Of a DNA stretch of 64,000 nucleotides, positions 1 to 64,000 are shown one piece after another (position 1 is the first letter of the stretch; each line of letters opens with the position of its first letter). The stretch spans positions 42,718,001 through 42,782,000 of the forward strand of contig OZ024741.1 of assembly GCA_964016885.1 (NCBI GenBank). The letters are read 5' to 3'. The notes beneath the pieces are model-generated. The model was given only the letters and a program-made list of their open reading frames with translations. It was not told the DNA's origin and searched no databases. The position numbers were made by a program, and so were the translations under genes. Source of the DNA: Eledone cirrhosa (taxonomy: Eukaryota).

Positions 1-121
1 ATGACGTATATTCAATCTGTTTCGATCAATTTTCAATAGATAAAACCTATTTAGTCCCTCGATCTATCATTACTGTAAATATCTCTCTCTCTCTCTCTCC
101 TTCTATATATATCTCAATCTT

Positions 122-232
<111 letters not shown>

Positions 233-244
233 CGGCGATGAATT

Positions 245-690
245 AGTTTTGCGAGGTTTTTTATATGAAATCGTGTGTCGAAACAAATATTGTTATACTT
301 GGGGAGGGTCATATTTGTGCAATATTGCCAGAATTAATAACAGAACACACTCACTGTTTGGTTGGTTTTCGCTTCTCGCTTCTGTGTCTTTTATATCGGT
401 AATCTAACTTACTCGGTCCTCAATGTTGCCATTGCCTGACCGACGGTCAAAAATAATACAGATACAATATAGACACAAACACATATATATAGTTTATCAT
501 AAATCTTTCGTTGCACATCTGCAACATCGTCAGTGGTGCTATCTTTTCCTCCTGTTGTATTGTATGTATACGCCATTTTTATTCAGTCTGTCTATATATT
601 TATTTATTTATTTGCTTGTTTGTTTATTTTATTTTGTCTTCTTTGCGCATGCGTTTGCGTGTGTGTATAGTGTTTTGTTTGCTGTGTGAT
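245..690. repeat. Dispersed repeat, copy 1 (related to 5714-5890 and 6468-6870)
   Basis: Shares GAAATCGTGTGTyGAAACAAATATTGTTATACTTGGG...ATATTGCCAGAAwTAATAACAGAACACACTCAC with the other copies. The distal part carries a minus-strand hammerhead. Confidence 0.8.
496..537 (-). ncRNA. Type I hammerhead ribozyme motif (minimal)
   Basis: Minus strand reads ACCA CUGACGA U GUUGCA-GAUG-UGCAAC GAAA GAUU UA UGAU. Stem II is a perfect 6 bp; stem I has one mismatch. Confidence 0.65.
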
Positions 691-1017
691 GGGTGACTAG
701 TGTGTGTTTATGTGCTTAACACCCTCCCATCCCCTCTGGCTTTCGGCTGACTGCCACAGTCGTGATGGGTAGCAGTAAACTTTGGTAGGGCTTGGGTGGG
801 CCATTGTTTTGGCTGAGAGGGTGAACTGACAGCGAATTCCGTTGAAATCTGCGGTGGCTAATGGTCAACTTCCTTCGGACATGCGCTTGCGCAGACCGGT
901 GGGGATGAATTGGTACTCACAAGGGAACGGATGAAAAACCCAAAAGCAGGAACTTCCTCCGTTCCCATGTCGATTCAATTTGGATTGCCTCGGAAACATA
1001 ACCTTATTATGTAACAA

Positions 1018-1091
1018 GCTGTCTGATGATGACACGACACTCGCACACAGAACAGTGTGGCCAGTGTCGTCATTGAAATATATATCACAGC
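1018..1091 (+). ncRNA. Type I hammerhead ribozyme motif
   Basis: GCUGU CUGAUGA [long stem II, GACAC...GUGUC] GAAA UAUAUA UC ACAGC. Stem I GCUGU/ACAGC is perfect and loop III is palindromic. Confidence 0.8.
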
Positions 1092-1137
1092 ATTATTATT
1101 AAAGGACTTGAACATCTTAAACTACTTCGCTTTTCCT

Positions 1138-1231
<94 letters not shown>

Positions 1232-1235
<4 letters not shown>

Positions 1236-3240
1236 GTAGAACACTGGAAGGTAATATCCGTAGTGGTAGAGCACTCAGTCCATGAGACGAGTTAGGTAGA
1301 CGTGGTTACACAACAGTTAGTTCACCATACCGAGAACAATTGTTTTACCTTAGCGGATCCTCAGCTCGTAATGGGCATGGTTATACGGAACAGGAAGGAC
1401 AATCGTACGAACGCGCATGCGCAGATACCCGTCACCTCTCACAGGCAATACTAAAATGCGTGCGAGGTGTAAGGGAGATAACTGCGAAAGCCCGAAAAGT
1501 TTTTAGTTGATAAGAAAAAATATTGATGTTGTTACAATAATTCATTCAATCCGGAGCTTTGTAGTTATCCAATAGGTGTTTCGAGACGTGTGGACAACGT
1601 GTGAAAAATCCATTTCTCGTGTTTAGGCAATCATTATTGCATAATCTCTTTAGAATATTTATTCGTTCGTCAATACACAGTCCACACGGCGGATTTCCCC
1701 TTGCGTATGGCTTGGACTTAGTGATGGCTTTCCATTGAATGGAGTAGTCTATACTTGAGTTCTTGAGGGACCATACGTGGCTCGCGAGTTTCATGGATGA
1801 ACGTCTGTGCGGGTACCTAAAGGTCGACTGATGGTTCAGGAAACGTTCCATAAATCGGCCTCCGCCATACCCACATAACATTTGACCTCCTGTGGTTGGT
1901 TTGGTCTGTTGGAAGTGACCACAGCTTCATAAATTACAGCTGGTGTGTTGCATTGCTGTTGAAGGGGGCAAGCTTCGGGCTTACGGCAAGAGCACCCTGG
2001 TGGGGTGTTGCTCCTAGGGCTGCTGGTGATGTCGGACTTTATATTATTAGCGCAGAAGTATCCTAGTTTTACTTTGTGTCGGTTAAAGTTGGAGCGGTAT
2101 TTATGACCTATGGGAAAGTGTCTATTTAAGAGGGCTAGACATTTTTTACCTACATTGGTTTTAACGTTGAGTAAGAAGGGAGGAGAGAACCAGATACTTT
2201 GTCTATTCTTGCTCTTTCTTTTCTTATTGCTGTTGTTGATAGTGGGAGAGTAAGGATAGGTTGTGAGAAGCCACTGTTAGCTAACGCCGTGTTATTAGTG
2301 GAGAGGTTTGAGATTCTGGTACTGATATTATTTACGAAGTTTCTAAAAACAGTGGGAGGGTGGCATGAGTCCTTGTGAATGTAATTGAGTTTTTCGTTTA
2401 GCTTATGGAAGGGTCTGTGTGTGTGTGTGCGAAGGTCTAAATTAATGTCTAAGAAATCTACGCTAGAGAGGTTGGTAGCTACTGTTATCCTAAGGCCTAA
2501 CTCATTGAAGGTAGAAGCTAAGTCTTTTTTGAACCGGTCAAGGTCGAGACCACTTTTATGGTTCGATAAGGTCAGTCCATCGTCGCGGTATATTCCCGTG
2601 TGGCAGTCCGGGAATCTAACACGTAATATGTATAAAATAAATAGGCCAATCAAGTTACATACGTCAGCACTGTCAAACGATCCCATGGAGACGTTGAATA
2701 GGTCTGAAGCTGTAGACTTCTTTGCCCAGGCTACTCCGTCGTTGAAGAGGAGGGTTTTCCGGCAGTGAGCAATGATTTCCCTGTCTAAACCATCGACGGT
2801 GGTGTAAGTGGTAGCGAAGTCCAACGCTTTGTTTAAAAGGGTCTCTGAGATCGACGGGTAAAAATCGACAATGTCAAACTGTGTGAACTTCGCTTTTTTG
2901 GATTTTAAGGAATTAAACCACTTAATTACGGAGTCGCTGTTCCTCCACTGGGGCAGGTTCGACTTGGTCCTAATGGTCTTAACTATGTTTCTAAGTATGG
3001 CCTCACTGACTAGTCCCATATCTGTGCGTGCCGGGTTTATTAGTCTACATGTGGAGTTAGAAGTAAAGTCTACCTTGTGATCTTTCAGGGTAAGGAACGC
3101 CTCCCGCATAGCTAGAGATTGTAGCTGCTTATCTACCTTAAGGGCGGCGGCAAGTTCTTTGGCTTCTGCATTAATGTCGAGGTAGGCCATAGGGTTAGCT
3201 TTCTTATATTTGGAAGTAATGGCGTTATGGGCCAACAACA
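1232..3240 (-). mobile_element. Penelope-like retroelement, Naiad-type, 5'-truncated and frameshifted
   Basis: RT motifs FTQFDIVDFYPSI, MGSFDSA and GIYRDDGL in ORF 2150..3247. Hand translation of shifted frames gives IWFSPPF..NVKTNVG, the linker CSCRKPEACPLQQQC and GIY-YIG VIY...YVG. ORF 1546..1881 gives CGLCIDE...LNTRN...CPH. A hammerhead motif lies in the 3' non-coding part. Both ends abut microsatellites. Confidence 0.88.
1331..1368 (-). ncRNA. Hammerhead motif of the Naiad 3' pseudo-LTR (core GAAA mutated to AAAA)
   Basis: CGAG CUGAGGA UCC GCUAA GGU AAAAC AAUU GUU CUCG. Stem I is CGAG/CUCG and the AAUU loop is palindromic. Confidence 0.6.
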
Positions 3241-3247
3241 ACAACAA
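1546..3247 (-). pseudogene. RT + GIY-YIG endonuclease ORF of the Penelope-like element (at least 2 frameshifts, N-terminus missing)
   Basis: ORF track 2150..3247 and 1546..1881, bridged by manual translation of 1860-2225. Confidence 0.88.
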
Positions 3248-3550
3248 TAATAATAATAAAAGTGATGTTGATGGTGATGATTACTAGAAAAGGCTATTTT
3301 CATCATTTCTAAAAATAGCAAAACAATTGATGCTCTGGATAGGGTCAAATACTAGTCGTTAGACATGCTCAACCAACCGTGACGCCTAAACCAATCAGCT
3401 TTAGTAATCCAGTGAAACTACACACCGATTGGTCGAAATACAGTTTGCAAAATCTAGCATTCTATAGCCGCTTTTCACTGTATATAAGGCATAAAATTTA
3501 CCCATATCATTACAGTTGAAAATTGCAAACTTTACTGTCACCACAGAATG

Positions 3551-3589
3551 TGAACCTGAAGATTGCGAAAGCATGAAAGTACTTGTTCA
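3551..3589 (+). ncRNA. Minimal type I hammerhead ribozyme
   Basis: UGAAC CUGAAGA U UGC-GAAA-GCA U GAAA GUAC UU GUUCA. Perfect 5-bp stem I, GNRA-capped stem II, palindromic GUAC loop III. Confidence 0.8.
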
Positions 3590-3869
3590 ATTAACACTTA
3601 ACATTTAATATTCTACCATACTATTTCATTCTAATACCATTATAACTTTTAAAGGATTATAAATTAAAACGAGTATATCAGACAAAGTTGGAATTCCTTT
3701 TATTAATATATATATATATATATATTATGTTTAGACAACATAACATGTGTATAAGATACGGGCGTCCTGTCGAATATATGACAGTATTTAATTAGCTCAA
3801 TGCTTGAAAGCAGAGCCGTTATATGGAACAAAAACAAAGAGCGCTTACATCATCAATTAATCATTATTT

Positions 3870-3914
3870 GCTGACAGTGTTTCGTCCTTGCATAATTGCA
3901 GGACTCATCAGCGC
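3870..3914 (-). ncRNA. Hammerhead motif, left arm of inverted repeat
   Basis: CUGAUGA GUCC UGCA AUUA UGCA A GGAC GAAAC ACU GUC AGC. Confidence 0.7.
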
Positions 3915-5102
3915 GTTATAAAAAGGGAGTAGATCAATAGTATAAACTCTACCGACCTATATCACAAGAACGATCCATATGTAGCACAGGGGACTAAGAA
4001 GAGTGGGTTACTTAGACGACGCGTCACCGCTAGAAGCCGATGTATATAAGACCAAAATCAGTTACAATAATTAAAGATAAGGAAAAATAAAAGATAAGGA
4101 AAAATAATTAAAGATAAGGAAAAAATAAGGAAAAATAAGGAAAAATAATTAAAGATAAGGAAATTAAAGATAAGAGATAAAACGTAAAAGGTAGAGTCTA
4201 TCAGTAAGGATAAAATAAAGATAACAATAAAGTGATGATAATATAAGGAAATATAAAAATAAATAATAACAAATAATAAAAATAAACATTAGAATAAAAA
4301 ATAGGAGGTGATAAAAATAAAAATAAAAATGAATCATAAAAGATAACACATTTAAGCAATGCAAATAAATGCAAGTAAATATGGGTGTAGACAGTAGAGG
4401 ATTCCAGAGGTGACAGTTTAAGAATAGTATCAACCAAAGTGGATGTAAGCAGAGTCAGATATAGCGGGAGCCAGATAAAGCGATCATATCGTGGAATTCC
4501 ATGTATCCATCACAGTTTGGCAACAAGTGTTATAGGTGGCGTTCAAATGCAATTTATCTGTGTGGTTCACAGAACATACAGGTCGCTAGAGCAAAGTGTA
4601 GTGGAAGCAGGTGAAAGCAATCATCATATATATCAGTAGAATATAACGTTTGCGTGTGTGTGTGTGTGTGTGTATGTGTGTGTGTGTGTTAGTCTACATA
4701 GACCCACGCACACACGCACACACAAACGCATATATATATATATATATATATACATATATACATGTATCTACGTGTTTTTTTTTGTATTTCCTTATATTAT
4801 CATCACTTTATTGTTAATTTTATCTTATCCTTACTTCTAGACTCTACACTTTACGTTTTATCTCTAATCTTTAATTTCCTTATCTTTTATTTTTCCTTAT
4901 CTTTAATTACTTTTTTCTATTTTTCCTTATTTTTTCTTATCTTTAATTATTGTAACTGATTTTGGTCTTATATGTATCGGCTTCTAGCGGTGACACGTCG
5001 TCCAAGTATCCTACTCTTCTTAGTCCTTTGTGCTACATATGGATCGTTCTTGTGATATAGGTAGGTAGAGTTTATACTATTGATCTACTTCCTCTTTATA
5101 AC

Positions 5103-5147
5103 ACTCTGATGAGTCCTGCAATTATGCAAGGACGAAACACTGTAAGC
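5103..5147 (+). ncRNA. Hammerhead motif, right arm of inverted repeat
   Basis: CUGAUGA GUCC UGCA AUUA UGCA A GGAC GAAAC ACU GUA AGC. Confidence 0.7.
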
Positions 5148-5663
5148 AAATAATGATTAATTGATGATGTAAGCGCTCTTTGTTTTTGTTCCATATATAT
5201 ACAGATCAGTCTTAAGATTCTTATCTTAGGAGAAGTAACTATAATTTATCTGGGTGCCTATTGAAAATCACAGAAAATTGATTACTTCACTAATAATTAT
5301 TTTATAAATAGTTGTTCCGTAATTAATTAATTATTTCATTAGTATACCATCCCTTGTGAAACAGGTTTATGTTTTGAAGTTCCGACCGATTTGCTGAAAA
5401 GGTTTGAATTTTGAAATTTAAACTTGTCTAGGCACCAGGCAGTTGCCATTTTACGTCTGTAAGTATAGATTTAATATTTAATATTTTCTAGATCGATACA
5501 GGCGGACTATATGTACTTGAATTAAGGTATTTCTATCTGGCTAAAATATTATTGTCATTTTGCAAAAAAAACACATTAGTGTTGATCATATTTTTTTAAA
5601 TTGTACTGTAATGCTCAGAAGTATTTTCTTAGAGCTTAATAATTGCATTTGACTACTAAATTG

Positions 5664-5716
<53 letters not shown>

Positions 5717-5955
5717 GGGAGGGTCATATTGTTATAATAATATTGCCAGAATTAATAGCAGAACACACTCACCGTTTGGTTGGTTTTCGATTCTGTATCT
5801 TTTATATCAGTTAATTTATTCGGTCCTCAATGTTTACCATTGACTGACCAACGATAAAAATTACAGATATAATATAGACACAAACACATATATATAGTGT
5901 AACAATATATATGTATATATATCCATGTGTGTGTGCATTTATGTGTGTTTACATG

Positions 5956-5997
<42 letters not shown>

Positions 5998-6073
5998 CGA
6001 AGGCAATGTGGTAAGGAACCAGGTGGACCATAATGCACCAAAGTACTCAATACTTAGGGTAGTAGAGTGGGTA

Positions 6074-6204
6074 ATAGGAGCGAGTAGGACCCCGACGGCT
6101 GAGCTCAAGCCGTTTCGACGGCTAATTCTGGACTAAAATCTTTAGTCCAGAATTATCCGTCGAAACGGCTTGAGCTCAGCCGCCGGGATCCTACGCGCTC
6201 CTAT
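6074..6204. repeat. Imperfect palindrome, ~64-bp arms, 3-nt loop
   Basis: ATAGGAGCG...CTGGACTAAA atc TTTAGTCCAG...CGCTCCTAT, followed by (TA)n. Confidence 0.92.
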
Positions 6205-6308
6205 ATATATATATATATATATATAGGAGGTGAGTTTGATTGTAGTACAATAAAGCAATGCAGATATCGGATAAGAAGCACTCTACAGTTTGTGGGACTG
6301 GAGTATGC

Positions 6309-6383
6309 ATAATATAAGATCAAAAGATGGTTAAAGGAGTTCCATATAAAATATATGGAACTCCTTTAACCATCTTTTGATCT

Positions 6384-6391
<8 letters not shown>
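6309..6391. repeat. Perfect palindrome, 40-bp arms, AAA loop
   Basis: ATAATATAAGATCAAAAGATGGTTAAAGGAGTTCCATATA aaa followed by its exact reverse complement. Confidence 0.95.
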
Positions 6392-6467
<76 letters not shown>

Positions 6468-6870
6468 TTTACAAGGTTTTTGATATGAAATCGTGTGTTG
6501 AAACAAATATTGTTATACTTGGGAAGGGTCATATTGTTATAATATTGCCAGAAATAATAACAGAACACACTCACTGGTTGGTTTGGGTTAGCTTTCGCTT
6601 CTGTATATTTTATATCTCCATAGTTAATTTATCTGGCAATCAATGTTTATCATTGATTGACGAACGGTTAAAATAGAGATATAAACATATATATATATAG
6701 TCTAGAAAAGTTCTTTCGTCACACATCTGGGACGCCATCAGTGGTACTATTATTTTTCCTCCCGTTGTATTGTAATGCCTACGCCATTTTTATTTTATTT
6801 ATTTATTTATTCTTGTCTCTGCCTCTGTTTGCGCATGCCTTTTCGTGTGTGTTCGTGTTTGTGTGTACGT
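6468..6870. repeat. Dispersed repeat, copy of the 245-690 family, with a degenerate minus-strand hammerhead near 6705-6745
   Basis: Direct similarity to 245-690. Minus strand reads CUGAUGG C GUCC CA GAUG UG UGAC GAAA. Confidence 0.75.
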
Positions 6871-7249
6871 GTTTTGTATTCTATCTTTGTTCACTAGTGT
6901 GTATTTATATGTGTTTGTTGTTATTGTACATGTGTATATATATATTTATTTATATTTCCCTTAGGTCAGTATTGTTTGTTTGGGTATGGTTGGTGTTGTT
7001 AGTCCATTCGTTCTTTCTGTTCAATTTTGGTTTTCTTAGTTCTATCTCAGTTGCTTCTCTGATTTGCCTACTTGTAGAGTGATTTCTATGCCAATTAGAA
7101 AATAGTACAATGGAGAGCATCCAGCAGGTAGCTTACTCCATACATCAGAGTATAAGTATAACCAAGCTTGGAATTACAAGACAAGAGAAGGCAACGTAGC
7201 AGGTGTAGCTGCAGAAGAAGAAGAAGATAATGATGATGAAGAAGAAAGG

Positions 7250-7319
<70 letters not shown>
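7250..7319. repeat. (TAA)n microsatellite
   Basis: Direct reading. Confidence 0.95.
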
Positions 7320-8299
7320 GGGAAGAAGACGCACGTGGTGGTAGAAGGTCATGAAATCGCTCCCGTAAGTTTTTGAGTTTTAACATATTTAAATCAATTC
7401 TGAAATAACAATTCTTAGTACAAATGATGCATAAATCACCGAATCAAGTCTCATAAAAATACGGATCCATAATATATTGTTATATCGCTCAAATATTCAA
7501 TTTTGTATTATATATTTTATATTCAAAAACGAAAATGGTTATAAATGGAAGAAAACCCCCTCTGTCTACACTATATAGAACAGCCAAATAACAGCAATTT
7601 CACCAATACCAGAAACTAGATACACCACCTACCCCATCACCCCGCAGTGTACACTAAATATAACAGCCAGATAACGGCAATATCACCACCACCACCACCA
7701 ATCCCAGCATCATAATAATAATTACTATTATTATTGTCTCAAGTTTTAACAAAATATTTAATTCCAATATTAAGGGAATATGTCAACACATGTATTAAAC
7801 ATACGCGACACAAACGCATAGATACTACAGATCAAACAAAACTAGTCTGTTCAACATAACTCAGTAACGACAACGCCACCGCCGTCATCACTCCATCCAT
7901 CATTGCTACCACTATCCCATCACCGCCGCCACCACTCCTTCATTGCTACCACCACTATTCCCCTGTTAACTTAAGAAAGGGGAAGGTGGCGGTATCACTA
8001 GACAAGGGAGAGGCTAGCAAAAGATATAAATAGATTGACTTAGTGACCCGGCCACCGGCCAAACCACAACAACTATGGCACTGCTGGCTCCCCCCTTCCC
8101 CACCAACAATATAAAAATCCCCAGCACCACCACCGACATAGCCAACAACAATAACAGGCAACTTCAGCAAAAAGTATATTATATTTTGTAATGCACTGGG
8201 TAATTGCTGGCCTTGTGCCTGGAGTGGAGACAATTATTAATAATTTCATTCTTAAGCCACGCAATGCTCACATTAAGGAACCACTCATGATAATAACAA

Positions 8300-11200
8300 T
8301 TTAAAAAAACAACAAAAAAGAAAACTCCGTGACCAAGAAATACCGGGATGGCGGCCGGCGGGGAATAGCCGTGTCTCTAGGGGAGAACGACCCCTCTAGT
8401 CTTGGTTGACACTCGTTCTAGAAGTGGTAACACGAAATGATTACCCCTTGGCGGATAAGGATAAAACGCGACAAAATAAAGTAAATGTCTAATGATAAAA
8501 TCTCATACCAGATCGGCCGTCACCCGGGTAAAAAAGGGCCGCGTCCCTCAGAGAGGAACCAGGCTGGGGTCGAAAAATCAGCTAATGGTTCAAATCTTCC
8601 CATCACTTCGGAGCGGGAGACCTCCCATAACCGGAATACTCCTACTGTTGGCCCTCCATGCTCACCACCAAGAAATCCAAAGAAAAATGAGAAAAATGGT
8701 CAAGGGAAGATAATAAAGAAGTCATTGAGGCTTTCTACACTGCCATGTACTACCCATCAAATACATCGAATACAGAACAGACATATATCAACTGGAAAAA
8801 GAAACATCCCGAAAACAGAGGCTATATTGACAGTAACAAACTAGCCAATATACGAAGAAATATTGTAAAAAAAAAGTTACTAACTGATATAGAAATTGAT
8901 CAGATCAAGCTATTAGCACAAAGTCAGCGAAGGGAAAATGAAACATGTGTCAGTGAAAACGAGGTAAATTGTAACACTTCGAATCCCAGGGTTGGGGTGG
9001 AATCACTGGCAACAGAACAAATTAAAGAAAGGATCGAAAAAGTGGAGGGAGTGCATGCTCAGGATGAAACTCCAAATGAAAATAATGAGATCGTAAATGA
9101 TAAAGAAATGAATGAGAATGAACTTGCCAACTTGAAGGATGAAATTATGATCGAATTGATGAAAATGAAAGAATCTAACATGGGGCAACGAGACACCCTC
9201 CCTAAGATCCAGAACTCCAAACAGAACCAAAAGATAATACACAAGACTAACATAATTCTCAAAAACATTATCATCACAAACAAACTAAACATTACTGATT
9301 TAAATCATCTCTATTATGCATCGGCTAAAGTCACCACTCACTTATGTGGAGTGAAGATGAAAAAACAAAGGAAATCCCACAAGAAATCTACTTGGCAAGA
9401 GAACATCAATCGCCAAATAAACCTTCTCCGATCTGACATAGAAATTTTAACAAACTATAAAGTAGGTGAACATGTTAAACAAACTAAACTTAGAAAATTG
9501 AAAAGAAAGTACAGTATAAAATCAACAAGTGACATAGACATGCTGATAGAAATAATCAAGCAAAAAGTGTCGGCCAAAGCTGCTCGTATAAGGCGCTTTG
9601 AAAAACGATCTAGATTCTATAAGGACAATAATATGTTCAAAAACAAAGAAACTTCTACAAAAAAATTGGTAAGTCAACAATAACTGCTAAATCAATACCA
9701 CCCAAGGAGGAAGTGCAAGAATTCTGGGAAAAGATCTGGGCCGAAGAAACAGTTAATAACATACATGCTCCATGGATAGACAGACAAATGAAAGATACAG
9801 CTCACCTTGAGGAACAAATATGGGAAAATATAACAGTTGAACAGTTGCGTTTGGCTCTTAGAAAACCCAGCAAATGGAAATCCCCAGGAAAAGACAAAAT
9901 ACAACATTTTTGGATAAATGCCTTCACAGAATCTCACGAGCTGTTAGCCCAACTTTACAATGAACTAGTTAAGGAGCCAGAAAAGATACCATCATGGCTA
10001 GTTAACGGCATTACATTCCTGCTTCCGAAGAATGATGAGACAAACAATCCCAAACATTACAGATCGATAACTTGCTTGACCACAATGTATAACATTTTAA
10101 TATCAGACCTAACTGAATATACATATGACCACCTGATAACAAATGACCTATTTCCCATTGAGCAGAAAGGGTGTAAACGAGGCTCATATGGCTGTAAGGA
10201 TCAGCTTTTGCTTATCAAAATGATACTGGAAGATTGTCATAATAGACACAAAAATATATCAATTGCTTGGATAGATTATAAAAAAGCATTCGATAGTTTG
10301 CCACACAGTTTGATTGAAAAATGTTTAGAGATTTTCAAAATATCCCCCGTTGTCAGGAGGTTTTTGTCATTCAGTATGAAGACTTGGAAAACGACACTCA
10401 TTTTGAATAGTGAAACAAAATCACTGGAAGCTGGAGAAGTTAATGTTAATTGTGGAATTTTTCAGGGTGACTCTTTATCACCGCTTTTATTCTGCATTGC
10501 ACTTATACCATTAAGTAAAATGCTCAATGAAACAAAACATGGATATAAAGTTTATGACAAAACCATTAATCACTTGTTCTACATGGATGACCTGAAACTA
10601 TTTGCAAAAAATGATGAACAATTGCAACGGCTATTATCCACTGTGGAGCAGTTCAGTGATGGCATTAAAATGGAGTTAGGACTAGATAAATGCGCCAAAG
10701 CAACGTTCACCAGAGGAAAGCTGCTGAAGATTCAGACATTAATCTTGATCGGGGGAATGTGATAAGAGAACTTGATCAAGAAAATATTACAAATATCTAG
10801 GTGTTTGTGAAGGAGACGGAATCAAGCACTCGACAATGAGGGAAAGGATAAGGAAGGAATGTTACCGCAGAGTAAGAGCAATCTTAAGTACGGAATTGAA
10901 TGCAAGGAATAGGATCGATGCCATAAACTCGCTTGCCATACCAGTAGTAACCTACAGTTACAATGTCATCAACTGGTCAAGCACAGAGATCCGTAGGCTC
11001 GATACAAAAATTCGAAAATTCTTAACCATGCACAGAATGCATCACCCTAAGGCAGATACAGATAGAATATATCTCCCTAGGAAAGAAGGAAGACGTGGGT
11101 TAATCCAGTTAGACATTGCGTTGAAAACTGCAACAATTGGATTATCTACATATCTAAGGGAATCACATGATTGGATGATCAAACTCGTTTTGAAACACGA

Positions 11201-12270
11201 AAGCATCAAAAGATCATACTCCATTACAAAAGATGCACAAAGATACAGTAATGGACTACATATTCCAGAAGTCCCATTCACTGCTGAAATGGAAAACACA
11301 GAAAAAGCAAAGCAGGTAAAAGTAACTGCAAAGAAAGAACTGCTACAGAAACTGCCTAAGAAGGGCAAGAAAAGCCCTGTATGGAAAATACCCAGAACGA
11401 GTTAACAATCCTGATGTTCACAAAACTTTAACCCATCAGTGGTTGGCCTCCTCTGGACTGAAATCGGAGACTGAAGGACTGATTATATCTGCCAACAAAA
11501 AATTACCAAGCCAACATAATAAAAAATGGATGCAGCCCATTATGCTGTGTATGCAAAAAACAACCAGAGACCATTGACCATATAATTTCAATGTGCAGTC
11601 CTATAGCTCCAACCGAATACCTAAACAGAGCTGCACAATACATACATTGGATAATGTGTAAGCATTTTGACCTGCCCCATCAAAAGAATTGGTGGGAGCA
11701 TCAACCACCTCCCATACTTGAAAAAGATCACATCTCAATCTTGTGGAACTTTAGCTTCCAAACAGACCGAAAAATAGATGCAAATAGACCTGATATAATA
11801 TTGAAGGACTTTAAAAAGAGGGTATGCCTGCTAATTGATATGTCTGTTCCAATAGACAAGAATGTATCTATAAAAACATTTGAAAAATTGAGCAAGTATA
11901 AGGACCTGGAGATAGAAATTGGAAAAATGTGGAAATTGAGAACTAAAACAATACCAGTGGTTGTAGGCGCTCTGGGAATGATACCAAGGGGGTCTAATGA
12001 TTACTTATTGCAAATCCCAGGAAACTCGCGTATAGGAGAAATACAAAAGATAGTACTAATGGGAACTGCCCATATACTAAGGAAGATTCTGTCAATATAA
12101 GTACATCACAAGTCTAAACACTAAAGATGCATGTGTGAGTATGTATGTTCTTTCTTGAACATGGCGGACCTTGTTGTCTCTTGAGGTCACTGGTTGTGAC
12201 TTGGTGATAACTCGTATGAACATAAAGCAAGATAAATGCAACTGTAGTAATAATAATAATGATAATAATG
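8300..12270 (+). mobile_element. R4/Dong-type non-LTR retrotransposon (RT + restriction-like endonuclease), near full length, ending in (TAA)n
   Basis: One long ORF broken by frameshifts (8485-12100). RT motifs WIDYKKAFDS, GIFQGDSLSPLLFC and FYMDDLKL; CCHC finger near 11540-11600; RLE motif RPDIIL...LIDMSVP...EKLSKYKDL; C-terminal GTAHILRKIL. TAA-like flanks at both ends. The 5' boundary is approximate. Confidence 0.9.
8485..12100 (+). pseudogene. Dong/R4 polyprotein, several frameshifts
   Basis: ORF pieces 8485..8844, 8745..9683, 9713..10762, 10836..11405 and 11591..12100 are collinear parts of one RT-RLE protein. Confidence 0.9.
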
Positions 12271-12525
12271 ATTTCTTTATTAACCACAAGGGTTTACATA
12301 AAGTAGACATTAAGGACAGTGCAGGACAATACAGGACGGTACAAATGGGCATTTCTGCGTGTAAAGAATAAAAACAGAGGATGTAACAAAAAAATAATAA
12401 TGATAAATTCCCCAATAGGGGGGGGGGGAGACTTCGGGGGTACATTTGTGGAGAAAGCCCAGTAAAAGGCCACAGTGACCCTGACCACCAAGGCAAGTGC
12501 TCTCTCCCAGTTTTCCACCTTTAAT

Positions 12526-15500
12526 TTACAGATACGTACTCAGAGTAGGCCCATTCACTCGGGCCATTCTTGCTTCTCTCACCCATCTTTCAACAAAATG
12601 CTGGGAAGAGAGCACCACCCTCTCTACTCTGATTTTCCTTTTCAAATGAAATTTGAAAAAGTTAATCAGGGCATCACCGAAGAGGTAAGTGCTCGTCTTC
12701 AGCCCTTTCAAACGTGTCCACCATACTATCTCTTTCGCCATGGCCACCAGACAGATAAAAACTGCCTGCCCTTCCAGGCTAAAGGAAGAGGTCGGGGCGA
12801 TCCTCACGATGGACTCAGATGATAGCCGGATCCGTCCTACACGCGACAGCAGGTGTTCGACATAAACCCACAAGTCAGCAATTTTCGGACACTGGACGAG
12901 TGCGTGCAGGACGGTTTCGTGGCCATGCGCGCATCTCGGACATGCCCGGCTGACGGCACCTCCATGCCTGTAGAGTTTATCCCGAACTGGCAAGGCTCCA
13001 CGGTAGCACTGCCAGGCCAGAGATTTCTGGAAGTTGTCCATAGGTCCCGGCCCGAAAGTTCTTCCGAAGAGATTGGCTAGTTGATTTTCGTCGACGCCTA
13101 GTGTTTCCCCAAGTACGTCGTCGCTCTTCCCCTCCATAATCCTCTATAGAAAGCCGAGGTGGAGTTTCAACCGATCACATTGCCCGATTGGTGGAGGGCT
13201 GTGAGCGCCTGAAGACATTCCAGTCTCCAGGCGCTCCCTCTCGGTCTTCGCTTGACCCAGGACTGCAGCTCCGTCAAGGAAACGAGCTGGGGAAATACGT
13301 GTCAAGCAAACGGCGACCACACCTGATTACCGTCGAGGAAGAGGTGGAGATGTCGTAGCCTGAGCGCGTGTCTGCGCATCATCAGCCACGGCATTCCCAG
13401 CTCTCCACGTAGCGGGTGTTGACAGCAGATGGACCGCCTGACCATCGAAGCGCGCCCCTTCCACAAAAAGCGAAAGAGCAAGCGCTCCAGCGCAGTCAGG
13501 CGGGGCTTAGGACAAGGTACGACGGTCAGGCGGTAGCAGATGACAGACGCGATGTATGCGTTAGCCACCTCCGCTCGACCTTTCAGGGATAGCTTCCTCT
13601 CCGCCCATTTCTGGGTGAGAGAAGCCACCCTGCTCATTACCTCGTCCCAGTTTTTCTTCGTCTGGAGGTCCGGACCGAACCAGACCCCTAGGAATTTAAC
13701 CGGTCCGTCCGTCCAGCGTCCGACGACGCTGTTGGACGGCATGGACCTGCCTCTCCAGGTGCCGAGCTGCAGGCCCACTGACTTTTCCTGGTTGATCATT
13801 GCTGCTGTCACCGCTTCGTATTCTCTTAGCGTAGTGCCGATCGCCTCGATGTGTTTGGCGTTCGACACCACTACGGTGACATCGTCCGCATATGCTGACA
13901 CGGATCTTCCGCATCCTAGTTCGCGCGGGACTCCCCTCAACATCTCCAGTTTGTGCAGTAATGGCTCGAGAGTCAATACGTACAAGAGGGACGAGAGGGG
14001 TCATCCTTGGCGGACCGAGCGCATGATGTTGAACGGTTCCGACAGGTGACCGTTCACACTCACCACAGAGCAGATGTCGCTGTGCATGGCAGCGATCCAG
14101 CCTCTGAAGACGGGCCCAAAGCCAGCCGCCCTCAGGACTGCCGCTAGGCAACGATGGTCGACCCTATCGAAAGCTTTCGACTGATCTAAATTGATCAAGG
14201 ATCCACCCGTGCCAGGTTCCTTAGCTACCCTCTCTATGATGTATCGCATGAGGTGGAGGTTGTCGTGGATGGATCTGTCGGGAATGGCGCATGTCTGCGC
14301 CTCTCCCACCAGGCCACCAACGACAAGCGCCAACCTCTTTGCTAGCACCTTGGCCAAAATCTTGAACTCTGTGTTTAGCAGAGTTATGGACCGGAAATTG
14401 TCTATGTTATCCCCCTTGTTCGGATCCTTTCTCAGCAGTGCCACCGCTCCTCGGCTCACAGAACTGGGAATTCTCCCGTTCTGTTGCCAGTTGCAGTAGA
14501 CGTCTGCCAAGAGGCCTCCGAACAAGTCTGGTATCTGTACGTAAAGTTCATAGGGCAGACCACCAAACCAGGCGATTTACTCCTTGTACAGCCAGTCATT
14601 GCCTCCCTTACTTCAGCGGCTGTTATCGGCTTTTCGCAACACTTCGCCTCAGTGGCCGAGAGCCGCGGCAGTCCGTCGAGGTAGACACTAAAGTCCATCC
14701 CTCTACTCGGCCCCCCGCTGCCCCCGAACAGCTGAGCGAAGTGTCGCTGAAAAGCCTCACACATTTGCCCGGGATCGAGTAGCATGTGCCCGTCGTGGTC
14801 CACCAAAGACCGGATCGTGGCTTTGTTGCCACGACGTGCCTCCGCCACTCGGGCCCATTGAACGGCTTTCGTCCCCTCGTGTCTGAGAGCACGCACCCTA
14901 GCTCTGACAACGCAGCCTTCGTGCTTTGCATTGAAGAATTGGTCAAGGGCCAATTTCGCCGCAAGCACGTCGGTCGCAATGCCTTTGCTAAGCGCCTCGT
15001 CTAATTTTCTAAGTAGTTCTCCCTCTGCTCTATTTTTCTCTATTGCTAAAGCCTTACTAAACCTAATCGATTCTATTCTAATCGCTCTTTTCAGAGCAAA
15101 CCACCACTTGTTGTTGACGATGGCCCCCGTCAACGCCCGCTTAACTAGTTCGCTAATCCGGTCTCTGTAGGCCTTGCGCGCTGGTAAGGACGCGTTTAGC
15201 TTCCAGTAGCCGGGTCCTCGTCTATGAAGCCTATCTAAGTCAAGCACACAGGTCACGAATTTGTGGTCCGTGTAGCTGACTATCTTGAATTGTGGACAGC
15301 CTATGCTAGACCTATCTATTTCCCTACAAAATACTCTATCTAGATATGATCTGGATGACCCTATGCGGTTTGTCCAAGTCCACATTGGCACATTCGGGAA
15401 ATCCAATCGGTACCTGTCAGACAGTTCAAAACGCCTGAGCAGGTTGGTGAGGCTCTTGCACCATCCACCCCTATCCGCTAATACCACACAGTCCCAGCGT

Positions 15501-15943
15501 GAATCTAAGATCCCGTTCCAGTCGCCTACTAACACTAAAGAGCGGGACGTTCCAAGAAAGGTCTCCAGACGCCGGAAGAAATCAGGCCGCCCTGCTCCTG
15601 TCGGGGCATAGACGGCCACTAGCCTGAAAGCTTGCCCGTCTCCGCTGGTCACGTCCAGCACCACTAACTTACCCTCTGGGTCCAGGAAGATGGCCCGTAT
15701 GGCGAGATCCAAACCTCTCCGAAAAAGCACAGCAACTCCTCCACCCGATCCAGGACGGCTGGGAGATGCGTACACATCGCAGCCGCCGAAGACCGGTGCG
15801 AAGGCCCGTGCTTCGGAGATTCTGGTCTCGCTGATGGCCACTACATCTATGTTTAGTGAGCTGAGGTCGTTTAGCAGGTGGTACTGCTTCCATGACGACC
15901 CCAAGCCACGCGCATTTATGCTGCCTATTCTGAGTGAGGTCAT
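12526..15943 (-). pseudogene. LINE ORF2 (APE endonuclease-RT-Zn finger), disrupted
   Basis: Pieces 14456..15943 (SINARGL, ISET, VGDWN, SYLDR, TDH), 14001..14525 (LDQSKAFDRVDH, SVRQG), 13302..13985 (YADD) and 12526..13137. Confidence 0.92.
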
Positions 15944-15978
15944 GTTTAAAATAGAGTGGAAAAGATGGGAAAGACCAC

Positions 15979-18075
15979 TTACCGTACTTTTGGTAGAGGA
16001 GGGATGGTTTTTACATCCCTTTTCACTTGATCGTCTGGTGAAGGGACCGTTGAATCGTCCCTTCGGCTGGTCGTCAGCTCTTCTAAGAGAATGTCTGAAT
16101 ATACTCTTCGATTGATGGTTCCTCCTAGGTCCCTGAAATCACCAACTGCGTTGGGGAATTTCGTTTTATTGTTTGTGTATTGTTTCTGTGCTATTTTTAG
16201 CAGTCTTATGTTAGTTGGCGTTTCGATTGGTGCTGGTATTATGTAGTTGTGTTGTGAAATGTCTGTGTGTTCAATTATGTAAGTCATTAGTTTCTTGTTG
16301 TGTGTGTTTATTGCCGTGCATTTGTTTTTCTGGGGGTGGGGTGTGGTTCTGCTATTTTCTTGTCGTTGTTGCTGGGTGTGTCTGTTTTGTTGTTGTGTTT
16401 GCGATGTTGGTGCTTGTGGTGGTGGTGTTGAAGGTGTTGTTGGCGGTGGGGTTGTCACCGGTGGTGATGGTGGTGCTAGCGTGGGTGGTGATGGTGTTGG
16501 TGGTGTTGCTGCTGTGGGTCTCTTTGCAGTAGACTTTACCCTTTTCTCATTTCTTTCCTCCCTTTTCAAAGGCGACGATGCGCTGCTTCTGCGTTTGTGC
16601 CTTCTTGCGACCTTTTGCAATCCCTCTCCCACCTCACACTCCATGTCTGATTCTGTAAGGTCGGGGAGGGGTACCAGCTCCACTCTTTCACTTGTTGTTG
16701 TTGGTGATGTTTGCACTGGAGTCTCTGTTGCAGCTGCATTTGGTATTGCTGTTGTTGTTGTTAATATTTCCACTGCTGCTGCTGTTTTTGATTTCCGTGG
16801 AGTGGGTATGGGTGGCACGGACCTATCGTTCCTGGTTGCCGCTTGTCCTGTTGCTGGTAGCCGTGGAGCCGGATTCGGAAGGAGGGGGGTTTTCTCCTTT
16901 CTCAGGGTCTTCTCGTTGCAGAAGGCCCTGAGGTGAGTCTTCGATCCACAGCGAAAGCATTTCGGGCGTTTGCCCTCAACACTTATGGGCAGTTGAGTGC
17001 CGTTATCGAAGTCTATCACATCCGGGATAGCTTCGATGCACTCCTGGTTGGTTTGGATTAGCATCTCAATGGAGGAGCCGACCCAATCTTCTCTTACTTT
17101 TTTCTGTACTTGCAGTACAGTTGTTTTGTCCTCGATTCCGACGAGGACAGACGCGGCCAGCCAAGAAGGGGTCATTCCGTGGGGGACGTGGGTCAGTTTG
17201 ACCCTCACAATTTTTTGCCCGCAGTAGGAGGGCACCAACACCATTTCCTCGCTCCTTAGGGTCACTACTGATTGGGCCTTTGCCTCCTGGGGTGTGGCAA
17301 AAAGTACGTCTACGGTGGCATATTTTTTGCCTCGGGTGATGTGCGTTTTCCGCTGCCACACAGACCCCAAGGCTTTTTGTATTTGGGCCTCTGTGGCTCT
17401 TTCCACCCTACGGGATTTTGTACTTACTGTACGGTACGTGACCGTACAGTGCTCTTGGGTTTCGAAAAATTTTTCCGCTGCCTTGCAGATTTCTCTGTGT
17501 CCGTTCTTTGTCACCATCTTCTTCGCTTCCTCTAATTCCTCATTTGTTATGAGGATTGTTTCCAAGTTTTTCGCAATACCTGCAAATGAGATTGGTTTTT
17601 CTCTGCTGTTATTGTTGTCGTCAGAGCTGCTGGTACTTTTGTTGTTGCTGCAGGTACTACGACTACTGCCTCCGCCGCTGTTGCTGTGGTTGTTGTTGGT
17701 GTTGCTGCTGCTAATGCTGTTGTTGTTTATGCTGCTGGTGATGCTGTTGCGGCTGCTACTGTTGTTTTCATTGTCACTGTTGCTGTTGTTATTACGGCTG
17801 CTACTGCTATTATTCCTGACGTCAGACGAATGAACTGGGTTTTCGTATTTCCCGCACACCTGTTTCGTCGCTGTCGTCGTCGTCGTGGAGAAACCTTGCA
17901 CGCTTTGCACGAGACTTTTCTCTTCTTTCGTCACTTGCGAAAGAGAAGGGAGGGAGAGAGACACATTTAAAGAAGGGAGGGAGAGAGACAATCTTCTCTC
18001 TGCTGTAGTGATGATTGAGGAAGAAGAAGACGGAATGAGTGGGAGTGACGTATGAAATTTCTTTTTCGTAGCCAT
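15979..18075 (-). CDS. LINE ORF1 nucleic-acid-binding protein, 698 aa, intact
   Basis: Uninterrupted ORF with a zinc knuckle CFRCGSKTHLRAFC (CX2CX4HX4C), Asn/Ser-rich N-terminus and Pro/Thr-rich C-terminal half. It ends 35 nt before the ORF2 ATG. Confidence 0.88.
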   Translation of the reverse strand: MATKKKFHTSLPLIPSSSSSIITTAERRLSLSLPSLNVSLSLPSLSQVTKEEKSLVQSVQGFSTTTTTATKQVCGKYENPVHSSDVRNNSSSSRNNNSNSDNENNSSSRNSITSSINNNSISSSNTNNNHSNSGGGSSRSTCSNNKSTSSSDDNNNSREKPISFAGIAKNLETILITNEELEEAKKMVTKNGHREICKAAEKFFETQEHCTVTYRTVSTKSRRVERATEAQIQKALGSVWQRKTHITRGKKYATVDVLFATPQEAKAQSVVTLRSEEMVLVPSYCGQKIVRVKLTHVPHGMTPSWLAASVLVGIEDKTTVLQVQKKVREDWVGSSIEMLIQTNQECIEAIPDVIDFDNGTQLPISVEGKRPKCFRCGSKTHLRAFCNEKTLRKEKTPLLPNPAPRLPATGQAATRNDRSVPPIPTPRKSKTAAAVEILTTTTAIPNAAATETPVQTSPTTTSERVELVPLPDLTESDMECEVGEGLQKVARRHKRRSSASSPLKREERNEKRVKSTAKRPTAATPPTPSPPTLAPPSPPVTTPPPTTPSTPPPQAPTSQTQQQNRHTQQQRQENSRTTPHPQKNKCTAINTHNKKLMTYIIEHTDISQHNYIIPAPIETPTNIRLLKIAQKQYTNNKTKFPNAVGDFRDLGGTINRRVYSDILLEELTTSRRDDSTVPSPDDQVKRDVKTIPPLPKVR

Positions 18076-18677
18076 GTTGTTTTTTGTTTAAAATGAAATT
18101 TTGGGTACAAAACCCCAATAATTGGTTATTTAACCCCGAAGGGCCAAATAACGGACAGGAAGACCCCTCTCACGAGGAGGAGGGTGTCTTTATCAACAAT
18201 TTGGTTCAAGTTTTAAACAATTTACAATTGTTTTAACGGTTAAAAATTACTATACCTTACAGAGCCGAGCCTCCGTCAACCATGGCATTCAATAATAATA
18301 ATAATAATAAGAAGAAGAAGAAGAATAAGAAGAATAATCATGAAATATATTTTTATTGTTTTCTCAAAGAGGGGAAAAATAGTCCTCCTGATCCATCTCA
18401 ATCAGAGCCCCCAATCTCGGTGGGAAGTAGGAAAGTATCCAAAAACTGTAGTCTCTGCTGAAAGCACACAAGAGACAGATGATGGTGCTAAACCAAGCGA
18501 CGCATTATGTCACCCCGTTCCGCCCCACCACCTCAAATAGCACATAGTGGGATTTGAACTCAAAGGACTGATGCACTGGAGGAGTACTGTATTTTACGGA
18601 TGTCTAACATTTATAGCGTGCTTCCCTCAAATTGTCTAAAGTGTTTGTATAATTGTTTGTATTATTAACACTAAATG

Positions 18678-18853
18678 GTCGAAGGTTGGCAGTATCGGTA
18701 GAGAGTCGGACGCTATGCTTTGACGCATAGAGTTCAAATTCTGAGTTCAAATCCCGCCGAGGTTAACTTTGCCTTTCATCCTTCCGGGGTCGATAAAATA
18801 AAGTACCAGTAATGCACTCAATAATTGCTGGCGTTGTGCCAAAAGTAGAAACA
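18678..18853 (+). mobile_element. tRNA-derived SINE with 17-bp target-site duplication ATTATTAACACTAAATG
   Basis: B box GAGTTCAAATCCC; CORE-like body GCCTTTCATCCTTCCGGGGTCGATAAAATAAAGTACCAG; tail GCTGGCGTTGTGCCAAAAGTAGAAACA. TSD at 18661-18677 and 18854-18870. Confidence 0.88.
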
Positions 18854-19280
18854 ATTATTAACACTAAATGTTCGCTAAAAAAACGAGCTCCTTCTTTGTT
18901 AACTATTTACATTTTAATTAAACGAATATACCTCTATACGTTTTTTGCTTTCAATTGAAAACTATCAAGCAGCAACAAATGATAAAATAATATATAATAA
19001 TATAATAAATTCTATATAATCAAAGATAGTCTTTGAAAGTAATCATCTGTATAATTAATTTTCTCTTTTACCATCCGTGCACGGACGTATTTGTATCTAA
19101 TTATTGTTTTCCTTTCCACCCCTGGATTCTACAGAAGTAAACTACATGCAAAAAATATAACAGTCGTAACTGCAAATGTCTGGAAAGGTCCCATTAAAAC
19201 TCCATACAAGCTTTTTAAATGTTACTCTTATTACTTACAATTTAATTCCTAGTCATCACAACATTGTGTTCCTAATTCTC

Positions 19281-19316
<36 letters not shown>

Positions 19317-19484
19317 CTCTGTTTCTCGACCGTTATATCGCGTGACTGTCTCCCCCTCCGCCTTTTGGGATTCTTTCTCACGTCGTGTAGACGCGTTCTT
19401 GAGACTAGTAAAATGAGGTATCCTCTTGATAGGTTGGCAGACCTCGCAGGGACTCTATATCTTTGATATATTGTTTTTGTTTAT

Positions 19485-19580
19485 GCCACGAAACTACGTA
19501 GTCGAGGAATTTAGGAACAGTTTAGGTATGATACATTTTATTACTAATTATATCTAAATGTTTCTTCTCTCTTCATAATG
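19485..19580 (+). repeat. Fragment of a hammerhead-bearing repeat family (3' half only; related to 47415-47530)
   Basis: GCCACGAAACTACGTAGTCGAGGA is shared with 47441-47464, and the downstream sequence is similar. Confidence 0.7.
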
Positions 19581-19739
19581 TATTTTTAACTCTGATACTG
19601 GTTCAGTCTGGTTCAAACTGAATTGGTCTGTCCCAGTCATTCATTGAGCAACATCGGTGAAGTTGGCACCCTTAACTCACAGTTGGGTGCGGATGCATTC
19701 ATGTATATATGTGTGTGTCCGCATGTATCTGTGTGTTTC

Positions 19740-19788
<49 letters not shown>

Positions 19789-20128
19789 ATGGTGGCTAGG
19801 GGAAGGTTTGAAGGGACGAGGGAATAGGGTGAGGCATAGTAATCCTAATTCTCAATTATATACTTATCAATAACAGCTGAGGCATAGTGCTGAAGCAAGC
19901 ATACCTCGGGAATAAGGCACTAGGAAAACACAGACAGATAGTGTCATCAAATGCATACGCCGCAGGTTACCATCTATGTGTGCTCTGAAAGCAAGACTAA
20001 AGGAAATCCATCTATGTGCACATTCATGGTTTATATATTACATATGTTCTGTTACAAAAAATACATCTCATGAATCTATTAGTTCTTAAATAACGAATAA
20101 ATATAAATTTTAAAAGAAATGTTATAAT

Positions 20129-20283
20129 TGTTTCTACTTTAGTCACAAGGTCAGCAATTATCCAGTGCATTACTGGTACTTTATTTTATCGACCCCGGTG
20201 GGATTTGAACTCAGATCGTAAAGGGACGTAACTAAGCTGGAAAGCATGGCGTCCGACCCTCTACCGATGCTGCCAATCCACCC
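20129..20283 (-). mobile_element. SINE, same family, 13-bp TSD GAAATGTTATAAT
   Basis: Reverse complement of SINE body and tail. TSD at 20116-20128 and 20284-20296, reading ATTATAACATTTC on the SINE strand. Confidence 0.85.
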
Positions 20284-21725
20284 GAAATGTTATAATGATA
20301 TTAAATTAACAGTACAAAATGTGGAAGTACTTCAAGATCAAACAATGCCTCTTAATACAACTGAAATGTTGAAAAAGCAAAATAATGATAACTTTGAACA
20401 TAACATTCAATTTAATTGAAATAAATGAGAAGCCACTAAAATACATCGTTCAATTTAAATATTTCGAAAGAACAACACGATATGAAATCAAAGAAAAAAA
20501 TATCATTGTAGATGATTGAGTTTCCTCACTAAATTGGACAGTTTTTCAAAGTGTAGGCGGAGAATTGGCTAAGTCCTTAATATGTAGGAGAAAATAGCTT
20601 GTGGGATTTGTTCATCTCTCTGTGTCCCGTGTAAACTTTTCCTTTTATAAAATAAACTCCCAATCCCAGGTGGAGGATTGGCAGAGGTGTCAGAACATCG
20701 GAGAGATTTTATGCGATATCTATGCCGGTTCTATGTTTTTTTAGTTCAAATTTCTATGTGATCTAAACGTAATCCAGCAGTTGCGTTAATGGCACCACCT
20801 TGGTACTTTTGAAAATAACACTGAGGATAATTCGAATCTAATTCTTGAATTTATCATGTTTCCTTTTAATCCGTCTCACAGTTTAGCATTAAATGGTATT
20901 TAATAGTTATTAAAATGTTGCGTGTATATTAACAATATTTAGTAATGGCATATTTTATACCGCGTATCGTACGATTATTGTCACTAAATAGTATATCAGT
21001 ATGATGCCATTTTTTCCTTGGATGAGGATCATTCACGGTTTTCTCTCGTGATTTAAAAATATAAAAATTAATCGTTAACACTTTAGGAAAAGTTCAATTT
21101 TTAATATATAAAAACATTAATTATATCGATATATATATATCATATCAACATCAATTATTTATCAATATCAATTGTAATAAAAATTATATCAATATCAAGT
21201 ACAATAAATAAAAATATCAATTCTTAATGGAGCTTGAGCAGGGTTTTCGCTGTTTGGTATTTGTTCTCTGTTTTGTTTATTAATGCAGAAACAAATATAA
21301 ACGAAATACTTTCATGAAATGATTCTTTCTGAAGATTTTAAGCATGTAACTAGGCGTGTGAACATCAGGTTGACTTCAGAACCATTGGCAAAATTTGAAC
21401 TTTGAAACGTAGCCGCCACAAAGCAAATGATTATAATAAAAGTAGATCATTATAGATAATTCTAGAGGATAATTTACCCGATTTTCTCGACTATTATTTA
21501 TAGGGATCGAATATTATTATAGACATTTGCGATGAGACGATCACATTACAAATATCAAACTTTCTAATACTTCTGAAGTCAACCGAATGTTTATTCACAC
21601 GTATACATATGTATTTATACTTACGCACATACATGCCGGCACACGTACATTCATAAAACATACATGCATTTCTAAGTAAGTACGCACGTATAAATACGTA
21701 CGTATGTACGTACACACATTGAATA

Positions 21726-21772
<47 letters not shown>

Positions 21773-21784
21773 CCACACACACAC

Positions 21785-21841
<57 letters not shown>

Positions 21842-22447
21842 TATATATATGAATACACACACACACACATATATATATACACATACATACATACATGCAT
21901 ACATACATACATACATATAAAACTACTTCGATTTATAGACATTTTTACTTGTTTAAAAAAAGAATGTTCTGTATATGACAATGCGAAAAAAATTAAAATA
22001 AAATTATGAAAAAAAAACCACAGATATATATGAAAAATACCAGATAAAACGGCTATAAAATTACGCCCTCGAAACTGCTCAAAGTTCAAACCTATGTAAC
22101 GCTTCACAAATGTTTATTTGTGGTTTTTGTGCCATTATACAGGAAAGCATAAAAGATACCATCTGTCAAATATTTTTTTCAGAAATATATTTCGAAGCGA
22201 TGTATCATTTCTCTTTGAAGTGAATTTTCTCCACCCTCACCCCCCTGAAACAATCAAAATTCCCACCCACTTCCTTCTTCTACCAACAGTCTTTTTTCAA
22301 TCACACGCACACATCATATTTAGTGTTAGACGTATTATTCTTTTAAAAGTAATGATGTAGTTGTAGTTGTTGTAAAGAAATGTATTTTGCAGCGAACTAG
22401 AGATGCCTATATACAACATATGTAGACATACATTGAATGTATATATG

Positions 22448-22523
<76 letters not shown>

Positions 22524-22529
22524 TACATG

Positions 22530-22585
<56 letters not shown>

Positions 22586-23346
22586 GTATATATGTATATC
22601 TATATAAATATATATATGTGTGTGTTTGTATGTATGTATGTGTGTGCATATGCGTGCGTTTCTGTGTGTGAGTGTGTGTTAGTATATATACATATAGATA
22701 TTTTATGTATACACGCACATACATATATATATATACATATGTACGCGTGTGTGCATGCGTGTATGCGCGTGTAACATATACGTTTCCGTCATGTTTGCTT
22801 TATGGATGAAAGATTTATTTACTTCTGAAGATAAAGGTCTTTTATGTTTAAATAACAAAAACTATAATCAAAGCAAAAACAAACAAAAAACATGAAAAAA
22901 GATACACACATACATCGTAATAAATAGCAGAGCTCCCTCACAAAAATAAACCATTTGTGGTTTAAAAGTTCTAAAGGTCGAAGGTTATGTTGAAAGCGTT
23001 GACTTACCATGGGGAATTCTATATAATGTATTTTGTATCTTTCATCTTGTTTTGTTAATTTTTATATTTCTAAAGTTAACTGTTTGGCGTTGTCATATAT
23101 AATAAGAGAAACCAGTGATTATATTAGAATGAATGAAATAGCTGTGTTGTGCATATTTTGGGTAAGTTCCGTGGCAGAGGTATCAGTACTTTACTTCTCG
23201 CAGTTTTGACGCTGTTTTTTTGCAATATTGTTAATGCACTCACCACACACACATACACACATTCTCTCTCTCGCTCGCTCTCACACCCACACACGCCCAC
23301 GTGTACACACACACACTAACACAAAACCACACAATATATATATATA

Positions 23347-23750
23347 TATATATTGATAAACGGAATAGAAAATGCTGACAAATTGTTCACAGTTGAAAAA
23401 TGGTTTAATTAGGAATAAAAGAGTATTAGTGATTGTATGGGTTAGTATTCAGTTGTGGTTTTAAGTTTTTAAGTATTTACCGGTTGCGCATTTCTAAATG
23501 CTTTTCAAAAATAATTTTGAGATAGAGTGTCCGTGCTGTTTGCTCAGATCAGAGCAAACAGCACGGACACTCTATCTCAAAATTATTTTTGAAAAGCATT
23601 TAGAAATGCGCAACCGGTAAATACTTAAAAACTTAAAACCACAACTGAATACTAACCCATACAATCACTAATACTCTTTTATTCCTAATTAAACCATTTT
23701 TCAACTGTGAACAATTTGTCAGCATTTTCTATTCCGTTTACCAATATATA
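23347..23750. repeat. Near-perfect 404-bp palindrome with no spacer (centre GATC at 23547-23550)
   Basis: 202-bp arms with two mismatched pairs seen. (TA)n lies on the left and shortly downstream. Confidence 0.95.
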
Positions 23751-23779
23751 ATAACTTGTGTGTTACACCTCTATTCTTT

Positions 23780-23955
<176 letters not shown>

Positions 23956-24050
23956 AATAAACGTAATGGAAATTTGACATCTCGTCCATGATTATTATTA
24001 TTATTATTGCTGGCCTTGTGCCAAAAGTAGAAACAATTATTATTACTATT

Positions 24051-27000
24051 GGTCTAATCGGACGTCTTTTGCTCGCTCCCAGTAAGTCGCTTTATTTACC
24101 CGTTATAATTATTTGTTAAATTTGTCTCACTGTGACAGGGATATAAGCCCATGGGCTTTGCCCTGTGAAGGAGGAAGTATAATATTTGGGCCTTTTGGCC
24201 CAAATATTTGAACAATATTTGAACATTTTACTTTTGAAAATAAAAAAAATAAAAAAACATTGAGAGGAGGGTTAGTGAAATTCACCAAACACCACCACAA
24301 ACAACGTGGACAAAGACAACAACACTGAGAACACTAATTTTGACAAAATTACCACACTAACTACAACAATAACAGCGTCAACCAAAACAGAGACACAGAG
24401 AAAAATGACAACAAATGCAACAACGATATTAACAAGAAAATAAACAACGACAACACCAACAGCAACATTACAAATTGCATCGAAAACAACAACAACGTTG
24501 GCACCAAAAACACAACCAACTACAACAGTGATAACAGCAACACCAACAACACCGTTTGTTGCAGTAGCCACAGCAACAGCACCAACAACAAGAGCAGCAG
24601 TAGCGGCAGCAATAATAGTACTGCTGTAAAAGGGGCCACTTCTTTCGCAGGTGTGGCCCGAAATATAGAGACATTGCTAGTCACGGAGGAGGAGATGGCA
24701 GTCGCAAGAACCATGGTGTCAAGAAACGACAATAGAGTTCCCTGAAACCTCCAACCGATTTCTTCAAAGACCAGCAGCTGTGTACGGTGACATACCGCAC
24801 CGTAAGCAAAATGTCACATCGCGTGGAGAGCGCCACGGAGGCTAAAATCCAAAAGGCCTTGGGGTGAGTCTTGGCGCGCAAAACCCACATCACCCGAGAC
24901 AAAAAGTACGCCACAGTAGATGTACTTTTCGCCAACCCCCAAGAAGCAAAGTCTCACTTTTTGGAAACCCTAAAGAGTGAGGAGATAGTCTTGGTGCCCT
25001 CCTACCGCTGGCAGAAAATTGTGAGGGTCAAAGTGACCGAGGTCCCGCCTGACGTGCCCATACCTTGGCTGGCCGCCTCTGTACTGGCTGGAATCGATGA
25101 GAAGACCACCATACTGCAAATACAGAGAATGGGAAGAGAGAACTGATCAGGAATAGGCATGAAAATGCTAATACAGACTGACGACAGTGCATCGAGGCTA
25201 CCCCAGACATCATAGACCTCGAAGAAAGGCTCCAATTCCCTATAAGCGTGGAAGGAAAAGCACCCAACGTGCTATCTCTGTGAAGGCTCTGAGGTGACCC
25301 TTCTGCCCGCAAAAGACAGCCAAGAAGAGGGCCCCTCCTTTCGACGCCTGATCCGCTGCTACCAAGAGCAGGGCAGGCAACAGAAGCAGAAAACCCTTCC
25401 ATGGTGAGTAGGAGGGCAACGTTCGTGGCACCCATACCAAAGCCATGGACAACTAAAGCAGCGGCAGCAGTGGCGGCAACACCAACAGTCGGAGTAGCTA
25501 CACCGGCGGTAAAATCGCCGGAGCGGGATACACTACCACCACCAACGGCAGTGGAGCTCATGCCCCTCCCGGACGCCGCGGTGTCCGACATCGAGTGTGA
25601 GGCGGGAGGGAAGTGGCAAACGTCTGCCACAAGAAAAGAAAAAAGAAAAAAAACCCTTAGATTCACGCTCCAAAAGCGAAGGCAGACAAAGAGGGGTAAA
25701 GGCTGCAAGGAGATTTGCAGGAACACCATCACCACCAGCATCACCAAAAACACCAACATCGCAAACACAACAAAACACACACACCCAACAGCAACAACAA
25801 GAAAACAGCAACACAATCACCCCTCCCCCTAAAAAGTACACAGCCATAAACATGGCAAATAAAGAACTCATACAACATATAAAGCAGCCACAGATATCAC
25901 AGAAAAAAACTACTACACCCCACCAACACCAAGGACTCTCCCGACAAACATAAGCATCATTGAACTCAAAATAGAACAGTACAAACTTTTAAAACAAAAA
26001 TTCCCCAACGGAGTTGGAGACTTCAGAGGTCCGGTTACCAAGAGGATATACACTGACATCCTCTTGGAAACACCAATAACCAGCCAAAGGGTCGGTTCTA
26101 CTGTCCCTTCACTACACGATCAAAGTAAGTGATCCTTTCTCACTTGCCCCGTTTCTCATCCAACATGGCCGTATTTAGAATAGGCAGTATAAATGTACGT
26201 GGCCTGGGGTCATATTGGAAGCAGGGTCACCTGCTCAACGACCACAGGTCACTAAACATAGATGTGGTGGCCATCAGCGAGACTAGAATCTCCGAAGCAC
26301 GAGCCCTCGCACTGATCTTCGGCAGCTACGATGTATACGCATCTCCCAGCCGTCCAGAATCGGAGGGAGGGTTGACAGTGCTTTTTCGGAGAGGCTTGGA
26401 TCTCGCCATACGGCCATCTCCCTGGACCCAGAAGGCAAGTCGGTGGTGATGTATGTGACCGGCAGCGAAGGCAATGCTTTCAGGCTAGTAGCCGTCTACA
26501 CATCGACAGGGGCAGAGGACGGCCAGATTTCTTCAGACGTCTAGAGACCTTTCATGGAACGTCCCGCTCTTTAGTGTTAGTGGGTGACTGGAACGGTATC
26601 TTAGATGCACGCTGGGATTATGTGTGGCTAGTAGACAGGGCAGGAGGGTGTACAAGCCTCAACAACCTGTTCAGACGTTTTGAACTGTTTGACAGGTATC
26701 CACGGGATTATCCGAATGTGCCAATGTCGACATGGGCAAACCGCATCGGGTCATCTAGATCGTATTTAGATAGGGTATTCTGTAGGGAAACAGATAAGGC
26801 TAGTGTAGGTTGTCAACAATTTAAATTAGTCGACTACACGGACCACAAATTTGTGATCTGTGAAGTTGACTTAGATAGACTCCATAGGCAAGGGCCCGGC
26901 TACTGGAAGCTGAACGCGTCGTTCTCGGTGCGCAAAGCTTACAGAGACCGGATTAGCGAATTAGTTAAGCGTGCGTTGACGGGTGCGATCGTCAACAACA

Positions 27001-29850
27001 GGTGGTGGTTTACCCTGAAAAGGGCTTTAGAGTAGAATCGATAAGGTTTAGCAAAGGAGTAGTGATAGAGGAAAATAGAGTAGAGGGAGAGTTAGTTAGA
27101 AAGCTAGCAGTGGTTTTCAGGACAGGCATCGTAACCGATGTGCTTGCGGCGAGATTGGCACTCCACCAATTCTTCAACGCAAAGCATGAATGCAGCGTTG
27201 TCAGAGCTAGAGAGCGTGCTCTAAGACACGAGGGGACGAAAGTCGTTCAATGAGCCCGCGTGGTGGAGGCGCGACGTGGCAACAATTCCACAATTCGGTC
27301 TTTGCCTAAAAACGGGCGCATGTTGCTCGAATCCGAGCAGATGTGTGCGGCTTTTCAACAGCGCTTTGCTCAATTGATCGGGAGCGGCGGTGGGCCGGAT
27401 CGGAGTATGGACTTCGATACATACCTCGACGGACTGCCGCGGCTCTCGACGACCGCAGCGTAGTGCTGCAAAAAGCCGGTAACAGCAGTTGAAATACAGG
27501 AAACTATGTCTGACTGCACGAGGGGTAAATCGCTAGGTTTCGATGGTCTGCTCTACGATCTTTATGCCTATATGCCAGACTTGTTCGGCGACCTCTTGGC
27601 AAATGTCTACTGCAACTGGCAGCAGAACTGGAGCATACCCAGTTTTGTGAGCCGGGGAGCGGTGGCGCTGTTGAGAAAAGACCCGAACAAGGGGGACGTT
27701 ATAGACAACTTCAGGCTCATAACTCTGCTAAACGCAGAGTTTAAGATTTTGGCCAAGGTGTTAGCAAAGAGATTGGCGTTTGTCGTCTGTGATTTGGTGG
27801 GAGAAGCGCAGACATGCGCCATTCCGGACAGATCCATTCACGACAACATCCATCTCATGCGATACATTATAGAGAGGGTGGTTAAGGAACCTAGCACGAG
27901 TGGGGCCCTGATCAACTTGGATCAATCTAAAGCATTTGATATGGTCGACCATCGTTACCTGCCTGCGGTCCTCGATGCGGCCGGATTCGGGCCCACTTTT
28001 AAGGGTTGGATCGCTTCGATGTACAGCGACAGCTGCTCAGTTGCGGGGGTGAACGATTACCTGTCGCAGCCGTTTAGAATCGTGCGCTCCGTCCGCCAGG
28101 GTTGTCCCCCCTCGTTCCTCTTGTACGTACTGGCCCTAGAGACGTTACTGCACAAATTGAAAACGATGAGAGGCGTCCCACTTGAACTGGGATGCGGGGG
28201 ATCCGTGTCAGCTTACGCCGACGACTTCACCGTGGTGGTGTCAAGCACCAGACACGTCCAGATGCTCGGCACCGCTCTCAAGGAATACGAAGCGGTGACA
28301 GGAGCAAAGATAAACCAGGAAAAGTCGGTGGGATTGCAACTCGGCACCTAGAGAGGCAAGTCCATGCCGTCCGACTGCGTCGTGGGACGCTAGACGGAAG
28401 GACTGGTTAAATTGCTTGGGGTCTGGTTCGGACCGGACCTCCAGATGGAGAAAAACTGGAACGACGTGACGTGCAGGGTGGCCTCCCTCACCCAGAAATG
28501 GGCTGAGAGGAAGCTGTCCCTGAAAGGCCGGGCGGAGGTGGCGAATGCATACATCGCATCCGTCATCTGCTACCGACTCAACGTCGTCCCTTGCTCCAGC
28601 CCAACTCTCACCAAAATGGAGCGCCTTATCTTCCGCTTTTTGTGGAAGGGACGCGCTCCCATGGTCAGACGATCCATCTGCTGTCAACACCCGTTGCGTA
28701 GAGGACTGGGCATGCCATGGCTGGTGATGAGCAAACATGCGCTGAGGCTGCGACATCTCTGGTGCTTACTTGATGGTGAACAGGTGTGGTCGCCGTTCGC
28801 CAGGCACGTTTTCCCACAGCACATCTCCTTGGCGGAGCTGCAGTCCTGGGTCAGAAAAAGACCGAGGGATAGCGCTTGGAAACTGGAATGTCTCCAAGCG
28901 CTCACCGCCCTCTACCAGCTGGGCACTAGTATCGGTGGAACATCTACCTCGGTGTTCTATAGGGGGCTAGTGGAGGGAAAGAGCGATGACGTTCGCGAGG
29001 AGACCCTGGACGTCGAAGAAGATCAGCTGTTCGCTCTGTTTAAGGGAACTTTCAGACCGGGTCCTATGGACAACTTCCAGAAATCCCTGGCCTGGTAGTG
29101 CTACCGGGGAGCGTTGCCGGTTTGGGATAAGCTCTACAGGCACGGAGGTGCTGTCAGCCGAGCCAATCCGAGATACGCGCAGGGCGACGAAACCGTCCCG
29201 CACGCACTCGTTTAGTGCCCGAGGATTGATGACTTGTGGAGCTATGTTGAACACCTACTGTCGCGTGTAGGCCGGATCCGGTTATTGACTAAGTCCATTG
29301 TGCAGATAGCCCCGCCATCCTCCTTTAAAGAGGAGGAAGGTCAGGCAGTTTACATTTGCCTGGTCGCCATGGCGAAAGAGATTGGGTGGTGGACAAGGTT
29401 GAAAGGGTTGAAGACAGACACTTACCTCTCCGGCCAATCCCTGATTATCTTTTTCAAGTTTCACTTGAAGATGAAAATCAGGGTGGAGAGGCAAGTGCTG
29501 TCTTCTAATAAGTTCGATGAAAGGTGGGTGAAAGTGGCAAGTCTTGTCCGAGTGAACGGGCCCGCTCTGAGTATACGCCTGTAGACTCAGGAGTGGGAAA
29601 AGTGAGAGAGGACGCTTGCCCTGGTGGTCAGGGTAGCCGTGGTCTTTGGTGTGGTTTTCACCACGAGCGACCCTCGGAGGTTTCCCCCTTTTTGGGGAAT
29701 ATTTCTTGTTTGAAATTTTTGATTTCTATCCCGATTTCTATCTTGTTATAACCTATTTACACGACCAAAACCCACATTGTATCGACCTGTACTTTCCTGT
29801 GCCGTCTCTAACGTTTTTCTTTGTGTCAGCCCTTGTGGCCAATAAAGAAA
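24051..29850 (+). mobile_element. Tx1/L1-clade LINE copy B (divergent subfamily), full length, decayed, in (ATT)n
   Basis: ORF1 remnants (RKTHITRDKKYATVDVLFANPQEAK). ORF2 26165-29584 has stops and frameshifts (YADD at about 28214-28225). 3' end CCCTTGTGGCCAATAAAGAAA. Flanks ATTATTATTACTATT and ATTGTTATTATTATT. Confidence 0.92.
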
Positions 29851-29853
29851 ACA

Positions 29854-29885
<32 letters not shown>

Positions 29886-32800
29886 GAATGCCATGGTTGA
29901 CGGAGGCTCGGCTCTGTAAGGTATATTAAATTTTAACCGCTATAACAATTGTAAATTGTTTAAAACTTTAACCAAATTGTAGACAAAAACACCTTCCTCC
30001 TTGTGAGAGGGGTCTTTCTGCTCGTTATTTGGCCCTTCGGAGTTAAATAACCGCTTATTGGGGTTTTGTGCCCAATATTTACTTTAAACCCCAAAAACAT
30101 GGCTACAAAAAAGAATTTTCACAAGTCACTCCCACTCATTCCGTCTTCTTCTTCCTCAATAGTCACCCACAGCAGAGAGAAGATTGTCTCTCTCCCTCCC
30201 TTCTCTAAATGTGTCTCTCTCCCTTCTCTTTCGCAAGCGACGCCAGTAAAGAAAAATAGTTTCCAAAATCACGTGCAAAACGTGGAACATTTCTCCACGA
30301 CGACGACAACGACGAAAAAGGTGTGCCGTAAATACGAAAACCCATTTCATTCGTCTGACGTCATGAATAATAGCAGTAGCAGCCGTAATAACAGAGCAGC
30401 AGCACCAGTGACAAGGAAAACAACAGTAGCAGCCGCAACAGCATCAGCAGCAGCATAAACAACAACAGCATTAGCAGCAACAGCAACAAAAAACAGCAGC
30501 AGCAGCAGCAGCAGCAGCGGCGGCAGTTGTAGTACCAGCAGCAACAACAAAAGTAACAGCAGCTCTGACGACGACAACAACAACAACAACAACAAAGAAA
30601 AACCAATCTCGTTTGCAGGTATCGCAAAGAACATGGAAACCATCCTTATAACAAATGAAGAATTACAGGAAGCAAAGAAGATGGTGACGAAAACCGGACA
30701 CAGAGCAATCTGCAAGGCAGCCGAAACATTTTTCGAAACCCAACAGCACTGTACGGTCACGTACTGTACAGTAAGCACAACATCCCGTAGGGTTGAAAGG
30801 GCCACAGAGGTTCAAATACAAAAAGCCTTAGGGTCTGTGTGGCAGCGGAAAACACTTATCACCCGAGGCAAGAAATATGCCACCGTGGACGTGCTTTTTG
30901 CCACACCCCAGGAGGCAAAGGCTCAATCCTTAGTAACCCTAAGGAGCGAGGAAATGGTGTTGGTGCCCTCCTACTGCGGACAAAAAATTGTGAGGGTCAA
31001 ACTAACCCACGTCCGCGCCGGGATGGCCCCTTCTTGGCTGGCCGCCTCTGTCCTCGTCGGAATCGAGGACAAAACAACTGTACTGCAAGTACAGAAAAAA
31101 GTACGAGAAGATTGGGTCGGCACCTCCATTGAGATGTTAATCCAAACCAACCAGGAGTGCATCGAAGCTATCCCGGATGTGATAGACTTCGATAACGGCA
31201 CTCAACTGCCCATAACTGTTGAGGACAAACGCCCGAAATGCTTTCGCTGTGGATTGAAGACTCACCTCAGGGCCTTCTGCAATGAGAACACCCTGAGAAA
31301 GGAGAAAACCCCCCTCCTTCCCAAACCGGCTCCACTCCTACCAGCAACAGGACAGGCGGCAACCAGGAAGGATAGGTCCGTGGCACCCATACCCACGCCA
31401 CCGAAATCAAGATCAACAGCAGCAGTGGAAGTATTAACAACAACAACAGCAATACCAACTGAAGCTGCAACAGAGACTCCACTGCAAACATCACCAACAA
31501 CAACAAGTGAAAGAGTGGAACTGGTACCCCTCCCCGACCTCACAGAATCAGACATGGGGTGTGAGGTGGGAGAGGGATGGCAAAAGGTCGCAAGAAGGCA
31601 CAAACGCAGAAGCAGCGCATCGTCGCCTTCGAAAAAGGAGGAAAGAAACGAAAAAAAAAGGGTAAAGGCTACTGCAAAAAGACTCACAGCAGCAACACCA
31701 CCAACACCATCACCACCCACACTAGCACCACCATCACCACCGGCGGCAACTCCACCGCAAACAACAACAGCACCTTCAACACCACCACCACAGCACCAAC
31801 ATCGCAAACACAACAAAACACACACACCCAGCAAAAACGACAAGAAAATAGCAGACCCACAACCCACCCCCAGAAAAACAAATGCACAGCAATAAATACA
31901 CACAACAAGAAATTAATGACTTACATAATTGAACACACAGACATTTCACAGCACAACTACATAATACCAGCACCAATCAAAACACCAACTAACATAAGAC
32001 TGCTAAAAATAGCACAGAAACAATACACAAACATTAAAACGAAATTCCCCAACGCAGTTGGTGATTTCAGGGACAAGGAGGAACTATCAATCGAAGAGTA
32101 TATTCAGACATTCTCATAGAAGAGCTGACGACCAGCCGAAGGGGCGATTCAACGGTTCCTTCACCAGACGATCAAGTGAAAAGGGATGGTGAAACCATGC
32201 TTCCTCTGCGAGAAGAAGTAAGGTAAGTGGTCTTTCCCATCTTTTCCACTCCATTTCAACATGACCTCACTCAGAATAGGCAGCATAAATGCGCATGGCT
32301 TGGGGTCGTCATGGAAGCAGGGCCACCTGCTCAACGACCTCAGGTCACTAAACATAGATGCAGTGGCCATCAGCGAGACCAGAATCTCCGAAGCACGGGC
32401 CTTCACACCGATCTTCGGCGGCTACGATGTGTAAGCATCTCCCAGGCGTCCTGGATGGGGTGGAGGGGGTCAGTGCTTTTTCGGAGAGCTTTGGATCTCG
32501 CCATACGGGCCATCTTCCTGGACCCAGAAGGTAAGTTGGTGGTGCTGGACGTGACGAGCGGAGAAGGGTACGCTTTCAGGTCAGTGGCCGTCTATGCCCC
32601 GACAGGAGCAGGGCCGCCTGATTTCTTCCGGCGTCTGGAGACCTTTCTAGGAACGTCCCGCTCTTTAGTGTTAGTGGACGACTGGAACGGGATCTTAGAT
32701 GCACGCTGGGACTGTGTGGGATTAGCGGATAGGGGAGGAGAGTGCAAGAGCCTCACCAACCTGCTCAGGCGTTTTAAACTGTCTGACAGGTACCGATTGG

Positions 32801-35045
32801 ATTTCCCGAATGTGCCAATGTGGACTTGGCCAAATCGTATCGGGTCATCCAGATCATATCAATATAGTCAGCTACACGGACCACAAATTCGTGATCTGTG
32901 TGCTTCATTTAGATAGGCTTCATAGACGAGGACCTGGTTGCTGGAAGCTAAACGCGTCCTTACCAGCGCGCAAGGCCCACAGAGACCGGATTAGCGAACT
33001 AGTTAAGCGGGCGTTGACGGGGGCCATCGTCAACAACAAGTCGTGGTTTGAATAGAGTCCATTAGGTTTAGTAAGGCTTTAGCTATAGAGAGAAATAGAG
33101 CAGTGGCAGAACTAGTTAGAAAATTAGACGAGGCGCTTAGCAAAGGCATCGAGACCGACGTACTTGCGGCGAAATTGGCCTTTACCAATTCATCAATGCA
33201 AAGGACGAAGGCTGCGTTGTCAGAGCTAGGGTGCGTGCTCTCAGACACGAGGGGACGAAAGACGTTCAATGGGCCTATGTGGCGGAGGCGCGTCGTGGCA
33301 ACAAAGCCACGATCCGGTCTTTGGTGGACCACGACGCGCGCATGCTACTCGATCCCGGGCAAATGTGTGAAGCTTTTCAGCGACACTTCGCTCAACTGTT
33401 TTGGGGCAGCGGTGGGCCGGATTGAGGGATGGACTATAGTGTCTACCTCAACGGACTGCCGCGGCTCTCGGCCACTGACGCGAAAAGCCGATAACAGCCG
33501 CTGAAGTAGGGGAGGCAATGACTGGCTGCACAAGGGGTAAATCGCCTGGTTTCGATGGTCTGCCCTATGAATATTACGTACAAATGCCAGACTTGTTCGG
33601 AGGCTTCTTGGTGGACGTCTACTGCAACTGGCAACAGAACGGGAGTATTCCCAGCTCTGTGAGCCGAGGTGCTGTGGCGCTGCTGAGAAGGGATCCGAAC
33701 AATGGGGATAACATAGATAATTTCCGGCCCATAACTCTGCTAAACACAGAGTTCAAGATTTTGGCCAAGGTGCTAGCAAAGAGGTTGGCGCTTGTCGTTA
33801 GTGGTCTGGTGGGAGAGGCGCAGACATGCGCCATTCCCGACAGATCCATCCACGACAACCTCCACCCCATGCGATACATCGTAGAGAGGGTAGCTAGGGA
33901 ACCTGGCACGGATGGGTCCTTGATCAATTTAGATCAGTCGAAAGCCTTCGATAGGGTCGACCATCGTTACCTAGCGGCAGTCCTGAGGGCGGCTGTCTTT
34001 GGGCCCGTCTTCAGAGGCTGGATCGCTGCCATGCACAGCGATATCTGCTCTGTAGTGAGAGTGAACGGTCACCTTTCGGAACCGTTCAACATCATGCGCT
34101 CGGTCCGCCAAGGATGTCCCCTCTCCTCCCTCTTGTACGTATTGACTCTCGAGCCATTACTGCACAGACTGAAGACGTTGAGGGGCGTCCCGCGCGAACT
34201 AGGATGCAGAAGATCCGTGTCAGCATATGCGGACGATGTCACCGCTGTGGTGTCGAACGCCAAACACATCGAGGCGATCGGCACTACACTAAGAGAATAC
34301 GAAGCGGTGACAGGAGCAATGATCAACCAGGAAAAGTCAGTGGGCCTGCAGCTCGGCACCTGTAGAGGCAGATCCATACCGTCCAACAGCGTTGTCGGAC
34401 GCTGGACGGACGGACCGGTTAAATTGCTAGGGGTCTGGTTCGGTCCAGACCTCCAGACGGACAAAAACTGGGACGAGGTGACGAGCATGGAGGCTTCCCT
34501 CACCCAGAAATGGGCGGAGAGGAAGCTATCCCTGTAAGGTCGATCGGAGGTGGCTAACGCGTACATCGCGTCTGTCATCTGCTACCGCCTGACCGTCGTA
34601 TCTTGTCCTAAGCCCCGCCTAACTGCGCTGGAGCGTTTGCTCTTTCGCTTTTATGGAAGGGACGCGCTACGATGGTCAGGCGGTCCATCTGTTGTCAACT
34701 CCCGCTACGTGGAGGGCGGGACATGCCGTGGCTGATGATGCGCAGGCACACGCTCAGGCTACGACATCTCAACCTCTTCCTCAACGGTGATCAGGTGTGG
34801 TCGTCTTTTGCTAGACACGTCTTTCCCTAGCTCGTTTCCTTGACGGAGCTGCAGTCCTGGGTCAAGCGAAGACCGAGAGGGAGCGCTTGGAGACTGGAAT
34901 GTCTTCAGGCGCTCACAACCCTCGACCAATCGGGCAATGTGATCGGTGGAAACTCCACCTTGGCGTTCTATAGAGGATTAGTGGAGGGGAAGAGCGACGG
35001 CGTACCTGGGGGAACTCTAGGCGTCGACGAAAATGAACTAGCCAG
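29886..35045 (+). mobile_element. Tx1/L1-clade LINE copy C (same subfamily as A), 3'-truncated
   Basis: Starts right after (TTA)n 29853-29885 with the same 5' end as A. ORF1 30099-32226 is frameshifted (CFRCGLKTHLRAFC). ORF2 begins at 32261 and breaks off after GVDENELAS. Confidence 0.92.
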
Positions 35046-35378
35046 TATATTTAATTTTAATCAAAGGGTTCTCCGGCACAAACCCCTGCTGAAAACTCCC
35101 GCTGAGAATTTTTTCCCTTCGATTTATATGAAATTTAAGCCATACGTAAACGACAAGATATGATGCCTATTCACAAAAGTTTTGAATTGATATTTTGAAA
35201 AAATTATTTACAAGAAACAAAATAAGAATAATATTTAATAATGTAATTTTCATGCATTACATTTTACATCGAGTAATATTGAAATGCAGAGTTTTTCTCC
35301 ATAAATTATATCACTGATTTAAAATCAATCATCATTTTCTTACAACAACAAAAAAATGTGCGCGGGTAATTCGGCTAG
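35046..35378 (+). mobile_element. Possible Helitron 3' fragment abutting the break in LINE C
   Basis: AT-rich segment ending GTGCGCGGGTAATTCGGCTAG followed by T, resembling a Helitron CTAG terminus. No coding evidence. Confidence 0.3.
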
Positions 35379-35412
35379 TATACATATATATATATAGTAA
35401 TAATAATACATT

Positions 35413-35480
35413 TGAAGATCCCGTTAAGGGTGAAAGCAGCGATTATTTGCTTAAACTTTAATCTTTTATTTTAATAAATA
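35413..35480 (-). repeat. Terminal fragment of the repeat found at 54221 and 63700
   Basis: Reverse complement of ATTAAAGTTTAAGCAAAkAATCGCTGCTTTCACCCTTAACGGGATCTTC. Confidence 0.85.
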
Positions 35481-36453
35481 TATATATATATATAAATAAG
35501 TAGAATCGAAGTCAGTGTTGCACCATATGATGCAATACTGACTTCGATTCTTCTAAACTATTACACCCTGCACATTACTGCTGCCTTAACTCTGAAATAC
35601 AACCCACACAAGACGGACCTCGTAACAGCATTGCGTGCTACGAACGGAAGGACGCCCGAAACTGTAGTTACACACCTAAATACCCCCCCCCTCTATATAT
35701 ATATGTATGTTGCAACTTGAAAACACAAGGAGACAAAGTTAGGTACTTGTTAATCTATTGTTTTACAATGCAAGCATTGTCCATTGCTGTAAAGATAAAT
35801 CCAGTTCATTAATGTGGAAAAGCAATTCATATCCTTTGTCTTCATTTAGAAACATGTAAATGCATCTCTATAGATGTTTGGGAAATATAATAGGTACATT
35901 GCAACATGCTAAAAAGTGAAGGACCCGACTCTGCCAACATTGACTGATCTCTTCTGAAATATAACCTCTATATTATTCCAAATGCCTCCATTAATAATTT
36001 TAAAAAAAGCCCCCCCCCCCCCCCCAACAAAAACCCAGTGAAATAGTTGAAACAACGAATGAATTTAATATATATAAAGTGATATCAAAATACAATAACC
36101 TTATAGCAAAAAACTGTGAAAGATTGCATTTGACATTTCAGTCTTACCGCAAGTGATGATTTCGTTACCAGAATAGTTTGGTATAATTTCAAGTAAAGGC
36201 AGAAAATCACCACCAACCTAATCTAAAGTTTCAATAATGCTTTTATATTAAGACAAAACATTTAAAGAAACTGAAACACATCTACTCAATATTGTTATCT
36301 GTGTTCATGAAATAATACATGTTTTCTGAGTTGCTGATATCAATGTGAAAAATTAGTGAAAAATTAGCGAAAAGGAGAAAATTTATTCTGAGGGAAAGAA
36401 GAATCTGAAAATACTCCACCCTGACTGGACCTTTAGATTTGTACCTGTGATAA

Positions 36454-38185
36454 CACCGTGTAACATATTTTTTGTTCCTCGGTTCTAAGTGTCATTTACT
36501 GGTTTGTTATATCCCATTATTTAAAAAAAAATACTATTATTTAATCAGAAGCTTGGATTTGTGGTCAGGAGTTTGATATTTCGAAATTTTCATATTTTTC
36601 AAGAAAAAGCACATTGTTTTTTAATTTATCAGTTCATATAATTAAATCAACAGAGTATATATTTATTTTATTACGCAAGCTTATCAAAAGAAAAAAGTAA
36701 AAACAAATAACCCTTATAAAGCAACTTATACACGTCATAAATAACTGGATTTCCTGGATTTGTGGTTGTAGTCCAGGTCGCATTCCCGCACTAGGCCCCA
36801 GATATAGTCCTCCATCATTTTTTAATTGTAGTGGCCCTGGTACCTTCGCTCTATCTCTTTCACATCTTGGTAGAATCGTTCGCCTTGTTCTTTGAGTAGG
36901 CGCCCATATTGTCCTTGAATTCTTCCAGGTGAGCGTCCAGCATATGGAGTTTAAGCGACATCCTGAATCCCATGGCGCCAAAAGCCTTTATCAGATCCGG
37001 CACCAGTTGCTGGTAGTTTTCAGCCATGTAGTTTCACAGGAAGCCCTTAACAACTGCTTTAAAACAGTTCCATGCTGTTCTCTCAATCCTATTGAGCTTA
37101 TTGGAGAACGCGGTAGACTCAAACACCTTCTTTATCTGAGGTCCAACAAAAATTCCACCTTTGATTTTGGCCTCAGATAACTTGGGGAAAACTCAAGAAG
37201 GTACTTAAAAGCGGGTGATTCTTGGTTGAGAGCCTTCACAAACTGCTTCATCAAGCCCAACTTAATGTGCAGTGGCGGCATGAGCACAATCCTGGGATCA
37301 ACCAGTGGCTCCCACATGACGTTCCGGGTCCCAACTACAAATTCTGTTCGCTGCTCCCAGTTCTTTCTTTTGTAGTGGTCAGAGGTGGCTCTGCTGTCCC
37401 AAAGGCAGAGGAAGCATTTGAATTTGATAAAGCCTCCTTGGAGTCCAAGCAGGAAAGCCACCATCTTGAAGTCTCCAATGATTTCCCAATTGTACTGGTT
37501 GTATTGCAGAGCTTCCAAGAGGACTTTCACACTGTAGTAATCTTCCTTCAGCCAGATTGAATGAGCTAGGGGCAGTGTCGGGAACTTGTTTCCATTGTGG
37601 AGAAGGACCGCCTTCAAACTTGTGGTCTATAAATAGGCACAAACGGCACCCCAATAACGTCAAACAGTCCAGGCACGTCATGGCAGAAGCAGAGGCCATC
37701 CCTAAGAGTGTAAAAGCCTGAGAAAGGTTCGTAGCGACATCTCTGACTTGTCACCTGCACTTCCTCCTTGACGAAGTTCCACTGCATCATCCTGGAGACG
37801 AATAGCTCTGCATTGACTTCTTTTTGGTTTGGGAAGTGAGGAACTTTTTCTGGTACCCCAGTATCAATAAATCTCTTTAATCCACTTTTTAACAATTTTA
37901 TACTTTATTGCACTTTTATAATTTTCTTTAGGTATTACTTTTTATTTTAAAATTTTAATTTAACCTGAAACATATATAAAAAAATCATTTAACATAAGCA
38001 AATTAAACTTACATACAACGTCAAAATCCAGCATAGAAATAATTCTAGTGAATAGCTTAGAATTTTTACAAACCCAAACTTTTAACTGTTTAATAGCACT
38101 TTTTAATTTATTTATTTGGGACCTAAGAAACACAAAAAAGTGATTACAAGCCAGGAACAGAAAAAATTCTTTTTGTTACACGGGG
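36454..38185 (-). mobile_element. Chapaev3-type (CMC superfamily) DNA transposon, internally deleted, transposase pseudogene
   Basis: Termini CACCGTGTAACA and TGTTACACGGGG; 3-bp TAA duplication at 36451-36453 and 38186-38188. Transposase motifs KAVLLHNGNK, GDFKMVAFLLGLQGG, CFLCLWDSR and PPLHIKLGLMKQFVKAL, plus EQGERFYQD near 36865-36895. Confidence 0.85.
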
Positions 38186-38679
38186 TAATTGGAGATCTTA
38201 GATATGTTACTAACTGTCTCAGTACAACCCTTGACAACCTGGGCTTCGCAGAACTAGAAAAGGCACAGCTAGTTCGGAAGTTGTAAGAAAAATTAATTAA
38301 CAGATCTGTAAAATATGTAAACATTTAATAAATGCAGTATATAGTAACTGTATATACACATGTATGGATACAGAATCATGCACGGCTACACATATAACTC
38401 AATTCATACAGATCCACACATATAATAACGTAATACCGTCACACACACATAGACACACACGCACACGCACACAAACACATACACACACAAACCCATTTAC
38501 AGACATACATACGTACTTCCCTAGTTGATGTCGAAATTACAATGAAAAAATATTGTTTTTATGTTAGAAATCGACTCCTCTATTGTTGAAAATTCAGGAA
38601 ATATAACCAGAACATGCATGCACGCACATGCATATCTATAAATCAAATGTCTATCTATCTATCTATCTCTCTCTCTATC

Positions 38680-41600
38680 AGACGTGTGTCACTTCGCGGA
38701 GAAGTTTCCGTTAATTTATGTAAGAAAAAAACGTGAGTTTTTAGTTAAATTTTATATCATTGTGTAACTTGACCACCCGTCTGGACCTTCAGGTGGTGGG
38801 TCAACTCATTTTCGCCCCCTACAGGGGCGGAATATCCATTTAAAAAATTTTTCTCCATCGAATCTTGGAAAAAATATTCTAAAATGTTGATTACGTTATG
38901 AACGCTGCGTCCAACGATAATGGTGGTGGAGAGGCGGTAAGACTACAAAGCTCGCAGTCAACAACGTCTTCTTCACTAGATACTATAGAGATGGAAAGAC
39001 AAAAATGAACATAAAAAAACGAATTCATATCCAAACAACACAAATGACACCAAACAGTTCAATGACAACAAAAATAACAGCAAAACCAATAATGATGATG
39101 AAAGCAACAATGATAACAACAACAAAGTAAAAAATAAAGACAACGCCAACAACAACACCAAGGAAAATATGGATGATACCAACATCGGTGACAACAAGAA
39201 TAACAACAACAATAACAACAATAATGACAACACCACCAATACGGATTCCACAAAGAAACCAAAATCTCCTTTGCAGAGAAAGTTCAAAAGAAAGAAGAAT
39301 TGATATATCTCGACATAACAAATGCTGAACAACTTTTAAAGGACGCTAAGAGATATGTCACTTTCGAAAAAAATGGTTCTTTCAGCATCAATTCTCCGGT
39401 AGAAATTCGCAAGGAAACTGCTCTCAAAACGATAGTTTTTAGGACAGTTTGCAATTCTACCCGAAAACCAGTCCAATTGTCACAGAAAGAAATTGAACTG
39501 GTTTTCAAAAATTCAATGAATGATATTGTATTCATTCAAAGAAGCAAACTTTTTGGGAGTATGTCGGTACTCATGAAGGATCAATTGACGGCCCAAAATT
39601 ACTCTGTGTCGCCAATTGTATCCAACCTGTACACCTTTTTCCCTACATACATGGGAAAAAGGACACAAAAGATCAGAATCACAAGTGTCACACCAAAGGT
39701 GAACATATGGTGGATACTGTGCGGCTTCATCAATTTTGATGAAGACAGAATACTGTCAGTAGGAAAGTCCCACAGAGATGTATTCAATGGGACTAGCATT
39801 GAAGTTCTGGTGCAAATGAGCCCAGAGCGAATAGCTATGATCCCACAGCGTGTACTCCTGGACGGACTCACCTACATAAACCTTTTGGTTGAGGGTAGGC
39901 GGCCTTCATGTTACCATTGCTTTAGCAGGGATCACCTGAGGGCTTCCTGTCCTAAACTAATGAACCAAAAAAAGGCTCTTCTGCCAACACTCATCAAAAC
40001 AATACAACCACCAACACCACCACAACAACAACAACACCAACACACAAAAATAACCACAACAAACACAGTCCCACCCAACCCCACTCCACCTAAAACCACT
40101 GCAAAATCACATACAGACACAACAGCTCCCCAAGACATACCCCTCCCCAATCACACAGACGATACAACAGATGAGGCTATCTCGCCATCACCCAGTGAAG
40201 ACGAGGGAGAACCCCATCGCTCGAAAAGAAAGAATAGACATCACAAAAGCAAAAAACCAGCAAACACTACCACAAACATACAACCACCAACACAAACAAC
40301 AAAAATATCACAAACAAAACCCCCCACCTCCTGAAAACAAAATACCTACAACAAAACGAAAGCACACACAAGAACTACAGACAAAAACAAACACAACACA
40401 AGAAAATTACACTTACACTTACATAAACACTGAAAAAAAAACACTAATGGAGACCATCACGAACGACCCTTCGGTTTTCACCGAAGGGAAAACTTTCGCC
40501 CACTCTATTAAAAATAGCAAAAAACTGAACCTAAAACTGATTAGGGTCCCTATACAAACTTATAGGTCCCTAAAAGAAACATTTGAGAAGGATGTGGGTA
40601 ATTCCTGCGTGAAACCACTCAACCGCGTCCTTCTCAAATGCCTCCCAACCCCAGACACCCCCATCCCACCAGACCCCACCCCACCAAACATCTGCATCCC
40701 CACCCCGCCGGAAACCACCACCGATCCAGACAACCCCTCCAACACCCCCATGGAAATCGTGCGGCCTGGTTCCCAGGAGGCGAAGGGTGAGTGATCTCTT
40801 TTCCTCTTTTAACTTTTCAGCACCAACATGGCCAATATAAGAGTTGGATGTGTGAACGTACGCGGCCTGGGGATGCCCTGGAAACAGGGCAAACTCTTAA
40901 ACGACCTCAGGTCGCACAGTATGGATGTGGTAGCCATTTGCGAGTCCAGGATCCACGGCGAGCGACAGCTGGCCCCCATCTTCGATGACTTTGAGATCTA
41001 CGCATCTCTCTGTCAACCGGGGGGTGTGGGAGGAGTTGCCATTTTGCTGCGGAAACACCTGGGCCTCGTAACACAGACAGTACATCTAGACCCGGAGGGT
41101 CGACTGGTGGTCCTAGACGTTGACGGTAGTGAAGGTGGAGCCTTCAGGCTGGTGGCCGCATATGCCCCATCCGGGACTCCGCGGCCAGACTTCTTCAAAC
41201 GTCTAGAGACTTTTCTGGGAACGTCCCACTCCTTGCTTTTAGTGGGGGACTGGAATGGAATCCTAGATACACGTTGGGACTATGTGGGAGCAAGTCCCGA
41301 TAAAGGGGGTGTAACAGCCTCAAACAGTTAATCGACCGATTTGACCTGGCCGATAGATATCGACTAGATTTTCCGACTGCGCCACTGTGGACGTGGAGTA
41401 ATCGTAGCGGAACATCTAGATCGTACCTAGATAGGGTTCTAGTTAGAAATAAGGATAGGGACATGTTAAGCTGTCCACAAATGTTCATGGTTGCCTATTC
41501 AGATCACAAACTAGTGACCTGCATGGCCAACCTTGATAGAACCCATAGACAAGGACCCGGCTACTGGAAGATAACTTGTCGTTACCGACAAGCAAAGCCT

Positions 41601-44500
41601 ACAGTAGACGGATTAGCACTTTAGTTAAACAGCACTTGACAGGGGCCATTGTCAACAACAGATGGTGGTACTCTCTCAAGAGGGCAGTTAGATTAGACTC
41701 GATAGTTTTTAGTAAAGAATTAGCGTTAGATAGAAATAGAACCGAGAAGGAACTGGTAGATAAAGTAGAAGAGGCAATTAGAAGTGGCAACGTAGCCAGC
41801 TGCTAGCAACGAGAACGGCCTTGGATCAGTTCTTCGACGCAAAGCACGAGGGCTGCGTTGTCAGAAGCAAAATACGTGCTCAGGGAAACGAGGGAGCCAA
41901 AGCTGTTAGCTGGGCCCGAGTGACGGAGGAAAAAAGTGGCAACATGTCCACGATTCGGTCTTTGAAGGACCAAAACGGACGTGTGATACGTGAGCCGAAG
42001 CAGATGTGTGCGGCTTTTCAGCGGCACTTTGCTCGGCTGTTCGGGGGGAGCGGCGCGCCGGGAGAGGCTATGGATTTTGGTCCATACCTCGACGGCCTAC
42101 CGTGACTATCGGACAGCGAGGCAAAGTTCTGCGAAAAGCTGATTTCAGCCACTGTGATAGGGGACGCGCTGAGCCAATGCGGCAAACGCAAATCTCCAGG
42201 TCTCGATGGTCTACCCTACGGATTTTACGTAGCAATGCCGGACTTATTCTCCGGTCTCCTGGAAGCGGTCTACTGCACTGGCAACAGAACGGGAGAATTC
42301 CCAGTTCTGTAACCGGGGGCGTGGTCACACTAATCAGGAAGGACGAGAATATGGGGGATGACATAGGCAACTTCCGGCCCATAACTCTGCTAAACACAGA
42401 GTTACAGATTTTGGCAAAGGTGTTGGCAAAGAGGCTGGCGCTTGTCGTCGAGAACCTGGTAAGAGAAGCTCAGACATGCGCAATCCCGACCAGGTCCATA
42501 CACGACAACCTCCACCTCATGCGATACATCATAGAGAGGGTAGGGTGTAAACCCGGCTTCGGTGGGGCCCTGATCAACTTGGATCAGTCTAAGGCTTTCG
42601 ATAGGGTTGACCATCGTTACCTGGATGCGGTGCTCGAGGCGGCAGGCTTCGGACCCGTTTTCAGGCGCTGGATTGGTGCAATGCACAACAGCAACATCTG
42701 CTCAAGGATCAAGGTGAACGGCTACCTCTCGGAGCCGTTCCATATTACGCGATCCATTCGACAGGCATGCCCTCTCTCCTCACTTCTGTACGTACTGACT
42801 CTCGAGCCACTACTGCGGAAGCTGGAGCTATTGCAGGGCATCCCTCTGGAACCGGGACTGCGGAAAGCGGCGTCGGCCTACGCCGACAACGTGACAGTAA
42901 TGGTGTCGAGCGCCTCGCAAATCGAGGAAGTCGGCCCCTTACTGAAGGAATACGAAAGTCTCACAGGAGCGAAGCTGAACCGGGACAAGTCCATCGGTTT
43001 GCAACTCGGATCGTGGAGAGGAAGACCGATGCCTTCCGATGGCGTCGTCGGACGCTGGACGGAAGGACCGGTAAAGCTGCTCGGGGTCTGGTTTGGTCCG
43101 GACCTCCAGGTGGAGAAGAACTGGAACGAAGTGACGGCCAAGGTGTTTGCACTCACCCAGAAGTGGGCCGAGTGCAAACTATCCTTGAAAGGTCGAGCGG
43201 AGGTGGCGAACACTTTTATAGCGTCCGCCATCTACCACCGCTTGACCGTCGTGCCTTGTCCAGCCAAAACGCTCGCCAAAATGGAGCGCGCGCTCTTCCG
43301 ATTCCTTTGGAAGAGGCGGGCTCCTTTGGTGAGAAGATCCATCTGCTGCCAACACCCTTCTAACGGAGGGCTGGGGATGCCGTGGTTGACGATGCGCAAA
43401 CACGCGCTGAGGCTGCGGCATCTCTACGTATTCCTCACCGGACAACCGGTGTGGGCCCCGTTCGTGAGGCGCGCCTTCCCACGACTCGTCTTGCTGACCG
43501 AGCTGCAGTCCTGGGTCAAGCAAAGACCGAGGAAAATGGGCGACTGGCACATCGAATGTGCTCCGGCGCTCACAGCCCTCTGGCAGGCGGACCCGGCGAT
43601 CAGTGGAGACTCCACTTCGTCATTATATAGAGGGTTGGTCCGCAGCAAGTGCGACGACGCGCTCGGTGAAACTCTAGGCGTAGAGGAAGATGAACTGGCC
43701 AGTCTGTTCGGTAGGACCTTCCGCCCGGGACCGATGGACAACTTCCAAAAGTCCCTGGCCTGGCAGTGCTACCGAGGAGCTCTACCAGTTCGAGACAAGC
43801 TCTACAGACATGGGCGCCCGGGCAGGGACCCTGCAAAAAAGATCTGTCCGAGGTGCGTGCGAGACGAAGAAACCGTCGCGCACGCATTCATACACTGCCC
43901 GGGCGTCATTGACCTGTGGGGCTATGTGGAACGACTATTGTCGCGGGTGGGACCAATCCAGTTGACCACCGAGTCCATTGTCATGATCAAACCGCCACCC
44001 TCCTTCAAAAAGGAAGGAGAGGCGGTTTTCCTTTGTGTGATAGCTATGGCGAAAGAGGTTGTATGGTGGACAAGGTTGAAAGGGCTGAGGTCAGACACCT
44101 TTCTCTCCGGCCAACAACTGATTCTTTTTTTCAAATACCACTTTGGAAGAAGAATCAGGATGGAGAGAGAGGTGCTGTACCCCAGCAAGTTTTATGAAAG
44201 GTGGGTGAAAGTGGCGAGAATGGCCCGAGTGAATGGGCCTTCTCTCTATATCAGCCTGTAGGTTGAGGAAAAGGAGGAGGAGAGGAAAGGAGTACAAACT
44301 CTTCGTACTCCTGGAGATGAGGGTTGCACATTTTTTTTCGGGGGTATGTGTTACCCATATAAACTGTCTCCCTCTATTGGGGAAAATCGACTAACTTTTT
44401 AAATTCCATTTGTGATAACATTTTACACGTTTTTATTGTATGTAAACTTCCCCCTTTGTATTTGTCCCCTTCTTTTGTGCCCCTGTGGCTAATAAAGAAA
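38680..44500 (+). mobile_element. Tx1/L1-clade LINE copy D (third lineage), full length, inserted in (TATC)n
   Basis: ORF1 pieces 39300..40334 (CYHCFSRDHLRASC) and 40171..40794. ORF2 40828-44261 has frameshifts and YADN in place of YADD. 3' end CCCCTGTGGCTAATAAAGAAA. CTAT repeats at 38650-38679 and 44503-44527. Confidence 0.92.
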
Positions 44501-44537
44501 TATATCTATCTATCTATCTATCTATCTGTATATAAAT

Positions 44538-44767
44538 CTGTAGGTTGAGGAAGATAAACAGAGGGAAGACAGGAACACCTACAAAACGTGTTCCTGGTGT
44601 TGAGGGTTGTTCTATCCACGGGGTGTAAAACAACCCTGCAGTAACGTTCCCCCCTATTGGGGATTTCAATTGTTATTTTATTATATATAGTTTATTGTTA
44701 TTTATTAATGTAAAACACCCACCTTGCAATGTCTCATTTTTGTACGCCCCTGTGGCAAATAAAGAAA
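44538..44767 (+). mobile_element. 3'-UTR-only copy (E) of a D-like LINE
   Basis: Begins CTGTAGGTTGAGGAA, as at the D ORF2 stop, and ends CCCCTGTGGCAAATAAAGAAA followed by GATATCTA. Confidence 0.85.
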
Positions 44768-44898
44768 GATATCTAAGTAAAAATAGATATACAAACGAAA
44801 GACACAGAACTCCGAGGTCGTTGAGATGGACTTGAGCAATTTCGACCCCTATCGACGGTACTGCTGATCCATATATCATCATCATCATCGATTAACGT

Positions 44899-46615
44899 CT
44901 ACGGCACCTCCAGGTATTCCTCACCGGTCAACCGGTGTGGGCCCCGTTTGTGAGGCGAGCCTTTCCCAGACTCGTCTCACTTCCCTGCTTTTAGTGGGGG
45001 ACTGGAATGGTATCCTGGATGCACGTTGGGACTATTCAGGGGCATGTCCCGATAGAGAGGGGTGCAACAGCCTCAAGGGGTTACTCGGCCGATTTGACCT
45101 GGCCGATAGATTTCGACTAGATTTTCCGACGGTGCCAACCTGGTCTTAGTCAAATCGCAGCGGATCATCTAGGTCGTACCTAGATAGATTTTTAGTTAGA
45201 AATAAGGACAGGGACTTTTTAAGTTGTCCAGAAATGCTCATGGTTGGCTATTCAGACCACAAGTTGGTGACCTGCATGGTCAACCTTGATATAACGCATA
45301 GACAGGGCCCCGGTTAATGGAAGCTCAACTTGTCCTTGCCGGCAAGTAGAGCTTACAGGGATCGGATTAGTACGTTAGTTAAGGAACGGTTGACTGGAGC
45401 GATCGTCAACAGCAGGTGATGGGTATCTCTAAAGAGAGAGATTAAAGTAGTCTCGATAGAATTTAGTAAGGTTCTAGCTGCGGATAGGAATAGGAAGGAA
45501 AGGGAGCTAATAGATAGAGTAGAAGAGGCAATTAGAAGCGGCGACATGGCCAGAGTGCTAGCGTCGAGAACGGCTTTGAGCCACTTTTCGACGCGAAGCA
45601 CGAAGGCTGCGTTGTCCGAAGTAAAATACGTGCTCTAGGGAACGAGGGGACCAAAGCTGTTAACTGGGCCCGCGTGACAGAGGCCAAGAGTGAAACTAAA
45701 TCCACCATCCGGTCTTTGCGAGACCAGGATGGATGGGCGATCCTTGAGCCTAAGCAGATGTGTGAGGCCTTTCAAAGGCACTTTGCCCGACTGTTCGGAA
45801 GGGGCGAGGAGCCGGTTGGGAACGTGGACTTCGGTCCATACCTCGACGGCTGCCGCGTCTCTCGGACAGGGAGGCAAAGTCCTGCGAGGAGCCGATTTCG
45901 GCCGCTGAGATAGAGGAAGTGCTAAGCCAATGCGGCAAACGCAAATCCCCGGGTCTCGATGGTCTTCCATAAGAATTATATCTAGCTATGCCGGACTTGT
46001 TCCCCGATCTCCTCGAGGCGGTCTAATGCAACTGGCAACAGAACGGGAGAATTCCTTGTACTGTGACCAAGGGCGTAGTCACGCTAATGAGGAAGGACGA
46101 GAACACGGGGGACGAAATAAGTAACTTCAGGCCCATAACTCTGCTAAACACAGAGTTACAGATGTTGGCCAAGGTACTAGCAAAGAGGTTGGCGCCTGTC
46201 GTGGGCAACCTGGTGGGAGATGCGCTGGACGGAGGGCCAGGTGAAGTTCCTCGGGGTCTGGTTCGGAGCAGACCTCCAGGTGGAGAAGAACTGGGCGGAG
46301 GTTACGAACAGGGTTTTTGCACTGACCAAGAAGTGGGCCAGTTGCAAACTATCCCTGAAAGGTCGGGCGGAGGTGGCGAACACCTATATAGCGTCCGTCA
46401 TCTACTACCGCCTGACCGTAGTGCCTTGCCCAAGGGAAACCCTCGCCAAGATGGAGCGCGCGCTTCCAATTCCTTTGGAAGAGGCGGGCTCCCTTGGTGA
46501 GGAGATCCATCTGCTGTCAACACCCTTCGAAAGGAGGGCTGGGGATACTGTGGCTAATGATGCGTAAACACGCATTAAGGCTACGGCATCTCCACGTATT
46601 CCTCACCGGTCAACC
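44899..46615 (+). mobile_element. Rearranged D-like ORF2 fragment (F): permuted order, RT core deleted, 35-bp terminal direct repeat
   Basis: Late ORF2 (VFLTGQPVWAPF) is joined near 44976 to APE (SLLLVGDWNG). The sequence jumps near 46222 from LVG to RWTEG, and ends in the same 35 bp it starts with. Confidence 0.85.
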
Positions 46616-47227
46616 AATTCCTCGGACCCTGTCACTCTGATCACACATACAGATATCTACGTTGAGTACTGCTCGAACCCTCGCCATCCTTCTACTCACA
46701 CACCGGAAAACCATTCAGGTACACAAACACACACGAACACTTACACCATTTTCGCACACATGCATCCATACATTCCCACGCATCCACACCACACATAAAC
46801 ACACACACACATACACACACTCTGCCTCCGGATTCCGCACGCTCTCCCCCACCCATCGACCCCTTTCCATCCACACGCACACGCACACGCACACACAGAC
46901 CTACACTCTACCCCAACGTACACACTGGTTTTCCAAAACCCAAGCATGCAACTCCGCTCTCTCTCAGACTCTCACACTTTCATTCAGACATACACACACA
47001 CACACACACGTATACCTACATCCCCTACCTTCCCCCCTCTCCGCCCGGACCCTTTTTCCTTCGCCTTCCCCCTCCATCCACCCACCACCTGTACACGCCT
47101 CACATCTTTTCACCACTTGTTTTTAACACTTATTTTCCAACTTATGTGTTATTTTTATTTTTATTTTTATTATTTTTTCCACTTCCCCCTCCTACTCCGC
47201 CTCCTCCCTCTCCTTTCCACAACTCTC

Positions 47228-47330
47228 CTGATGAAGGGATTATGCCCGAAACGTCGCACCTACACCCTCCATTCTCGAAAAGCGTGAACCTAATACCTTT
47301 CGTAACTTGTACACCTGTGTTGTTGTTTTT
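47228..47330 (+). ncRNA. Hammerhead-like motif of a PLE pseudo-LTR-type repeat (same family as 54700-54813)
   Basis: CUGAUGA A GGG AUUAUG CCC GAAAC GUC. AGGGATTATGCCCGAAACGTCG recurs on the minus strand at 54.8 kb. Confidence 0.6.
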
Positions 47331-47414
47331 TACTTTCCCATATATATATATACTATATAAAGAAATACACAGATACACGCGAATACATACATATACATGA
47401 ATATACCCACATAT

Positions 47415-47465
47415 ATCCCTGAAGGGTTTATGCATAGTAAGCCACGAAACTACGTAGTCGAGGAG
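47415..47465 (+). ncRNA. Variant hammerhead motif
   Basis: UCC CUGAAGG GUUUA UGCAUAG UAAGC CAC GAAAC UACGUA GUC GAGGA, with a palindromic loop III and a GUC site. Confidence 0.55.
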
Positions 47466-47529
47466 TAGTGAGGAAATATGGGTATGGTATATCTTATTGA
47501 TTATATCTACTGTTTCTTCTTTCTTTATA

Positions 47530-47603
<74 letters not shown>

Positions 47604-47609
<6 letters not shown>

Positions 47610-47801
47610 TTTACTAAGCAACATACGACAATTATTCCATTTACCAACGGTTTTATGAAGACAGACGAGCTCAACACAGACGTCAAAAATCTCTCGTCAG
47701 AAGGAAGATGGGCTATTTCAGACGGCTGTGTTGAGCTCATCTGTCCTCGTGAAACCTTTGGTAAATGGAATAATTGTATTATGTTGTTTATTACATAATT
47801 A
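47604..47801. repeat. Imperfect inverted repeat, ~80-bp arms, next to (TA)n
   Basis: CAACATACGACAATTATTCCATTTACCAA...GAGCTCAACACAGACGTC pairs with GACGGCTGTGTTGAGCTC...TTGGTAAATGGAATAATTGTATTATGTTG. Confidence 0.9.
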
Positions 47802-48426
47802 AATAGCTCTGTAGCATACATAGAGCACTCTCCTTTCCTTTACCCTTCCTACGGAAATACTTCATATATATATAAATACATAAGTAACACTCTAGCTTCT
47901 GGACGAGTCCTGTCAGATCACCATATAGAAAATACAACCGTCTGTTCTATTTGGCTGAACCTTTACTTCGGGAAAAAATACGCTGTCCAAATATTTTCCT
48001 AAATTCGCTCAATGGTTCAAAAGTTAGCAATGAATTTGTTTTTAAGTAAATCGATGAACTGAAAATTTTCAAAATGCCATATTTTTCTTGTTGGTTATAG
48101 CTTCATAAAAGCTTTGCCTTTGATGTTGAATTAAATATATAAATTTCTCTAACAAATTAATATCTGAAGTGGCTATTTGACCTCTTAGATACAGACGTTC
48201 AGAAAAAGTTATTCGTGATAAATTATTTCCTCCAATCGTTTTTCTATTTGATTTAGTTTGTACACCACTTATGTGTATAAAATATTATTGCGGTCAAAAT
48301 GGCGTTCTGGTATTATCAACTTATTTTATTTCACTTTACATTATAAATATCTCAATTTCCTTTATTTCATCACCCAGATAACATGAAGGTTGGGTGACAT
48401 GTAATAAAATAGATCTATTGATGCAT

Positions 48427-48476
<50 letters not shown>

Positions 48477-48481
<5 letters not shown>

Positions 48482-48563
48482 TGTAATAAACAACATAAGA
48501 TAATTATTTCATTTACCAGTGGTTCTTGAAAGCAAACAAATCTGCTTTCAGTCATCAGAGTGA
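48477..48563 (-). ncRNA. Hammerhead motif plus tail, related to the arms of 47604-47801
   Basis: CACU CUGAUGA C UGAAAGCAGA UUUG UUUGCUUUCA A GAAC CACUGG UA AAUG, then AAATAATTATCTTATGTTGTTTATTACATAA running into (TA)n. Confidence 0.55.
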
Positions 48564-48620
48564 AAAAATACTGGTGTTTTTATTGAATGTGGATTTGAAA
48601 ACAAAAAAATTTAAGGAAGT

Positions 48621-48661
<41 letters not shown>

Positions 48662-49950
48662 CAGGGGTGTCCAAAAGAATGTATACTCACTTTGATTACC
48701 TGCACAGGCAATATTTATTAGAATGCTGTTGAAGTATGTATACATTTGTGGGTAAACCCTATATATATATATATATATGGGGCTCAGTTCTTTGAGTACA
48801 TCTGCATGAATTTATTAAAGGACGCATGCCATGAACGTAGAGATATATTGGAGAGTAAATTGGCCCGAATAACCTTAACATACTTCCTGTCGCATCAACT
48901 CAATGAAAATGTACTGTTAGCATCGATGACTGCTTCAATAAAAGGTCTGTAACTTTGACATATCCGAATGAGATGATCTTTTGTCCAATTTGGATATTCT
49001 ATTTGTTATGACGGATTTAAGAGATTATATAAGGTTGTAGAGGCATTGATTGACTACCATCTCAACTACACCCACACGTAGTAGTGCAAAGGATTCAGGT
49101 CAGGAGAGCTAGGAGACCATATATTTTGGGTTACAAAATCATGGGGATTGTAACTCATCCATTTCTGAGTCATCCTGACAATATGAGACGGCGCATAGTC
49201 TTGTTGGTAGTCGTACAGTCATCCTTAGCTGGCACTCTCTATGCAAAACTCACAACCCTCTTCAACACCTTCTTATAATCAGCAATATTTACTCTTAAGC
49301 CCCGAGGAAAGATATGAGGACGCATGACATCTCTTTCGCTGCTCACAACTACCAGACGCATCGCACAAGCAGGTAAACCTGTGTATATTACCACTGGGAT
49401 GTCTTTAGGGATTCTGCATTAAATTCTATCATTCCTTCAGCGGATCATTTAGTCCTGATCAACTTTTCCTCATGAAAGCAAAACCAAAGTATCCCAGGCT
49501 CTTGATTTGTACAGATAAGACATTTATAGTTTATCTTTGCAGACATATGACATATAAGAAGGTACTCATGCACAGCTGTTCCGAAAGTGTGCCTTGAAAC
49601 ATAGAGCTCATTAAAGATGGCACTAATTGGCATCCTAGGATTTTTACCCGTAGAAATGTAGTTGTTCTGGCGGTATTAGGACATTTAGCAGGCGTCTTAC
49701 GTTTGTTTACTGCTGTAGAATCCCCGACAGCGCCTTCCAGTTCCTTGCGAATATTGACAAGAAACGGCCGAGCAAGAGCCAAGCAATCTCTATATCACTA
49801 ATCCCCGCCTTTAAGGTAATCATTGCAGCGTGCCTTTACATTTGCTGAATTAGATTTATGTCTGTCAACATTTCTCCGAAAAGAAAGGATAATTAGAAAA
49901 TTGTTAGACCTATTAGATCTCTTGTTATCAAGGAACAGATGAACCTGTAT
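48662..49950. mobile_element. Possible highly decayed Tc1/mariner remnant
   Basis: Starts after (TA)n with CAGGGGTGTCCAAAAGAATG, resembling a Tc1-type terminus. No clear partner TIR or DDE motif was recovered. Confidence 0.25.
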
Positions 49951-50377
49951 ACCCCCCCCCATATATATATATATATATATAAATATATAATATTCCCTGA
50001 ATCACATATAATATATATATATATATACATTAACCATGTTCTATTTAGATGATACACAATATAGTTGGCTTACTAATAGATTGTTCTGGATATTTCAGTA
50101 ACGGTATCTTCCATTTTATTTAATAGTTTTTCATCACATGCCTTATACGTTCATATTTTCGTTTCATTTTAGAATGCAACAGTGAAAGAACTGAGCCTTA
50201 AATAATAATGGGGATCAGAAAACTAATTCTGTTTACAAAATGCCTCAGAATATCAAATTTTGCTCGGATTCTCTGTAAGGAAAATTTATAAGGACTACTC
50301 ATAGTAGTTCAAATCTATTAAAGTAAGAATCATTCCGTATTGTGTATGAATTGACAGAGACTACTATCAAAGAAAGC

Positions 50378-50527
50378 TGGTGATTTTGCAGAGTCGTTAG
50401 AACGTCGGATAGAATGCTTTATAGAATTCGTTCCGGCTCTCTGCTCTCGAAGTTCAAAGTCCGCTGAGGTCAACTTTCCCTTTCACCCTTTCGAAGTCGA
50501 TAAAAGAATACCTGTCTAGTTCTGGGG
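50378..50527 (+). mobile_element. Diverged SINE, same family
   Basis: GAAGTTCAAAGTCCGCTGAGGTCAACTTTCCCTTTCACCCTTTCGAAGTCGATAAAA. Confidence 0.75.
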
Positions 50528-51271
50528 TTGATTCTTCCTCTATATCTCTTTCTATTTTTCTCTCTCTCACTTTCATTCTTTCTCTGGAAGACATCTGCCT
50601 GTAGAGGGATGGGCTCCGCCGGGCTTAAAAAGCGAAGAAAGGCCGAGTCAATAAGGCGCCCCTACGACTCTATCAGGAGTTACGGGATCATACATACATA
50701 TGTACATATTATCCAAGAAACAAGATATTATAGCGAAAGAATTAATAGATGAATAACTTCACCAATGGAAAGCAACGGAGATTCGTGTTTATTCTCTCTC
50801 TCAAATATGCCCAATTGTCTACATAATGTGTCTTCTTCAAATGATTTAATCTGCTTTCCAATCAAAGAAACACTTCATAGAAGAAGAAATGCCTACTTGG
50901 ATGAAAGGCTAATTTGATATTAATCGCTAATTAATTAATAATTGATTAAATATATAATTTGTTTTATAGCTAATGTTCAAATATATATTTGTACACTGAA
51001 TAATATTGACTATAAACCTATATAGACTATTCCATGAGTATTACAGCTAAAGTGAACAATACTTTTTATATGTTTATATAGGTTACATTGCAGTGGGTAT
51101 AACACCTAATAGAAAGGTAAAACATGGGATCACTTCACATATTTAGAGAAAGAGGAGAAAATAAAGAGATGTATAAAGAATGTCCTATCAATATATTCCT
51201 ATCAGAACCAAAATTATTTTAAATTATTTCCATTGTAAAGACGCATTTCAAGCAGATAACCTGTAACGAAG

Positions 51272-51565
51272 GAGACGTCCTCGTTTCTTGGCCCCCATAA
51301 TAGCTTCCTACTCACTTATATTGAGCCGGAGTTTGACAACTACATGGGTGATCCCCACGAGTTGGAATGGCCATTTCAACGTATCTCCCTAGCTATCCTC
51401 CGAGGTAACGCTGTCTCCACTTTGATCACTAGGTCCGTGATGCGGCTTGTGCCTAGCACTCTGCACGCCAGTGAATGTTCTCCCCAACTCTATCATTGGA
51501 GTAGTGATGGTATATGTTATCTACGACTCCTAACAGAAACACATATATATTACATAAATAAAAGA
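51272..51565 (+). pseudogene. 3' remnant of a CRE-clade RLE non-LTR retrotransposon
   Basis: In-frame ETSSFLGP...MGDPHELEWPFQRISLAILRGNAVS matches the conserved CRE C-terminus (ETxGxxGP...GDPRE...QRISIAIQRGNA). AATAAA near 51556. Confidence 0.7.
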
Positions 51566-52532
51566 CTTCTCTGATTATTACACAAACCCAAAATGTTTCT
51601 TCCATAAGTATACGTTTATGTATAATAAACATACATATTAGTCTCTCCGTGTGTATTTTAAACTCCCTCAGTATTTTGGAGAGAGCAGTGAATACATGTA
51701 TTTTACAGTTGTTCGAGGTTGTCATCATACACCGACTTACGCCGATGTGCCGCTTTTATCCCTGTACTAATTTTGCTGTAATATGATCCCAGCTTAAAAT
51801 CCTCGTAGCCAGACTAAATCTATGACTATTATACATAATTATATTATATTCAGTTCCTTACACGCCTTTTTTGTAATGAAGATGTGTTAGCTCTTTCGTT
51901 AATTAATATTAGCCACCCTTCTTTCATGGTTTATCCTTGCCAGTCGTTATTGACACCGTTAATAAACAAACGCCTACGACATTTTAAAAATAAACGTTTA
52001 ATGTTTTTCACGAATGCTAACATATTTCGATTATAACAGACTTGTCTGTAGTACTTCCTCATTTATATATTGCTGTATTCTTATCTATTCACTAACCTAA
52101 TTTTGATTAGTGAACCAATATCGCCTAAATACCAAGCAAAAAAACATCAATGAGAACAATGAATAAATAAAAAAATGAAAATCCATCTCCTTTTATGTTA
52201 CATGTCGTTAAGTCCTTAAGACTGAAACGTATTAAATAATTTGATATCATCAAACGATGGGCTAATGCAATGTCTACTCAATTATGTTGATTGTCTGACC
52301 TCATAACATACTTAGTTGTTACCACTATTATCCTAAGAATTGATTATTCTAGCGCCAAAGGGAGAAGAACAATAGTGTACAAAGTAATTCATTAGGTAAA
52401 CAAGCCGATATTAGCATGAAAAATATTAACTGTAATTTATACTTTATAATATAATTATACGTGTTTAGATCACATATAATATGTTAATAAATATATATAA
52501 CTATCTACCTATGTATCTAATTTTCTATGCAT

Positions 52533-52594
<62 letters not shown>

Positions 52595-52626
52595 AGTATG
52601 TTTGTGTGTGTGTGTGTGTGTGTGTG

Positions 52627-52722
<96 letters not shown>

Positions 52723-52740
52723 CCTTTAATTTCTCATTCT

Positions 52741-52806
52741 ATTTCCTGATGAAGGACCAGCATCCGAAACGCTAAGAATCTTTTCCTACTATATCAAGCG
52801 TAAAAC
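52741..52806 (+). ncRNA. Hammerhead motif with extended stem III
   Basis: CUGAUGA A GGA CCAGCA UCC GAA ACGCU [23-nt loop] AGCGU A. Stem I is weak. Confidence 0.55.
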
Positions 52807-52919
52807 TATGATTACATTTCTACCTGGCACTGTGTCGTTTGCTTTTTTATTTCTGTTTTCCTTTTGTTTCTGTTTTCCTTTTATTTCTGTTTTCCTTTAT
52901 ATATATATATAAAGAAATA

Positions 52920-53021
52920 ATCGTTTATACGTTAGGCACAAGGCCAGCAAAACCCAGTGGTACTTTATTTTATCGACCCCGTAAGGATGAAAGGCAAAGT
53001 TATCCTAGGCGTGATTTGAAT
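52920..53021 (-). mobile_element. SINE fragment
   Basis: GGCACAAGGCCAGCAA...TGGTACTTTATTTTATCGACCCCGTAAGGATGAAAGGCAAAGTT. Confidence 0.8.
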
Positions 53022-53029
53022 AAAGAAAT

Positions 53030-53519
53030 AATATAGAGGAAAAAGTGTTTTTTTCAGTAGAATATGGTGAGGAGATTCTTTCAGTATAATATCAAAATAT
53101 TTATTTATTTATAAAGTGGATATTTCCGAATTTAATAAAACCGGTTTCAGCATTATATGTTTTTTCAACTGCGGATATGCATAAGGGTGCACATTTATAC
53201 GAATAATGAAAAAGAATTAAAACTACTACTTCTATCAGCGAACTACCTGAGATGGAAGGACAAACACGAACAGAGATTTGAACTTTCTTCTCTAAATATG
53301 TAGGTAAAATCTAATAATTTTTCTTCCCCTTTTTATTATTTTATTTAATTATGCAACATAACTACATTATGCATATCCGGTGAAAAAACATATAATGCTG
53401 AAACGGGTATTATTAAACGTGGAAATATCCTCTTTATAAATAAATAAATGTTTTGATATTATACTGAAAGTGTCTCTTCATCATTTTCTACCGAAAAGAA
53501 TCTTTTTCTTCACTACTAT
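53030..53519. mobile_element. MITE-like element with ~155-bp imperfect terminal inverted repeats
   Basis: TTTCAGTATAATATCAAAATATTTATTTATTTATAAAG...GGATATGCATAA pairs with TTATGCATATCC...CTTTATAAATAAATAAATGTTTTGATATTATACTGAAA. Confidence 0.75.
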
Positions 53520-53585
53520 TTGTTTATATATATATATATCAACTCGTGTGTTACTTTCCTACATTACACACACACACACACACAC

Positions 53586-53646
<61 letters not shown>

Positions 53647-54220
53647 TCACTAGTGAATATGTATATATATATATATATATATATACATACATATTCACTA
53701 GTGAGAAGTTGAATTCCACTACTATAGGCTTTCTGATGAAGCGTAATAAATAATGAAGTATTGTATATGATAAAACAATATATATTGTAGTCAACATATC
53801 ACGACAATTTATAATAGACACCGAAACATATGTCAAAGCAAATGAATTCATAATCCCTTCACGTCGACATTTTACTTTTCTTAGTGCAATACTTGCTTAT
53901 ATATATGTATATGTACATATATACATATATATTATATCATATTATATTTATTATTGCGCTCTATGTAGTTGTTTCAAGACTATCGGCTCAGTGCTACAGG
54001 AATAAATCACATACTTTGTATAATATGCATTACTACTAAAAGATTCTGGCAAGCCAAACAGTAAGTGGAACATTGATGGCCATTGATGGTTCTCAGATCT
54101 TGGAAAGACTGTGGTCCTCTAACCTCGAACAGTAACAATGACGATAAGCCGTCTGTGCTTTCGTGAAATAAATAGGTTTTTGTTTTTGTGTATGCAAAAA
54201 TATCTGTACACGAATATATA

Positions 54221-54615
54221 TATTAAAATAACAGATTAAAGTTTAAGCAAAGAATCGCTGCTTTCACCCTTAACGGGATCTTCTGAAACTTAAAAAATCC
54301 GTCTGTGAACGCAGAAGTAAATATTTCGGAAAACTTTATCTAATGCAGACAGCCAGAATTACAGAGACATATTATAAGAGCTATGTATCTAACTAAAAAG
54401 TGAGGAATGACGTATAACCGGAAGTGTTGACATTTGAAATTTTAAAGAAGTGAATATTTAAATAATGTCTTTAATCTTTTAACAAAATTCAGTAGACAAA
54501 AATACCCTCACTTTTTTACATGGAAAACGTTACATCTATGGTGCAAATTTGGTGCTGATCGGTCTAGCCGTTTGCCGGAAAGTTTGTTACCTACATACTG
54601 CTGTCAGCTTTATAG

Positions 54616-54620
<5 letters not shown>
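54221..54620 (+). mobile_element. Non-autonomous element in (TA)n, Helitron/Helentron-like
   Basis: Its left end occurs three times in the window. The right part AAATTTGGTGCTGATCGGTCTAGCCGTTTG...CTTTATAGTATA resembles non-autonomous rolling-circle elements. The class is an inference. Confidence 0.4.
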
Positions 54621-54695
<75 letters not shown>

Positions 54696-54785
54696 GGAAA
54701 AATTTGAACAGGGACAAAACAGAGAGGCAGTACAACGAATGTTTATTAATTTCACGCTCTGAAGAGTGGGGTGTTGGTGGGGGAC

Positions 54786-54813
54786 GACGTTTCGGGCATA
54801 ATCCCTTCCTCAG
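54786..54813 (-). ncRNA. Hammerhead-like motif (family of 47228)
   Basis: CUGAGGA A GGG AUUAUG CCC GAAAC GUC. Confidence 0.6.
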
Positions 54814-55610
54814 GTGAGAAGTGTGTATATATATATATATATATAACATTTTATTTATATATATTGTGTGCGAAATATATCTTCACTGGCCACTTTGAAT
54901 CTCAAATGCCAGCTGCGGTAAAATACGTTCTAGTGAGAATCCATCTAATCTGTCCGAATATATCCACCACCCTCTCTATTAACATAAGAATTTATTATTT
55001 ATTTTGTGTAGCTATATTTTCTGTGTAAATTCTATCACTATCTTACTTATTATTCCGTCTTGGAAATATTTTCGACTTGACGGCCACATTCTTTTCAGTT
55101 TCTAATATTTGAATAACTAGAATGTCTTCAGGTTTAATTGAGAAATGATTATTATTCTCTTTTTCAGTTCATTTTTCCAAGCCTTGTGGAACAAATAATG
55201 TTAGTAATGGAGAAAGACAACAAAATTAAAATGACAAAAATGACCATAATTTAACTAGACATCGCTAATGATTTCCGACAAAGGAATTCACAAAAAAATA
55301 ATCCTGCTGAAGACACTTGGCACAGTTTATTTGCAATACGTTTCAATTATTATGACAGCAATTGAACTATTTTTTGTCTATAGAGCAATGACTACACACA
55401 ACGAGAGGATAGGCAGAAGTAAGTAACATATATTTCTACTAAAGCTCTGACACTGTACTTGATGAGGCAAAATTGCTAATATATAGATTTGTTTGAATGA
55501 AGTAATTTAGTGAACTAAAAATGTTGGTGACGTCATTGTCTCAGTCTGAATTGAATTTCAAGTAGTATTGTGTACACATTCTCGTGACCTTCGTTACTAA
55601 GACACTATGT

Positions 55611-55647
<37 letters not shown>

Positions 55648-55734
55648 GAGAGAGAGTTAGTTCCGCCACAAATTACCGGATTTTCAACCCGAGTGAGTTT
55701 GCGCTGAGAAAGGATATAACCTACCTGTTTTTAC

Positions 55735-55799
<65 letters not shown>

Positions 55800-55802
<3 letters not shown>

Positions 55803-55985
55803 GTTTCTACTTTTGGCACAAGGCCAGCAATTACTCAGTTCATTACTGGTACTTTATTTTATCGACCCCGTAAGGATGAAAGGCAAAGTTAACCTCAGTG
55901 GGATTTGAACTCAGATCATAAAGGGTGGTAGCTCTATGTTTCAAAGCAGGCGTCCGACCCTCTCACGATACTGCCAATCTCGTGG
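55800..55985 (-). mobile_element. SINE, same family, full length
   Basis: Reverse complement of the tail (TTGTTTCTACTTTTGGCACAAGGCCAGC), body and B box (GGGATTTGAACTC). Confidence 0.88.
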
Positions 55986-55988
55986 AGC

Positions 55989-56113
<125 letters not shown>

Positions 56114-56126
56114 GTATATACATATA

Positions 56127-56258
<132 letters not shown>

Positions 56259-56489
56259 CAGTCTGAATTGGGGTGGTAGAGACAGGTACACATGTTGTTT
56301 AAGTGTGTTTTACTCCGTCAATACTCCGATATGTCCAGCTCCTGGTTGCGTTGCTATTTCTCTGAAGAACTAAACTTATTCCTCAGAGAAATAACAACAC
56401 AACCAGGAGCTGGACATATCGGAGAATTGACGCAGTAAAACACACTTTAACAACATGTGTACTTGTCTCTACCACACCAATTCGGACTG
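56259..56489. repeat. Imperfect hairpin, ~110-bp arms, 9-nt loop
   Basis: CAGTCTGAATTGGGGTGGTAGAGACAGGTACACATGTTG... pairs with ...CAACATGTGTACTTGTCTCTACCACACCAATTCGGACTG. Confidence 0.93.
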
Positions 56490-56540
56490 CCTGAAGACGT
56501 CACAGCCAATGATGGCTGTCACCGAAATATATATAGCAGT
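56486..56540 (+). ncRNA. Type I hammerhead ribozyme directly after the hairpin
   Basis: ACUGC CUGAAGA CGUC ACAGCCA AUGA UGGCUGU CACC GAAA UAUAUA UA GCAGU. Perfect stem I and palindromic loop III. Confidence 0.8.
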
Positions 56541-57891
56541 ACATCTTTAATTTATAATAAACAAAGTCAAATTTTACCTATTTGACTTAATTATTTTACA
56601 ATACTACGGAGTAAACAAACCAACCTGCGTACTTCGTCGAGTGCTCCAATCTACATACTGAGGTGTCGGTAAACAACCAACATATACTAAAAATTGATAT
56701 ATATATTTATATATATATATAACGAACTGTAACGGAGAAGAAAAGTGAGAGAGTGTGTGTATGTGTGTAAGTATGCCTGAGTGTGTGTGTATGTGTGTAA
56801 TATGCCTGAGTGTGTGTGTGTGCGTGCGTGTGCTTCGTATGTATGTGTGAAGAGGAGAGGCGACGCAAAGGTACATTTTCTGTGAGATAAGTCATGTACG
56901 TTCTTAACGTTTTCAGTTTCTCGTTGTAACTAATTCAGTTCATAATCGAACTTAGTGCTTTTGGATAAGACAAACGTTACGCGGTTTAGCTCTATCCTTG
57001 TTTTATAAACCTGTGTATTTGTGTCAAAGGAAAGAAGTTAGAAAAATATGAAATGTATATATATATATTATTGAGATATATGACACCCTGGAGAAATTAC
57101 AAGCTAGATCAATCAATAGGATGAACACTACCTCCTGCAAAAAATCAATTAAAAAAACAAGAAAGATAAAAGGTTTACAATGATTCATCTGATGATTTTT
57201 ATATGCATCATGGTTTATTTCGATTGATACGACAAGAGGTATAAACATTTTTCCAAATCTGATCTGAGCGATTGATGTAAAGACGCCATATCTTTTCCTG
57301 TGCTTCTATACTATTAAGATTAACTCAGCCTGTTGTATGCCATACACAAGAGGCGAATGTTCTCTCGGTTGTCAATAATTATCAGTTGGAAAAATATCTG
57401 GTTTCGTTTTCATACGACAGTGAAGAAAATAATACGTCTCATTTTGGAAAAGAATGAAAGGATTAAAACAGATATATCAATATAAAATAACAAAGAATAA
57501 AATCTATCAGAACAAAACAATAAACAATAAAAACGGATTTATATAGAGTATCAAAATAGATATACGAATATATGTATATCAAATCTCTACAGGTAAATAT
57601 ACGTAAATTATATGAGCAGTATATACACACACATATATATATATATATATAAACAAAATTCGTTTTCTCTCAAACTCAGGAAGGCATATATATAATATAT
57701 AGTATATATATATATTATATTATATATATATATATATATTTTTTTTTATATATATATATATAGTATTATTATTATTATTATTAGTTACTAACATTAGTAG
57801 TAGTAGTAGTAGTTGTAAATGAATGTGGATTAACAAGGTCCGCAACTAAAATGTAAATCATACGATATGTTAAAGACACCCCCACACACAA

Positions 57892-57939
<48 letters not shown>

Positions 57940-57950
57940 ATCTATGTATG

Positions 57951-58009
<59 letters not shown>

Positions 58010-58063
58010 ATCTCTCTCTTTCTCTCTCTCTCTTTCTCTCTCTCTCTCTATATATATATGTTG

Positions 58064-58133
<70 letters not shown>

Positions 58134-58805
58134 TATAGATATAGATACAGATTGAGGATTGGGGGCATATAAAAAATATGTTGGATCAGATGTACGTAGC
58201 GCTCATTTTAAAATTTATTTTTTATTATAATTATAATTCGAAGATTGAATAATAATCTCTTTTTACTTGTAAATACATTTTTTCTTCTCTCCATGTATAA
58301 GTTTTTTCTTTCTCGTTTCCATTTTTCACCAAATCAGGAAATAACAAATATGTATTTTTTTCCTTCTGCTGCTCAGATTTAGAAACTAAACGAAAAAGGG
58401 GAAGAGCTGATTGGGAAGAAAATTTTCTTTGTATGAAGCAAGCTATGAGAAAAAGACTCAACACAGCTACTGAAGAGACAAAAACGAAACAATAATAGTA
58501 AGGTTACATCCACTGAATTATTTTATCTATGTATTCTTAAGGTTATATTCTTTATCTGTGTATTTTCCTACGAATAATCTTCTCTTGTCCTAAATTTTAC
58601 TGTTTTATTATTATCATGTTTAATTTATTCTCATGTGTATTTCTCTTCTCCTTTGCCTTTGTCTGCACCCTTTTGACACACACATACATATAAATATATA
58701 TGTATATAACAGCATATATATAGATATATATGAAAAACATATATCTATTTATTTATATAATTTTTTTGCCTACATATCTATCTATCCCCCCATCACTCTC
58801 TCTTT

Positions 58806-58855
<50 letters not shown>

Positions 58856-59261
58856 AGTGTATATATATACACACATACATGTTTATGTATATCTTTTTAT
58901 GTGTTTTTACTAAACGCTTAGATCAATATTTCTGTTTCGAATGAACAATTTGATCAGATTTAGAATATGCTTGTGTAGAAATTTTTCGATTTTCTATTAA
59001 AAATTGAAATGTATAAAAATAGTACGTATATTGACAAAAGGGAATGAACATATAAATACATTCGTGCACACACGCACATACACACACCACGTACATATTT
59101 TACATACATATAAACATTCATATATATATATATGCACATATGTTTACACACATACACACATGCATCGATATTTATATATATATATATGTGTGTGTATATA
59201 TATAACACACACACACATATATATATACTTATATTTATATATATATATATATTTATATATA

Positions 59262-59358
<97 letters not shown>

Positions 59359-60169
59359 GTATATTATATGTATTGGATAATCTTATTTTTAGAATTTCTT
59401 CAAATCCCTAAAAGTAAAATATACAAAAAAATATATTTTATTAATTTTTTTCTTATCTGATTATAAAGAATCTTAAGAAATATATTTTATTGTTCTTGTT
59501 TTGTATGATTATTTTGATCTTCATCTTTATCTAAGTTATATTTTTTTAATTCTAAATCCTACATCACATGTATTGAATCAGAATTGTATAGAATTCTCTT
59601 TTGAAATACAATATTTTGGAGATGTTTTTGCGGGAATTATCGTATTTTAATTAATACAATATTGACTACAGGATTCTGATAATCTCATTGGTATATAGAT
59701 TCTACAGAATAAATAGCAAAGGCCTCAGAGGAATTTTTTTTATTACACCTTGCCTCGTTTATTTTTGCCTGAAAGTATTTTTTAACAACGATCGGTGTGT
59801 TAGACAAATGACAATTTGTCAATTTGATGTCAATTTTATTTAATTAAAACTGTTTGACATATTTGTGACTTATGGAGAGCCAAGTTGTTCTGTTGGACCA
59901 GGATTAATATCGTTGCAGGTTTTGAAGAACTCTCTTTTATTTTGTTAATTTTATTTACGTTATATAAGATGACTGGTATGAAATGCTATGGTTCCCTAAC
60001 TACTGATGGAGTCGTAGGGGCGCCACATTGACATGCAGTATTTTATGGGTATTTTAAGCTTGGTAGAACCAATACCTCTCCATGCCTGCGTGCAGCATAT
60101 TACTTCCAGAGAAAGATAGAAAGTGAGAGAGACGCGAGGAAGAGATACAGAGGAAGAATAAACCTCAGT

Positions 60170-60275
60170 AGTTGACTGGTACATTTTTATTGACCTCGAA
60201 AGGTTGAAAGGTATAGTTGACCTCAACGCGATTTGAACACAGAGAGCAGAGAGCCGGAATGAGTACCACAAAGCA
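60170..60275 (-). mobile_element. Diverged SINE
   Basis: CTGGTACATTTTTATTGACCTCGAAAGGTTGAAAGG...GATTTGAAC. Confidence 0.7.
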
Positions 60276-60299
60276 CTCTATCAGTCGTTATAAGATTGG

Positions 60300-60452
60300 A
60301 CACCATGCTTTGAAGCATAGAGTTACGTCCCTTTATGATCTGAGTTCAAATCCCGCCGAGGTTAAATTTGCCTTTCATCCTTACGGGGTCGATAAAATAA
60401 AGTACCAGTAATGTACTGGGTAATTGCTGGTCTTGTGCCTAAAATAGAAACA
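60300..60452 (+). mobile_element. SINE, followed by ATTATT
   Basis: B box, body, and tail GCTGGTCTTGTGCCTAAAATAGAAACA. Confidence 0.85.
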
Positions 60453-60606
60453 ATTATTACATTATCCCAATATGATGACTATCCATCTAGAATGGAGGAA
60501 GATCAACCTTGACCTATTGTTTATTAAATCATCCAATGCTACTTACATTGCTTCTGTTATTCTTGCATTTATTCCCTAGTCACCAGTACAATCTAGATTA
60601 GCGTGT

Positions 60607-61288
60607 ATTATAGTAGCAATCCATTTAGGGCGGTGGATTGGTAGTATTGGTGAAGCATCGTACACCAAGCTTTGAAGCATAGAGTTACGCCCCTTTATGA
60701 TCTGGGTTCAAATCCCGCCGAGGTTAACTTTGCTTTTCATCCTTACGGAGTCGATAAAATAAAGCACAAGTAAGGTACAGAGGTCGACTTAATGGACTTT
60801 CCCTCCCCCCAAATTACTAGCCTTGTGCCTATACTAGAAATCATTATATTAGCAATCTATGTGGTGGTGGATTGGCAGCTTTGTGGCATATATTGTCCCT
60901 TTACAATGTGAGTTCAAATCTCACCAATGTTAGTACCAGTAACAAAATGGTGTCCATTTAATCGACTTTCCCTCCATCCACACAAATTGTTGTCCTTGTG
61001 CCTAAATCAGAAACATTTATTTCAAAATCAGAAACCATTATGTTAACCATCCATAGGTTGGTGGATTGGCAGCATAGGTAGATAATCGGACAACATGTTT
61101 TGACCTTTAATTACATCCTTTACAATCTGAGTTCAAATCTCACCAAAGTTAGATTTGCTTTTCATCCTTATGGGGTCAATAGAATAAAGTACCAGTAATG
61201 CACTGTGGTCAATTTAATCGATTTTCCATCTCCCCAAAATTTGTTTGCTTAGTGTCTAAATCAGAAACCATTATATGAACCATTCATT
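60607..61288 (+). mobile_element. Head-to-tail array of three SINEs (60628-60842, 60863-61036, 61056-61269) bounded by related ~20-bp ATTAT spacers
   Basis: Each unit starts GGyGGTGGATTGG-like, has GrGTTCAAATC and ends TGTGCCTA...AGAAAyC. Spacers begin at 60607, 60843, 61037 and 61270. Confidence 0.88.
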
Positions 61289-61394
61289 GTATTCCACAAA
61301 CCCGACTTTCGTCAAATCGGACCGAGGAAACAATGATTCCATTGGTCTTTCCAATTGCTAATACTATCTATCGGTCGCAACTCCAGGTAGAAGG

Positions 61395-61480
61395 AGGAAC
61401 GTGAAAAAGTGTCTTGCTCAGGGACATAACGCATCGCACGGCCCGGGAATCATTCTCTAACCACTCAGCCACACGCCTTA
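61395..61480 (-). mobile_element. Second tRNA-derived SINE family, 5' part
   Basis: Minus strand AGGCGTGTGGCTGAGTGGTTAG (A box)...GATTCCCGG...TGTCCCTGAGCAAGACACT. Confidence 0.7.
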
Positions 61481-61929
61481 ACTAGGTTTTACTAAAAGTT
61501 CCATAAAACACAATCTGATATAACGCTCCTTCGTATATGTTAGAAATTATATACATATTGTTTTAAGGTACGCAATATTTTATTGTTATCTTTAACGATA
61601 TTTTCATCATATAGAAATCAATTAAACATGGGCATTATAGAGTTCAGTTCAGTTGCCTGCTATATAATATACCCTATTGTAAAGATTGCCTTATGCAATT
61701 CACTGCCAGAACTGTGTTTGAAATACTCTGCAGAGCATCTAAATGATCCCAGATTACATAAAATTACCTCTTTAGTATCTACAGTAAATAAAATCTCCCT
61801 TCTTGGATATTTTAATAATAATGTATTTCTTTGATCTTGAGGGAATTTGACTTGCTCTTCTGGTACAATTTGATGACAACAAATTCATATAAATACAAAC
61901 ATACATATATGCATGTATATATATATATA

Positions 61930-62032
<103 letters not shown>

Positions 62033-62290
62033 ATATATACATACATATATATATATACCCACATACATACTTACATGTGCATATACCTACAGACGCACAC
62101 ACCACAACAAAAACGTGTGGCCCATATTTAGGTGTGCAGACTACTGTGACCTCCGTAAGATCACAAGGGAAATCTCTAATTCAAACCAAGTTCAAAAGAT
62201 TTTCTTTTGTTTTTCTTTTCTCTATATATATATCATATATATATATATATCATCTATATATATATATATATACACACACACATACGTATG

Positions 62291-62412
<122 letters not shown>

Positions 62413-62562
62413 TATATATATATCATGTAGTGTTTTGACTTTTCTTATAGGAATTTCTTTCTTTTACTATGAATAATTCATGGCAATAAATATTTATAAT
62501 ACAACAAACGATCGGATTTAAACCAATACGACAGCAAAGACACGTAGAACAATATATTTAGC

Positions 62563-62640
62563 ATCATCATCATCGTCATTATCATCGTCATCATCATCAT
62601 CATCATCATCGCCATAAACATCATCATCATCATCATCAAA
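62563..62640. repeat. (CAT)n microsatellite
   Basis: Direct reading. Confidence 0.9.
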
Positions 62641-62767
62641 TCATCCTCAACAATAGTAAAATCAGCAGAAACACCGACAACAGTAGTTTTAAGATCATGG
62701 TAATGATGATGATGTTGATCATCATCATAACAGCACCGTCAACGTAGGCATACACCCAAACATCACA

Positions 62768-62798
<31 letters not shown>

Positions 62799-63030
62799 GC
62801 GCACACACACATACACACACATACACACACACTCACACACATATATATATGTGTGTGTGTGCGCGTGCCTGGTTTGTGTGTATGAGTGAGTCTGTGTGTG
62901 CGTGCATCTGTGTACGTGCGTGTGATATTTATGTGTGTAAAAGTCTTTTATGTATTTAACCATATGTACGGATTGTTGCCATATTACGGAAACCGCAAAT
63001 GGTCCACAGTAATATCGATATTCCTGGGTA

Positions 63031-63310
63031 TACGAGGGTCGGCTGAAAAGTTCCTAGGCCAATTGATTATGAAGAATTGATGTAAGGCTGTGGAATCTTG
63101 CCTGCATTAATTCCGAATCTTCTTATTAATAGCTGCCTTGTTTCTTTCCATGAACTATGTTGAAAAACACACCTCATTTCGTCATTCCATGAGATTAACT
63201 TGATCAGCTTATGAAAGACTGATGCTAGTGAATATGTTGAAAAATAAACCCCATTTGGTCATTCGATGAGAGTATCTTGGTCACCCTATCAACTTTTCAG
63301 TCGTTATCCA
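63031..63310. mobile_element. Mariner-type MITE remnant with an internal duplication
   Basis: TA followed by CGAGGGTCGGCTGAAAAGTT, partner AACTTTTCAGTCG at 63291-63303. TATGTTGAAAAA...GTCATTC occurs twice inside. Confidence 0.6.
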
Positions 63311-63526
63311 TGGCTTCTACTTAGAGGCCGTTAAGAATCGAATAATCAACCTTCATAACAAATCATACCGATCGATTCTTTAAGACCTTCACAGGGATAC
63401 ACCCTTGAAAATGGGTTTTTAAACACGTAAGTAATTGGGATAATTAAATTTGCTAAGGTAAGATTCTATTGTTATCTTGGCACGTTTAATTTTCTAATAC
63501 ATATTATGTTTTTCAAAATTATTTAA

Positions 63527-63563
<37 letters not shown>

Positions 63564-63697
63564 CCTGATCACCTTGACCGACCAGTCTGTCAGGCGCCAT
63601 TCGGCGCCGCTGGTCACAGCACGTGCTGTTTTAGCCATACGATGACGCCATCCCACTGGCTGGGCGGGCAGGCCGGAGAATATATATATATATATAT

Positions 63698-63826
63698 ATA
63701 TTTATTAAAATAACAGATTAAAGTTTAAGCAAAGAATCGCTGCTTTCACCCTTAACGGGATCTTCTGAAACTAACCTTAAGCAGCGATACGTTGCTTAAA
63801 CTTTAATCTGTTATTTTAATAAATAT
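63698..63826. repeat. Inverted repeat built from the end of the 54221 family (~48-bp arms)
   Basis: ATATTTATTAAAATAACAGATTAAAGTTTAAGCAA...GCTGCTT pairs with AAGCAGCG...TTGCTTAAACTTTAATCTGTTATTTTAATAAATAT. Confidence 0.9.
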
Positions 63827-63853
63827 TTGCTCTACGGTTCAAATGTATTATGA

Positions 63854-63899
<46 letters not shown>

Positions 63900-64000
63900 T
63901 TGGCACAAAACAAAGAAAAAAATCCCCAGTCACTGAAACGGTCACAGAATGTGTGACGAAAGAACTTTGACAATATATGAACAACCGTCCGGTTGTGGAA

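Follow-up and report, generated by a model that had tools for sequence, protein, structure and literature searches.

Which enzymes carried an abundant SINE into so many sites of the Eledone cirrhosa genome is the question raised by the window analysed here, by which we mean the whole stretch of 64,000 nucleotides of contig OZ024741.1 (assembly GCA_964016885.1, positions 42,718,001 to 42,782,000). The SINE has both its last 24 nt and its ATTAT site in common with Tx1-like LINE families, and we infer from this footprint that it likely spread on borrowed LINE enzymes, very probably ORF2 from those families that target ATTAT. The original prediction had proposed mobilisation by an ATT-specific Tx1 lineage whose specificity the SINE inherited, and is supported by the enrichment of ATTAT at SINE ends and by a tail match confined to Tx1-like ends within the panel compared.

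The SINE and its LINE neighbours

The features of the window are collected in Table 1; a repeat search across it gave an output swamped by microsatellites. The end sequences previously quoted for LINE A (minus strand, motif at 12292, end at 12270), LINE B (29830-29852) and the SINE (24014 and 60821) were all recovered. LINE B had also been said to begin in the ATT run of a SINE tail: its start does follow such a run, but the "SINE tail" is a mere 3' fragment of 27-30 nt which itself lies within the ATT run, so LINE B may have inserted before or after it. LINE A lies antisense within a TAA run of a Dong/R4-like element, whose 5' region includes a SINE-like piece (8188-8232, a SINE 3' fragment) missing from the original prediction.

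Table 1. Positions of the elements and sequence features in the window
Feature	Position	Strand	Basis
Dong/R4-like element; true 5' end at or upstream of 7901	7901..12244	+
LINE A, full-length Tx1-like; ORF1 with CCHC knuckle, broken ORF2 (APE, RT, zf-RVT); ATTAT both sides	12270..18290	-	Pfam, ends, family flanks
LINE A predicted 3' hairpin ACC-CTTGT-GGT, 13 nt before end	12283..12293	-
LINE A endonuclease beta-hairpin loop region, NRIGSS type	15335..15382	-
5' TSD copy, 17 bp, starts ATTAT; 3' copy 18854-18870	18661..18677	+
SINE, short subfamily, near full length; A-/B-box-like motifs by eye	18678..18853	+
SINE with 13-bp TSD (20284-20296 / 20116-20128)	20129..20283	-
5'-truncated SINE fragment (hairpin and last 13 nt) in ATT run	24009..24035	+
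LINE B, full-length Tx1-like, second ATTAT family, ~78% identical to A	24051..29852	+
LINE B hairpin GCC-CTTGT-GGC	29829-29839	+
LINE C, family A copy (90% to A), start in ATT run after LINE B, 3' end lost	29886..35044	+
LINE D, sister Tx1-like family, same tail, TATCT target	38679..44502	+
LINE D endonuclease loop NRSGTS	~41388-41435
Second 3' fragment after LINE D	to 44769
5'-truncated SINE with 13-bp ATTAT TSD	52922..53020	-
SINE, short subfamily, ATTAT next	55802..55980	-
SINE, short subfamily, ATTAT next	60286..60452	+
Tandem cluster of three long-subfamily SINEs	60630..61270	+

With a length of 184-210 nt, no coding capacity, high copy number (141,051 exact 3' ends genome-wide), flanking TSDs and frequent 5' truncation, the element has the general features of a tRNA-derived SINE. 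A- and B-box-like motifs in its head were read by eye; ARAGORN called 0 tRNA genes in the head, and an Rfam search with it returned no tRNA match. SINE copies diverge from the column majority by 3.3-31% (median 7.2%) and look older than copies of LINEs A (0-3.1%, median 1.1%), F (0-4.7%, median 1.1%) and B (2.1-6.3%, median 4.2%), those of D diverging by 0-1.0%, in a comparison of an unbiased SINE set with LINE sets that consist of best hits and are biased young.

The LINEs possess two ORFs, the second with APE, RT and a C-terminal zinc finger, as expected of the Tx1 clade: Exo_endo_phos, RVT_1 and zf-RVT were found by Pfam in LINE A and LINE D, and the CCHC knuckle of ORF1 was read by eye. 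In phmmer searches, ORF2 scored 248-283 bits to four YTX2/TX1-named fish proteins, whose names are automatic, versus 146-147 bits to human L1 ORF2, and by this measure it resembles the Tx1-named proteins more than human L1. A quick RT tree, containing no curated Tx1 or L1 rows, placed the octopod rows with the YTX2-named ones (SH-aLRT 84) at an open fork, and the LINE DNA tree includes four duplicate rows from tandem 3' fragments. Look-ups of the LINE proteins in protein clusters and a protein atlas yielded no clade names. The length of the endonuclease loop was considered as a Tx1 diagnostic and rejected, as it equals that of L1 and not that of the Tx1L graft. None of 17 long LINE loci holds an unbroken ORF2, the longest open frames being 810-926 aa.

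One target site for SINE and LINEs

Genome-wide, ATTAT directly follows 115,881 of the 141,051 exact SINE 3' ends (82%), against 0.27% in the background, an enrichment of about 300-fold; lack of such enrichment had been named in the original prediction as grounds for refuting it. In an evenly spaced 800-kb genome sample, the exact motif came next at 68 of 93 anchored SINE ends, and at 79 of 93 with at most one mismatch, against the same 0.27% background and 0.49% in the SINEs' own flanks. The two TSDs first reported in the window (Table 1) are exact, and both start with ATTAT on the SINE strand. TSDs were readable at 41 of 173 testable SINE ends (median 17 bp; 35 of 89 by another method), and in 35 of these 41 the ATT counts are equal on the two sides, compared with 11 of 3447 in a swapped-flank null. 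Therefore, insertion is directed to ATTAT and adds no tail, and the view that the apparent ATT tail is really target site holds.

The same site, with TSD lengths similar to those of the SINE, is common to LINEs A/C, B and a further APE-RT family, F. ATTAT lies next to 36 of 40 ends of the LINE A family (flank-free query; TSDs of 9-24 bp at unique sites), and, with queries that held some flank, next to 21 of 27 LINE B and 22 of 23 LINE F ends, while LINE D ends are followed by TATCT in 26 of 27 cases (flank-free query). A, B, D and F each show a target preference in more than 20% of copies, with TSDs, which is the Tx1 criterion of PMC4494074. Furthermore, the ATTAT sites at SINE ends also hold tiny LINE tails of 21-36 nt, and 10 of 15 such cases show TSDs of 8-24 bp. 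TATCT followed none of the 141,051 exact SINE ends.

This avoidance of TATCT, despite a tail common to the TATCT families, could also be explained by RNA-DNA pairing. Pol III transcripts continue to the first T run, and read-through of this kind would give SINE and LINE RNAs an AUUAU from their own TSDs; if priming were confined to nicks that lay bare the matching strand, little strictness would be required of the endonuclease, and the Tx1-like partner would be the same. We regard pairing as the main source of specificity as unlikely, if worth keeping in view: non-canonical target starts (AATAA, AGTAT, GTTAT) are duplicated on either side of the SINE and not overwritten, at 22 of 35 sites a C precedes the target whereas the SINE's own last base is A, and ATT and TATCT families have different endonuclease loops.

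A shared 3' end

A gap-free alignment of 24 nt pairs the SINE end with the LINE ends: 14-18 of 24 positions are identical, compared with only 3-6 of 16 just upstream. Six Tx1-like ends gave scores to the SINE tail that 0-2 of 4000 random sites matched, and hence by sequence the pair has the shared 3' terminus characteristic of a stringent SINE/LINE partnership. Dong, CR1 and RTE ends showed no match to the tail (89-1936 of 4000 random sites scored as high; 11 of 4000 for a hand-trimmed CR1 end). Besides the Tx1-like ends, the panel covered one Dong family and two families each of CR1 and RTE, taken from the 800-kb sample, and within it the preset check for another clade fitting the tail better brought out only Tx1-like ends. 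That so small a panel could miss the true partner, a LINE of an unsampled clade (L2, Nimb/I, Hero, R2 or another CR1 or RTE family), is very improbable, as the two best scores among 3488 ATTAT sites left in the sample after SINE masking came from a SINE that had escaped the mask and from a Tx1-like end, and as the Tx1-like families already fit on target, register and TSD length.

Dong elements belong to the R4 clade with a TAA microsatellite target, according to the part of PMC3812793 that treats them, and with a member in the window they target the same microsatellite as the Tx1-like LINEs, from which they differ in restriction-like endonuclease motifs (by eye), the opposite strand and an unrelated tail. 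They are young and abundant (40 of 40 scored hits 98-100% identical), insert in TAA runs and carry a SINE fragment in their 5' region. Mobilisation of the SINE by Dong is nevertheless disfavoured, and we consider it scarcely credible, since TAATAA, on the strand opposite to the SINE's ATTAT, follows Dong ends, the Dong tail does no better than background (1478 of 4000 random sites equal its score), and none of the 93 SINE ends in the 800-kb sample is followed by TAATA.

SINE and LINE ends are both predicted to form a 3-bp hairpin, closed by a CUUGU loop, at equal distance from the end. It is the MFE fold in all nine LINE ends and absent from the MFE in three of five SINE 60-mers, and SINE folds were no more stable than shuffles (z 0.15, 1.35, -1.35). 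Two of the three core pairs are altered on both sides in a compensatory manner; the covariation of 0.326, calculated from 12 mutually related rows from which the structure itself was chosen, was reached by none of 500 shuffles and by slid controls only up to 0.10. Just three pairs are firm, the fourth being unpaired in 8 of 12 rows.

So short a match and so weak a stem might suggest that Tx1-like machinery moved the SINE without tail recognition, the likeness over 24 nt and the hairpin being a non-functional relic or convergence, all the more as no subfamily with a longer LINE-derived tail appeared among 289 core hits, and as 20 inspected of 86 genome matches proved to be 15 SINEs with an adjoining tiny LINE tail and five sequences other than LINE tails. 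A search for an intermediate end (SINE stem plus AATAAA) in LINEs or SINEs found four matches, all mutated SINE copies. Nevertheless, the identical register, the variation of two core pairs on both sides and the retention of the loop across families ~70-80% identical make a relic or convergence improbable. The SINE tail fits the TATCT families (15.6-17.2 bits) as well as the ATT families (10.1-17.5 bits), so the tail points no further than to the lineage, and it is the target site that singles out the partner within it.

We envisage the following course for mobilisation by the ATTAT-targeting Tx1-like families. Pol III would transcribe the SINE from its tRNA-like head, and the 3' end of the transcript is predicted to fold, as in the LINE RNA and equally far from the end, into the CUUGU-loop hairpin, which ORF2 would bind. 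The endonuclease would then nick at Y|ATTAT and reverse transcription would start from the fixed end, a chemistry consistent with the tail-free footprint and TSDs of ~10-20 bp. Finally, and this is visible in the genome, each insertion has ATTAT directly behind its own end, the site is used again, and SINE/LINE tandem arrays accumulate. The TATCT branch appears to have retained the tail, with no tested SINE end at its target.

A second target and comparison with known systems

LINE D, overlooked in the original prediction, carries the same tail and has TATCT as its target; the sister families, ~72% identical, thus have a single tail between them but two different targets. The beta-hairpin loop of the endonuclease reads NRIGSS in the ATT group (LINE A) and NRSGTS in the TATCT group (LINE D), and in L1 the hairpin loop of the APE endonuclease is described as a target lever in the relevant part of PMC1950540. 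Tentatively, and with less confidence than in the partnership itself, we propose an animal Tx1 lineage with stringent hairpin recognition of a minimal 24-nt poly(A)-free end, which alone may have taken the SINE to more than 140,000 ATTAT copies, and of which a later branch may have switched from ATTAT to TATCT with the loop change from NRIGSS to NRSGTS, keeping the tail and leaving the SINE behind. This would be a natural experiment, apparently undescribed, separating RNA recognition from DNA targeting, and the sister families offer a small testable system for target change in an APE endonuclease.

Octopus SINEs termed OK, OR1 and OR2 were reportedly described by Ohshima and Okada in 1994. Others are labelled tRNA-Core/tRNA-Deu in PMC8967140, where SINEs are reported as the largest repeat class of octopus genomes and the sections concerned give no partner LINE. 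All resemble our SINE as abundant tRNA-derived elements, a likeness by description only, and it may already be named among them. Our analysis thus proposes a partner LINE for one major octopus SINE family and would explain the tandem pile-up at ATT sites.

Tx1-SINE pairings are rarely described, the one published case found being SINEU with Tx1-Mar in crocodilians (Kojima 2015, PMC4494074), where the SINE was likewise assigned to a Tx1 lineage by a common target preference. SINEU has snRNA heads, poly(A) tails and a Mariner target, and the 3' half of SINEU-1 was found there to resemble no non-LTR family; in contrast, the octopod SINE has an apparently tRNA-like head, no poly(A), a microsatellite-motif target and a 3' end matching its LINEs. 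Microsatellite targets are also known from the Tx1-clade families Kibi (TC)n, Koshi (TTC)n and crocodilian (TTCC)n/(TTTC)n (PMC4494074, PMC3812793). ATT and TATC are not among the targets named in the passages concerned, which name no partner SINE for those families, and for the octopod LINEs a single ATTAT suffices.

Stringent pairs, as covered in the relevant parts of PMC3747384 and PMC4176376, include UnaSINE with UnaL2, ZfL2, maize ZmSINE2/3 with LINE1-1_ZM, and SINEX-3_CR with L1-1_CR, the maize and algal pairs being of the L1 clade. Our pair resembles them in its common 3' end and, by prediction, in a stem-loop with compensatory changes, whereas its shared stretch measures 24 nt compared with ~50-100, and its function is putative, read from the sequence. 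Neither a Tx1 pair nor an animal pair of the L1 group appears in Table 1 of PMC3747384. The octopod partnership would thus extend tail-based recognition to an animal Tx1 lineage, and bears on a question raised in that paper, namely whether the L1 group began stringent and then relaxed.

The ATTAT target of the SINE and the LINEs

Exact ATTAT directly followed 68 of the 93 anchored SINE ends (79 allowing one mismatch) in a sample of 80 10-kb stretches taken at round coordinates of the 3.0-Gb genome, as opposed to a background of 0.27 %; these ends derived from a SINE profile built from 40 copies, which gave 157 matches in the sample, 100 of them with a 3' end, from which 7 were dropped. Genome-wide, 141,051 exact copies of a 26-nt SINE end were counted, 115,881 of them followed by ATTAT, so that the predicted enrichment over AT-rich background holds. 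Target-site duplications (TSDs) were surveyed in all fetched loci by an exact 10-nt key, and were seen at 41 of 173 testable SINE ends (229 distinct ends with flanks; null 11/3447; the 41 include a few tandem SINE duplications), with a median length of 17 bp, while a second method was positive for 35/89 ends (null 31/885). ATT counts were equal on both sides in 35 of the 41 cases, higher on the 5' side in four, and higher on the 3' side in two. The base preceding the target was C in 22/35, and target starts other than the canonical one were also duplicated on both flanks. Thus, the ATTAT after the SINE belongs to the genome and insertion adds no tail, just as the original prediction had read the apparent ATT tail as target site; AUUAU read-through in the SINE RNA may be compatible with this.

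ATTAT likewise lay directly after LINE ends of families A (36/40), B (21/27), and F (22/23, from the genome sample), although the B and F queries included part of the flank and a few elements are represented by two fetches. Truncated family A copies at unique sites had TSDs of 9-24 bp beginning with ATTAT, similar to those of the SINE, and many other copies had no readable TSD, as they lay within ATT runs or were rearranged at the 5' end. Furthermore, tiny LINE tails were found exactly at the ATTAT of SINE ends, 10 of 15 with TSDs of 8-24 bp, revealing that the same site was reused by SINE and LINE. Some LINE tails (L255-L274) comprise just 21-36 nt, hardly exceeding the hairpin plus the final 13 nt, and have TSDs of their own; the SINE fragment ahead of LINE B is equal in extent. 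At L271 and L272, a LINE tail is fused straight onto the SINE without intervening ATTAT, possibly as template-switch chimeras.

In the window, which holds 12 matches to the SINE profile besides the Dong/R4-like element and LINEs A-D, the previously quoted LINE and SINE ends and both TSDs were exact on re-reading. LINEs B and C both start immediately 3' of an ATT run; the supposed SINE tail before LINE B, however, is a 27-30 nt fragment itself lying within the ATT run, so either element could have inserted first.

Features of the window, with associated observations
Feature	Position	Strand	Observation
376-aa frame	2150-3280	-	By eye resembles Penelope-type RT frames of the genome sample; no Pfam match
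MITE-like element	3820-5197		Inverted arms of ~440 nt, 88 %
Dong/R4-like element	7901-12244	+	
SINE 3' fragment with ATTAT	8188-8232		In Dong 5' region
Dong-LINE A junction	12245-12269		Head-to-head
LINE A	12270-18290	-	
Inverted repeat	23347-23750		202 nt, near-perfect (99 %), without spacer; possibly artefactual (assembly or breakage)
SINE fragment	from 24009		Ahead of LINE B
LINE B	24051-29852		
LINE C	29886-35044		Family A copy
LINE D	38679-44502		
D-like LINE fragments	44900-46615		Rearranged, with internal joins, then end of another element
Older SINE	50379-50700	+	Same central core, longer CT-rich tail, then (CATA)n-like repeats
Older SINE	59987-60293	-	As preceding

The 3' end common to SINE and LINEs

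A gapless alignment of the 3' ends places GGC-CTTGT-GCC of the SINE against GCC-CTTGT-GGC (LINE B), ACC-CTTGT-GGT (LINE A), and GCC-CCTGT-GGC (LINE D), with the hairpin 13 nt from the target in all four and 14 nt in family F. SINE-LINE identity is 14-18/24 in this end and 3-6/16 directly upstream. On a 24-column matrix built from 87 SINE ends, six Tx1-like ends scored 10-17.5 bits (0-2 of 4000 random sites as high), whereas the ends of the rival clades, namely Dong, two CR1, and three RTE, remained at background level; the score of a hand-trimmed CR1 end was reached by 11/4000 random sites. One CR1 family end (L067, L128), superficially similar to the SINE end (GGCC...GCCAA), has its own short repeat, (AT)n flanks, and a near-background score.

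The predicted hairpin appeared in the MFE fold of 9/9 LINE ends and 2/5 SINE 60-mers, and SINE folds were not more stable than shuffled sequences. Its covariation was 0.326 in 12 family rows (0/500 shuffles; slid controls <=0.10); 2/3 core pairs change on both sides, and a fourth pair is unpaired in 8/12 rows. Because the structure was picked from these same, mutually related rows, the compensatory changes are only suggestive of a conserved 3' hairpin.

Within the 5' region of the Dong element, a SINE 3' fragment with ATTAT lies in a context common to other copies (L072, L091; 94 % and 92 % over ~600 nt), hence this fragment travels with the Dong family. Dong and ATT-type elements also lie head-to-head on opposite strands of one microsatellite, into each other's flanks (also at L209, L102, L229). 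An open Dong frame of 1216 aa occupies L091:1994-5641; by eye, Dong has presumed restriction-like endonuclease motifs. The genome sample further includes cadherin and C2H2 arrays.

Clade, probable target switch, and ages of the LINEs

The ORF2 domain order is APE-RT-zf, and a natural 810-aa open frame scored 248-283 bits to four YTX2/TX1-named fish proteins and 146-147 to human L1 ORF2. The closest named ORF2 relative is from Argonauta hians (72 %). With automatically named fish proteins and human L1 as references, "Tx1-like" is the safe label. Locus L129 contains ~10 kb of tandem repeats weakly similar to the low-complexity start of Tx1-like ORF1, a likeness that may be compositional.

LINE D and its relatives have the end motif of the ATT-type LINEs, but followed by TATCT in 26/27, and 40/40 scored matches were identical over the 181-nt 3' query, making family D very young. 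Its copies form tandem arrays at (TATC)n. The D tail scores on the SINE matrix are as high as those of the ATT families, yet TATCT never follows the exact SINE end among the 141,051 genome-wide occurrences, which the young age of D may partly explain, although the genome sample also includes D-like fragments of greater divergence (77-85 % to D). A quick RT tree grouped D with F (SH-aLRT 99), nested among octopod rows, which suggests that the TATCT target derived from ATT, and in a DNA tree without outgroup one branch divides the two targets. The endonuclease loop, which aligns to the grafted loop in PDB 2v0r/2v0s, reads NR(I/V)(G/E/R)SS in 13 ATT-end-linked elements and NRSGTS in four TATCT-end-linked ones; with one evolutionary event only, its putative tie to the target switch is a lead, not proof.

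Full-length SINEs of the short subfamily (n=52) diverge from the column majority by a median of 7.2 % (minimum 3.3 %) and long-subfamily copies (n=7) by 19 %, whereas best-match LINE sets, biased young, gave 4.2 % (B), 1.1 % (A), 1.1 % (F), and 0 % (D). The SINE appears to have fallen quiet in recent times, with its likely LINE partners still moving; LINE B is nearest to it in age and in tail (17-18/24 identical).

A probable SINE-LINE partnership

The SINE and the ATT-type LINEs have their target, their 3' register, and their range of TSD lengths in common and reuse the same sites; these findings support the original proposal that a Tx1 lineage mobilises the SINE and passes on its target, although mobilisation itself is what we infer, and we regard the partnership as well supported and very probably real. 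The SINE would be transcribed by Pol III (from putative A and B boxes, judged by eye), its 3' end would fold into a LINE-like hairpin bound by ORF2, and the ATAAT strand would be nicked and prime reverse transcription. Such target-primed reverse transcription is established for non-LTR elements. The chief points of note are the minimal hairpin end common to SINE and LINEs, and the probable ATT-to-TATCT switch.

No description of this SINE-LINE pair was found in the literature searched (mostly papers free of subscription; Repbase, Dfam, and SINEBase lay outside the search), that is, in the available parts of PMC13282606, PMC4758252, PMC4494074, PMC4824008, PMC5786205, PMC5804259, PMC4176376, PMC11481361, PMC8967140, PMC3812793, and PMC3747384, and of the endonuclease-loop literature including PMC1950540. 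The available text of PMC13282606 lists active L1-Tx1 families, leaves SINEs mostly unclassified, and lacks the word "target"; its supplementary repeat libraries may bear on novelty. In bivalves, the SINE partners named in the available part of PMC11481361 are CR1, CR1-Zenon, L2, and Nimb, with Tx1 not among them.

Follow-up and report, generated by a model that had tools for sequence, protein, structure and literature searches.

The 64,000-nucleotide stretch of Eledone cirrhosa DNA analysed here, referred to as the window, carries copies of LINEs which, judged from their sequences, very probably represent APE-type members of the L1/Tx1 group that home to microsatellites. Lineages A/C and B, together with a lineage F found elsewhere in the genome, would home to (ATT)n and a D/E clade to (TATC)n, with the choice of site likely being made at the first nick.

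A preliminary description of the region had reported (ATT)n on both sides of copies A and B and on the 5' side of copy C, and a copy D with APE and RT homologous to those of the other copies and with a TATC-type repeat on both flanks. All of these features are seen in the sequence (Table 1). They had been placed at positions 24036 to 44775, but copy A falls outside this interval and the body of copy B begins at 24051, not at 24036. A D-like fragment E, described as following the tail of copy D, is present but comprises two separate pieces, E1 and E2. The proposed common 3' motif, CCyTGTGGyyAATAAAGAAA, is real and occurs as CCCTTGTGGTT in A, CCCTTGTGGCC in B, CCCCTGTGGCT in D and CCCCTGTGGCA in E1, with AATAAAGAAA next in each, although the positions given as yy are not always two pyrimidines.

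Table 1. LINE copies of the window and their microsatellite flanks.
Feature	Position	Strand	Description
Copy A 3' tail/target	12247-12269	(-)	ATTATTATCATTATTATTATTAC
Copy A	12270-18290	(-)	Full-length ATT-lineage LINE, frames broken; start GAATGCCATGG, end CCCTTGTGGTTAATAAAGAAATC
Copy A 5' flank	18291-18338	(-)	(ATT)/(CTT) repeat, ...ATTATTATT abutting the element
Copy B 5' flank	23991-24050	(+)	(ATT)6 (23991-24008), SINE-like tail piece (24009-24035), then ATT repeat ATTATTATTACTATT (24036-24050)
Copy B	24051-29852	(+)	ATT-lineage LINE, older, with 80% identity to A; start GGTCTAATCGGACG, end CCCTTGTGGCCAATAAAGAAAAC
ATTGTT(ATT)9	29853-29885	(+)	Double role: 3' tail/target of B and 5' flank of C
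Copy C	29886-35046	(+)	A-like LINE (91-93% to A); 5' end intact; 3'-truncated, homology stopping at about 35046
Copy D 5' flank	38650-38679	(+)	(TCTA)n/CTCTCTATC: (TCTA)4 then CTCTCTCTATC; ...TATC abuts the element
Copy D	38680-44502	(+)	Full-length TATC-lineage LINE; ORF1 pieces; APE from 40828; RT and zf-RVT within a 755-aa frame, 41994-44261; end CCCCTGTGGCTAATAAAGAAATA
(TATC)6	44503-44527	(+)	3' tail/target of D; with TGTATATAAAT also 5' flank of E1
E1	44538-44769, TATCTA to 44775	(+)	3' end from a diverged D-clade family, 5'-truncated; CCCCTGTGGCAAATAAAGAAAGA followed by TATCTA
E2	44973-46615	(+)	Rearranged D-clade fragment, 81-85% to D; D positions 41222-42460 fused to 43053-43447; contains stop codons; no tail or 3' end

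The junctions are sharply defined. Copy A begins with GAATGCC directly after ...(CTT/ATT)n and ends with AATAAAGAAATC directly before (ATT)n, while copy B ends with AATAAAGAAAAC followed by ATTGTT(ATT)9. The piece within the 5' flank of B is a 27-nt, 5'-truncated tail of an ATT-tailed SINE-like element. Copy D differs from A, B and C alike, at 73-74% nucleotide identity, and its last 203 nt recur at 42 places in the genome at 100% identity. The truncation point of E1 coincides with a hot spot known from other copies in this genome. No terminal repeats were found in a self-comparison of the window.

The proteins carry the Pfam domains Exo_endo_phos, RVT_1 (E 1e-28 to 6e-23) and zf-RVT (E 5e-6). 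The APE is N-terminal, and its catalytic N, E, Y, D-N and D residues align to the L1 endonuclease 2v0s, the best solved match, with SDH or TDH near the C-terminus of the domain; between copy A and another A-like copy it is 93% identical over 260 aa. ORF2 aligns colinearly with human L1 ORF2p (query 7-818 to L1 6-831, E 6e-43) and shows an L1-like layout with a C-terminal zinc-binding region. An N-terminal APE, a downstream RT, frequent 5' truncation, duplications of variable length and the lack of terminal repeats are all features of APE-type LINEs. We consider that the elements probably belong to the L1/Tx1 group, an assignment based on domain layout and the human L1 alignment. Near-length relatives in protein searches bear generic names, and an Atlas search yielded generic endonuclease/RT clusters only. 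The upstream (ORF1) frames, of up to 643 aa, gave no hit at E 0.01 and a mere hint of zf-CCHC (E 0.14). ORF2 is interrupted in all 20 full-length copies fetched.

Across the 3.0 Gb genome, the earlier proposal that the two groups differ in their microsatellite targets is borne out at both junctions. The repeat of the lineage stands before the full-length 5' end in 30/30 D-like, 30/30 A/C-like (control 5/150) and 24/26 B-like copies (control 2/130), the controls being taken from the same loci; the D-like ends read ...TATC in all 30, and 29 of them carry an own-repeat run of at least 8 nt within 40 nt upstream (control 2/150). For 3' ends, an own-repeat run of at least 6 nt lying no more than 25 nt past the motif was found in 29/30 D, 28/30 A and 27/29 B copies (controls 6/150, 11/150 and 14/145). 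Runs of the same length thus occur in 2-14 of 130-150 control windows overall, and the association of repeat and junction is far above chance. The repeat of the other lineage was present at none of the 86 full-length 5' ends and none of the 89 3' ends, and we saw no genuine mixing of flanks between the lineages. For each similarity sample, the 30 highest-scoring candidates out of 693 to 1829 were taken, which biases it towards young copies.

The junctions are also fixed in register, with ...ATT before GAATGCC, ...ATT before GGTCT and ...TATC before AGACG at the 5' end, and AATAAAGAAA-NN before (ATT)n or (TATC)n at the 3' end; 84 of the 86 full-length copies are base-exact and in register. Nor is the repeat confined to 3' ends, since it is found at the 5' flanks of full-length and truncated copies alike. 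Truncation within 1.5 kb affects 24/30 D-like and 22/30 A-like 3' ends, and the repeat is present at the 5' junction of 18/24 such D copies (control 10/120) and 14/22 A copies (control 7/101). Inspection by eye of the six D copies missed by the automatic test revealed two internal deletions and one repeat beyond a deletion, and three (L003, L016 and L024) of 22 usable 5'-truncated D copies lack a repeat at this junction. Among the A-like truncated junctions, 8/22 failed the automatic test.

The 3' motif occurs 27,614 times in the genome, as compared with 0 for a reversed control. At the first 30 places on contig 1, a two-base marker of TT, CC or TC is followed by (ATT)n in 16/16 cases and one of CT or CA by TATC in 12/14, the remaining 2/14 D-type matches having other tails, and no crossed combination occurs in this positional sample. 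Pattern counts, taken from the forward strand only because a reverse-strand listing gives one site twice, were 5018 for CW+TATCTATC, 198 for CW+ATTATTAT, 4525 for TT+ATTATTAT and 36 for TT+TATCTATC. The 198 and 36 crossed matches were considered as candidates for mixed flanks and rejected, the UTR type fitting the tail at 16/16 distinct loci fetched; they are not evidence of mixing because the two-base marker is subject to mutation and GGCT is found in further ATT lineages.

At short target sites, duplications of 7-17 bp were found. Duplications starting within the ATT run were found for LINEs at L033, L038, L048, L049, L057 and L059 and for SINE-like copies at L187, L048, L055, L057, L059 and L220, and at short sites some ATT-lineage LINEs and the SINE-like copies share ATTAT as the start of the duplication. 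The ATT-tailed SINE-like element is likely to be a partner of the ATT-lineage LINEs. Since the repeat is also present at truncated 5' junctions and the duplications start with ATTAT, we conclude that the elements exercise a true choice of target and do not merely encode a tail. The same (ATT)n tracts are also adjoined, in the opposite orientation, by an element whose C-terminus bears a weak resemblance to R2 proteins.

In the mechanism that we propose, the endonuclease would nick the bottom strand right after ...AATAAT or ...GATA, the RNA would pair through its 3' repeat with the primer of the nicked target, and each insertion would rebuild the landing site on both its sides. The position of the AAUAAA signal, 6 nt ahead of the downstream repeat, makes it probable that the RNA ends within that repeat. 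Target choice is likely to be effected by the APE together with the repeat at the RNA end. Endonuclease domains have reportedly been swapped between other site-specific LINEs and, by analogy, we infer that the endonuclease may itself be sequence-specific.

An alternative, which we regard as rather unlikely, is that the endonuclease is non-specific and that the 3' repeat of the RNA pairs with nicked or frayed repeat DNA, so that the apparent switch would reflect a change of tail and not of APE. It accords with the templated tail of every lineage, which consists of that lineage's target unit and follows AATAAAGAAA-NN in fixed register, with the agreement of tail and target in all cases and with duplications which, at short sites, begin exactly where tail pairing would begin. 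Moreover, only about three positions differ between the target classes in the APE hairpin region (WSNRSGTSRSY versus WTNRIGSSRSY). However, ATTAT is the site of the first nick even in targets with only 5-6 nt of repeat, which random nicking would rarely meet, and, within ORF2, divergence between the classes, but not within a class, is greatest in the APE's C-terminal third. For the last 60 APE residues, D and A are 53% identical, against 73% for the RT, while A and B, which share a target, are about 77% identical when counted by eye, and 77% over an RT stretch of 294 columns. That specificity is borne by the endonuclease is also the printed view for the Tx1-type group (PMC4494074). The APE domains had earlier been considered closely related, and hence a natural pair for mapping specificity residues; those of D and A share only 61% identity, differing at 93-94 of 240 residues, and they do not therefore constitute a minimal pair.

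It is highly improbable that the repeats are simply element-encoded 3' tails of randomly inserted elements, with the 5' repeats supplied by the tails of older neighbours. The tails are indeed templated and variable in length, and new copies have often inserted onto older ones: a LINE or SINE 3' end lies no more than 120 nt upstream in 11/30 D-like, 14/30 A/C-like and 14/26 B-like full-length copies, and part of the 5' repeat signal is due to such stacking. Against this, the remaining half have the repeat but no upstream element within that distance, truncated copies cut at many different points carry it too, and the duplications at short sites place ATTAT in the target before insertion; choosing an older tail as a landing place is, in any case, already a choice of target. 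Least probable of all is passive accumulation, with insertion anywhere and survival mainly in microsatellite-rich, gene-poor DNA, since, although simple repeats are very common in the window, full-length junctions are almost always base-exact and each lineage occurs with its own unit only, despite abundant (TA)n, (AC)n and other repeats nearby.

The lineages had been described as sisters, and this holds in part. All TATC copies form one clade, both in a nucleotide tree (20/20, SH-aLRT 100) and in a rooted protein tree (10/10), the latter with a single change of state. They stand, however, beside at least three ATT lineages, A/C, B and F, and the base of the tree is poorly supported. With six F copies and outgroups included, the grouping of F with TATC received a support of 33 and monophyly of the ATT copies was not rejected (p-AU 0.49); on the present sequences, the trees do not settle the direction of the ATT/TATC switch. 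The ATT copy L184 appeared as a neighbour of the TATC clade in the nucleotide tree and was rejected, its row being a stack of lineage F and a short A-like copy.

The elements share the colinear APE-linker-RT architecture of human L1 ORF2p. L1 nicks loosely at TTTT/AA and has a poly(A) end, whereas the terminus of the present elements is a templated microsatellite unit and their choice of site is strict. In Dong and other R4 elements a restriction-like endonuclease domain lies C-terminal of the RT, unlike the N-terminal APE found here. Dong targets (TAA)n (PMC3812793) and R4 is named among the clades with a restriction-like endonuclease (PMC4640811); Dong shares only the duplex repeat, (TAA)n being equivalent to (ATT)n. 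Waldo and Mino of insects, with (ACAY)n and (AC)n as targets (PMC3812793), are also microsatellite-specific APE-type LINEs but belong to the R1 clade and use other units.

Closest in kind are Kibi and Koshi, of the Tx1 clade in teleost fishes, for which the targets (TC)n and (TTC)n cited in the preliminary description agree with those given in PMC4494074 and PMC3812793. They are APE-type Tx1-group LINEs, as the present elements probably are, and form two related families with different microsatellite units, although these units differ from (ATT)n and (TATC)n and the comparison is by description. Crocodilian Tx1 families (the Tx1-1_Crp group) prefer (TTCC)n and (TTTC)n, and a family is considered target-specific when at least 20% of its flanks carry the target (both from PMC4494074); the preference for microsatellites is shared, while the units here are (ATT)n and (TATC)n, present at 80-100% of junctions. 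Families named L1-Tx1 are listed for octopus genomes in Table 1 of PMC13282606. In the literature outside Repbase/Dfam we found no earlier report of Tx1 elements specific for (GATA)n or (ATT)n, nor any describing how octopus Tx1 elements choose their targets, and Fig. 3 of PMC4494074 may list further units.

(ATT)n and (TATC)n are thus two landing sites added to the known microsatellite habit of Tx1 elements, and not a new kind of mechanism, because Tx1 families targeting (TC)n, (TTC)n, (TTCC)n and (TTTC)n were already known; that sister Tx1 families can differ in their repeat targets has been known since Kibi and Koshi. Tentatively, and with somewhat more doubt than confidence, one may envisage a large, recently active L1/Tx1 radiation, represented by over 27,000 3' ends and partnered by an ATT-tailed SINE, that homes by a matched RNA repeat and the C-terminal part of the APE. 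A change of this pair would have produced the (TATC)n clade from (ATT)n ancestors, and the insertions would rebuild and extend their own landing pads, so that the elements would be one of the main sources of (ATT)n and (TATC)n microsatellites in the genome. What this one genome offers is abundant young families with two strictly kept targets, several independent lineages sharing one of them, and a likely SINE partner with duplications that mark the nick site to the base. It is therefore useful for asking how APE-type LINEs read DNA, and the relative parts played by RNA tail and endonuclease, and it may help to explain how microsatellites are seeded and extended by retrotransposons.

Five related LINE copies, A to E (table), were found in the window by self-comparison, tandem-repeat finding and direct reading of junctions, and Pfam matches cover the endonuclease, the reverse transcriptase (RT) and a C-terminal zinc region. 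By self-comparison, copies A and B are 80% identical, copy C is A-like (91–93% identity to A) and copy D shows 73–74% identity to A, B and C. At its junction, copy A ends in CCCTTGTGGTTAATAAAGAAATC and then ATTATTATCATTATTATTATT, and copy B is preceded by (ATT)6, a 27-nt SINE-like tail piece and ATTATTATTACTATT. The preliminary description of these copies and their repeats was correct apart from small coordinate changes: all features are present, although copy A lies outside the range assigned to it, the body of B begins later and E consists of two things, E1 and E2. Two copies of one D-like stretch (...CTACGGCA(C/T)CTCCA(G/C)GTATTCCTCACCGGTCAACC) bound E2, at 44895–44935 and 46575–46615, and since the same stretch occurs at both its ends E2 is rearranged and not simply truncated.

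LINE copies and SINE-like sequences, with window coordinates
Feature	Coordinates	Strand	Junctions and remarks
Copy A	12270–18290	minus	start GAATGCCATGG immediately 3' of (CTT/ATT)n tract
Copy B, body	24051–29852	plus	end CCCTTGTGGCCAATAAAGAAAAC, then ATTGTT(ATT)9
Copy C	29886 to ~35046	plus	first base adjoins (ATT)9 of B; 3' end missing
Copy D	38680–44502	plus	flanks (TCTA)4CTCTCTCTATC and (TATC)6
E1	44538–44769	plus	short 3' end, 5'-truncated, from a diverged D-clade family; TATCTA after it
E2	44973–46615	plus	rearranged D-like piece, without tail
SINE-like tail piece	24009–24035
SINE-like head			GGGCGGTG(G/A)ATTGGCAGTATCGGTAG

The queries for searches of the 3.0-Gb genome from which the window derives (contig 2, 42718001–42782000) were the terminal ~200 nt of D, A and B and the initial 200 nt of D, C and B, all without flanking sequence. 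Flanks were read for the 30 best-scoring loci of each search, out of 693 to 1829 candidates, a choice that favours young copies. All 30 D-like full-length 5' ends read ...TATC followed by AGACG, and a run of the lineage's own repeat of at least 8 nt lay within 40 nt upstream in 29 of them, compared with 2 of 150 control positions. The 30 A/C-like ends all read ...ATT followed by GAATGCC (one GTT; control 5/150), and 24 of 26 B-like ends read ...ATT followed by GGTCT with a run of at least 8 nt (control 2/130). At 3' ends, own-repeat runs of at least 6 nt occurred no more than 25 nt past AATAAAGAAA in 29/30 D, 28/30 A and 27/29 B ends (controls 6/150, 11/150 and 14/145, respectively). The other lineage's repeat was present at none of the 86 full-length 5' ends and none of the 89 3' ends. 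5'-truncated D copies, with many internal cut points, carried the repeat at the 5' junction in 18 of 24 cases (controls 10/120), as did 14 of 22 truncated A copies (controls 7/101). When the six D misses were inspected by eye, two proved to be internal deletions, one had the repeat on the far side of a deletion, and in the remaining three (L003, L016 and L024) it was truly absent. The reading in which the repeat occurs only at the 3' end, as an element-encoded tail, does not hold, since full-length and truncated copies have their own repeat on the 5' side. The difference in target is genuine and strictly kept genome-wide.

A census by the shared 3' motif is independent of similarity to any one copy. 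Genome-wide there are 27,614 occurrences of CCYTGTGGNNAATAAAGAAA and none of its backwards reading. Among the first 30 motif places on contig 1, TT, CC or TC between motif and repeat preceded (ATT)n in 16 of 16 cases, while CT or CA preceded TATC units in 12 of 14 and other sequence in two, and no crossed combinations of motif and tail were seen. On the forward strand, CW (C then A/T) preceded TATCTATC at 5018 places and ATTATTAT at 198, while TT preceded ATTATTAT at 4525 and TATCTATC at 36. Sixteen distinct crossed places were fetched; the eight with ATT tails all had an A-like, B-like or other ATT-type 3' UTR without a match to D and, of the eight with TATC tails, seven matched D and none matched A or B outside the motif itself. 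Although the two-base marker leaks, the lineages do not, and neither the junction counts nor the UTRs of crossed places support mixing of flanks between them.

A tree built on the final 1.3 kb of 61 copies placed all 20 with a TATC tail, together with one bearing another tail, in a single clade (SH-aLRT 100), and one change of state is enough for tail type. In a first protein tree, with outgroups ~43% identical, D joined a protein attributed to Argonauta hians, and A, B and C joined a second database protein. Row L184 (= L251) of the nucleotide tree turned out to be a stack that includes another ATT-tailed lineage, F, which has 4306 candidates in the genome and ends in GTCCCCTACATGTCGGCCCTTGTGGCTAATAAATGAAATC(ATT)n. 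Copies of F (L184 = L251 and L252–L280) are ~94% alike over a 400-nt query. Their ATT tail was detected by pattern in 25 of 30 loci, in one of these on an adjoining A-like copy; of the five misses, both that were looked at have a single ATT unit, and TATC was found at none of the F tails in the 30 loci. A rooted tree from 352 columns at the C-terminus supported the TATC clade (100), F (99) and A+B (92). Its base was unresolved: holding all ATT rows together cost 0.13 log-likelihood units (p-AU 0.49), and support for F+TATC was 33. The trees thus indicate a single TATC clade and, next to it, at least three ATT lineages, so that the proposal of two sister lineages stands for the unity of the TATC copies and not for their pairing with a single ATT group. 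ATT may be the older state.

The endonuclease domains (APE) of D and A align without real gaps at 61% identity (146–147 matches in 240 residues), and their catalytic residues align with those of the L1 endonuclease. Along ORF2, D and A are 61–63% identical across the APE, 64% across the linker and 73% across the RT. Among 60-residue stretches, identity is lowest (53%) at residues 186–245, which contain the hairpin WSNRSGTSRSY in D and E, or WTNRIGSSRSY in A, B and C, together with the last strands of the domain. Copies A and B, which have a common target, are ~77% identical over the same APE stretch, as counted by eye from alignments, and 77% identical over 294 columns of the RT; E and D share 81% over APE residues 135–259. 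This pattern of divergence would fit an involvement of the APE C-terminus in the switch between targets. To regard the domains as a natural sister pair for mapping specificity residues, as previously suggested, is too strong, since at 61% identity their ~94 differences do not constitute a minimal pair. An uninterrupted ORF2 was found in none of ten D-like and none of ten A/C-like full-length copies (L151–L170), the longest pieces being 830 and 901 aa. In contrast to the broken ORF2 in all 20 copies, the D 3' end recurs with 100% identity at 42 places. Contigs of six public runs, which come from three studies with three organism codes and of which none is recorded as RNA, contain 0.61–0.91 of sampled words from the D 3' region (window 43900–44502).

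Six A-lineage copies (L033, L038, L048, L049, L057 and L059) occupy sites of only two or three ATT units, and their duplications of 7–17 bp start within the ATT run. A very common SINE-like element of ~190 bp, ending in ...GGCCTTGTGCC(A/T)AAAGTAGAAACA and then ATTAT(T), was represented in the fetched loci by 61 distinct 3' ends and 25 heads, and its tail resembles the LINE 3' end. Six complete copies (L187, L048, L055, L057, L059 and L220) show duplications of 11–20 bp starting with ATTAT or ATTAAT, and the element is therefore likely to be a non-autonomous partner of the ATT lineages. Duplications starting with ATTAT would place the first nick immediately 5' of ATTAT, in top-strand coordinates, and the bottom-strand primer would then end in ...AATAAT-3', the complement of an (AUU)n RNA tail. 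For the D clade, the fixed junction of NN with TATC suggests an analogous nick after GATA; no informative short-site D insertion was found among the loci fetched. In every lineage the polyadenylation signal AAUAAA lies 6 nt 5' of the repeat, so that transcripts would be expected to end within the downstream repeat. Immediately 5' of AAUAAAG, all lineages carry a small hairpin (window 12281–12296 on the minus strand, 29828–29840, 44478–44490 and 44745–44757), with the form GCC-C(C/T)TGT-GGC in B, D and F, AACC-CTTGT-GGTT in A and TGGC-CTTGT-GCCA in the SINE. Between lineages, both members of one pair differ (G-C to A-T), and the hairpin may be a recognition site for the reverse transcriptase. 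A 5'-truncation hot spot lies at the element's own CTCTCTATATC (window 44241–44250, D position ~5560), as seen at the E1 start (44538) and in L001, L009–L012 and L018; its resemblance to the target unit suggests that the cDNA end joins the repeat by microhomology.

The 120 nt before a full-length copy include the 3' end of an older LINE or SINE in 11/30 D-like, 14/30 A/C-like and 14/26 B-like cases and, within the window, C sits in the tail of B and (TATC)6 is common to D and E1. Each insertion leaves its own repeat on both sides and would thereby renew the landing site. On contig 10 (L009–L011, ~14060484–14061246), at least three 262-bp 5'-truncated D 3' ends lie head to tail at a spacing of 280 bp, with a short (TATC)n after each unit, an array produced by either repeated insertion or tandem duplication. 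A LINE in opposite orientation abuts the same (ATT)n tracts (L172:1633–3020, minus strand, and L034, L047, L053, L071, L072, L134, L143, L161, L177, L179 and L198). At the C-terminus this LINE carries a CCHC motif, resembles the C-terminal region of R2 proteins weakly (E 0.013) and matches zf-RVT (E 4e-4); it is probably Dong/R4-like and would use the opposite strand of (ATT)n. At window 7252–7400 (minus strand), (ATT)22 immediately follows a further short repeat ending in ...GTGCGTCTTCTTCCCTT; the flanks of L128, L133 and L136 show this end before (ATT)n as well, and it therefore marks another ATT-tailed family.

ORF2 is colinear with human L1 ORF2p (E 6e-43), which supports assignment of the elements to the L1 group, and they may belong to the Tx1 clade proper; the best named relative is from Argonauta hians (65% identity), which suggests an octopod host. 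Recent activity of "L1-Tx1" families in Octopus vulgaris is reported in a paper whose searched text does not contain the word "target" (PMC13282606). Further microsatellite-specific LINEs include Waldo, Mino and Dong, the last with the target (TAA)n (PMC3812793). Literature searches yielded no mention of Tx1 elements specific for (ATT)n or (GATA/TATC)n; an earlier description may exist in Repbase, Dfam, or Figure 3 or the supplements of PMC4494074. Target preference is a known trait of the Tx1 clade, the sites being (TC)n for Kibi, (TTC)n for Koshi and (TTCC)n or (TTTC)n for crocodilian families (PMC4494074), units that differ from those found here. Microsatellite-specific Tx1 families are thus already known, and the (ATT)n and (TATC)n targets are an addition to that habit.
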